Positions 1-64,000 of a DNA stretch of 64,000 nucleotides are shown in pieces. The translations under genes and the position numbers were made by a program. Origin of the DNA: Paragordius varius (taxonomy: Eukaryota; Animalia; Nematomorpha); the NCBI GenBank assembly GCA_964247055.1, contig OZ176050.1:6076001-6140000 (forward strand), given 5' to 3'. The number at the start of each line of letters is the position of its first letter. The first letter of the stretch is position 1. A model generated the notes under the pieces. The model did no database searches. It was not told the DNA's origin and saw only the letters and a program-made list of their open reading frames with translations.

Positions 1-638
1 ATTATTTTACGATAAAAACGGTTTATTTAATTATGTGCAATTTTTGGATTGGTACCGAAAACAGGTATATTTTTTTCATGATTAACTTTATGTATAGTCC
101 GGCTTTGTGCCAAACACTGATACTTTAAGGATATCAAAAGCTTTGGTTCGCTTTTTTACTGTTTCCAAAGAAAAGCTGTTTCAGGTTCATAAATATTTAT
201 TTTATACTCAGGTTTTGTTTCTCATAGTTGAAAAACATATATTTTATTTTTTAAGCGAATTTTGCTTATAAACTGTCCGAAATAAAGGGTGCACTAATTA
301 ATATTTATTTGGCTTTAATGTGATATATTTATTATAAAATCAAATTAAAAAAAATTTTAATTTTAATCATCTACCCTCTTGAAGATAGTAAAATTAGGAG
401 CGATTTTTTTGTTATGGCATTGATGTTTACATCAACTATAAATATTAACTGATTATATAGTTACAAAGTTTTAATTGTTTAATACTTATGATTTATTTTT
501 TGCAAATAGTTTTTGCAAAAATCTCATGAAGCTGTTATCATAATTACGAACGAAACCAATAAGGTTAACATGGAAGTTGTCCCGGTTACAAGTATGAAAT
601 TTACAAATTAAAAATATAATTTAATGTTTTTGATATAA

Positions 639-832
639 CACAGAGGGCAAAATTTGGGCATTTACTTTAATGATCTCATACTTAAATAAGTAAAACCCTT
701 AAAGCTATTCTGATTTTGGCGGTCAAACATAATATGATTATATATTTTTATAAGACTTAAAAAGTTAATTATTATATAGTTAACAGTTGTTTAAGCAATG
801 TTAGCAGGGTTAAATAAAATTTGCACACTGTG
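639..832. mobile_element. Short MITE-like element with CACAG-initiated imperfect terminal inverted repeats (Transib-like ends)
   Basis: Left end is CACAGAGGGCAAAATTT (639); right end read in reverse complement is CACAGTGTGCAAATTTT (832). No matching 5-bp target site duplication (TSD) seen. Confidence 0.4.
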
Positions 833-932
833 TGTCAAATTTAATTAAATAAGTGTTTTTTTGCATATTTTGGACTTATTTTGGTGGCTTAACATGCCAT
901 AACCATATAGATAAAAAAATTGATTTTCATAA

Positions 933-1847
933 ATGAATTTTTTATTAGAACAAAATTTTAATTCCACACGTATTGGAGCGAATCATTCAATAACAGCGAA
1001 TTCTCTGCTTGTAAACCGCAGTAGAAATTATTTATCAACATCCACACCTATTGCTACAAATAATAATAATAATTTAAATAATGACCAAACTTTCAGTTCA
1101 AATGTTCAATTAAATAATTTAATCCAAAGGAATCATATATCTAACAAGTTAACATCCTATTCTTTACCTATGCAATCTACATATTCGATTGCCGACTCCA
1201 CCACCCGAACAAATATTAATCATTTAAATATAACTAATAAACATTTTTTGACCCCATCGAGTAGTAATACATTACAAACACCACATTCCATTAATGAATT
1301 TGCTTATGAGTACAATCATAAGCCACAATTGATTAATTTACCAATTATACCAATGAACAATAATAGCAATACTACCATTAATACTAATCAAATAAATTTT
1401 AATGAGACACCCAACAACACTACTTTTATGAATAATAATAATGTTGGAATACCACCTCTTAGCTCTACCAGGATGGTTAATACTCCTCTCTTCAATAATA
1501 ACACGGCTAATAATACCATCCATTATTTGTCAAACAATCAACTACTAATTGATTCGACTCACGATAGAATCAATAATAACAACACCTTTTTGCCTTACAA
1601 CTTAGCAGCTCAAAATGTTTTCAATGTTGAACCTTCTGATGATGGTGGCCATTTGTTGCCTCCGTTACATAATTTACCAACGAGCAATAGCAATATAATA
1701 ATAAATAACAATAATGGATTATTATCTTCAAATGTTCACATAAATAATAACATTAATGTGATAGAGGAACAATTGCGAAAAATAAGGCCTGACCCACCAA
1801 AACCTAAGGGCTTTCGTGTTATTGATGGGAAAGTGTTTCCGATATAA
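933..1847 (+). CDS. Asn/Thr/Ser-rich low-complexity protein, 304 aa, family not recognised; may be the last exon of a longer gene
   Basis: A 915-bp uninterrupted ORF in very AT-rich DNA, ending in the structured motif EEQLRKIRPDPPKPKGFRVIDGKVFPI*. It is convergent with NDUFA10. Confidence 0.55.
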   Translation: MNFLLEQNFNSTRIGANHSITANSLLVNRSRNYLSTSTPIATNNNNNLNNDQTFSSNVQLNNLIQRNHISNKLTSYSLPMQSTYSIADSTTRTNINHLNITNKHFLTPSSSNTLQTPHSINEFAYEYNHKPQLINLPIIPMNNNSNTTINTNQINFNETPNNTTFMNNNNVGIPPLSSTRMVNTPLFNNNTANNTIHYLSNNQLLIDSTHDRINNNNTFLPYNLAAQNVFNVEPSDDGGHLLPPLHNLPTSNSNIIINNNNGLLSSNVHINNNINVIEEQLRKIRPDPPKPKGFRVIDGKVFPI

Positions 1848-2229
1848 ATTACTCCATTGATTTGAACATTATACACACACATATATATATATATAATAAT
1901 TTTACATGTGAACTTATAGTACATATAAATTATATATGAATGGATAAATATGAAATATCTTTTTTGTATATATTTAATGTTTTGGACATTTTGAAATCAT
2001 TCGAACAAAGATATTTAATAGCGTACTTTTTAAGGCGCGTTAAAAGATCATGCCTAAGACCTAAATGGTAAATAAATGACTCCTTTGCAAAAGAATTTCC
2101 ATAACACGTAAATTTAACGCATAAAATTTATAGCGATCCAATATTTCTATTTTAAAGTATAATCAATATTAATTATTTATTTTATCGTTTCCACATCATA
2201 AAAACAATCAATTAACACCAGTATGTTAG

Positions 2230-5200
2230 TTACCAATGTTCAAGCTGGGGTCTAAAATCTCTATTTTTGTTGAAGAAATCAGCGCGTCTCTCTACTTTCT
2301 TTATAAATTCTGAATTTGCCATATATTCAGAGAGTTTGTCTCTCAATGCATATCTTTCTGCCATCGTGTCATTTACGAATCGTAATGAGGCATGCGAAAA
2401 TAGATTTTTGCCTTTTTTGAAGGTTTTATTGGAGTATGCTCCGCATAAATCAACCTCCTGAAAATTATTAAAAAAGATCTAAAGTAATGACTTTTTTTGA
2501 GAAAAAAGATAAGACTAAGCAACGCAAAAGTATTATCCTTTTGCATTAAGGATATGCTAAAAATTATATTTGGCAAAAGGTGCGAAAAAAATGTTGATTT
2601 GTATAAAAAAGAATATATTGGGCTTATGATTTTTATTAATTTGTTGGAAAAACATATTAATCTATAAATAATAATTTTAACAAAAAGAAATAAAAATGGA
2701 TCAATTTACTAAAAGCATCCGTACAAAAAGTTTGACCATATATACATATTAATAAAAACTCATGTATTTTGATGTTAAATCAATGCTAATATACCATATT
2801 CATTAAACGGTGATGCACGATCAAATGATTTGGATTTCGATTGAAATCATCGCATATAAATACAAATTGCTGGAACATTGAATCAAAATATTGACGATCA
2901 GCCAACCTTATATAAAATATGACATCAGTTAAATATTATGAGTAGAAACTCATAAACTGTCACATAATACTTTTAAATTTTTTATCAGATTTATGCGCCT
3001 TCATAAAATTTAAAATTTTTATCAAACAAATGAATTATCCAAATCTCTTTTAACAAAATAATTCTAATGAAACTTGATCTAATTATTTGGCTAAAAATAA
3101 TAAACTTAGCGGTAATTCAGATAAATATTTTTCACAATTTTAAATTACTTATTTTTCGAATGCACCTAAGAGGATCCATGGATTACATATTTTGTAATTG
3201 GTTTAATATCAAATGTATTTTAAAAATCTTTAAATAAAATGGCAGATTAGAGAAAAACTACAAAAGGTAATGTGTAATGATAACAATTACGCATTATAAA
3301 AAACGAATAAAAAACAAAATTATTGTGATATAAAAAAAGCAGGATATATTACTTGATTCTTTTGTCGTTGTAAGCATTATGAGAATGAAAATACCAATCT
3401 TTCATACGTTCTACGTTTGACATACTGAAATCTAAATTCATTTTTTTTAAATCATCACACACCTAAAAATATATATAATAACTATTAGCATTAATAGTCG
3501 AGTGTGTTGAAAATTGTTATATGAAAAAATATAGTTTCATTAAAATGCCAAAGATGATTATATTAAGTCAACCATTTTATTTAATTAAGTTTAAAGTATA
3601 TTTATCAATTTTTTTTAATTTAGCTATGATGAAACCATTATTTTTATCTGATTAACACTACAGGATACATTTGATTTCTTAAAAACTTTAAGCATGGGCA
3701 GTGTAAATATAGTTTAGATATTTCCAACAATTAAAAATAATATATAATTTAACAAATTTATTAACAATTTCAATTAGTAAAATTAGATAAATAGCCGTTA
3801 ATTAATTAATATCTGAATAAACCTCCTAAATTAAACAAATTTTTTCCAAAGAAAAGTAGAGAAATGTAAATTAAAATGATTTAAAGATTAGATATGTAAA
3901 AATTTTATTATGAAAAATATATAAATCAAATAAAAATTCCAATATCCCACAAAAAATATATTTTTACCCAGCTAACATCTCCGAATTCGGACCAATCATA
4001 CGCTATAACTTCGCTAAAATCTTCCATATCGCGAAAGAAAAAAGTTTTAAATGCTTCATCTATGGCCTCTAAAAACAGGGTGTCTTGAAATACACTGCTT
4101 TGACTTCTTTCATCCTAATAAACAAAGATAATTTATAGTAAATGTTATAATGAATGGTTGTTTATCAAAATATTTATATTGAATCGGGTTTTTTAACTAA
4201 TTGCAACTATAAGAATCAAAACTCTCCTCAAAGATCTAATTCAATTTTTGAAATCGCAAATAATTATTTCGATGATATAAAATGTTTCTATTGGCTAAAA
4301 GAAATTACCGCGAATGGATATTTTCCAAAATTATGTGATACAAGGCTCAATATTTTTTCGAGTCCGCCACCGGCTGAAATTTATTCCACAGATAGGCAAA
4401 ATTTTTAACTGCCTCAATGAAAAACTTGTTAATTATAATAGAAATAAAACTCATTTTTTTTTCACTTTTAACATATAAATTTTAATTTATTTAACGGAAT
4501 TGTAAAATTGATTATTTTTACAACAAAAATTTACACTGTGAACATTGAACCAAATTACTTTTAACTCCATTACAACGTTTCCGTCATTAATAATTATTTT
4601 TTTTTGTTATTATTTGATCAAAAATAACCGTAAATCTATAAGATTCTAACCTTTTCTCGAACGTACGCAAAAATTCTTTATCTGATGAAAGAAACTCGGA
4701 CTCCAAGTTATAATCAATAAGTTTGGAATTAAGACATAAAAAATTTGCAAACCTAAAATTTTAGCAGATGGTGAATTCAAAGAAACTATCAAGCATCGCA
4801 TACCACAGTTTTGCGAAAAATACCATTCATGGAAATCTATATTTCCAACATATACATTAACGTCGCAACTGTGGCACAATTATATACCAAGGCTGTTCAA
4901 CCCGTGTTAAAATATGGTTAGAAACATGGTCATTAATATACAGGTGTTGCGATATCATTTATTTTATGTTTAAAATTTTACAATAACACCAATTTTTTAA
5001 GACATCAATATAATTTTAAGGTCAACTATAAGAACGGCAAGTTGTGACTGATAAGACCATACAGTTTAGTGATTGCGATATTGCCATGATGTATAAAGAG
5101 TGGCTTTTAAATAATTTTAAACTTTGTGGATACACTATTTTACCAGCTATGCGCTGTTTGATATCGTTTAGAAATTATTCCTTCCCATATAATTCTGTAT

Positions 5201-7192
5201 TTTTGTTTAAAACATCAAACAGACTGACAAGGTCTCAAACTTTCTGCAAAAAAGTATTAAACCTAACATATCCCTATGGAATATAATAAAAAATACTTAG
5301 GACACGTCTCAAGAAATAAACCTTTAAATGTATCTATACTTTAAAAGAGTTTAGTGACGCCTATAAATATTCAAAAGTAACAATAGGGGTTGCGTCTGAC
5401 CGGTCATGTATGCCTTCTTGACCGGGAATGCGACTGCTTATAAAAATAACCAGATAAAAACTTTTATGTTCTTATTAATAAAATCAATATATAAAATAGT
5501 GGTATAAAAACCTAAATTTAATTTTAATTGGGACATTTTAAAATTTTATCAATATTATTTGTCGCTTATATAAATTTGACACTATAAGATTGAACTTAAA
5601 CGGTTATTTTAATATTGTTTAGTTAAATTGGAACAAATATTTTACACTTGTGGTAAAAATTGATTAAAAAATGGGTATTTATGAACTATAGATGATTCTT
5701 TTTTAACTGATTAAACACCCCTACTTTCAATGTTTGTAATTTCAAAGGGCCGTAACTTTCTTAAAATTTTTAATAATAGAAAACGACAATGGATAATTTA
5801 TAAAAGCGTCCTCAAAAAACCATAATTAGTATTGGTTAATGCAAATTTGGAGGGTAAAAATGTTAATTATATTAATTATACCATACTTGATAATATATAT
5901 TTTCTCGAAAGAATGCAGTAAACATACTAAAATTTTTTAAATAAATTATACACATGGATAATAAAATTGCACAGATTCAATTAAATTCAAAAAATTCTAT
6001 TTTACAAAATAAAGCATTTTTTAATTGAGTCATCCGATCAAAACCAGTTTTCTGGAAGATCTACCAATTAAATATCGTAGACATATAATAATGACTAAGT
6101 TTGATTAATTTTAAAGAAGTATTTTACAAGGGATGTTGTTTTAAATCAAGTTACTTACTTTAGTATTTTGAATTCGTTCTAAACATTTTTGGGGAGGAAC
6201 ATCCAAATAAATAGCGAGGTGAGGATAATTAACCTCCAATCCTGGTTTAGAAAGCACGCTTCTTAACCGAAAAAAATGATTTCGCGCTATATAAAATAAT
6301 TGGAAAAGTTATTTAAGAAATAATACATAAATTGGTAACCCCGAACAAAATTATAAAAATAAAACTGAAAATAAATTTAAAACGTTTACGGAATCAAAAA
6401 CCTTAATTAGTAATAATAAAATACTCATGTTTCAATTATCAATTTGTATAAAGCAAAAAATATAAATGCTTTTTAGAAATATTAAACGTTTTTCATAAAA
6501 TTTAAATGTTAGAAATGTGTTACCTCCTTCCGACAAATAACCACGTTTAAACATTGCTTGTAACTCAATCATATCGCAAAAAACTGAATTATCTATAACA
6601 CAACCCTGCCCTAAATAATAAGAAAATAAATCTAACCAGTATGAAATAAGTGATTTAAAGCGTCAATATATTGTTGCGTTTTTACGTGCATTAGTTTAAG
6701 TCGCATTTTAGCGTTCGAAGCTTGATCAGTAGGTTCGCGATAAAAATGTGACTCATCTAAATTCATAATATCACGGTAATCTGGTGCAGTTTCTCCGGGT
6801 AAGAAAGGTCCATCAATTGGTAAGAATGCATTAAGCCATCGAATATCAAAACCATAATCATTTATATAATACATATCAAGGTTTGCGGCAGAGAAATATT
6901 TCATACCTAATTCTTTGGCAAGATTTTCGGCAAATGTGGAACGACCAGATGCGCAATTTCCTTCCACAATAAAAATTTTACTGTTTTCATCCCATCGTTC
7001 TAATGGACGATCAACCATACCCCATAACCGATTAAACTTTTTAGTCTTGTATGGAAACGGTCTTGACCTGTTTAATAATTTATCTTGCTCTGCTTGTGAT
7101 AAATCTGGAGATATCCCCCTTTCCCTCAGCGTATATAAAAAACGACGCTGAATATTGCTCCTAAGAAAACCACTAAACACATTGAACCGCAT
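2230..7192 (-). CDS. NDUFA10: NADH dehydrogenase (ubiquinone) 1 alpha subcomplex subunit 10 (42 kDa subunit, dNK fold), about 455 aa, 7 exons: 7192-6637, 6610-6524, 6286-6159, 4114-3968, 3462-3353, 2906-2795, 2457-2230
   Basis: Motifs SKIFIVEGNCASGRS (P-loop), QQYIDALNHLFHTG|QGCVI, PHLAIYLDVP, EVIAYDWSEFGD and ERMKDWYF match NDUFA10/ND-42. All junctions are GT-AG and phase-consistent. Confidence 0.95.
4154..4408 (+). mobile_element. Possible decayed hAT transposase C-terminal dimerisation fragment in NDUFA10 intron 3
   Basis: FYWLKE..YFPKL..RLNIFSSPP..STDRQNF loosely follows the hAT dimerisation pattern WW..yP.L..lA..l.iP.s..sER.FS. A hAT-like end motif (TAGGGGTTGCGTCTGACCGGTCA) lies near 5385 in the same intron. 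Confidence 0.3.
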
Positions 7193-7275
7193 ATGGTATA
7201 ATGCGCGTTTACATATACGTTATGAGACCAGTATGGTATTTTGGAAAATTGTTTGGCCTTAACTAATTCCAACAA
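7193..7275. promoter_or_regulatory. Bidirectional promoter / shared 5' region of NDUFA10 and DENND4
   Basis: The divergent ATGs at 7192 (-) and 7276 (+) are separated by only 83 bp. Confidence 0.7.
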
Positions 7276-10200
7276 ATGAATAATACGTTATATGAAGAGC
7301 GATGTAGTCTAGCAGATTACTTTATGGTCGTTGGATTAGATGACAAAGCCCCAACTTTACTTGAAGATTGCATTTCAGAAGAATTGGATTCGGCAACACA
7401 CCTTAAAAACTCTTTAGATCCTATAGTTGATATAGCCGTTATATTTAGAAGTCTTGGGGAAGAAGTTTTTATTTAAATTTATATTAAGCCTCCGCATGAT
7501 TATCAAATTATTGAATCAACTCCATTTGGATACCCTGCAGATCTAAATCATGGAAGTTTACGCAGCCCTTCTGTATTTTTATGTTTTAGACGTGGCCGTG
7601 ATAAACCTCCTATTGTAGACATTGGGTGCATATTATTTTCATAACGTTTGTCTTAACTTTAAGTATTATTTTGACTATAAAATTATTGTATAAGAAATAG
7701 CCAAATTTTATTTTCAATTTAGTATCATATTAATAAAATATTAATGGATTCCTAATATTTTTTTATTATTGTGTGATCTTCGACAAAAAATGAATATATA
7801 AAAAAATATCATTTGTTCTTTAGTCATTAAAAATGCGATTCTATCATAATTTCTTAACTATAAATTTATAGCATTACAACCTAATTTTAATTTAATCCAT
7901 GCATGCCAAATAACTTAATTAAGCATTTTACTTGCGGATTGCCAATATTTTAATAGCAAATATTAAATATCATAACCCATATAGAGTCATGTATGAGGGC
8001 AAAGAACGCATAATGTCTGGATGTGAAATTATATCTCAATCACCGTATGGCAGACCGGCTAATGTTAATAATAGCGGGGCTCGTACATTCATTACTTATC
8101 GAAGGGCCTTACCAACCGCATCTCCCAATGAACTCGTTGTTTCCCACATTTGCATCGTTTTTACCAATAAGGTAGTCTTTTTATTCTGTAAATTTATGAA
8201 TTTTAAATTTTGTATTATAGATTTGAGTTATAGATTTTGTAATGGATATATTGATTAATTAAGTAATCAAGAAATTTTATTCGTAAGAAAATTTAGCCAA
8301 TATTTAATAAAAATTATGACATATCTATTAAATATCTATGCATGTATGTGTCACCTTTTTATGGCAGGTGTAAATTATTTTCAATATTTTATATCTACCA
8401 AAAAGAAAAGCAGTTTGACATAATATTTTTTAAATTTAAAAAAAGTATTATTCCTACTATCATTATCAACCCATATAATAATTTTAAAATTCCATACCAA
8501 TCATTAAATGCCATAAATTTCGTATTCATTAATATTAATTGTAGATTTGGCATTTTAAAAGATTTTTTTAAAAATAATAGGGAGAAAAACCACCACAAGC
8601 ATTTATGCTGATAAATAAAAACTTGAATAAGGGAATGGTGGGATCTGACGTTTATATATGTTACAAAAAATCTGTATTGAAAGATAATGTCGTCCCTTTC
8701 AAACCTGGTAAACTTAATTTTATTTTTTGATTACCTTTTAAGGTATTTATTAATTTGCAAGCGAATGATGCAAATAAATAAATTCTCGCATTTTAGTTTT
8801 GTTAAATCGCTATCCACAAATTGATAATATGGAATATCCTTTACCGGAAAACGCTCCCCTATTTTTATTGCCTATGGGAGCCACGCTTGAAAAATGGCCT
8901 AAATCTGCAAACATACCTGATCCACTATTTTCAACTTTTGTACTTACAAACCTTACCGGACAAAAGGTAATCCCTTTTTTCGTAATTTTACAGAAATCTA
9001 GTGTTATAATATATTTATTTTAATGTTTAAAAAGGGAAAAATAGATAAAGAGCTAGCTTTTGAGATAAAAATATCTGTATGGCTTTATTCTATTATTAAA
9101 TACGCAATTTATAGCACCGATTTGAAATAAAAGTAAACTTATTCGGTATTAATAACATATTTTTTTGATTTCTCTCTTATAAATGCAAATAACTATATGA
9201 TACTGATTTAGATTTTTAAACATGTTTTTCAACGATATAAAATTTTTAATAAGAATGAAATATTTGACATTATCAATTTTTCATTAGGCTTATGGCGCCG
9301 CAATTTCATTTTACGAATCATATACCGTTGAAAATATTGCTGTGGAGTATTTACATATGTTAGGCATAAACTTTGATAAAAACTATGTTAATATGACGGA
9401 ATCTAATAATAGTCCATCGCAAAATAGCGAACCTCAATTAAAATCAAATCATGCTCAAGCAAATGGCAACCTAGCCGCCTTAAAAAGTAATAAACTTGGT
9501 TTATCTTCTTTTGTGATATGTAAAATTTTATTTTAATGACTCCTCAACATAGAAATAAATAATTGGTTCAAAAATTGGTTATATTTAAACAATTATGTAC
9601 GTTTAATTACGTTAGATAATTCCAATCATGTGGATAAAAATTATCACAATGGAGACTATATAGTTTACACTAACAAAGCCATAGGATTTATAGCAAGATG
9701 GCCACTTTTTTCAGTTTTTAAACGATTTTTACAATTCCTTTACCACATAACGTTGGTCGGAAGTTCGAAAATTCCAATCGAAAGGTAAATGGTTTTAAAG
9801 CTATCAAAATTTATTTATGATTTTTGGATTTTTTTATCAACTTTCATAATCAGATTAGTTAATAATAATTAATTAAATTTATTTATTACACACAGATTTA
9901 TTATTATTAATAATTTTAAATGAAGTAACAAGTTCGATTCCAATCAAAAGGTTTTCAATTAAGGTATCAACAGAATTTTCAGATTTTATAATAATTGGTT
10001 TTTTTAATATATTTTAGAATAATTCCATTCAAAAATATTATAACGATATAATGTATAATAAATTTTAATTGAAAATTTTAGATACATTTATTTTTTCATG
10101 CACAAAATACCGTTTCCATCGCCTTCAAGGCCACAAATTCTTGTACAGGTATGAGCCTTTATATTAGCCTATATATTTTTATTGATTATATATGAGATCA

Positions 10201-13200
10201 ATGTACATATATCATAGCTATTTTATTGGTCATATAAATTAATTTTTATTTATTATATAAGTGAATGTTAGTTTTAATTTAATCTAGTCTACAATGAACG
10301 ATTTTGAATTACCACTTTTAATAACAATGTGTATCATTTTATTGTTTAAGATAAGGATAAATGGCATTTTGTATATTCTTTCAAAATTTTCTTTTTAAAA
10401 TTTGAAATTGGGGTTACATTTGTAAAATATTATACTCAACACTAATGAATGATATCACGTTAATTTAGCTACCATTTAATACGACATTATCGTTAATTCA
10501 AACATTTAATTTGCCGATGGGTATTACCGGAGCATCTTTTGTAGCCCTAATCCAAAACTTGAGTGTTGAAAATATCCTTAATTTGGTTTGCGGTTTGTTG
10601 TGTGAAAGTAAAATCCTCATGCACAGTTTGAGGCCCAGTGTTTTGACCGGTATTGGAGAAGCCTTGCGTCTAGTATTATATTAATTAAAATATATGGCTT
10701 TTTTAATTTTAAAAGTGACTTTTTGTTTTATATTCAAAGACGATAAATATTGTTTTGATATATCTATTTTATTGAATAATGTGTACGACAAAAATTGTTT
10801 TTTTTTGGGGAGGGGGGGGATATCTATCATTTTTATAAATATTGAATGCACTTACTTATTTTAATATTGATATTTGTACAATTCTTATTTTATAAAATAT
10901 TTATAGCTGATATTTCCACTTCAATGGCAATGCTCGTATATTCCTCTCTGTCCAATACTTTTATCCCAAGTACTAAATGCCCCGGTGCCTTATATTATAG
11001 GTTTTATTTTACATTTTATCTAACGTTCTAATGTAATAAATTATAATTAATTACATTATAAATACATAATATACCATTTACAATTAAAATTCACCCTTGA
11101 ACAGTTCAAATTTACCCTAGATATAAATTGCGGGCCAATATAACTCATCATTAATATGAAATATATCTTTGTGGCATTGTTTATTATTCAAATTATAAAC
11201 AATATTTTATTCTTTAAAAATATAAAAAAAATATAGATAATTTTTAATTTTAAAAAACAGTTAATTTATTTTAGGGTGAATTTTAATTGTGATGGCGAAT
11301 TTAAATTGTTCAAGGGTGAATTCGAAGCGTAAATGGTATATATGGAAAATAGAAAAATTCAAGCGATTTTATCGATATTTTTAATTTAACCTATTTGATT
11401 GCATTATTAGGAATTGATTCAAGGTATTTTGAGATGTTTCAACATCCCCCATATGATGCCATAACCGTAGATTTGGACACAAATACACTTAATATGTAAA
11501 TAATTTTTATTTTACTAATATAAAGTTTTTTATATTTCAAATCTCATTCATATCTTTTGATTTTAGACCTGAACACAAACGGGCTATTATTAATTACAAG
11601 AATTTACCCAAGGTATATTTTTTGAGAGAAACCTTTTTTAATTATATGAATCTAAAAGGGCAGGGTAATAAATGTAACGGAAGCATTGTTCAATTCTATA
11701 AGTTGCCGTTTTAATTAAAATTTGCATTAGTTAATTTATTAAATTAGTTTGCTTTTATTAAAAAAAAACTATGTAATATGTAGTTTTACATTCTAATTCT
11801 GTCCTTTTTAAGAAAATGGTGAAAGTCATTAAGCATTCACAACTCAAGATAAATGAATTTATTGAGTCACATCCTGAAATTTTGTCTTCACGGTACAATA
11901 AAGCACAATTATTGGATGATGATTTTAAACATGTTAAGATGCAGGTAACTTATTTATATTTACTTTAAATTTAAAGTTCATAACATAAAAAGTTAAATTC
12001 TATATTATTCGATATCTCACTTTTGTTAATGATATAAATACAATTGTTAAATATTAGATTGAGTTAGTTTCGTATTCTAAAACGATAAGGTAAATAAAAA
12101 AATACATGTTTAAAAATATGGTTTGCTATATATTATAATATAAGTCTTCTATTTTTTGCAATTTAAAACTTTTTATGTGTTCATTATAGTATATGTTGGA
12201 AAAAACTATACAAGACACATTTATTCGTTTTATGGCGTGTTGGTTAATCAACTATCAGCATTTTCTAATACCCATTACTAAATCCACATATCATGGTGGA
12301 CAGGATTATGATGTAAAACAACTGTTTGACTTCCAAGGTTCTATTATATCAATTAAGAAGCTTTTTTATACCCTAATACTTTATAATGTAATAAATTATT
12401 TTATTTTAATCTCCCATTTACAGGTTTTTTATATTCTCGAGAACGATCCGCATTGCCTATATACGCTTGTATGTTAGAAACACAATTGTTTTCACAATTT
12501 ATCCAGGATAGGTCCTTTGTCACAATTAAGGATTCCTATTTAACATTGTTTGATGAATTTAGTTCCCGAGTAAGTTTTATTTCAAACGAGTTGTATTATT
12601 AATATATTATTAACAAATTTTTTTGCGTACTTAAGGTTGACCCTAATGACGATAGGGATGATCAAGCCTTTTTGAAGGATTTGACAGAGGAAAATGTTAA
12701 AAGGTATCTTATTTTATATACAAGTTTTTTGGACTAATGATAGCTTTTTGTTCGCAATATAACGTATTTTTCAAAGAATTATATTATTATTTATATTTAA
12801 TAATATATTGTGTTTTATAGCAACTATACCGTATACATCCCACCCCCGGATAATAATGGTCTTCCACCCGGTGAAATATACAAGTGAATACAGAAAATTA
12901 TATATATTGAAAAATATTTTTAAGATATGGATGTCCCATGAAAGTCATATCACGATTAAAAACTTAATATTGATATTCTTGTAAAAACCATATTTTTTAT
13001 AATGATTTAAAAATGTATATAATATGATTTACATTATTATTTTAACATGTTTTAAGTGTTTTTTATGTCGATATAAGATATCCTCATGGATTTTCCGATC
13101 TAAACTTGACTCTTTTTGAAATGTTATCTGATGGTGAAGATCAAAATGATATAGATACCATTTCACCATCTCCAAATTGTTTTAATACCTCCCCAAATAA

Positions 13201-16200
13201 TACTAAAAATTGCACCGATATTTCGAATTTCAGTACAAATGAAAAGAAGATTTTTTTAACCCATTCAAGAAATTCTTCTACAACTAGTATTTTTGTTATT
13301 TGCAGTTTTTGTTTTTAAAATATTATATACAATGAATTGTAATTTAAGTTTAAATGATTAGGATTTTGTAATTATTAATTTTTGGTTTTAGAAAATATCG
13401 ATATTTCCTCTCAATCCCCGGGTAAATTGGGTGCTAGCCCTATTATGACAAGGACAAAACAAGAAATCAAACATGGAAAAAGAGTTTGTTTTTGACATTA
13501 TTATATAACTGTTCCAAAAAGATATAAAATATTTTTGTTTAAGGTCTGTGTAAAAAAAAATTTGCAATTATTTTTAATTTCTATAGATTGCTCTAATAAA
13601 CTTTGAGGACCCTGTTTTTAAAGCCAGGTTTTTGTTGAATTCTTGTTTTTCCATTTGGTTCATTTACCTACCTGCTTACATAAAAATGTGTCAAAACAAA
13701 CAACGAGCCATGTATTGTGCTTTTGATATCCTCACAAACATTCCCACCAAAACTGCCGTTAAACAACCAAATGAAGTAAAAATGCTTTTGTATTCACAAT
13801 AAGGAATTTTGTAATAGACATATTGTAAAAATTAGAATTACAAATGAAAATATAAAAACTAAAAGACAAATATTTTTTTAATTTCCCATATTTTTTTAAC
13901 CTAAATTATTTTTATATAGACTGTAATACTAAAATTGTGAAATAATATACCATTTACAATTCAAATTCACCCTTGAACAATTCAAATTCAGTTTAAAAAT
14001 AAATTATATATTTTCGGGATAATATAATTCATCATTAATATGAAATATATCTTTATGACATAGTTTATCAGTTTTTCAGCATTATATTAATTTTAAAGAA
14101 AATTTTATATTTTGAAAATATTTAAAATAAAGGTAATTTTTAATCTTTAAAAACACATAATTTATTTTAGGATGAATTTGAATTGTTAAAGGAGTTAACT
14201 GTAAATGAAATGTAGATTGTCCTAACATCTGTCCTTATTCTGAACTCTAACATGATAGGTTATAAATCATAGTATGTCTTTATAAATTTACATTTGTTAT
14301 TACCATTTGTCTTAATAATTTAAATGTTTAATGTAAACTTGTAGACTCTAATTTTGAATTTTAATATAGATATGTTATCGGATCTTGTTGCAATTATGTT
14401 GCGTTTATAAACAACAATACTTGGCGGTTAGAGTACTACGAGAAATGCGCCGCGTGGGAATTCAACCAAATGCCGTAACATATGGATATTACAACAAGGT
14501 AATTAACAACTTTTACTCTAATAACTTTTTAGATAAAAATATCTATTAAAATATGTCTTGAACTTACTAAATTACATGGCTCCATATATCGGATCTAGGC
14601 CCTATTTGAAATTGATTATGTTTAAATAAATTTTCAATTAATGTTCTTTTAATATTTTTATCTAAATAAATATAAAGTTTATCAAAAAAATTTTTTATTT
14701 TTTTGGGCCATTATGAGGGCAAATACTCAAAATCGCTAGTAAATTTGTAAAGGTATGATGGTCCACTTTAAACGATTATATATTAAAAAGTACAACCTTA
14801 TTCAAAAATCAAGTGCTTGATCAACATGAGCTAATTAGTTTACAAGCGCTGTTTTTTTTTAAAAAAAAGGATTATTAGAACGGGTATTGGAGGGAGAATC
14901 TCACCCCATCATGACCCTTTTTGAGAAAAATTTAATAGGTATTAATTTTCAATATAATTTTCAATATTTTTTATTTTGTTTAATTTATAGGCTGTGTCTG
15001 AAAGTATGATGCCTTTTAAGCATCACCTTAACCCTTATTCAAACCAAAAAAATTTGTCGGAGCCAACAAACGAAACCGAACAACACAAAAAAAGTGCAAT
15101 ATCGCGTGACCTATTAACACACATTCATTGGAGTTTGGTTCGAAATGTCGTATTTGCCTTGGGTCATTTTCGACGCTCTTGTCCAGCTTATGTGGAACGG
15201 CGCAATTTTTATTATCAAAATCTCATCAATTATTACACAAATTATAACCAAAATCATTCTTTTAATAATCAAAAGTATTATTCAGCCAATGCGATGAATT
15301 TAGTACCGGGAATCATTACGAATCCTGCATACAAAAATATTGTTCCACAATCAATAAATCATCTCAATACACGTAAAAATAATTATTTACAAGCATTTTT
15401 TTATTGGCAATAACGTTTTTTACATAAAATATAGAATCAAATAATCAATCGAATACATTTCTAAAATGCGGCCAAGTTCCTACCCCATATACCCATAGAA
15501 AACGATTATTTAGCCACAGTAGAAAGAATATACCATCAGAGACCTGTGATGTTAATGATGCCTATTTTTCAGATCCCGAAAGTTTTTATTTATTTATTTT
15601 AACGACTTGTATTGTTAAGCTTATTTTTAATAATTATTACTTTTGTAATGCCAATTTCTATACTCTTTAGTTCTTATACCGAAACCAAAAATCAAAATGT
15701 ATCATTCGGATCCTTTGTTGATCAAATCAACAACAGCTTCTAAACAGGGTATTAACCATTAATCTGAAAAAAAAATTCATTTTATATTTATTTATATTTA
15801 TGTATATAAATTTTATTTAACAGGTAATATAATTGTTGAATATACACCATCGACGGTTCCTACCCACCCACCAAAAATATATTCTCCCCCATCGAATTCC
15901 CTATTTACATCACCTTTTGCAAAACTTGTTAGCCGAAAGTATATTAATTTTTTATTTTATCTATAAGATTATTAAAAATAAGTAATTGACATCAAATAAT
16001 TTTATCCTTAATATTATTATTTTATTAACAGATTGGACAAATTTATAAGTAAAATAGATAAGGCATTACTAACTTCATCATCATCGTCTACGGAATCAAG
16101 GACAAATACATCAATAAATAATATTGGGCAGCATAATTATGGCCAAAATCATAACTATCAGCCTAATAATTATACTAATGACTTTCGAATTCAACCACCA

Positions 16201-16276
16201 CCCCATAATCGATCCTATTCTTTGAAATCAGGTTTTTTGGATTTCGTGTTTAAAACTCAAAAAAAGTTTATGCTTA

Positions 16277-16324
<48 letters not shown>

Positions 16325-19300
16325 CATATATAATCTTTTACAATCATAGATGAAAACAATTTGGATTATTACAAACAACGTGCACAATATTCTCGTACAT
16401 CATCCACATTTCCCGGTAATATTATACATTAATTAAACATAATTTGTATTTATTTAATATGTCAATGCCTTAAAATTCAGAGGCACATAGACATAAAAGA
16501 AAAATATCTCACACTACTATACCGATACCATTGATTTCGGAAGTTTCTTTGGGCAGTCATATTTCCAGTTCTTCTCAAGCCCTGTCTCACACAGATTCTG
16601 TCGATTACGCCAATAACCGGACCCCAAAGTTTTATTTTATTTCTCTCTGTCACAAAACGTTTTAAATTTTTTTGATAAACTCATTGTGAGGAAAAAATAT
16701 ATTTATTTTATCATACCATGACCATTTTTTGAGTATAATGAAATAAATTTTTTGAATAATAATAAACAATATTATTCTTTGGATATATGTATTTAACTTT
16801 TTTTAATGTTTTTTGATCCATTATGAGGGTTGCATTAGTAAGCTATGCCCATTAACGTATGGGGAAATAAAATAATTTATGGGAGATGTTTATTTTGAAA
16901 AGCTCATTATGACTAGGGGCGTCTACTTCATAATTTTTCTTTGTTTAATAACCATGTGAAAATGTCTAACCCTTTAATATCCGTTGTAGTAAACAGGACA
17001 GATATGGTCTTGAAAATATAGGAGCTACCCCAAACAGTTTAGGAAATGCGGCGCGCCTTATGAAAAATGCTGCTGGAGCTTTGAGTTTCAAAATTAAAGG
17101 TTTCATAAATGATGCCTCTACTGCCCTAATGTCATTGGATATCGATGATTCTGGTAGATAATATATAATTTTACCGCAAAAGTCTCTCTAGTTATTTGAT
17201 AATTATTTGTCTCATAAAATTTTATGAAAACTAAATTTTATTAAAAAAAATTGCATGGTATACGATTTACATCTCGAACATTTTAATCGATCTTAAACAT
17301 TTTAATTTACCCTTGAATATTATAATTTTACCCTATAATATTTTAGTTTTTGAAAATCAATTACCTATATTTTTTGATATTTTAAAATTAAACTTTTTTT
17401 AAATTAAATTAGCCCGAAGACACATAATTTTATTGTTAATGTGAATTTGAAATGTTCAAGGGTAATTCAAAATATTTAATACTAAAAAAATGAAGGGTAT
17501 GTAGGAAATGTTATGTAAATTTATGATGTTCAATTCATTTGAGGTGTAATGGCATAGCATCTTTTTCAATGGATAAAAATTAAAATGAAAGAAATAATAA
17601 TTAAGCAGCATTATTATTTTTATAATATAATCCGTTTAAAAGATACAGACTTATCGAAATTATCGGTTATTGTTTAGTTTCAAATTTTACTATAATTTAT
17701 ATTATTATTACTTAAAAATATTCGTTATTGACAATAATAACTTTTTTATATTTTTTTGTTTTATCCAAAAATAAAAGAGACTTTATATAACCTCTATAAT
17801 ATAGATTACGAAGAAACTGATGAAAATTCAGAAAAAGTCAATCAAACTCAATTAAGCTCCGGTAATCAAATAGGACCATCACAACATTCTACAAAGGGTT
17901 CGCGTTGGGAACCTGGCCTGCTTATAGGCGATCGTTTAATGTGGGCTGATTATAATACCTATTATCAGGATTCACACCAATTATCCAACACTAGTATAAA
18001 TAACAGCAGTAAAATTTTAAAATATATAAATAATATGTAAAGAGAGGATAAATATTTTATTAAAAAAGAATATTATATTTATAAAATTTTGATTTTTCCC
18101 ACATTAACTATTTAATTATATTGTAATATTGATTCCATTAACAAGTTACCTTTTTTTCGCCTTTTTCCAAAACAAAATGATCAATATTATAAAATCATTT
18201 TAAGAATATTAATGTATTTAAAAACATATTTGTCTTTTAATTTTAACCATTTTCTGTATAATTTTTATTTTTACTGTAATGCTGCATTAGATATTGGACC
18301 TAATCAAAATAATGGTATTTCAACGGCACAACAAATTGAAAACAATAACATGCCCAATAATCCACCAAATTTGTTAGGGGGTGATACAATGTCTTACAAC
18401 TTAAACACTCGGAAATTAAGCGATGATATGCGACGGTTAGTTTTGAAAATATAGGGGTTAAAAATGTTTGATTTATATTTTTGACTCTTTTTTAACATTT
18501 TTTACTATTAATTAAACTCTACAAGATATGTGTCTTATTAAGCTGGCCACAATTTGTTTTTGAAATGTAATTTGCATATATTTTTTATTTTCATATTTAC
18601 TTTTTTATGAAATTAATTTTAATAAGTATTTTAGTCTTTCTATTTCAAATGGGTGAGTTATATCTTTAATTTCAACGTCTTATCTTTAAAACGCGAAAAA
18701 TGTATTTGAAGGCTTCATATCTTATTGCTGATCAGGATATATATTTTTCAGTGATGCAAACTCCCATATTTATAAATGTCAGTTTTAATCATAATTTTTA
18801 ACTGATACAACTTTGTAATTTCAGATTATTCAAACAAAATATTTATGAAAAAATTATATAAAAAATATTTGTATCATGTTGGTAAAATTATTTAATTTAT
18901 AGGCATACACCTCAATATCTTCAGCCGAGCGATCAACAAGGCCAATATCTTAACATAGATAATCAAAGTATATAATCACTTGATAAAATATTATTGATTC
19001 ATCTCCAATATTTATTTTTCAAACTTTTTATTTTATTATTAATTGAAAATGTTAAATGATTTGCCAGTAAGATAAAATGAAAAAAAATCTCTCTGAATTT
19101 ACCATACTTAATCGAAATCATATAAAAGAGTATTGTAGTTAAATAACTTTACGCTTTGATATTTTCATATGACAAGTATGATTTTATGTAATGTATTTAA
19201 TTTAATCATGTTTTATAAGTTTAATGTAGAAAAAAAAGCCTACATATGTTTAATGTTTAATTGGAATAAATATATATTTCACAAGTCAAAAAATATTTTC

Positions 19301-22300
19301 AAAGATGGATTATTGTACGCTATAACATTATTTTAAGGTCAAAAAAGATTATCAGTTTCATCAATTCCTGCCCACAACAATTTTTCTCTTGCCTCAAATA
19401 CCAATCAGCCTCTTAACACGAATCTCACATCTCTACCAAAATGGTTTGAAGAAACCAAACTCTTTAAATTAACCAAGGACAATACATATCTACGATCAAT
19501 CATTAAAGAATTAATTGTGCCATTAAATGGAAATGAAAAAGTATAAAATCTAAAACTATACATATATTTATTTATATGTAAATACGATATCATTAATAAT
19601 TTTATAGTATTTATTATGGTTAAGAGGAAATCTTTTTACATATACTCATTGTTTCTAATTCAATTCGATTGAAATAGTATCCTATATTAATATACTTTTT
19701 ATATTTTTAGTTTGACCCAATGAGAAAATCTAAATCCTGTTCAGAGCTTTGCAAAAAAACCAATACGTCAATCCCAGAGCAACGAATGTATATCTTATTA
19801 ACTTTAACAATTCATATCAATTTTTACATATAAATATTACTACTTTTAAAGGCGTGATGTTGTTGACTCCAAAATAAAGAATAAAATTAATGGTAAAGAC
19901 TCCCATATCAGCAGTAATGATATTCAAAGAATTACTTTCTCTACGGAAATGGTTTGTCCGCATTGCCAAAATTACATATATGATGAGGATATCATATCCG
20001 GATGGTATCCTGATGATTCCAATTTGAATACAAAGTTATTAATTGTTTTTTTAAATTCACAGGCTCTATATTAAGTTCAATCATTTTAAAAAAGAATATT
20101 TTTGCTTTAAGAATCATTGAACTGTGATATATCACCATTTTTTATGATATGTTATTTTTTACTCTTATGCACTTCATATTTTAACATTTTGTTCCAATGG
20201 ATTTATCATTTGAATATTAAAGTTTTTATTATACTGCCAAAGCTATATTAATAACTTACTCCTACAAATTTAATAGAAATATATTGATATTCTTATTGTT
20301 AAATTAATATTTACTGCTAATTTTTAACTACTTCCATATAAAAACAATGTTTTGGCGTTTTAAAATTTATTTTTGTGACAAAATAAGAATCATTGAAATA
20401 TTAAATTAATTTAAATCCAATTTTTATATTTAGATGTCGATTCTGTAAACGAAATTTTGTACCGAATCTGTCCATAAACATCCGCGTAATATCATTAATT
20501 TTTATCTTTTTATTAATGCTTTGTCAATCAGTAATCATTATTTTTTTACATTTCATATAACTTATCCTCACATTTAAATTTATGTTTTGTTAGAGGGTAA
20601 ACTACAAGAAACTTGCTTCTAAAATAGCTGATTTGCGAAATTTACTCCATAAATCTGATCAATCTATACCAAAACGTTTATCAAATACCAGCAAAGGTCA
20701 ATTATATTATTTAGACAACACATTATTTGTTATTTAAATTTTTGGAGAATTAAATTGTTGTATTGGTTATACTTAAAATTTATTATAATAAATGCTTAAT
20801 TGATTACATACATAGTAGATAGCTTAGATGTCTCGTTATACAAATCATATTCCAGTGAATCCATTATTCCCCATAAACCTTTATCATTGACAAGCCAACT
20901 CGACTTAACAGAATCCGAATATCACGAATCCTCTATGCTGGAATCGCTTCTTACTTCTTTTGCCGAAGTGCCACGGAACATCTATAATTTCCTCAATTTT
21001 TTGGAGTACTTACATGGAACAATACTAGGGTATAATGTATTATTTTGGAAAGAAACGAATTAAAATAAACACTTAACAGTTAGTTCAATAAAAGTTTAAT
21101 CCAAATGAATAAAAATAAATTTTTTGCATATTAACCGTCTCACTTTTATAATACCAAAGCTGATTTGCCATATTATCGTATAAATGTATCACATTAATTT
21201 TCTACATTTAGGCTATTTTTTAAAAATAATCAAAATATTATAACCATTTGTTCAATTTCATTTTTTCGTTTTGTTTTTATCTGTTATTTCCGGGTTAAGA
21301 GAGTTTCCGGTGGTTTTTAAATTTAGATAGGGTATAAATTTTAAAAACTGCTTTTTTGAACCAAAATTTGAACACATTATATTTTATGCGTGTATAGTGA
21401 CCAAGTCGATATCGAAAAGCAGTCCACGAATTTCGTTTATCAATACTTGAGCCCACTTGTTTTGCAAAAAGAACTTGAAAACATTTTGGATCATGAAGCC
21501 AGTGATGAATGTTTACTTAATGTGAGTTTTGTTGAACGCCATGCTTGCGTTTATTGGAATATGCTTTGGTATTTCCATCGACTTGGCTTACCAAATTTCC
21601 TACCTAATTTGCTTTATGGAAACGTTATTGATACACCTTCGGACCATATGGTATTATATAAAAATATTTATTATTATTTAGGTGTTTTTGTTCAAATTTT
21701 TGATGAGAGTTACAATGGGAAAAATACCAATAATTAATTTTTATTTTTTGTTAACTTTAAGGATAATTTTTAATACTACCCCCACATTAATTAATCATTG
21801 ATTGCCATTGTTTTTATCATTATTTGATAAACCCTTTCTTAATTATATTTTGGAATTAAGTGAATGCCGTCTGAGATTTGTTTGATAGAATAGCTAAGAG
21901 AGAAACGCTTTATTACTATTTAATTAGGTGAATGCTATTTAAATTTAAATTTTTATTGTCACAATTACTTTCATGAGATAACAGAAATTTGCTCTTAATA
22001 CTATATGAATTTACATTTTTATCCTTAAATAATGTACATTAATATTTTATAGCCTCCGAATTTAGAAATTTTAATTTTATGGGAAGATCTGATGCCATAT
22101 TTACGGGAAACAGTGGATGTTTGTGACATTCCTCTTTACATTTGTCAGTACATGCATCAAAGTTAGCATTTAACTCTATTTTAGATGATTTATACGGATT
22201 AATTGAAATGGCTTTCCCGGAAAAACAACTAAAACATAACCACCAAATTGATAGGGAGTAAGTTTATTTATAATATAATAATATCTCATTGCTTTTTAAC

Positions 22301-23123
22301 CAAAATTTTTTGCCATAATAATACCGGATTCTCTTTTACCTTTAGGTCTTTATCTCATTGTTTAGAAGCGATTTCAAAAAATGATTTGTTTAATGCATTA
22401 CTTCCCATTCTACAATATATTCAAAATGATAAAAGCTTGGCGGGCAAAAAAACTAAAACCACTCTTTCTCAAAAAATGATTAGAAAGCATGGGCTTTATC
22501 ATGAAATTATGTGGTTAGCCATATTGTTACATGAAAATCTTAATTATGGTATGACTATCGGGAATTTATTTTAATTTTTTTATTTCTTCTATTCATATAG
22601 TATAGGTAAAACACCTTTAAAATCTTAAATTTTTAATTATGGATTTTTAATTGCAATAGTTTCCCTATAAGGTGAACAATGTTAAAGCAAAATTATAACG
22701 ATTATGTCTTTTGTTCAGGTTTTGATTATAGTAACTGCAATTATAAACCAAATTTATATTTTATTTAAATATCTATTAAATACAACGTTTAATTATATTT
22801 TGCAATTTGCTATGTGTTAAGCCGCAAATATAAAAACCATTGATAAATATTATTTTACAATAATTTATAAAAAAATCTAAGTTATATAAATAGATTGGTT
22901 CATTTACACAAAAGTATAGTGTCATAAATTTTATCGGCAAAATTTCTGTTGACCCGTTTAGAAATATTTTATTATATTTTTAGCTGCCTATGACTACGAA
23001 TACAAACGCGCATTTCATCAACTCAAAGGAATTTTTGCCGACATTTTTTCTGATAGCGACCACCCACCCAACAATAATATACACATATATCAATCAATAT
23101 TTTGTGGGACATTCAATTTGTAG
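7276..23123 (+). CDS. DENND4: DENN domain-containing protein 4 (C-myc promoter-binding protein / Drosophila Crag family Rab GEF): MABP, uDENN-DENN-dDENN, PPR-like repeats and conserved C-terminal domain; about 43 exons
   Basis: Spliced motifs [104 protein letters not shown] and [12 protein letters not shown] match DENND4A/C in order. A continuous phase-consistent GT-AG chain runs to TAG at 23121-23123. Confidence 0.95.
11070..11340. mobile_element. Tc1/mariner-like MITE (about 270 bp) in DENND4 intron 10
   Basis: Imperfect TIRs of about 45 bp: TATACCATTTACAATTAAAATTCACCCTTGAACA ... TGTTCAAGGGTGAATTCGAAGCGTAAATGGTATA, with TA-flanked ends. Further copies lie at about 13946 and 17259. Confidence 0.75.
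13946..14211. mobile_element. Second copy of the same MITE family, DENND4 intron 20
   Basis: Left end TATACCATTTACAATTCAAATTCACCCTTGAACAA. It shares the internal sequence CATCATTAATATGAAATATATCTTT with the 11070 copy; the right end is degenerate. Confidence 0.7.
16289..16322. repeat. (TA)n microsatellite in a DENND4 intron
   Basis: Direct reading. Similar tracts occur at about 35880-35907 and 45866-45892. Confidence 0.9.
17259..17470. mobile_element. Degenerate third copy of the 11070 MITE family, DENND4 intron 29
   Basis: Matches TATACGATTTAC..., TTTACCCTTGAA, and TGTGAATTTGAAATGTTCAAGGGT at the right end. Confidence 0.5.
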
Positions 23124-25090
23124 AATAATACCTGACTCTATAATTTTGTACACTCCTTATTTATTTTATATTGTAATAAATATAATTTAAAAATTTACAC
23201 AATATAAGCGATTTGGATAAAGATACTTGTGTATATTCAGCAATAATCGAAATTATTTAAAAACATGAATTTTAGATTGCTATTAAAAATATAGCACAAA
23301 CATGTGCTCAATGGAATTAAAAAATATGAAAAAAATTGGTGACGCTATTTAAACTGTAAACTTTTCGATTTCATAACACTAGACAACAAATTTTGACTTT
23401 TTTTAACTGCCATTCTTGTAAATAATTTAGTTCATAGTACATAAATACTATATCTGAAAAGAAAATTGGTCTTATACCCAAGAATTTTTTTATTTTAGAG
23501 TTTATCGATAATTTTTGGCCCCGATTTAATAAACTCGAAATCTTCAAAATTAAAAGTTTTAGATAAGAAGCCATGTATTTTATATCATTCTAAGAGAGCA
23601 AAAAACTGTATCTTTTAAATGGTAATAAGTCATTTAAATCAATCGGATGTAAAAGTTATTTGGGTTTATATGGTCGAAATTTTAAATCCTTAAATAAGTC
23701 AAAAATTTTGACAGACAAACTAATTTGAAAATCATATAAATTATTTTAATATTATTATTAGGGTTATATTAGTAATTAATTTAAAATAAATCTTTGAAAA
23801 AGATTTTGGTTTTCTTTTTTAATAAAACTTATTTTTTTCATAATTATTTTACCTAGTGGATACTAAAATCATAGTTATAACTGAAAATTTATTATATAAT
23901 GGCTATAAAATATCAAAAATACCTAAACTTTGTTTTTGTCTTCAAAATTTTGAATTTATAAGCCAAAGAAAATAAATTAATATTGATGACATGGTAATTT
24001 TTAAAAAAAACTTAAAAATGTCTGTTTTGAGTGATATAAAAGCAGTAAGAAAATGTTTTAATCAAAAAAACTTTCTTGTGTTATCTTTTTTGGACATTCA
24101 TCACCATCTAGACAAAGTTTGAGCTATTTTCATCCATTAGTTTTAAAAATATATTAATTAAAAAAATGCTCTCGCTTCGCGCGTTTGTCGCTCTCTGTGT
24201 CCAATATTAACTGTCGATGTATATTAGTATGCATTTTATAGAGTTTTTATTACTCTTTCGAATGATATATTACAAATGGGCATTACTTGTATATTTTCAA
24301 AGAAAAACATTTTTTAGTAAAATTTTGATGAAGAGGGCGCATAATAAAAGAATCAAATTATAGAAAATTCTTACGTGGAGTTATAATTTTTATTTCAGAT
24401 TTACTGTTAAAATGATACTAAATATCAGAAAATGCAAAAAACTCGAGTGGCAGAAAAATTTGTTGTCCAGTGTAATCACCTGTTCTTTGTTTAGCTTTCT
24501 TTAATTTATTTGTTTTCATGCTAGGCCGATGCAGAATCATTTATTTTTTCACTGCTACTTTATGAACAATTATTCGAACATCTAAACCTCTTTGACGTTT
24601 TTAGATGTATTAATTAAAAAAAGATAGTTACAAATTATCAACGAAGTGTTCAATAAGGAGAACTATGGATTATGCGTTTTTTTAAATAGCTAAAAGGGTA
24701 TTTAATTTACATGTCTGTTAGCATCTATGATATTTTTATTAGTTGCATGTTTAATTGATATTGTGGAAATAGCAAAATTTTTAAAATTTAACATTAACAA
24801 ATTTCCATAGTTTTTAAATTTTAGTTGGTAAAAAAAGGCGAAACGCCGCAATTATAGAACTTAGGACACTCAATATGAGAAAAAAATTTAAATTTCATTA
24901 ATAATAGTTTAACCTTATTAATATCTAATTTAAAATTCAATAAATTATTAAAAAAATTTTGCTTTTAAAATATCAAAATTTAATTTTATAATCATTTAAT
25001 ATATTCAAACTGAACTATGTCCATTCATTTATGTTTTATTAATGGCTTATTTTCTGTCCATATATAGATATATAATTATAGGCCTTCTAA

Positions 25091-26165
25091 TCTATATATA
25101 TATAAAAATTGAAAATGCTGGCTATGTGATCTGGTACAGGAAAACCGGTAGACCCATTCAAATCCAAATATCGAAAAAATATAAAATGAATGCCCCGACA
25201 ATAGCTTCGCCCTTTTTTTGAAATAGGTTTCCAGTTCGGGCCCATTCCGTGTAAAAAACGCGTTTTTTTTGAAAACAGAAGTCCACAAAAATCGTGTCTT
25301 TGAGACAATTTTCCGGAGAACGTGTTGGACCATTCAATTTCAAATATGATTTTTGTTTACTTATTTTCGATTGCGCCGAACATAGTCGTCTCGCTTTTTT
25401 AATTTCGGCCCTCTTTTTACCCGCTCCCCCCGTAAAATGCCATTTTTTTCAAAAAACAAAGTCCACAAAAATAAATTTTTAAAATTATTATTTGCCCTAG
25501 GTATGAGACCGTAAAAATTCAATATGGATTCCATGTATTCCCTGATAAAAGTTAAAAATTTTAGTCAAGCGTTTCTTTGATGATAGCTGCTGAGTAAGGA
25601 GCTACCCGCTAAAAATTGATTCATCATGTAACTTTGTGATGTTTCCGGAAAACCGGTGAACCCAATCAAATCCAAATAAAAAAACATAATGATTAATGAA
25701 TGCCCTGACAATAGCTTCGCCCTTTTTTTGAAATAGGCCCCCAGTTCGGGCCCACCCCGTGTGAAAAACGGGCTGAGGCCATTTTCTGGAGAACGTGTTG
25801 GACCATTCAATTTCAAATATGATTTTTGTTTACTTATTTTTGATCGCGCAGAACATAGTCGTCTCGTTTTTTTGATTTAGGCCCTCTTTTTATCCGCTAC
25901 CCCCGTAAAATGCCATTTTTTTCAAAAAACAAAGTCCACAAAAATAATTTTTTAAATCTATTTTCCCCCCAATTAAACAATATATTAGTATGAATGCACC
26001 GTTTTAAAATTCCTATAAAATCATATCTATTAAATAATGTTTCGAAATAATCCACATATGTGGATCATTTTATTGTCCCATATTTCAAATAACCCCCCCC
26101 CCCCCCCCCAGAAGTCCGAAGGACTTCCTCGGGCTGCGTGGCAGCACGAGTTTTTCATAAAATAG
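25091..26165 (+). mobile_element. Non-autonomous Helitron-like element (about 1.07 kb) with an internal tandem duplication
   Basis: 5' end is A|TCTATATATATATAAAAATTG. 3' end has a C-run (about 26093-26109), two adjacent GC-rich hairpins (GAAGTCC-GAA-GGACTTC and CTCG-G-GCTGC-GTG-GCAGC-A-CGAG) and ends ...ATAG|T, a variant of CTAG. It sits between A and T with no TSD. Internal direct repeats lie at about 25130-25495 and 25635-25960. Confidence 0.62.
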
Positions 26166-27484
26166 TTAATTTGAAACAAAAAATAATTAAAATTTTTTAT
26201 ATCCAGGTATCCAGAAAAGAGCGTGACCTGTCCACAAAGACGACTCTTACCGCCTTCCTATGCTTTTACACGTTTCAAGTTATTTTATGATAGAAATTAA
26301 TATGCAATTTATCCATAACAATGTGATCTGAGGTCACAGAAAACCACAAACTGTCCCCAACACGAGAAGCCTTACTTGTAATTTTTTAAAGACGACGCTC
26401 TCGTCGACGCTGTTGTTTGTCGTAATGTAGCCTTTCCTCTGCATTCAGCAGTTTTTTAAATTTGCCCACTTACAGTTTTCCGAAATTTAATTATCTATTT
26501 TTGGCGCCATTTTGGCTTTTAATACCGACTTTAAAGCGAAAAAATCCTTAAATCAAAAATTTGAGATGGTTGCATAAAATATATGGAAAAAGTTTATATA
26601 TATATATATATATATTGGATATTTTGTAGTAATTATGCGCAGCTTCCGGTTTTATCGAAAAATTTTCTTTTATATAATGCTTAAATATTTTTGAGAGCGA
26701 AATAAATATTAAAATCTTTTACCGCATATTAATAATTCTATGATTCAGATTAGACGCTAAAATGCTATTTTTTAGCTTAAATCTTTCTGGCATCTGTAAA
26801 AATATAAAATCTTTCTTGATAATATGCGTTTAAAATATCCTTATGCTATATTAACACAAATAAAATTAGCTGACCGTTTTCATCCATTGTATTAAATTTT
26901 ATTTGATCTAATGTGCGAAAAAAAGGCGATTTTTTGATTTTGGCTAATAACAGAAAATCTTAAATAACTGTTTTTCTAGTCATTGATAAATATAATCACT
27001 TATGATGAATACAAAGTAGAAATAAGGTCTGCTACACCTCTTGATTAATACATACGATCATATTGGAAACAAATTGAAAGAGATAAACAAATTAGGTTTT
27101 TCAAATACATCATTCGACCATCTGTGAGTTAATATCATATTCATAACTATACCATAAATATACAGTTTACAATCTCTTTTTTCAGTTTTCTTTTAAAGGG
27201 TAAGGACTTAAATTGTATCCGGACATGTGAAGGTTCTAACACTCGCCTGCCTAGGGCTGACAGTGATGATGGATAAATCGCGTAGTTTCGGGGTTCAATT
27301 AAAAAAACAAAAATATTTTAAATAAAACGTGATATGTTTACATCTCTCATTAATAATAATCGTATACTAGTCTAGGTATGACATAACTGATTTGAGTTAC
27401 CATGAAATAAATATGGATAAAAGATTTTTTTCACTTTTAAATAAAGTGCAAATTATATTTTTAAATTCCAATTCTTAGAAATAT

Positions 27485-28425
27485 AATATTAATAGATTGT
27501 TAATAACTCGTTTAAAATATATTAATTGATTAAAATAATAAATTTCGGATCTTGATCCTCTATCAATCAAAATATAAATAAACCAATAATAAAGTTTAAA
27601 ATAATAAACTGTGCTATTTTTAGTTCCGTATTCGCTGTTGATTGTTTACGACCAGTGTTGTGCAGTGGTTTCCTTTTTAGAATTTTGTGGTATGGGGTTT
27701 GATTTAAGGTCCTTCTTTTGTAGCTAAGGTCTTTTGTGTTGTATGAGTGGGTGTATAGTACCTCTTCTATAGATCTTTAAAAAAAGTGTTTGTTTGGCAA
27801 TTATTTTGACGAAAACCGAACACATAAATAAAAATATTCTTTAACATACAATAAAACGTCACAAGAAGTCACAATTGACAATTAAACACATATTATTAAC
27901 AAACAAACCATGTACCAACCTATATCTTTTAAACAAAAAAATACATGAAAATGCCATATATGGAATCCCGTGTAATGGATGCAACAAGAAATATATACGA
28001 CAAACCAAAAGGCCGATATAAATACGAGTTAAAGTACCTCAAAAGCAAAAAAACTCATCATTATACGAACATATTCAGCATGCTTAACATTCAATGTGTT
28101 CCTACAAAATATTCGCCAAGCAAAAAAATTTCTTAAGATCTATAGAAGAGGCGCTATACATTTAGTCACATAACACAAGACCTTCAACAGAAGAGAAAAT
28201 TTATTCCAAATACCCCATTACAATAATTTTTAAAGCAAATACCTCGACAACACTGGTGTACAAATAGAGCAATTACGAAAGAAAAAATAGCAAACTGTTC
28301 ATTTTTTAAATATTATTACAATTTTATTATTTTTAGTATTTTATATAATTGGTAAAAAATCCGAAATATTATATTATTTGAATAAATATTTTATAGAAGT
28401 AATTAACAATTTTTCTTTAATATTA
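27485..28425. mobile_element. Foldback/MULE-like element with degenerate inverted repeats of about 300 bp
   Basis: 27650-27790 (ACCAGTGTTGT...GTATAG..CCTCTTCTATAGATCTT) is the reverse complement of 28130-28260. Similarity extends outward to about 27485 and 28425. No TSD was identified. Confidence 0.65.
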
Positions 28426-28426
28426 A

Positions 28427-28997
28427 CACTTGGATACAACACATTCATTTTAGTCCTTCGATTTGAATTGGGGTAGTTAAATACCTCAGGCCTGTTTAAA
28501 ATAAATTCCTTAAAAAATATGGAAGGAATCGAAACCATGGCAATTTGCACTTATATAACATTAATAAACAGATATATATAAAAAAATTTATTTAAAAATA
28601 CTTGATATTATTTACTTTAAGCTAAAACCGAAAGGTAAAAATTTATTCAACGTGCCATGTGTTCAATGGTAAAATTGAATAATACAAAATAAACCGCTTA
28701 TTTTATTTCTATCAATGTTAGATGTATTTTAAATAAAAAATTAGCTCTAAAATTATCCTTAAAATTAAATGAAAGGCGATAATTTGCTATAATTTTGTAA
28801 AATAAAAATAGCGTCGAAGTAGGACATGGAACTTTTTTCTTTCAAAACAAAATTTTATTTAGATAATTTGGCATATTTATATATTTTTGTTATAATAGAA
28901 GCATAAATTAAAATTACCGTTTACTTCAGTAATTTGTTAAAAATTCTAACTCAAATTTAGTCTGGGCTATTTAGATACCCCAATTTGAATCGAAGTG
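28427..28997. mobile_element. piggyBac-like MITE, copy A (571 bp)
   Basis: Ends are TTAA|CACT...AGTG|TTAT. A subterminal inverted repeat (CTTCGATT(T/C)(G/A)AATTGGGG) abuts one end and is offset about 25 bp from the other. It is the reverse-orientation homolog of 31749-32279. Confidence 0.75.
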
Positions 28998-29284
28998 TTA
29001 TTGAATTCCTGCGTTTTACTTTGATGGTGTTCCCATTCTCTACTAAGTATGTGTATTGTAAATTTTTTATTTATTCAAAAAATTAATGCCTATTTCGGCA
29101 AACAGGCGCCACTGTATTTTTCCTTCACAATTTCAATTTTACATGTATTTGATAATAATGAATACCATAGATACTTAGAGACATGTGAAATAAATACCAA
29201 TTTAGCCAGTTAAAATAATGGCCTATAACACTGCGCGCATCGGCGGGTATACAAAATATCCTGATGAAATATATATATTCTGAT

Positions 29285-29939
29285 TAGGGTTGTGCTGACC
29301 AAATCATGACCCGGTCAATTTACCGGGTCGACCGGGTTAGTGACTATTTATTTTTGGACCACGATCATTAAAAACAACTGTTTTTTGAATAATTGTTGGT
29401 AAAGTTTTTTGGAAGAGAAATAGTAGGATTTTATTGTTTTTTAATATATTTTTTAAAAATTTAAATTAAATATTAATATGATTATTTAACAATATAAAAT
29501 TGATAAACATGCATCGTTATAAGATTAGAGTTTAAGCATATCCAGTTATTTCGAAAAACAAAACAATCAAGCACTTTGCAAAATATGCAATTATTCCATA
29601 GAACCAATAAAATGAAAAAACATTTTATAATTGGAAATTACAATGATGAAAGAAAGTGTAAAACAAACTTAAAAATTTTATTTGCAATATCCAGTAATAA
29701 AAGCTGTGTTTTTGAAGGTTTAGAAAGCCAGGCAAAATTTATTTGAAAACAAAATTCTTGATTAAATTTGATTGTAAGAAAAACATGACATTAGTGAAAC
29801 TCAAGTTATGAACATTATATTCACTATCCAATATCGCATGATATTTACTTAAATAAAAAGTGGCATCACGTGGTCATGACCATGGTCTGACTGGGTTTGA
29901 CCGGACTTTTTTGAAAAAGCAGTCAAATGCACTACCCTA
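29285..29939. mobile_element. hAT-family MITE (655 bp) with perfect 8-bp TSD
   Basis: TIRs TAGGGTTGTGC and GCACTACCCTA. ATTCTGAT occurs on both sides (29277-29284 and 29940-29947). Subterminal GACCCGG/CCGGTC repeats are present. Confidence 0.9.
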
Positions 29940-31748
29940 ATTCTGATAGATTGTATCAGGATTCTCATGGTGCTTTGGGTTTTGGTGCTTTTGTGAAAGA
30001 AAGTTATTTTATATTTGTATCCTGTTTTTGCCATATTTTGCAGACTGTTTTTATTTTCACCATTCAAATACAATAAAATCGGGACTTCATAATTTTGCTA
30101 AAATTATATTTTTTGAGAAATTATGCATTTTAGCAAAAATTTTTTCTGATGTCATATATTAATAATAATTCTTATCGCAACCTCGGGATTTTCGCGTTTA
30201 TTTTTAGTTAGCCTGATTTGGGTGGGGCTAAAAACCTACGACTTTCGGAGCCCACATATAAAAAAATTTTTTATAAAAATATTGTTTTTCAAATATAGTA
30301 TATGATATATATTAATTATTTTGGGAAAGCATTTAGCTTACACTAAAAATAGTTATTTAGCCAAATGTAAGCGTGTATATTTGATATATTTACAACAAAA
30401 GTATAAATATATTTCTTATATCGCTCGTGCGGCTTAAAACCTAATTATGATCATATTATGATGTATATATATCATGATATTATCCTAGTCACTCGATTTT
30501 CCCCCAGTTTAATATAGTTTTGATTGCATGATTTTTTAACGATTTAAAAAATATCCAAAAAATGACAGCGAATAAGAGATACAGATTTTTTACTATATAT
30601 CTTTTAAAAATAAAAAAAACGCACAGTTTAGAGTCTTTTTTTCCTTTTTACACTTATATCCTTTATCACGTGCTTAGAATACCAAAAAATGCATATTTAA
30701 TTTGGCCCAATATAATTCTATTTTAGTATATCAAATTACCTCTCTTTACCAAAATTTTTTTATTTAGCAGATCAGTAATACAATTTTTTATGGAGCCATT
30801 ACCACAGTGTAATTCTCTTGACTTGCTAGATCAAAACCAAAAGCATCAAGAGAATCTTGATACATTTATATATCAGAATAATTATATATAATCAAGATAT
30901 TTTTTGTGTGGGCATTTAAATATATAGCTTCTACAAAAATATTATTTGTATAGGTACTAAATTAGCTTTAATTTATACCATGACAATTACTCGTTGACTG
31001 ATTAATTCCTCTAAGATCATACGAGTCCTTAAACATTTTACTGCCACTCTATTAATATTTTACCAAGAAATATTTTGTAAGACTTTATGCATTGTTTAAA
31101 TAGGATTTTTACGGGTAAATCAAAAATAATTCACACTTCATAATTATAAAATAATTTTATATTTGCAATAATGTTATGTCCAGGCTAAAATTTTTTAATA
31201 AATGCTATTTTAATGATACTTTCTTCACATAAAATAAATATTATAATTCTTTTAATTTCGTGGGTATTTAATTGCACCGGAAGATAATATTTTAAGATAT
31301 ATAACATGCTGCCCTTTAAAAACATTTATTTGTTCATATGCATCCTGAAAAAACATTTTTTGAAAAATAATTTACGCATTTTTTATGTTTGTTAAAATAT
31401 TGTTTTTTATATCGTATCAAAAAAGCTCAATTTTGAAATAGTCTGATATAATGACAAATGTTTTCCTAGCGATTTTGGATCAGCTTCCTACATTTAACTG
31501 CATTAATGTTATGTAATAGTTTCATATCTCTTGATTTCATACAGGCTTGAGGTATTCACCATTAAATATAATCTTTGAAAAAATTTAGGTATATAAGACG
31601 CTAGTGGGCTTGTCTATAGGCCAAATCAAATGTCACACATAGCTTATCATATGGGTTTATATTCATTTTTATATTTAAATCTATAAATAATTTAATATTT
31701 ACACTGATAAATTGGTTTAACATAATATTTAAAAAATGTTCTCATTAA

Positions 31749-32279
31749 CTTCGATTCGAATTGGGGAAACTAAATATCCCAGACTAAATTTGAGTTAGGA
31801 TTTTTAAAAAACTACTAAAGGAAATGGCCTTAATTTAAATTTATGCTTCTATCCTAATAAAAATTATATGCCAAAATATCTAAATAAAATTTTGTTTAGA
31901 AAAAAAGGTTCCGTGTCAAACTACTTCGACGCCATTTTATATCACAAAATTATTGCAAAATATCTTCTTCATTTAATTTTAAGGGTAAATTAAAGCTAAT
32001 TTTTTATTTAAATTTCATCTAACATTGATAGAAATAGAAAAAGCGGTTTATTTGGTATTATTTTCAATCACACATGTCACGTTAACTAAATTTTTACTTT
32101 TCGGTTTAGCTTAAAATAAGTAATAAGTATTTTTAAATAAATTATTAATGTTATATAAGTGCAAATTGCCATAGTTTCAATTCCACCCATATTTTTCAAA
32201 TAATTTAATTTTAAACAGGCTTGATTAAACTACCCCAAATTGAATCGAAGGACTAAAATAAATATGTTGCATTTGAGTG
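31749..32279. mobile_element. piggyBac-like MITE, copy B, ending 86 bp upstream of the PCTAIRE kinase start codon
   Basis: TTAA on both sides (31745-31748 and 32280-32283). Collinear reverse-complement similarity with copy A over its whole length. Confidence 0.8.
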
Positions 32280-32365
32280 TTAAAAAACCTTATGCAATCA
32301 GTATAACACATGATATTGAAGGTTGTTTCATTCGGCCACCTGACATCGATCTACAGCCTACCGGC

Positions 32366-35300
32366 ATGATAGGAAAAATAAAGCGTAGATTTTCTACAGC
32401 ATTTAAAAAAGATTCACACAATATAGTTGAAGCAGACTCCGATGATTATAAGGATTCGGATATAAATAACAATTTTTTTGATGATTCTCAGGAACACCAT
32501 TCTTATAAACGACCATTGACGTATAATAAAACAAGCGAACAAAATGGAAATTTATCTTCATATTTTCAAAATCAACTTGATATAAAAGAATTTCAAAATA
32601 ATTGTCCGGACACACTTTCTACTGGTGCTGAATATAAAAGTATAGTTTAAAATTAATTTTAGGTGTATATCATCCAAACAATCATAGTGAAATTGGAATT
32701 CAAAAAAAGGAAAAAGGAAAGTTTAATGGATTGTTTCGTTCAAATTCAAAAACACCTATGATTCCTAACGGAACCGGTAAAGCTATTTGTCAGAACTCAA
32801 ATAGTGTAAGTTTTTACCTTGGAAATGACAGCACACCCAAAAATATCATCAAAAATTCTATATCTTTTTACAAGGATAATGTTGATCCTCTGATTGATGT
32901 AAAAAATGTTGGATGCTCATATCCTCAAATTCCTTCGATTAAAATGTCAAAAGATCAGAGTATGGACTGGGCGGAATCAAAGGGGGCTAGTGTAAAACGT
33001 GTATTAAGCGGTACATCTGATTCCAAGAGTTTAATCAAGTCTGCTCGAAGTTTCAACATTTTTAGTAGTAAAAGCTTATCTGGACAAATTAAAAGCCAAC
33101 CCATGAACAAGCAAGATAATAAATCATCTCGTCCCCTAACTCTATTTTCGCTCAATCCCACGCACGATTATAATTATAACAATACTCATCACCATTTGTA
33201 TTATGCTAATGAATTGCCTTCCCCAACTTCAGCAAAGTCTTGCAATACACCTCTATTATTGCACAATAATCATCGTAACTTTGCTTGGCAGATTGGGGGA
33301 ATAAGCAACAATATGGATAAATCTATTAATGGTTCATCACACACTGACACCGATTTTTGCACAAAATTTAGTAATGTTGCCGATCAATCCAATCAAGTAA
33401 ACACTAAACAACATCGAAAATCATCAAGTTGGAAGAAACGAAACAGTTTTATAGCTTCCATGTTTCGCTCTACCAGTTCAACATCATCATCAACAGCTAA
33501 TTACCTTAATTATGTCAATAATGAAAGTGGATATGGTTCATCCTTGAACAATAATAATTATCCTGCTTTGCATAGCCAAAACAGTAATTACTGTAATGGT
33601 ATTGGTAATTACCTTAAACCACCAGACATTATTACAGATCATGTATTCGCTAATCAAGAAGAAACGAGTCCCACAGGGCAATCTGCCATATCTATTCCAC
33701 TGCCGCATTATAATCATCACAATCTTTATAGTCGAAAACAGCAACACAGATTTGCAAGGAGTAGGAAAAATGCAAGTGCTAAAGCCTTAAGTCAGGTAAA
33801 TAATATGATTATTAAAACAATAATCTATTAAAATAAAAATGGTGTGGGTCAAAATTTTTTTGTTAGCATACCTGCTTAATTGCATCGCTGTATAGACAAA
33901 ATAGTTTGCATGCAAAAAAAGTTTTATATCATCCTAAATTAAATATAAACGTTTGGCAGTTTTAAATGATATATATATACACTATTTCTGTTCAATTTTT
34001 TAAAAATTTCATATTGACAAAAATAAACTGATATTAGTTTTGAGTTGCAAAAGAGAGATGATTTATATTGATTGATCAAATGCGGAAATCAATAAATATT
34101 TTTTACACCAAAAAATGTACTATAACACAAATGTGCAGTGCGTATTTATGTGTATGCACTCACGTCATAGCCTTTGGGGCATTCGAATTATGAACCTTTG
34201 TTGCATGTTAAATAAAAAATGCATAATTTATTTAATTTTAATATTTTTTATTATCTCTTTTTAGCTAAATTATATTGCAAATACAAAAGCTGTTTTAAAC
34301 GAGAAATTTATATCTTTATATTAGTTAAATACATAATTTTAAAAATGTTATAGAAGCCACCAATCTTAAACTCTGAAAAAATAACATTAAAAAGTTTAGC
34401 GTTTTAAATCATTTTTTATATTGCAAGTAATGAAATATAGGTATTAAAACTGAGCTATGAAAATATATTTGTAAAGTCGGCCTGAAGTAATCAATTACCC
34501 CTAATCAATCGAATTAATTATTTTTTAAATATTAAATACCTATTAAAAGCCCAAACTGGAATATTTGTTAAGAACAAAAACACTTTTACAGAAAGGTCCA
34601 ACTATTTAACTTATGTATAAAAGCCATCTATGGTTTTTAGTTACCACAAATTTTAATCATAGTTTTTTATCAAAAGAGTTTCGGTCATGTTGAATTTTGA
34701 ATTTTGTTTTCATATTTATTTCTTTTATTTAATATTAAATTTTATTTATTTTTGAATTCATTATAATTTATTAAAAACCAATTTTAACCCATTCCCCTAT
34801 CAAAGTTTATTAATATCTTATCTATAATCTTTTGTTTGAAAGCGCTTTTTTTATCATAAAAGATTGAATTAGCGGTCGTCGTTAAATTTTTTACCGTTTT
34901 GTTAGCTCACACCAGGCTATTTTAACTTTTGTAAAATTGGTTTAACCAAAAAATTATTTATTAGCCAAAATATATATCAATAGGAGATTATATAACTATA
35001 TAACTGATATTGGTAAAAGATGTGTAAACGAACTTTTGTATGAAAACAGTACTAAATGTTTTACCGCGGAATACATGCTTTATATATAAAAAATTTAAAT
35101 TCTCTATTTTTTTGTTGTCGATGAAAGTGAATAAAATACCTGGAAGATATAGTATATGTGTATTTATTTGTTCAAAAAATTAGCAACATGATGTTAATTA
35201 TATGATACAGATTCGATGTGCACTGCATACCTACACTTATTTTTGTCTATTTTTTTGTGTTTTGTAGAGCATATGGTGTCACCATTAATGATAAAAAATT

Positions 35301-35875
35301 TTTTAAATACTAGTTTTATTATAGTAGAAGAAGTGAAAAAAGTACACAAGTGTCTATTTTTTTCTTATATTTTTCTTTTTTTTTACCTTTCTATATTTTC
35401 TTTTATAACAAGTTTTTCATAGTTTATATATATTATATATTATTGATATTCAATACATGTGGATGTGGCATTTACTATTGTTAAATTTTTTAATCATTGT
35501 ATGTGTTTTTTGGTGTTTTACCAATTTTTAATTAAAAAGTGATGATGACAACTATTTTTATGTATTGATTAATTACGTTACATGGGACAAATATAGTTAT
35601 TGTATTCAATGTTTAATTAAACAAAAGATTAATTATCTAAAAAAATAATGTTCATGAAAAAAACCCGTATATTTAAACAAAACAGTTGTCGTTATTGTAT
35701 AATTAACTGAATTATTCAAGGGTATAAAATGCATTATTTCATATTTTTTCATTATTATTCAACTTTTGTATATATAAACAGAAAAAAGATTAACCCAACT
35801 CTAGATCAGTTAAAATATATTTAATTATTAAATAGCTCTTGGGACAACTAAAACTTTTAGCTTAATAAACTAATT

Positions 35876-35915
<40 letters not shown>

Positions 35916-38900
35916 TAATGTAGGAGGAAATAAGTAAACGTCTTTCCCTACCTGCAGATATAAATATCCCAGAAGGATTTTTGATAAGAAACTTTTCTCA
36001 GCCCTTGTTGAATGGCCCACTCACGAGGCGAAATAGGAGAGACAGTTTGTATGAAATTGGATTTGGGCGAAGTGATACTTACACAAAATTGGATAAAATT
36101 GGAGAGGTCCATTTTAATCTATAATAATTAAATTTTTTAGATAAAAGAAGGAAAAAATTATGTTCTCGGAATAATTTTAAAATTTCATATACATTAATGC
36201 AACTTTTTTTGGTGTTAATGTTTTAATCAGTAAATTGTTGATCGTCAAATATAAATATTATTGCTGATTTCTTATTAAAAGAAGTTTTTTTAAAATATAC
36301 AACGATGATGATGGGAATTTGTACCGACTAAATATAATATTTAAAACTTTTATAAAAAGGCCTAGTCCTTTTATCAAATCAACATGTTAAATAATTAATT
36401 TAATTTTTTTGCATATACATGCATATTAAAAGTTATTTAACTATTTGAACGTTTTCATATCCCATTTTGGTTGATCATAAATTTAATAAACGTTATATAG
36501 GGTACGTATGCTACAGTTTACAAAGGCAAGAGTCGGTTAACGAATACGTTTGTGGCTTTGAAAGAAATTCGTTTAGAATATGAGGAAGGTGCTCCTTGTA
36601 CTGCTATTCGCGAAGGTATAATATTTGTTAAAAAAATTTTAAATAAAAATTGGCTTTATTCGCTATTTTTTGGAAATATAAATTTGATAATAAGTTTCCA
36701 TATGTAATAGTTTTTTTTACATTTTAAAAAATCCAACTTTTAACTACACATATATAAAATATTAAAGTTCCCTTATTAACAGCATCAAAATTTTAATGCA
36801 TGCAGAATTGTTCCGTTAAGGATATAATATATTATTTTATATCCTTTTATATATACCGCATTAATCAATTTTTTATTGCTTTCATATGTTTTGTATGTTT
36901 TTAGTTTCCCTTTTAAAGAATTTGAAACACGCTAATATAGTGACGCTTCATGATATTGTCCACACATCTACTTCCCTTACTTTGGTTTTCGAATATTTGG
37001 TAATTTTTAAATCAATAATTCATTACTAAGTATTTGGTTTGAAATATCTATATGTTGATATTCACATATACAAATTAAAAGTTTTAATAATTTCATTATA
37101 ATATTCTTTATATATTAATATTATTGTTTGTTTAAGGAACGCGATTTGAAACAATTTATGGAAGATGCTAATAATGTTATGGATTTGAATAATGTTAAGG
37201 TATGGATTTATTACTAATATATATATAAACGTTCGCTTTACTCTTTATATAAATATAAAACTTAAATTAAATCTAATTTTTTACACAGCTATTTTTATTT
37301 CAACTCTTTCGTGGTTTGGAGTTTTGTCATCGAAAAAAGATTTTACACCGTGATTTGAAACCACAAAATTTACTTATCAATCGAATTGGGGAACTTAAAT
37401 TAGCCGATTTTGGTATTCTTACTTTAATTTTTTCGAAGCAAAAAAAGTTTCATAAATATCTTGTGAGTGCCAAATTTTGTAGTCCGTTTGTATTTAGGGA
37501 AACTTAATTCTCCAGTATTTATAAATGTTAGAATAAAATTTGTTGAAATTACATAAAGAAATTAAAAATATCAAAGCGCTCTTATATGGTTTAATTCAAC
37601 TCATTAACCTACCTATCATATATAAATTTTCATTGTATTATATATTTTAAAAAGTTATAGAGCCAGATATAATCAGTTATTTTTCGTTTGTTTTTTTTTT
37701 TGAATTTTTTCTAAAATTTGAGTTTTTCAAAACGTACAAGGGGACTTCAAAATTTGTCATCCTATAAGAGTATATATATATTGTCACTGTAATGTTAAGG
37801 GCTTGCTCGAGCAAAATCAATACCAACCAAAACATATTCAAACGAAGTGGTTACTTTGTGGTATCGGCCACCCGAAGTTCTTATGGGATCAACTGAATAC
37901 TCGACCCCCATAGATATGTGGTATGATTTTTTTCTGCATATATATCTACATATCACCGTATTTTACAAATTTCGGGTTTTAGAATGTTGAATTTTGACTT
38001 ATTATTAAAAACAATAAGATATAATTGTTTACTTTTGTATTCGAAAACAGAAAAAAATATCACAAGAAATATCTATTAATAATATCATTTTAGAAGCCAA
38101 ATACTTATTTATATATTTGTATATCATCGAATTGCGGCGCTTTCATGTACTAAATTTTAATAATTTGATATAAAATAAATTATTTATATAAATTCGTTAA
38201 CTTTCAAAGGGGTGTTGGATGCATTTTTTATGAAATGGTAACGGGATCTCCCTTATTTCCCGGATCAGCAGTTGAGGATCAATTAAAACTTATCCTTCAT
38301 TTCTACGATAATTCCTTTGATATTAAGCAAAAGCTACCGCCATCATTATCAACCCTAAATTTTGCACAGTACCTAAATTCTTTCCCCAGCCTAATTTCAC
38401 AAAATAAACTATGTAGTCATAACAAGGAAACGAAAATGGATATGAATGGATCATCCCCCAATCAAAATGGTATTCTTGAACTTTCATATAAAAAATTTAT
38501 TTACTTTTATAATAAAATATATACTTAAACATTTTCGGGTAAATTCCCATTCGTAAATTATTATTAGTCGGCTGAAAAATGCTAAAAAAAGTTTCGGATA
38601 ATAAATCTGTGCAAAAATGATTTGACTGTATAATATAATTTATGTCTAGGAACTGACCATCATAATATAATCACTGAAATTCCACAATACAATGGTGAGG
38701 AACATGATGAAGACTCTGGCACATTGACAAAACATCAAACGCAAAGCCAATATCGGAACCAACGGAATAAACTTTCAGCGTCCAACTCATTGCAAACGGT
38801 TATAACTAACAACAACTTTGATGACATTTCTCACAATACGACGACCATCATGGACAATTATTCATCCATAAATCTCTGTTCTATTACATCTTCCCCATCC

Positions 38901-39619
38901 CTTAGCCTATCAGATTATTCTAGGAATCAAGCGTTACAAACTCTTCGTGTTTTAGCGGATAGATTGGATTCCGTTGGATTAGATCTGTTATGTTCCCTTT
39001 TAAACTATGATCCTCGGGCACGGGTTTCAGCTTATTCTGGCATTCGACATGCATATTTTACGCGTACGCTTCCAGAAAGAATTTATTCTTTGCCAGATAG
39101 TATATTTTACAAATTTTATATAACGCATTAAATATATATCTTTGCTTAAAATGCATAGTTAAAGAGTTCTTTATTATCATGTAATCATTGTAAATGATTA
39201 ATACTACATATAAAATTATATATTTTATTCAATATTAGCTGCATCAATATTTGTGATACCATCCATAAAACTAGCCAAAATTCCTCCATCATCTAAGTCA
39301 ATGTCAACGCTTACAAGTTTTATTTTTATCTCTTATGACATCATAATTTTATATCAGGGCTTCAAACAGGTTATAAAAAGGTTGAACCGGAACCGCAATG
39401 GTTTCTCGACGGTTGGAACAGGAACCTGCCTGGTTCCTTAAGTTATGAACGCGGGCCGGTTCCTGCCTAACGGAAATGACTCCTGCTAAAATCTCAGGAA
39501 CTGGGTTCCGGTTCGAAGCCCAGTGATAAATATTTCTTTTAATATATTTTTTTTAATCAAGTTAAACAAAGAAGACAAAGTTTACTGTGATTTGTTTCTA
39601 ATCAGAGATGGTACACTAA
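32366..39619 (+). CDS. CDK17: PCTAIRE-motif cyclin-dependent kinase (CDK16/17/18 family). Exons 32366-32639, 32663-33795, 35924-36106, 36501-36615, 36905-36999, 37137-37199, 37289-37412, 37800-37920, 38210-38469, 38650-39099, 39239-39316, and a tentative last exon 39606-39619
   Basis: N-terminus [15 protein letters not shown] resembles PCTAIRE MKKxKRRLS. Other motifs: [89 protein letters not shown]. The paralog label (CDK16/17/18) cannot be resolved. The C-terminal end is uncertain: unspliced read-through stops at 39441. Confidence 0.93.
39355..39523. mobile_element. hAT-like MITE (169 bp) at the 3' end of the kinase gene; duplicated at 50150-50319
   Basis: Ends CAGGGCTTC(A)AAC ... GTTCGAAGCCCAG with GGAACC/GGTTCC subterminal repeats. 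Flanks TTTTATAT / TTTTAAAT in copy 2 give a 7/8 TSD match. Confidence 0.75.
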
Positions 39620-42379
39620 ACAATCATTTAAAGATAGGATTATAGAAAATTTGTTTACAGAGTTTTTTTGGTTCATAATATTGCCCATACAACAATAATC
39701 ATTGCTGCATTTATATCTTTGCAATTTCTGAAAAAAAGCACGAATGCACACATTATTTTATTTATTAAATAGTATTGGTTTATTCGCTTTTTTATGATTT
39801 TTACAATTTATATAGATATCTTCATAATTCTACATGTTAAAAATATATCCTAATTATTTTGTTTAATAATTATTTTTTTACAAAATGTAATACAATTTAT
39901 ATTCTATGCTTTATTGTACCCAAAAATCTGTTTTACATTTTTAACGTTTGATATTGCTATTTGATATATATTTTTTAATTATCTGAAAAATGGATTTAAT
40001 ACAATATTTTGAATCTCCTCAAAAGACTAATTAATTCTTATAATCACTTAAAACACTTGATTATTTTTTTCACATTCACACAACACAGTTTTTAACTGGG
40101 GCTTTTGTATGGAGATCTTATTTAAAATTTTTAAAATCAATTGATTTTTTCCAATACAAAAACTCATAGTCGAATTTAATGATTGCATTAGTTATGGTAA
40201 ACTATTATTTATATTATATGAAAATAAATTATGGCAATATTCAATTTTATTTTTTTAAACCATCACACAGCGTCCAAATTTATTCTGACAGAACAGTGCT
40301 GGTATATGATGATTTTGGTTTTGGCCTATACGAGTGATTTAATATGTTATTTACACTTCTCTGGAGCTGTTCCATATCGGATAAATGGCAATATTTGCGC
40401 ACATTTTTTAAAATAATTTTTTTTGGAAATAAAAGCCTTATCCAAAATATATGATAAAATACATATAATACAAAACAATATTCTTATAAAATTTTATTTT
40501 AGTTGTAGGTTCTAATACGGACTATATCGAAATAAAGGTAAAAATGCCGAGAATGCGCAATAAATTTTTTAAATATATGCTAAATTTTAATATCGAAAAG
40601 AGGGGCTATCAATTAAATTTAGTGTACTTCTTAAAAAATTGCTTTTTGATGAAAATTTAACCCAAATTTTATATCAAACTAGCTTTTGATATTCCAAAGC
40701 GGTAGATATGTCATCATCGAATTATATAAGAAAGTGTTTTTATAAATAAAGCATTTTTATACCGTTTCCATCATGCCTCAAAGTATTATGAAAGCGCTTC
40801 AACAAAATTATTTATTTTTTTTAAAAAAAGTATATATTTAAAAATTTAGTTGCTATCAACACTCTGCATATATTTAAAATTTTTATCGCGCAACTTCAGC
40901 ATTTTTGCTTTTTTAGAAAAGTGTTCGGTGCCTACATCTAAAAATTATATATTTTAAAATATATTGCTTTGCAATATGTAGTTAAAGATATATTTTAGTG
41001 ATATTTTTTAGAATTAACCTTTTAGTTTGTATTAACAAAGTTTAGTTTGAAAAATTGGCGCAATTTTTGCCATTTTTATGGAGAACTTACCACATACTTG
41101 AAAGGGCCAAAACCAACGAACCATCATAATCCTAATACATTTCCCTATCAACCGATTTTGGACGCAGTGTAAGTACATAGAAGACATATTTATTTGCACC
41201 AATGTCATAGATACTTTTTATGTTCATATTATATGTTGGGTAAAGAGTAGTATAAACGGTAATAAAGTTTTACCTCCCAATGTTATCCCTTATATTGCTT
41301 TAATTTCGATTTTTTAGCACACGTTGACATTTTTGAGTTTTTTTTACCCCAGAGTTTAAAGATGTGATTTCTCTTTTGAAAGAGGTTTTATCAAATTTTA
41401 ATTATCTAACCACCTTCTTCCTATATTAGATAAAAATCTATAATTTGTACAGTTTAAACTATAGTCCAATCGTTAGCTCCAAAACACGATCGAAGCAAAC
41501 GCTGATAATAAAATATATAAATATAAAATCTGGTAAAATGTTATTTGAATTTCAAAGATGTACGTTTGTTAATTATAATACATTTATTTGTGTCGAATTA
41601 TGGATTTAAAAAAATTCAAAAAGAGAAAATATGCGGCGAAAAAGCTTAAAATTTTGATTTAGTTAAAAAATTAGCATCAAGCTCCAAAAAGGTTAAAGAA
41701 ATCATATTTTTACATTTCCAATGCAAGCATTTTATAAGTTTGAATATTAATGGCCCTGGGGTGTAAAGCTAGAAAATCATCACGTGCAAAATTTGAAAAT
41801 GTCAATAGCTTGGATACAACACATTGATTTTTGTATCCCGATAGAAACACGACTGTTTAAAATCAAATATTTTTAAATATATGGAACAAATGAAACCATA
41901 CAGAGTTTGCCCTTATTTAACATTAACGAACAAAAATAAAAAAAATATCATTACTTATTTTATGGATAAACCTTAAGGTAAATTAGGTCATCATCACATG
42001 TGGGCATAAAATAAAACAAATTTTCTGGTTATTTCCTGGTGGATGTTTAACACTCCATTACCGTTTGGGATAGTAGTTTTATATCCCAGAGCCTAGGGAT
42101 TAAGCCGAATATAAAAATATGCTTTCTTTCATCTTTTATGCACATTATAATTTTTTAAAAAAACTGTAAAATTGTAAAAAAAATCCTCATCTCAAACTTT
42201 TTCGCCGTCTTTTTTCTATCGTTTTTAAATCGCTACAGCAACAGGCAAATAAATGTATAGTATACTCAATATACATATTAAATTTTATTTTTTATAAATC
42301 CAGAGTGAGAGAGCCACTTTTGATTTGGACTCTGAGTATGCCCTTATTGTTTAAAATGGTATTTTATTTGTTAAAACTA

Positions 42380-42920
42380 CGCATACTTGGTTGAAAATAT
42401 ATTTATTGCAGCAATCCATTATTGAAAATAACCATAATTGATAATTTTAAATATTTTTATTGTTGAAAACACCGATAATTGATTTTTATTAATAAAAACT
42501 ACCCACAAGTGATTGGGAAAAATATTTTGATTGTTAAAAATGCAAATACTTGATTGGGTAAAATATTTTAATTGTTGAGAAGTAGCGATTGAATAGGTGA
42601 AAAAACCCATATTTGATTGTGTTAAATATTTTGATTTTTGAAATAATTCACACTTTATAAGAAAAAATATTTTTATTGTTGGAAATACACTTGATTAGGT
42701 AAAGTATTAATGGGTAAAATATTTTTAGTGTTGAGAAGTAGCGATTGATTTCTGAAAATACCCATATTTGACTGTGTTAAATATTTAGATTGTTGAAAAT
42801 ACCCACACTTGATTGGGTAAAATATTTTAATTGTTAAGAAGTAGGAATTGATTGTTAAAAATATCCACACTTGATTTGTAAAATATTTTGTTTTTTGAAA
42901 ATACCTAGATTTGATTGTGA
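42380..42920. repeat. Degenerate minisatellite (about 21/43-bp units, TTGATTGGGTAAAATATTTTAATTGTTGAAAATACCCACAC-like), present only in duplication copy 1
   Basis: Direct reading of recurring units. It lies within the roughly 980-bp segment 42260-43238 that copy 2 lacks. Confidence 0.8.
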
Positions 42921-44789
42921 AAAGCAAAAAATGATAAGTTACCCAATTTTTGAGGGTTTTTGCCCCCTAAAACAAAAAGTATTGGATATTTTGAGTAAAT
43001 TTTTTTTATTTTGAAGATAAATTGGTAATCTCTTGTAAAAATACTTATGTAAGCCACATATTATTTGTTTACATATCGAAAAATATTTACAAACAAGAAA
43101 TTTTTGAATATGTCCAAATAAAAAGTCCAATATCTCGAAAACGAGCTGGGTAAGTAAAAAAAATTACGCAAATCTAATCACAATACCATAAAGAATCAAA
43201 TATTAAGAAAATAATCCAGAAAAAGTTGTGTCACAGTGTTATGCTTAAAAAATGTAAAAGACACTCCTCAACAAGGTTTTGCACCACCCCATTTTTTGCA
43301 TTTTCTGTTACCTAATTTCATTGAAAGGCCTAAAAAATATGAGGCCGCCAATAGCGTTTTTTTTAAATTTTAATTTTGAATTTTGTATTTAATTAACTGC
43401 CCAAAATCGCTGCCGAAGGTTTGTTATCCCTTTATCACGAGAAATACGTCTTATCAAGCGGATTTGTTATTTGACATAGAAATCAATATACAATAAATAA
43501 TTATCATTTATTGAATATATTAATTAAAAATTCTATGTATTATATAAAAGAGAATACGAAACTTTAAAAATATAGAATTAAAATAAATTGCTAAGAGCCA
43601 AAAGAGTATTAAAAAGGGGTAATGTAGGATGTGGTGTTATAGATCCGGGCGGCTTGCACCAATTCTGCGAAAATTCCCCAAGTAATCCTATACATATGCC
43701 AGATATGGCAAAGGGTATAGAATGGGGTGATCGCAAGCCCGGTAGGAGAGACCTGCAGATTATATAACATAGTTAACTTCAGCAAAATCCAGGGAAATTG
43801 ACATCTCAAATTAACCAATTCACAGAGTTAGACAAATTTTATTAAATAGGATAAGAAGATTAGATAAGTTCAAGTGATCATATTGTAGTTCATAAATTTA
43901 TGGTAGATATCCATCATCCAAGTAATAAAAGTGTATAAATTCAAATTATACCGCATCCAACTCGTATTCATTTTTTCTCCCTGATATGTAAATGACATAT
44001 TTATATTCGAGACAGAGATAACGCTTTAGTTAAGTTATATTTGATTTTCTGTCTATTTTCTCTTGTTTTTGAAAAATTGAAAAAAAGTGTAATATCTCAA
44101 AATTAGTATTAAGAGGATCAAAATTCTTATCAGATTCGGTTTTAGAATACTGAAAGCAGTCAAAATACAAAAATTTGAGTGTGGTGCTCGAAAAAGTCCA
44201 AATTTGTGGACTAGTGTAATTAACTTTAAAATGTAAAGTTACATTTTACCAGCAAAAATTTGACATATTTTGATTTAATAATCAGCTGTTGGCTTCAATT
44301 GTTTTGAGATAAAACTACCCCAAGATGTAAATTAGGACAAAAAAGTGAAAAGGTCATGAAGTGCTAAATAAATCTTTAGCTTTACTTCTAGATAATAATA
44401 AAAGCACGATATTTTGCGAAATTTTAAATAAAAATGGCCTTAAAGTTATATACGGAACTTTTTTTGTAAAACTAAATTTTATTTAGATATTTTGGCTAAT
44501 AAGCATAAATTTAAATTGGCATTGTTTATTTCTGTAGTTTTTTAAAATATCAACTTTAATATTGTCTTGAGTATTTAGATATTTGAATCGAAGTGTTCAC
44601 AAAACTGTGAAATATAATGATTTCTAATACAGCAGAAGAATATTAGATCATTATTAACTACAATAATTCAAAACGGCGGTTTATTTAGAAGATTAAGCTC
44701 TGGGATGTAAAAGGAAAAAGGTTATGAAGTGTTATATTTTTCTTCTAATATGATAACAATTATATAAGTGAGGCAATTTATTTTATAGT

Positions 44790-45120
44790 TTTTAAAAAAA
44801 AGCTCCATGTCAAACTGCTTCAACGCCAATTTTATTTGACACATTTTTGCATATCGCGTTTTTTTAACGTTAAAAATTATAGAATAATTAGAGAAAGTCG
44901 GCTGTTTTGCAACTCTCTATTCAGACCATGCACACATGTCAAGTTGGCTAAATTTTTACTTTCAAGTTTATTCATAACTACCATTAAATAGAATATAAAT
45001 TATGTTTTAGTGCATCAAAGTAATAAGTACAAACTTTTGCAAAGGTTTTAATTTGTTGAAAGACAAGCCTGGGTCATAAACAACCCCAATCTGAATCAAA
45101 GGAGTTAAATGAAATTGTAT
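44790..45120. mobile_element. Degenerate partial copy of the piggyBac-like MITE abutting the GPANK1 start (also about 54670-54975); other fragments at about 41805-41960 and 44330-44600
   Basis: Shares motifs with copy B: CCATGTCAAACT.CTTC.ACGCC, CACACATGTCA, and CCCCAAT.TGAATC.AAGGA. Confidence 0.6.
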
Positions 45121-45862
45121 TTATATGAATGCATGAATAATTTGGGTGAATTAAGAAAATTTAATCGTCTGGTATTGATGACATGAAAACGCTTTCCAAA
45201 ACTTTAAAAGGTGGATTTTCAATAGACACCCAAGATTCATATGGATGGACGCTTTTGGCACATTCGATAGCCAAAATTTAATTATTGCCAAATTTCTTTT
45301 GGAACAAGGGGCAAATATTAATATAAAGTTCCACGGGCGTCCTATCATTCCCGATCTAATCAATAAATTTAACATAGATATTAGTCAGTTGTATGAACCA
45401 ACTCCACAAATTAAAAGTATAAATCATGAACTTCTCTTTAAAAAAGTTGATAATATTGACACAAACGATTTTTGCGCCGTTTGCCAACGAAAAACGAAAA
45501 ATCACACCCATAATGGATCAATTGTTCATTTGCTAAATCTCAAAAAGTTTGATAAAATGCATCCTTCATACCACATTGATCATTCAAACAAAGGCTTCCA
45601 AATGCTTTTACGAAAGGGCTGGAACCCAGATTTGGGTTTAGGCAAAAATAATCAAGGTCCATTATATCCCGTAACTCCAAACATGAAACCTGATAAAAAA
45701 GGCTTAGGATTCAATTATAACAAACGTAAAAGTAACAACACATTAACTAAAACCAAAACGAAAACAAGTCGTTTGCAAAACGATTCCACACCGTCTTGCA
45801 CAGATCTTCAAGATGACAACAAGTTTAAAGAAAAATATTATAGGCAACTTTTACGCGATTTG

Positions 45863-45865
<3 letters not shown>
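45108..45865 (+). pseudogene. GPANK1: Frameshifted copy of GPANK1
   Basis: Relative to 54961-55734 it lacks 13 nt (ATCGAAAATAATG) at about 45180 and 4 nt at about 45275. From the homologous ATG it stops after 25 codons. A 206-aa downstream ORF (45245-45865) keeps the G-patch but loses most of the ankyrin region. Confidence 0.85.
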
Positions 45866-45893
<28 letters not shown>

Positions 45894-46551
45894 CAATTTA
45901 TTTGAATAACTTGTAATTTGGTATTACATAATCATTATTATATTATAGATTAAATAAATTTATATGTTATTACAAAATACTAAAATAGATTAATGATGGT
46001 AGTTTATATTTATATGATAGATTGATTGTAAAGATGGGCATTTTTTAAGGTTAGACATTGAATGCATTGAAGCAGTAGATATAAGTGAGATTTGCTAATT
46101 GCTTGGTTATGATCACATTTAACAAATAACGTAATATTACATGCAATAAAATTTGTAATTTAATCGCAAAGAGTATTTTAATTATTTAGTTATTTATATT
46201 AAAAAATATGGTTTATAAATCAATTTGATGGTGGCAATTTAAAATAACATGTTAGATATGAATCACGGCCTACATTTTTTGTGTTATATTGAATTTTCCC
46301 AAAGTGGTTAGCCTAAAAATATAAAAAAATATTTTAGTAATAAAGGAACGTTTTTTCCTTCATTTTTGTTAAATAAAATGTATCGTTTTAAGCAAAATGA
46401 GGAGTAAGATGTAAATGTAACTCAATAATATGTTTACAAAAAAAAATTAAGGTTAAGAAAAGTATGGCTAGTCCTTTTAAAAATATTTTTCACTCTTTTA
46501 ATTCTTACGTTTGACTTTTTAATATTGGTTTTTACTGTAATCTTATATTGT

Positions 46552-46742
46552 TTAGTCGTTATAAATGAGTGATGTTCGGCGAGATCCACATCCTTTCTCA
46601 GCGTCTGGGGGTACAGTTCCATCGCTCGGTGCGATATTGCTATCATTAATCATAGTGTCATATATGTCAGCTGCACTATCGAGACCGGTTGTAGCGGATA
46701 TTGTGTTTTCCGCCGATGTGGTCATCACACTCTTCCCAAAAC
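46552..46742 (-). other. Duplicated terminal coding exon of NT5C2 (intact; orphan or alternative last exon)
   Basis: Matches 56402-56592 except for one synonymous change (GCA/GCG). The acceptor TTTTTAAACTGTTAG and the stop codon are retained. Confidence 0.8.
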
Positions 46743-47344
46743 CTAACAGTTTAAAAATTAATTTATTACGGATGGTACTTTAAACTATAGTGGTTTCCAC
46801 GAAATGAACTTTGGAAAATAAACAGTGTTAACTAATGAACTTATATTGATGATCATACATTGCTCCGCGATTTTTAAATAAGGTATTTTAGAGTTATAAT
46901 AATTGTTCAAAATCAAGTAAATCTTCCCACAATATAATTGTTTGAGTGCATTTTAAATCACTTAAAAACGGAAAATTGAAATTTATTTAAAAAATTAATT
47001 ATAATTTTTCTCAAAGTGCTTTTTTTGGTGTTAATGTTGTAATCAGTAAATTATGGATCGTCATATAAATTTTATTGATAATTTTTATTAGAAGAAGGAT
47101 TTTTTGAAATATACAACGATGATGATGAGATTTTGATCTTTTACCGACTAAATAGCTAAATCTCCAAAAACTATTATAAAAAGGCCTAGTCCTTTCAAAC
47201 TCTTTTTATAAGATCAATATGTTAAATAATTAACTTAATTTTTTTGCATATACATGCATTTGCATTTTAAAAGTTATTTAACTTTTATTTAAACGTTTTC
47301 TTATCTCATTTTGGTTGATCATAAATTTAATAAACGTTATATAG

Positions 47345-50300
47345 GGTACGTATGCTACAGTTTACAAAGGCAAGAGTCGGTTAACGAATACGTTTGTGGC
47401 TTTGAAAGAAATTCGTTTAGAATATGAGGAAGGTGCTCCTTGTACTGCTATTCGCGAAGGTATAATATTTGTTAAAAAACTCTATATAAAAATTGGCTTT
47501 ATTAGCTATTTTTGGAAATATAAATTTGATAATAAGTTTCCATATGTAATATTTTTTTTAAATTTTAAAAAATACAACTTTTAACTACACATATATAAAA
47601 TATTTAAGTTTTCTCACAGCATCTAAATTTTAATTCATGCAGAATTTTCCCGTTAATAAAATATTATTTTATACCTTTTATATTATACCGCGTTAATTAA
47701 TTTTTTATTGCTTTCATATATTTTATATGTTTTTAGTTTCCCTTTTAAAGAATTTGAAACACGCTAATATAGTGACGCTTCATGATATTGTCCACACATC
47801 TACTTCCCTTACTTTGGTTTTCGAATATTTGGTAATTTTTAAATCAATGAATCATACTCAGTATTTTGGTTTGAAAGATCTATATGTTGATATTCACATA
47901 TAGAAATAAAAAGTTTTAAATAATTTTATCATAATTTTTTATATATTAATATGTTTGTTTGTTTAAGGAACGCGATTTGAAACAATTTATGGAAGATGCC
48001 AATAATGTTATGGATTTGAATAATGTTAAGGTAGGAATTTATTATTAATATATATAAACGTGCGTTTTACTCTTTATATAAATTATGCTAATTAAATCTA
48101 ATTTTTTACACAGCTCTTTTTATTTCAACTCTTTCGTGGTTTGGAGTTTTGTCATCGAAAAAAGATTTTACACCGTGATTTGAAACCACAAAATTTACTT
48201 ATCAATCGAATTGGGGAACTTAAATTAGCCGATTTTGGTATTCTTATTATAAATATCTTGTGAGTGCCAAATTTTGGAGTCCGTTTGTATTTGGGAGACT
48301 CAATTTAAAATTTAAGAATAAAATATGTAGAAATTACGTAAATTAATTTAAAATATTTCTATGGTTTAAATTCATTCTACTTATTTTATATAAATTTTGA
48401 TTGTATTATATATTTTAAAAAGTTATAAAGCCAGAATACTTATAATCAGTTGTTTTTTGTTTGTTTTTCGGTTATTTTGCTTTTATACCGAATCAGTTAT
48501 CAATTTTTCTAAAATTTGAGTTTTCCAAAACGTACAAGGGGACTTCAAAATTTGTCACCCTATAAGTGAATATATATTGTCACTGTAATGTTAAGGGCTT
48601 GCTCGAGCGAAATCAATACCAACCAAAACATATTCAAACGAAGTGGTTACTTTGTGGTATCGACCACCCGAAGTTCTTATGGGATCAACTGAATACTCGA
48701 CCCCCATAGATATGTGGTATGATTTTTTTTGCATATATATTAACATATCACCGTATTTTCCAAATTTCGGGTTTTAAAATGTTGAATTTTGACATATTAT
48801 TGAAAACAATAAGATATAATTGTTAACTTTTGTATCCGAAAACGGAAAAAATATCACAAGAAATATCTATTAGTAATATCATTTTAGAATAAAATAGCCA
48901 AATACCTATTTATATATTTGTATATCATCGAATTGCGGCGCTTTCATGTACTAAATTTTAATAATTTGATAAAAAGTAAATTATTTATATAAATTCGTTA
49001 ACTTTCAAAGGGGTGTTGGATGCATTTTTTATGAAATGGTAACGGGATCTCCCTTATTTCCCGGATCAGCAGTTGAGGATCAATTAAAACTTATCCTTCA
49101 TTTCTACGATAATTCCTTTGATATTAAGCAAAAGCTACCGCCATCATTATCAACCCTAAATTTTGCGCAGTACCTAAATTCTTTCCCCAGCCTAATTTCA
49201 CAAAATAAACTATGTAGTCATAACAAGGAAACGAAAATGGATATGAATGGGTCATCCCCCAATCAAAATGGTATTTTTGAACTTTCATATAAATTTATTT
49301 ACTTTTATACTAGATTATATACTCAAACATTTTCGGGTAGATTCCAATTTGTAAATTTTTTTGTTTGGCTGAAAAATACAAAAAAAGTTTCGGATAACAA
49401 ATCTGTGCAAAAATGGTTTGACTGTATAACATAATTATGTCTAGGAACTGAACAACATGATATCATCACTGAAATTCAACAATACAATGGTGAGGAACAT
49501 GATGAAGATTCTGGCACATTGACAAAACATCAAACGCAAAGCCAATATCGGAACCAACGGAATAAACTTTCAGCGTCCAACTCATTGCAAACGGTTATAA
49601 CTAACAACAACTTTGATGACATTTCTCACAATACGACGACCATCATGGACAATTATTCATCCATAAATCTCTGTTCTATTACATCTTCCCCATCCCTTAG
49701 CCTATCAGATTATTCTAGGAATCAAGCGTTACAAACTCTTCGTGTTTTAGCGGATAGATTGGATTCCGTTGGATTAGATCTGTTATGTTCCCTTTTAAAC
49801 TATGATCCTCGGGCACGGGTTTCAGCTTATTCTGGCATTCGACATGCATATTTTACGCGTACGCTTCCAGAAAGAATTTATTCTTTGCCAGATAGTATAT
49901 TTTACAAATTTTATATAACGCATTAAATATATATCTTTGCTTAAAATGCATAGTTAAAGAGTTCTTTATTATCATGTAATCATTGTAAATGATTAATAGT
50001 AGGTAAAAAATTAAATATTATATTCAATATTAGCTGCATCAATATTTGTGATACCATCCATAAAACTAGCCAAACTTCCTCCATCATCTAAGTCAATGTC
50101 AACGCTTACAAGTTTTATTTTTATCTCTTATGACATTATAATTTTATATCAGGGCTTCAAACTGGTTATAAAAAGGTTGAACCGGAACCGCAATGGTTTC
50201 TGGACGGTTGGAACAGGACCTGTCTGGTTCCTAAGAAAATATGGATCCGGGCTGGTTCCTACAAAACGGAAATGACTCCTGCTAAAATCCCAGGAACCAG

Positions 50301-50416
50301 GTTCCGGTTCGAAGCCCAGTTTTAAATATTTCTTTCAATATATTTTTTTTTAATTAAGTTAAACAAAGAAGACAAAGTTTACTGTGATTTGTTCCTAATC
50401 AGAGATGGTACACTAA
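47345..50416 (+). CDS. Duplicated 3' module (exons 4-12) of the PCTAIRE kinase; open frame, all splice sites intact, no 5' exons of its own
   Basis: GTYATV through the C-terminus is repeated with no indels. I count 8 synonymous and 5 non-synonymous differences, none non-synonymous in subdomains I-X. Confidence 0.75.
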
Positions 50417-53400
50417 ACAATCATTTAAGGATAGGATTATAGAAAATTTGTTTACAGAGTTTTTTTTGGTTCATAATATTGCCCATACAACAATAATCAT
50501 TGCTGCATTTATATCTTTGCAATTTCTGAAAAAAGCACGAATGCACACATTATTTTATTTATTAAATAGTATTGGTTTATTCGATTTTTTATGATTTTTA
50601 CAATTTATATTATCTACATAATTCACTTACATGTTAAAAATACCCTAATTATTTTGTTTAATAATTATTTTTTTACAAAATGTAATACAATTTATATTCT
50701 ATGCTTTATTATACCCAAAAATCTGTTTTACATTTTTAACGTTTTATATTGCTATTTGATATATATTTTTTTAATTATTTGAAAAATGGATTTAATACAA
50801 TATTTTGAATCTCCTCAAAAGACTAATTAATTCTTATAATCACTTAAAACACTTGATTATTTTTTTCACAATCACACAACACAGTTTTTAACTGGGGCTT
50901 TTGTATGGAGATCTTATTTAAAATTTTTAAAATCAATTGATTTTTTCCAATACAAAAACTCATAGTCGAATTTAATGATTGCATTAGTTATGGTAAACTA
51001 TTATTTATATTATATGAAAATAAATTATGGCAATATTCAATTTTATTTTTTTAAACCATCACACAGCGTCCAAATTTATTCTGACAGAACAGTGCTGGTA
51101 TATGATGATTTTGGTTTTGGCCTATACGAGTGATTTAATATGTTATTTACACTTCTCTGGAGCTGTTCCATATCGGATAAATGGCAATATTTGCGCACAT
51201 TTTTTAAAATAATTTTTTTTGGAAATAAAAGCCTTATCCAAAATATATGATAAAATACATATAATACAAAACAATATTCTTATAAAATTTTATTTTAGTT
51301 GTAGGTTCTAATACGGACTATATCGAAATAAAGGTAAAAATGCCGAGAATGCGCAATAAATTTTTTAAATATATGCTAAATTTTAATATCGAAAAGAGGT
51401 GCTATCAATTAAATTTAGTGTACTTCTTAAAAAATTGCTTTTTAATGAAAATTTAACCCAAATTTTAAATCAAACCAGCTTTTGATTTTCCGAAGCGGTA
51501 GATATGTCATCATCGAATTATATAAAAAAGTGTTTTTATAAATAAAGCATTTTTATACCGTTTCCATCATGCCTCAAAGTATTATGAAAGCGCTTCAACA
51601 AAATTATTTTTTTTAAAAAAGTATATATTTAAAAAATTAGTTGCTATCAAAACTCTGCATATATTTAAAATTTTTATCGCGCAACTTCAGCATTTTTGCT
51701 TTTTTAGAAAAGTGGGGACTTTCGGTGCCTACATCTAAAAATGATATATGTTAAAATATATTGCTTTGCAATATGTAGTTAAAGATATATTTTAGTGATA
51801 TTTTTTAGAATTAAGCTTTTAGTTTCTATTAATAAAATTTTGTTTGAAAAATTGGCGCAATTTTTGCCATTTTTATGGAGAACTTACCACATACTTGAAA
51901 GGGCCAAAACCAACGAACCATCATAATCCTAATACATTTCCCTATCAATCGATTTTGGACGCAGTGTAAGTACATAGAAGACATATATATTTGCACCAAT
52001 ATCATAGATACTTTTTATGTTTATATTATATGTTGGGTAAAGAGTAGTATAAACGGTAATAAAGTTTTACCTCCCAATGTTATCCCTTAAATTGCTTTAA
52101 TTTCCATTTTTTAGCACACGTTGACATTTTGGAGGTTCTTTTACCCCAGAGTTAAAGATGTAATTTCTCTTTTGAAAGAGGTTTTATCAAATTTTATTAT
52201 CAAACCACCTTCCTATATTAGATATAAATCTATAATTTGTACAGTTTTTTAAACTATAGTCCAATCGTTAGCTCCAAAACACGAAAGCAAACGCTGATAA
52301 TAAAATATAAAATTTGCTGGTAAAATGTTATTTGAAAGCTTTTCAAAGATGTACGTTTGTTAATTTTAATACATTTATTTGTGTCGAATTATGGATTTAA
52401 AAAAATCCAAAAAGAGAAAATATGGGGCGAAAAAGCTTAAAATTTTAATTTATTTTAAAAAATTAGCATCAAGCTCCAAAAAGGTTAAAGAAATCATATT
52501 TTTACACTTCCAATGCAAGCATTTTATAAGTTTGAATATTAATGGCCCTGGGGTGTAAAGCTAGAAAATCATCACGTACAAAATTTGAAAATGTCAATAG
52601 CTTGGATACAACACATTGATTTTTGTATCCCGATAGAAACACGACTGATTAAAATCAAATATTTTTAAATATATGAAATAAATGAAACCATACAGAGTTA
52701 GCCCTTATTTAACATTAACGAACAAAAATAAAAAAATATTATTACTTATTTTATGGATAAACCTTAAGGTAAATTAAGTCATCATCACATGTGGGCATAA
52801 AATAAAACAATTTTTCTGGTTATTTCCTGGTGGATGTTTAACACTCCATTACCGTTTGGGATAGTAGTTTTATATCCCAGAGCCTAGGGATTAAGCCGAA
52901 TATAAAAATATGCTTTCTTTCATCTTTTATGCACATTATAATTTTTTTAAAAAACTAAAATTGTAAAAAAATCCTCATCTCAAACTTTTTCGCCTTTTTC
53001 TATCGTTTTTAAATCGCTACAGCAACAGGCAAATAAATGTATATTATGCTTAAAAAAATGTAAAAGACACTCCTCAACAAGGTTTTGCACCACCGCATTT
53101 TTTTGCATTTTCTGTTACATAATGGTATGGAAAGACCTAAAAAATTTGAGGCCGCCAATAGGGTTTTTTTAAATTTTAAATTTAAATTTTGTATTTAATT
53201 AACTGCCCAAAATCGCTGCCGAAGGTTTGTTATCCCTTTCTCAGAAATACGTCTTATCGAGCGGATTTGTTATTTGACATAGAAATCAATATACAATAAA
53301 TAATTATCATTTATTGAATATATTAATTAAAAATTTTATGTATTAAATAAAAGAGAATACGAAACTTTAAAAATATAGAATTAAAATAAATTGCTAAGAG

Positions 53401-53722
53401 CCAAAAGAGTATTAAAAAGGAGGAATGTATGATGTGGTGTTATAATCCCCCAAGCAATTCTATACATATGCCAGATATGGCAAAGAGTATACAATGGGGT
53501 GATCGAAAGCCCGGTAGGGGAGACCTGAGATAATATAACATAATTAACTTCAGCAAAATCCAGGGAAATTGACATCTCAAATTAACCAATTCACAGAGTT
53601 AGACAAATTTGACATTAAATAGGATAAAAAGATTAGATAAGTTTAAGTGATCATATTGTAGTTCCCAAATTTATGGTAGGATATCCATCATCCAAGTAAT
53701 AAAAGTGTATAAATTAAAATTA

Positions 53723-53809
53723 TACCGCATCCAACTCGTATTGCTTTTTTCGCCCTGATATGAAACTGACATATCAGGGCGAAAAAAACAATACGAGTTG
53801 GATGCGGTA
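53723..53809. repeat. Near-perfect 40-bp-stem inverted repeat (TA-flanked), complete only in duplication copy 2
   Basis: TACCGCATCCAACTCGTATTGCTTTTTTCGCCCTGATATG-aaactga-CATATCAGGGCGAAAAAAACAATACGAGTTGGATGCGGTA. Copy 1 (about 43949-44015) has only the left arm plus traces. Confidence 0.85.
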
Positions 53810-54960
53810 AGACAGAGATAACGCTTTAGTTAGTGATACTAATTTTATAATATAATACTTTTTATTATAAGGTTATAGTTGATTTTCTGTTTATTTTCTC
53901 TTGTTTTTGAAAAATTTAAAAACCTGTAATATCTCAAAATTTCGATTAAGAGGTCAAAATTCTTATCAGATTCGGTTTAGAATACTGAAATCAGTCAAAA
54001 TACAAAAATTTGAGTGTGGTGCTCGAAAAAGTCCAAATTTGTCGACTAGTGTAATTAACTTTAAAAAGTAAAGTTACATTTTACCAGCAAAAACTTGACA
54101 TTGATTTTAAAATCAGCTGTTGGCTTCAATCGTTTGAGCTCTGAAATTTAAAACTACCCCAAGATGTAAATTAGGACAAAAAAGTGAAAAGGTCATGAAG
54201 TGCTAAATAAATAATTTACTTTTAGATAATAATAAAAAAAACACTGATATTTTGCGAAAATGTTGTAAAAAAAAGTTTTATACGGAACTTTTTTTTTAAA
54301 ACTAAATGTTATTTAGATGTTTTGGCTAATATAGGCATAAATTTAAATTGACATCGTTTCTTTCTGTAGTTTTTTAAATATATCAACTTTATTATTGTCT
54401 TGAGTATTTAGATATTTGAATCGAAGTGTTCACAAAACTGTGAAAAATATAATGATTTCTAATACAGCAGAAGAATATTAGATCATTAATTTTTAACTAC
54501 AATAACTTTCAAAACGGTGGTTAATTTAGAAGATTAAGCTCTGGGATATAAAACTATTCTAATAAGTTATCGCGGACAAAAAAGGAAAAAGTTTATGAAG
54601 TGTTATATTATTCTTCTATCCTTATTAAAATTATATAAGTGAGGCAATTTATTTTATAGTTTTTTAAAAAAGCTCCATGTCAAACTGCTTCAACGCCAAT
54701 TTTATTTGTATCGCATTTTTTCTAACGTTAAAAATTATAGAATAATTAGAGAAAGTCGGCTGTTTTGCAACTCTATATTTAGAGAATGCACACATGTCAA
54801 GTTGGCTAAATTTTTACCAAGTTTATTCATAACTACCATTATAAATATATTTTATGTTTTAGTGCATCAAAGTTATAAGTAAAAACTTTTGCAAAGGTTT
54901 TAATTTGTTGATAGACAAGTCTGGGTCATAAACGACCCCAATCTGAATCAAAGGAGTTAA

Positions 54961-55734
54961 ATGAAATTGTATTTATATGAATGCATGAATAATTTGGGTG
55001 AATTAAGAAAATTTAATCGTCTTGTATTGATGATCGAAAATAATGACATGAAAACGCTTTCCAAAACTTTAAAAGGTGGATTTTTAATAGACACCCAAGA
55101 TTCATATGGATGGACGCTTTTGGCACATTCGATAGCCAAAAGTAATTTAATTATTGCCAAATTTCTTTTGGAACAAGGGGCAAATATTAATATAAAGTTC
55201 CACGGGCGTCCTATCATTCCCGATCTAATCAATAAATTTAACATAGATATTAGTCAGTTGTATGAACCAACTCCACAAATTAAAAGTATAAATCATGAAC
55301 TTCTCTTTAAAAAAGTTGATAATATTGACACAAACGATTTTTGCGCCGTTTGCCAACGAAAAACGAAAAATCACACCCATAATGGATCAATTGTTCATTT
55401 GCTAAATCTCAAAAAGTTTGATAAAATGCATCCTTCATATCACATTGATCATTCAAACAAAGGCTTCCAAATGCTTTTACGAAAGGGTTGGAACCCAGAT
55501 TTGGGTTTAGGCAAAAATAATCAAGGTCCATTATATCCCGTAACTCCCAACATGAAACCTGATAAAAAAGGCTTAGGATTCAATAACAACAAACGTAAAA
55601 GTAACAACACATTAACTAAAACCAAAACGAAAACAAGTCGTTTTCAAAACGATTCCACACCTTCTTGCACAGATCTTCAAGATGACAACAAGCTTAAAGA
55701 AAAATATTATAGGCAACTTTTACGCGATTTGTAA
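54961..55734 (+). CDS. GPANK1: G patch domain and ankyrin repeat-containing protein 1, single exon, up to 257 aa (true start may be a downstream Met)
   Basis: Ankyrin segment DTQDSYGWTLL...FLLEQGANIN, zinc-knuckle-like FCAVCQ...H...SIVHL, and G-patch SNKGFQMLLRKGWNPDLGLGKNNQG...P...KPDKKGLGF, in GPANK1 order. Confidence 0.92.
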   Translation: MKLYLYECMNNLGELRKFNRLVLMIENNDMKTLSKTLKGGFLIDTQDSYGWTLLAHSIAKSNLIIAKFLLEQGANINIKFHGRPIIPDLINKFNIDISQLYEPTPQIKSINHELLFKKVDNIDTNDFCAVCQRKTKNHTHNGSIVHLLNLKKFDKMHPSYHIDHSNKGFQMLLRKGWNPDLGLGKNNQGPLYPVTPNMKPDKKGLGFNNNKRKSNNTLTKTKTKTSRFQNDSTPSCTDLQDDNKLKEKYYRQLLRDL

Positions 55735-56401
55735 ATATATATATCGATTTATTTGAATAACTTGTAATTTGGTATTATATAATCATTATTATATTATAGA
55801 TTAAATAAATTTATATGTTATTACAAAATACTAAAATAGATTAATGATGGTAGTTTATATTTGTGTGATAGATTGATTGTAAAGATGGGCATTTTTTAAG
55901 GTTTGACATTGAATGCATTGAAGCAGTAGTTATATGTGAGATTTGCTAATTGCTTGGTTATGATCACATTTAACAAATAACGTAATATTACATGCAATAA
56001 AATTTGTAATTTAATCGCGAAGAGTATTTTAATTATTTAGTTATATATATATATTGAAAAATATGGTTTATAAATCAATTTGGTGGTGGCAATATAAAAT
56101 AACATGTAGATATGAATCACGGCCTACATTTTTTGTGTTATATTGAATTTTCCCAAATTTCTTAGCCTAAAAATATAAAAAAATATTTTAGTAATATAGG
56201 AACGTTTTTTAAACCTTCATTTTTGTTAAATAAAATGTATCGTTTTAAGCAAAATGAGGAGTAAGATGTAAATGTAACTCAATAATATGTTTTACAAAAA
56301 AAAATAAGGTTGAGAAAAGTAGGGCTGTCCTTTTTAAAAATATTTTCACTCTTTCAATTTTTACGTTTGACTATGTAATTTTTACTGTAATCTTATATTG
56401 T

Positions 56402-59400
56402 TTAGTCGTTATAAATGAGTGATGTTCGGCGAGATCCACATCCTTTCTCAGCGTCTGGGGGTACAGTTCCATCGCTCGGTGCGATATTGCTATCATTAAT
56501 CATAGTGTCATATATGTCAGCCGCACTATCGAGACCGGTTGTAGCGGATATTGTGTTTTCCGCCGATGTGGTCATCACACTCTTCCCAAAACCTAACAGT
56601 TTAAAAATTAATTTATTACGGGTGGTACCTTTTACTACAGTTGTTTTCACGAAATGAACTTTTGAATATAAACAGTGCTTATGAACTAATGAGCCTATCC
56701 TGATGAAATGTATTTTAGAGTTATAATAATTGTTTAAAGTGAAGTAAATCTTCCCACAATACACTTGTTTGAGTGCAATTTAAATCACTTAAAAACGGAA
56801 AATGAATTGAAATTTATTTAAAAAATTAATTATAATTTTTCTCAAAGTGTTATATTTATGATTGTCTAACAATTGAGTTTATTTCAATATAACGATTCAC
56901 ATTTTAAATTATTTGCCTGTAAACTCATTCATATTATGTATTTATCATTAGTTCAAATTTTACACTAAAAATAAAATGTATATCCTGGTGATTTAGATTA
57001 AACATTTGCTTTTGTCCAAAAATAAGTGTTTATTGTGGATAAGCTTGTATGTCCAGGATTTCTTCATAACAAATTCGAAATGTTTTAGGTTAAAATGTGG
57101 AAAAAGTGTCAGAGGAAATAACTGAAAAAGACCAATGTATGTGATGAAACAATAGTTTTTATCATTAAATAATACCTAAAAAAATAAATATTACTTTGAA
57201 TATATAGATAAAATTCAAGTAGGGTAAATTTAATACTTGAATCTTTATTAGTGGGAGTTGGATTACCCGTTGCCGATGAACCTATATTGGAAGATTCAAT
57301 TTTTGAGCCGATATTTTCTCGCTGAGCGACCCCTTGAGTTTTTACCGTTCCAGATGGCATTTCCCCTATAAAATTATGGGTCTGGTTATTTAATTACAAT
57401 TAATATGATTATTAGATCATATATTCCTTTTTATTTTCAGAAGCGGAAATATTATTAAATTACTAAACCAACATAATGCTATTGAAATTATTTTAATAAC
57501 CTGAAAATCGTCGATCAACATTGGAATTCGCATTTCTATTTGAGGTTACATTCAATTTTTCATCTAAAAAAGGTTTGGATATTAATTTAAAAATAAAAGT
57601 ATTGAGCATAAGCTTTTTGCCCAGGCATGTATGCTATATGTTAATGCACAAATAATATTTATTCTGAATCAAAAGTTTTCAACTAAAATGATTTCAGACC
57701 GCATTTTTGACGCAAAAATACGGTAGCCGCATTAGAAATATATATATTGGCATCATTAATTAATAAATCTTATTTAAATATGCAAACACGATATATCAAT
57801 TTCTAATTCTTGCCAATTAAAAAGACTTATTTAAAAAAAAATTACAACAATTTTATTAAAATTATGAAAGCATATTTTTATAAATTATGGATTTCCAAAT
57901 TTTTCACGGGCTGTACATAAAGGAAAGCCGCATATTAAACACCCCTGTTCTAAAGTATGTATCGCCCAAAATGTATATGAAATAAAAATTTATTTAATAA
58001 ATATTATAGATATAGTATATTTAATATATGCTTAATTGTAAAAACATAATTTTGTGTACATATAGGTAGAGTGAAACTTAAGGTTGCTACTTAATTGTAT
58101 TATTTTAAAATAACTGGGGGTCAGCCTTTTTTGAACATATGGGGCTATAACTAAAATTTTTAATAAATCTGATCGAATTTAAAATTTAAAACAGTTTCAC
58201 ATATGAAAAATGTCAATTTTCCACGTTTTAATTTATATTAGAAATAACAAAAGCTTTAAAATGTGTACCACGCATTAAAAAGCATATATAAATTAATCTG
58301 CCTATCATAAATAAAATTAATAATTAGATCAAACTGAAACAACAAAAATAATAGTCAAAATTTATTAACAATTATAAAAAAAAACCTTTCTTTGGATACA
58401 AATAATGGTGATGATGATGATTGTTAGGATCATCATTTTCCAATCCATAAGCTATGATTTTCCGATATTTTTTATTAGCCATCGCTTCTAATTCACGTAC
58501 GGCATCGGGATCTTTTCGTTCCAGTGCCGCAGCCTAGACCATTAAAGAAAATATGAAAATAAGGTAAAAAAAAATCAAAAATTTCGTCCTGAAATGATAT
58601 AAAAACATATGGGCAAAATGAAATAATTATATATTATTTTGCCGGCATATGTTTTAATTTTAAAAATTGCTATATATTTGGAGACAAATATAGACATTTT
58701 TGTGCATTTTATAATTTACGATATGTATCGGCTTCAAGACCAAAACTTTTTTATACAGTATATTGAGAAAGCGTGATGATCTTAGACTCAATACACTATG
58801 CCTGTAATTCAGTTGCCTAGGTGATATATTTTTACGTCAGCCCTAAGGTAACGAGTGTTAAAGTTTTCATAGGTTTAATACACAAGCCCTACCTTTTATT
58901 TAAAAGGTTGAATACAGAGACATTTACTTTGATAGTATAGTAAAATGCGCAAGTCTATCAAATCTTAGTCTTGTATAATGTAATTGCAAATTAGTGTTAT
59001 ATGGATTTAACATAACCTGTTCAAGCATAAAACGACGTTTTTGCTGACAAATGTCGCAAGAACTGCGTCTGCTGCTACTGCTATTGGATGAAATATCGGA
59101 ACTTTTTGTGTCCTCCTCTTCGCTAATATCTTCATCGTGGAAATGATGGAATCTCGCTGATTTGGGTGGGTGTGCAGTGGGAAAGCTTACAGTTGCCCTG
59201 TACACATGTTAATGATTGGTTAATGTAAAAATAACATTGTAAAGGATTTTATAAACAGATGTTATAATAAGAGTGTTGTGTTTCTTAAAGTAAAATCTGT
59301 CCGAAATCTAATGCTTGGATACATTATGGAATAACAGAGTTTATGCGTTTAATTAAAGGCGTGCCATTTTTATATAAAAAAACAGTTATCAGTTAAAAAA

Positions 59401-62400
59401 TGTAGGCTAAGTACATGTTGCCTTTTAAACAAAGTGTCTTATTGAAGAGATATCTATCCTTAAATAAAAATCGTTGTCTTTGAATAACTGTTGTCATTGA
59501 ATCAATAAAAAAGTAAAAAATATATAAGCTACCTTCTCAAATTGGGTGAAATATCCCCGTTTGCTGATGCATTCGTAACTCCAGATTTGCTAACTGGCGT
59601 ATTTGTCGGAATAATATGGAGTTCATGGTGATCCTGATGTTCTGTCGTCAACTCATGGGGCATCTAACAATATTGCAAATGAAATATTTTAAAAGACGCT
59701 TTAAAATAAGTTATATTGATGTTAAAATAATTTTTAGCGAACACAAACTGACACAAAATAAAAAATTCAACCATGGTTATGGAGAAATGTGTAGCAAGCG
59801 CTAAAATATATTATTAATTACGAAAGTCAAAATTTATTCAAAAAAATTTGCACAAAAGGTGGTGTCGTTTTATAGACTTTTATCAAATATCATAAAAAAA
59901 TCATATTTCATATTATATACAAGCATATCAGGTGCACGAAACATATAATAGAGTGGATAATAAATGAGATTGATTGGTGTGGCCGCATAAAGATCAGCAT
60001 AGCGCATAACTTGACTGGCAAAAAATGTTTGCCGAGAACCTTTAAAACATATGTAAGTATGTAACATAAAATCAAAGTTTAAAATTCAACCCTTTAACAT
60101 ATTACTATTTGTGAAAATATTCTAATTGTCAAATGTAGATATTTTTTGTTAACTGCATTCTAAGAACATATGTCATGAATTATGATTATAAATCTGAAAA
60201 GTAATATCTCTTTAAAAATACAAAAGAAGACGTATGAATCATAAACATCTAACAACTAAAACGTATCTCACTATTATTTATCTATTATTCAATTGATCCC
60301 AGTCGTGATTTCGTTAAGAACAAATTAACCGATTTTATTCCAAATAATTCATGTAGTATGTCTTTTTTTTAAAATAACAACATTTAAATGTAAAATAAGC
60401 GATTATAATTACCACTGCGAAATAGACTTCCCAATATACCATATGCCATATCCATCTCATGTATAGTGTCCTATATCGTGATATATCATAATATAAAAAG
60501 GTATATTCTTTAATAATTTTGGTACTGTACCAATGTTATATCAAATGTTAAATTTAAAGGTCATATTTTTAAAAATTAGCTTTAAAACAATTAATTGTCA
60601 AAACATTTACACGCAGTTCCGGTTATTTTGGTAGTCACAAAATATTTCATAATTATTAAATTATATTAATATGCATCTCTCTTTGCATTTGTTGAAAATC
60701 TCTTATCGGCTTCTTGAACTAACCATTGCCATAATTAGCATTAAAGTTTGAAAATTTTACATTAAAAACCAAACATTTAAAATTAATAGAGTTGATTGGA
60801 AAGTTATTATAATTAAAAAATGTATATCAATTAAACAAACTTGTATCTTCCGTTGCATATTACGTATGTCTGGCCTTTCATGCGAACGTATATCCATATT
60901 TCTAAAATAATTAAAATTGTAAATTTGATAAATTTTAAATTATTCAAGATATGGTTTAAAAACGGCTTTTATAATTAAATTTCTAACCATGATAAAAATA
61001 AAGTATCATTTTACATTTAAAATCCTTATATTATTTAAGCCTGAATAAGTATAAATTTAATTTTGATGATAGCTTTTGATTTTTTATATGTATTTGTAAA
61101 ATAAGTAGGATGCAAAATTAATCCAGCATAATATCGTTTTTCACACATTTTAAAACGAAAAAAAACCAATTTTACTTAAATATTCCGGCGAGTTGTGAGA
61201 TGACAAAGTTAAGTTTGTCAAAAAGATCAGCTCTTTGCGTCCAAACAGCCAATTCTTTAGTTAGTTCTGGAACAACTAAAAATGTTTTCCAACCACAATT
61301 CTTTTTGGACTTGAGGATATCACCAAAAATATGATCTCCGACATACAAAATTTCTTTGCCTTTAACGCCCATGAGTTGTGATACCGTTTCTACCGACCCT
61401 AGAATATGCGCGTAAAAATTAATGTCATATTCTAATAACAACATACATAAATCCTAAAAATAACATTCTCTGATAATGAGTAAGTTTTTATAAAATATAT
61501 AGCGCCGATAGAAGTTAATTACACCTTCCCATAAACTAAAATTGTATGTTTTTACCCTTATCGTGAGCCAAAAAAATAAAAATATTAAATCATTATATAT
61601 TATATTTTTAAAATATCCGCAGAATATTATCAAATGATATTATTATTATTTAAAAAAAAACTGAACAAAAATAAAAAAATGATTAAATTTTTTTTTAAAT
61701 TATAAGAAAGGATATGTTTTTTTCGCACAATCGAGGTCAATATATGTGCGTAGGGATTATATATATATATATATGCCCTTCAAATTTTTATAGAGAAATA
61801 AAATACTAACTAACCTCCCGAATAAATGTAGCCTTTGCGCAATGGACCAACGTGAGTCCCGATTTTCAAAATACCCGTGTTCTATAAAGAAATTGAAAAA
61901 AAATTGATTGTACTTAATATAAAAGATCCGTATTTGAAACGAAACATATCTATTTACTTGGAGGATAAAAATAATAACATTGAAAATCATAAACTATACA
62001 TGGTAAAATTCCAAAAAATTGATACATAATAATAAGAAAAGGGGAGATGACAAAAAATAAAATCATTCATAAAATTTAAATAATTTATATTTTAACCTCG
62101 TCAACTTGTCTAAGAATGGTTCCACCCTTGAAAAAAACAGGCTTCTTAGCATCCACAAAAATGTAATCAAAATAAGTTTTCCAATTTCTGCGTTGTGCGG
62201 TCGGTGAATTTGTGCGACTTCCTTTTTTGTTGTCAGATTCTTCAAATTTCTTTAGTAAATTATATATTCTTGAATTTTACGCTTTTATTTAATTTTTTAT
62301 TCATTATTACTATAGTTACCAAAATCAATCAACTTGTTAAAAAATAAAAATAATTCTTACGTAAACTTTGTGCTGGAGCATGAAAATATATGCAAAATAG

Positions 62401-62615
62401 AATGATAAATAAAAGAATTTTAAAAAAATAAAATAGTTACCGTGGTAGGTACGTCAAACAAATAGGTCATAAGTTTCTAAAAATATCAAATAATAATTTT
62501 TTAATCCACAATAATCGATATAATAAAATGATTTTATTGTAGGATATTAATTACCTCAGTATATTCATAACCACTGTTTGTGAGCAAAAAGACTTTAGCA
62601 CCACCTTGTTTCAAT
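56402..62615 (-). CDS. NT5C2: Cytosolic purine 5'-nucleotidase (cN-II), 3' part; 5' exons lie beyond the window. Exons about 62615-62555, 62476-62441, (62372-62361), 62249-62097, 61881-61815, 61399-61177, 60901-60841, 60470-60413, 60040-59922, 59663-59533, 59198-59018, 58533-58386, 57365-57236, 56592-56402
   Basis: Motifs [89 protein letters not shown] and HDED acidic tract. The last three exons are joined on phase and splice-site grounds only. Confidence 0.93.
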
Positions 62616-63289
62616 CTATTTTAAAAATGAAAATTATTATGGAGAATCAAATTTGTTTTAGTGAAAACATGAGAACTCCCACAATATTTATTAAAAATTA
62701 TATGAATACAGATAATAATATTTATTAAGGTAAAATTTTTTTTGTGCTAAAGTTAGCGCATAATTATTATTTTATCCCCTATAAATGGCTAAATATAAGT
62801 AATGAATTTGATATATCTTGATAATACAGTATGCATTTTAATGTATGTTAAGTAATTTTATTGCCTGCCAAATAACATAAATGGTTTATCAAATGCGTAA
62901 AATACTGACCCACAAAATTATTTCGTAGTACACATATGAAAGAGGATTGACGTGAGAATTAACATAGGCTTTAATTTGATGGATATTTTGTAATGTTAAA
63001 TTTTGAGAATATTAGAGCAATTTATGTTAACATTTGTAATATTGTTGTTACGTATTTAGATGCGGAATTTTGTGGGTTTTTATCTTTGATAAATTAATAA
63101 ATAGTAAAATACGTATTTTAAGATTTTTTATGTTAATTATTCCTAAATTTAATAATACATATTTTTCAACATGCTAAATACCTGTATTAATTAATATTGG
63201 TATTATAATTTTATTTAGTTGTTATTACTAATAAAAAAAACAGGTAAATATATATTTGTGAAAATTTAAGTAGATTTTAGATTTTTGTC

Positions 63290-64000
63290 TTTTATGTTTT
63301 GCCTTGTTAATTATTAATAATTTTTAAGTATTTCAGACATTTTAATCAGGTAAAATTGCGGTTTTTAACAAATTTAGTAACAATTTAGTTTTTTTTTAGT
63401 TTTTTATGTTTTGCATTGTTAATTGTATTAACTACTACATATTTTGGACATTTTAATAATTACAGGTAAAAATTGCGGTTACAAATTTAGAAAAAATTTT
63501 GTTTTTTTTGTTTTTTTAGGTTTTGCATTGAATTGTATTAACTACTACATATTTTGGACATTTTAATAATAACAGGTAAAAATTGCGGTTTTTAACAAAT
63601 TCAGCAAAAATTTATTTTTTGTTTTTTTAGATTTTGCATTGTTAATTGTATTAACTACTACATATTTTGGACATTTTAATAATTACAGGTAAAAAGTGCG
63701 GTTAACAAATTCAGTAAAAATTTAATTTTTTTTTTGTTTTTTTAGGTTTTGCATTGTTAATTGTATTAACTACTACATATTTTGGACATTTTAATAATAA
63801 CAGGTAAAAATTGCGGTTTTTAACAAATTCAGTAAAAATTTAGTTTTTTTTGTTTTTTTAGGTTTTGCATTGTCAATTGTAATTAACTACTACATATTTT
63901 GGACATTTTAATTAATAAAGGTAAAAAATGAGGTTGTTTTTTATATTTAGTAAAAATTTAATATTTTCTTGTTTTTTTATTTAATATTGTTAATTGTAAT
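63290..64000. repeat. Tandem satellite, about 110-118 bp unit, at least 5 copies, within an NT5C2 intron; runs off the window end
   Basis: TTTGGACATTTTAATAAT(T/A)ACAGGTAAAAATTGCGGTT recurs at about 63443, 63553, 63666, 63781 and 63898. Confidence 0.92.

Follow-up and report, generated by a model that had tools for sequence, protein, structure and literature searches.

The 64-kb stretch of Paragordius varius DNA analyzed here (the window) carries four introns of 23–26 nt, one of them a candidate. These mini-introns are probably genuine GT–AG spliceosomal introns that have shrunk to this size and form a separate class, for which a position near the 5′ end of the gene is a bias and not a requirement. 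First coding introns hold far more of the short class than expected, but the class is not confined there. The sample comprises four mini-introns in three genes of this one 64-kb window.

RESULTS

The first coding introns of NDUFA10 and DENND4 are 26 and 24 nt long

Coding exon 1 of NDUFA10 (6637–7192, minus strand, ATG at 7192) matched complex I NDUFA10/ND-42 chains with an E value of 2e-25. The alignment of this exon with Drosophila ND-42 (8b9z_O) stops at residue 143, and exon 2 (6522–6610, minus strand), which is collinear with the ND-42 chain, resumes at residue 144. Exactly 26 nt (6636–6611) must be removed. This first coding intron (6611–6636, minus strand, GTTAGATTTATTTTCTTATTATTTAG) begins with GT and ends with AG, and its retention would lead to an immediate in-frame TAG. 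Downstream of exon 2 we find a 235-nt intron (6287–6521, minus strand), then exon 3 (6161–6286, minus strand) and an intron of about 2 kb, both of the latter placed by eye only.

The ATG of DENND4 lies head to head with that of NDUFA10. As only 83 nt separate the two, both first introns are probably no more than a few hundred bases away from the cap. In Gordionus, NDUFA10 does not adjoin DENND4. Coding exon 1 of Paragordius DENND4 (7276–7464, plus strand, 63 codons) was aligned to residues 11–62 of the Gordionus protein XP_065316469, and exon 2 (7489–7625, plus strand) is 73% identical to Gordionus residues 63–107, with boundaries at offset 0. On the Gordionus RefSeq protein, Paragordius exon 1 reaches residue 62 and exon 2 takes up at residue 63, an exact collinearity. 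The 24 nt between the two Paragordius exons (7465–7488, plus strand, GT..AG, GTTTTTATTTAAATTTATATTAAG) would give an in-frame TAA if retained. At the identical codon, Gordionus montsenyensis has an annotated intron of 44 nt, spliced in both the RefSeq annotation and that of the authors. The amphioxus DENND4 gene is without an intron at this site, and an ancient origin of intron 1 is therefore not established.

A 23-nt intron among the last introns of DENND4

We mapped the Gordionus DENND4 protein exactly onto the Gordionus genome, which gave 38 exons. For nearly all placeable exons, the boundaries in Paragordius and Gordionus coincide at offset 0; in the middle of the gene, introns were traced with a crude ab initio model. 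The exon orthologous to Gordionus exon 35 (22053–22161, plus strand) has an identical end and the same phase 1, and its end aligns with the residues IPLYLHQYLYQ that close the Gordionus exon. It is followed by a 23-nt intron (22162–22184, plus strand, GT..AG, GTTAGCATTTAACTCTATTTTAG), which was also chosen by the ab initio model. The orthologous intron of Gordionus, intron 35, measures 359 nt and has the same GTTAGC donor, and the amphioxus orthologue is a 324-nt intron in the same phase. Thus both DENND4 mini-introns share their positions with Gordionus introns, namely 1 and 35. The first-pass annotation had left this junction ambiguous between starts at 22144 and 22162: the orthologues in Gordionus and amphioxus identify the 23-nt intron as real, and the 41-nt reading from 22144 was discarded because it would remove the residues CQYMHQ, which are kept in Gordionus.

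The next exon, orthologous to Gordionus exon 36 (22185–22257, plus strand), is in a phase that fits the exon following it; the latter starts at 22346, after an 88-nt intron, and was placed by homology to Gordionus. A BLASTP search with the peptide of exon 22185–22257 gave no match, the peptide being too diverged. Intron 22162–22184 is about the 38th of some 40 introns of DENND4 and lies about 14.9 kb past the start codon.

A candidate mini-intron in a PCTAIRE-type kinase gene

The third gene encodes a PCTAIRE-type CDK. The PCTAIRE motif was read directly in exon 36501–36614, and the N-terminus presumably resembles that of CDK16–18. Both the first coding exon (32366–32639, plus strand) and exon 2 (32663–33795, plus strand) were placed as open frames. 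The 377 open codons of exon 2, although of low complexity, are far too long a frame for sequence of 26% GC (P ~1e-15 by our own estimate). The reading frame must switch between positions 32638 and 32650, and the 23-nt candidate at 32640–32662 (plus strand, GT..AG, GTATAGTTTAAAATTAATTTTAG) is the best donor/acceptor pair among 20 frame-compatible alternatives. Homology contributes nothing at this junction. Pfam gave no coverage of the N-terminus of the kinase or of DENND4, and word searches with kinase exon 2, NDUFA10 exon 1 and DENND4 exon 1 gave no match, in part owing to a length limit. The kinase mini-intron is thus a candidate predicted from the reading frame, the splice signals and the ab initio model, without a homologue.

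Other frame-compatible introns at the kinase junction are 38, 59 or at least 65 nt long (the first of these had been given as 39 nt in the first-pass annotation). A longer intron, using either the 38-nt GTGCTG donor or a 59–77 nt pair, would restrict mini first introns to NDUFA10 and DENND4. Several GT..AG pairs do fit the frame here, in a low-complexity stretch of protein, but 32662 is the only acceptor with a T-rich TTTTAG, the donor that suits this acceptor best, GTATAG, is similar to those of ordinary hairworm introns, and the ab initio model selected the 23-nt intron at both penalties tried (6 and 10). We therefore regard a longer kinase intron as doubtful.

Mini-introns are separated from ordinary introns by an empty length zone

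We traced about 52 introns: homology placed some 20 of them, and the others were placed by the ab initio model or visually. Their lengths are 23, 23, 24 and 26 nt for the mini-introns and at least 62 nt for all others, with none of 27–61 nt; the median is about 240 nt, and four of the ~52 fall below 30 nt. The shortest ordinary intron measures 62 nt (15373–15434), slightly less than the 63–66 nt noted before. Introns of up to 2 kb coexist with the mini-introns in this region, which has a GC content of 26% and contains transposons and duplications. The ab initio model recovered the same four mini-introns and no other intron shorter than 62 nt. Homology searches were run exon by exon, not with joined spliced models.

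Three of the four mini-introns are first coding introns, an arrangement expected with P ~2e-4 if they were placed randomly. Gordionus DENND4 agrees with this, its first intron, of 44 nt, being the sole one under 62 nt. The first-pass annotation had proposed a mini-intron class in the first coding intron, with lengths of 26, 24 and 23 nt in NDUFA10, DENND4 and the kinase. We confirmed these places and their GT..AG ends, for the kinase without a homologue. The existence of a separate 23–26 nt class and its enrichment at first introns were borne out as well; its exclusivity was not, given intron 22162–22184.

A generic scan for frame-rescuing GT..AG pieces of 18–45 nt returned 43 matches on the two strands. 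These are mostly due to chance, which makes the scan useless as a statistic. Other mini-intron candidates were rejected individually: 8967–9001 and 8982–9001, since the exon that actually follows lies at 9288; 15415–15434, which is preceded by a stop and where the real intron is the one of 62 nt; and 61778–61814 in NT5C2, where an intron of about 416 nt is the correct one. The 64-kb window gave no matches in scans with Rfam or for tRNAs.

Splice signals and effect of retention

All four mini-introns start with GT and finish with AG. By base composition, GT..AG ends at a junction fixed by frame or homology would arise by chance with a probability of roughly 0.007 per junction. Removal restores an orthologue-collinear frame in NDUFA10 and at both DENND4 mini-introns, and in the kinase it restores the frame only. 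When retained, each mini-intron leads to a stop, either immediately or no more than three codons on; the earlier statement that the short candidates give an in-frame stop holds for all three first mini-introns. The donors are GTTAGA, GTTTTT, GTATAG and GTTAGC. They differ from the U12-type 5′ splice site A/GTATCCTT, and no U12-type branch site TCCTTAAC is present in the four mini-introns. By eye, these four sequences contain TTTAA or CTTAT motifs and have T-rich 3′ ends.

Two of the mini-introns have the same length in a second individual

None of the sequencing runs listed as containing the stretch is recorded as RNA. Four runs were compared over 5901–11900 (6,000 nt): three matched and are DNA, and the fourth, presumed to be RNA, gave no match. 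A contig from a second individual spans 6512–7516 with zero insertions or deletions, so the first mini-introns of NDUFA10 and DENND4 have the same length in this animal. Among the differences listed for this individual and for a sister run from its sample are 2–3 substitutions inside the 26-nt NDUFA10 intron; of the 18 listed in exons, 13 affect the third position of a codon. The 24-nt DENND4 intron has the same length in DNA contigs from two further samples.

DISCUSSION

Our results suggest the following origin and removal of the mini-introns. At least two of them would derive from ordinary introns at conserved positions, where Gordionus has introns of 44 and 359 nt and amphioxus one of 324 nt. 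They would constitute a separate class below a minimum of about 62 nt, which the ordinary introns of both hairworms appear to respect. The normal major (U2-type) spliceosome would remove them, probably recognizing the whole intron at once. A putative branch site may lie in the A-rich stretch (TTTAA or CTTAT) some 6–13 nt from the 3′ end, which is a guess from four sequences, and the T-rich TTTAG or TTAAG end is a putative 3′ signal. Our data show directly the sequence, its collinearity with orthologues, the shared intron positions and the persistence of the mini-introns in a second individual, whereas their actual splicing, the branch sites used and the reason for the 5′ bias are inferred. Since one mini-intron is among the last of about 40 in its gene, proximity to the cap would act as a bias and not as a requirement.

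A stricter reading, in which mini-introns occur solely as first, cap-proximal introns and need the cap-binding complex to bring U1, would account for several of our observations. A mini-intron is the first coding intron in all three genes with a visible start, only the first intron of Gordionus DENND4 is below 62 nt, and the 83 nt between the start codons of NDUFA10 and DENND4 would put both introns at most a few hundred bases from the cap. It is nevertheless unlikely, because the 23-nt intron at 22162–22184, with its orthologues in Gordionus and amphioxus, lies about 14.9 kb and some 37 introns past the DENND4 start. This same intron, in a total of only four, could instead mean that the excess at 5′ positions arose by chance in sampling this window and that mini-introns occur at all positions genome-wide. 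We give this still less credence, as random placement would produce three first introns with P ~2e-4. Finally, excision is predicted here from DNA, and the short pieces could in principle be assembly errors, parts of broken pseudogenes, or sites of ribosomal readthrough or frameshift. This is highly improbable: their lengths are unchanged in the DNA of another individual, the ends are GT..AG in four of four cases, their positions match annotated Gordionus introns, the bias of differences to third codon positions indicates genes under selection, and a retained piece would bring a stop no later than three codons on.

A further proposal goes beyond shrunken introns removed by the normal spliceosome. 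There may be two physically distinct modes of spliceosome assembly, one for ordinary introns of at least about 62 nt and a compact one for introns of 20–30 nt, with intermediate lengths unspliceable and the compact mode favored near the transcript start. In the compact mode, U1 and U2 would be unable to sit together on an intron of 20–30 nt. We put this forward as a speculative possibility only.

The closest published parallel to the hairworm mini-introns is the two-peaked, 5′-biased intron distribution of parasitic flatworms. In Schistosoma mansoni, Berriman et al. in 2009 reportedly described small 5′ introns and large 3′ introns, and the hairworm genes resemble this account in their polarity of intron size, with the smallest at the 5′ end. 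S. mansoni is without a two-peaked distribution (PMC4040987). In Gyrodactylus salaris, two length peaks at about 32 and 58 nt were found genome-wide from annotation, with the shorter peak prevailing among introns 1 and 2 and the longer among those from position 3 on, and two-peaked lengths were reported for tapeworms too (PMC4040987). The description of the hairworm introns in the first-pass annotation as an undescribed system is therefore too strong. As in the flatworms, a parasitic worm has two size classes, the short one is biased to the first position, and long introns coexist with it. Unlike the ~32/58 nt peaks of G. salaris, the hairworm classes lie at 23–26 nt and at least 62 nt with an empty zone between them, as seen for ~52 introns of one window, and one mini-intron, about the 38th of ~40 in DENND4, is an exception to a short peak at positions 1–2. 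The hairworm belongs to the Nematomorpha (Ecdysozoa), and the pattern would thus be convergent.

Animal introns below 30 nt are known only from myxobolid cnidarians and one dicyemid (PMC13644364, Sept 2026). Almost every intron is tiny in Dicyema japonicum and in myxobolid myxozoans, with medians of 22–27 nt, and A-rich stretches before the 3′ AG have been proposed as branch sites; the main text names no nematomorph (PMC13644364). The hairworm shares with these parasites GT–AG introns shorter than 30 nt that separate conserved exons at conserved sites, and A-rich stretches may serve as branch sites in it too. It differs in that its mini-introns are a minority (4 of ~52), stand beside introns of up to 2 kb and are first-position-biased. 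Among ciliates, introns measure about 25 nt in Paramecium (PMC5014332) and 15–16 nt in Stentor, the latter as cited in PMC13644364. Ciliates likewise have spliceosomal introns of 15–30 nt, removed by a conventional spliceosome, but these protists have essentially only tiny introns, which neither stand beside a second class nor favor any position.

If our interpretation of the mini-introns as shrunken spliceosomal introns is true, hairworms would be a third, independent animal lineage with introns below 30 nt and, unlike myxobolids and Dicyema, one that retains ordinary and kilobase-size introns within the same genes. Common defaults set the minimum intron at about 20 nt in aligners and higher in gene finders. 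Such minima would miss or break genes of this kind, which could lower completeness scores and inflate published estimates of gene loss in Nematomorpha. Should two assembly modes indeed exist, some of the reported "rampant loss of universal genes" in Nematomorpha would reflect gene models broken by mini-introns. Shrunken introns beside ordinary ones would make hairworms a natural system for asking what sets the minimum intron length and why a zone of about 27–61 nt is apparently forbidden.

First coding introns of NDUFA10 and DENND4

The first-pass annotation had described ultrashort first coding introns in three genes, and this observation is confirmed with small corrections, for NDUFA10 and DENND4 by collinearity with their orthologues and for a PCTAIRE-type CDK gene (hereafter the kinase) by frame and splice signals. 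Exon 1 of NDUFA10 (7192..6637, minus strand, ATG at 7192) matches NDUFA10 chains in solved structures of complex I (E 2e-25). Aligned to Drosophila ND-42, it extends to residue 143, and the 29 codons that follow the mini-intron (6608..6522, minus strand) continue from residue 144; exons 1 and 2 are separated by exactly 26 nt (GTTAGATTTATTTTCTTATTATTTAG). Retention of this intron would lead to an immediate in-frame TAG. The later NDUFA10 introns, read by eye, measure 235 nt and then about 2 kb.

DENND4 starts at 7276 on the plus strand, head to head with NDUFA10; the 83 nt between the two ATGs leave a very small common two-way promoter region. NDUFA10 is absent from the 6 kb upstream of DENND4 in Gordionus, where this pairing is not kept. 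DENND4 intron 1 (7465–7488, plus strand) is 24 nt long and contains an in-frame TAA; on the Gordionus protein, exon 1 aligns as far as residue 62 and exon 2 picks up at residue 63. When the Gordionus DENND4 protein was mapped exactly onto its genomic locus, giving 38 coding exons, intron 1 was found at the matching codon with a length of 44 nt, while the other 36 introns span 62–9,991 nt. The RefSeq gene model and the annotation by the genome's authors both splice out this 44-nt intron. Amphioxus DENND4 shares the next intron position with the window but has no intron at the intron 1 site.

DNA contigs of another individual carrying the same species label cover 6512–7516 with zero indels, so both first mini-introns have equal length in that individual. 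Among the differences listed for these contigs' runs are 2–3 substitutions inside the 26-nt NDUFA10 intron, with GT and AG untouched. Among the listed exon differences, 13 of 18 fall at third codon positions and 11 of 18 are synonymous; one, GGG>GGC, lies in the codon split by the 26-nt intron. The equal lengths together with the third-position and synonymous differences count against assembly error and against pseudogenes. Of four sequencing runs aligned to the region, three were DNA and the fourth, guessed to be RNA, gave no match; none of the runs listed as containing the stretch was recorded as RNA. From these sequences, we infer that the mini-introns are spliced. A DNA run with another organism label, from another study, contains 41% of the stretch's sampled words, with near-identity over much of that share; the sample may come from a host that carried the worm, or the labelling may differ.

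Comparison with Gordionus and a mini-intron near the 3′ end of DENND4

GC content is 26% over the entire window, whose gene content is that of an animal; the preprint describing the Gordionus genome reports 26.9% GC and a repeat content of 64%, and the word “intron” is absent from its text. In a search of 1.8 billion representative proteins, the window DENND4 found its top relative in a RefSeq entry for the Montseny horsehair worm, Gordionus sp. m RMFG-2023, with 77% identity over one exon. Other exons show 33–100% identity to Gordionus, and almost all boundaries that could be placed share codon and phase. The window is therefore from a horsehair worm of a different species.

The gene extends over 15.8 kb in the window (7276–23123) versus 58.8 kb in Gordionus (6001–64763 of its locus, L001). 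Most orthologous introns are 3–60 times shorter in the window; introns 5, 6, and 20 are longer. Intron gain or loss has separated the two genes (window 13587–13775, 19852–20034, 9499–9615, and 15373–15434): the window lacks Gordionus introns 19 and 29, with AG|GT at the fused junction, and carries two additional introns, of 117 and 62 nt, within Gordionus single exons 6 and 22. DENND4 intron 9 holds a MITE-like fold-back, a short element with inverted ends (11066–11350), with a summed contig depth of about 1e6 versus a few hundred alongside, and thus has thousands of genomic copies. The Gordionus authors' annotation breaks DENND4 at its second intron, of 4 kb, into two proteins, an N-terminal one of 110 residues and a second of 2,068 residues that covers the rest (protein records P0151 and P0158), an example of the fragmentation that published gene sets of hairworms can show.

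A further short intron, previously ambiguous between 22144 and 22162 as its start, could be settled by this comparison. Window exon 22053–22161 and Gordionus exon 35 (ending in IPLYLHQYLYQ) both end in phase 1, with a GTTAGC donor and a split codon for N, and the intron is therefore 22162–22184, 23 nt. The 41-nt reading would remove six conserved residues. The exon that follows 22162–22184 has diverged beyond BLASTP matching, and its phase agrees with the next boundary pinned by Gordionus. The Gordionus orthologue of this intron measures 359 nt, and the amphioxus one, which shares its phase, 324 nt; 22162–22184 is an old intron, reduced to 23 nt in the window. Its distance from the start codon is about 14.9 kb, it is roughly the 38th of about 40 introns, and strict restriction of mini-introns to the first position consequently fails.

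First intron of the kinase

The kinase gene carries its PCTAIRE motif at 36501–36614, and its N-terminus (start 32366) is one that we take to resemble those of CDK16–18. A frame switch is required between 32638 and 32650 to reach a 377-codon open exon. Among the 20 frame-compatible GT..AG pairs compared, only 32662 offers a T-rich TTTTAG acceptor, for which the best donor is GTATAG at 32640. A simple ab initio model, scoring codon log-odds and GT/AG, chose this 23-nt intron at both penalties tried, 6 and 10. A homologue that would pin it was looked for and none was found, for which reason we consider intron 32640–32662 likely rather than established.

Kinase exons 4–10, without exons 1–3, are copied in tandem by a duplication that measures about 10.8 kb and has 97–100% identity (36500–41200 and 47300–52000). 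A second repeat, with 9.87-kb spacing (45275 and 55144), copies an ankyrin and G-patch (GPANK1-like) gene. These repeats could be real duplications or two haplotypes assembled together. At 54961–55731 lies a gene of 257 codons, apparently single-exon, which encodes ankyrin repeats together with a G-patch domain (Pfam E 4e-11).

Size class, position, and splice signals

Across about 52 introns in the three genes, some 20 pinned by homology and the rest taken from the ab initio model, lengths are 23, 23, 24, and 26, then 62, 64, 66, 71, 86, and up to 2,128 nt. None falls at 27–61 nt, and the separate short class proposed earlier holds. Gordionus DENND4 has the same 62-nt floor, with only its 44-nt intron 1 below it. 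Of the four mini-introns, three occupy the first coding position (P ~2e-4 under random placement), and on the scale of this sample the 5′ enrichment is real.

The mini-introns are 74–92% A+T, and all four have TTTAA or CTTAT 6–13 nt upstream of a TTTAG or TTAAG end. A GTT start is present in 3 of 4, compared with 3 of 24 ordinary introns; GTT donors are found too in ordinary introns of the window and of Gordionus. Minor-spliceosome motifs occur in none of the four.

Parallels in other animals

The interpretation offered in the first-pass annotation is partly supported, and its claim of an undescribed system is not upheld, a short peak at the first intron positions being already published. In Gyrodactylus salaris, intron lengths peak at about 32 and 58 nt and the short peak dominates positions 1 and 2, according to a paper that also cites tapeworms (PMC4040987); for the positional pattern seen here, this is the nearest parallel. 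Among 51 genomes, introns below 30 nt were reported in animals only for myxobolids and Dicyema japonicum, in a paper whose main text does not name nematomorphs (PMC13644364, September 2026). The hairworm case joins both published patterns, with sizes below 30 nt, a 5′ bias, and long introns alongside.
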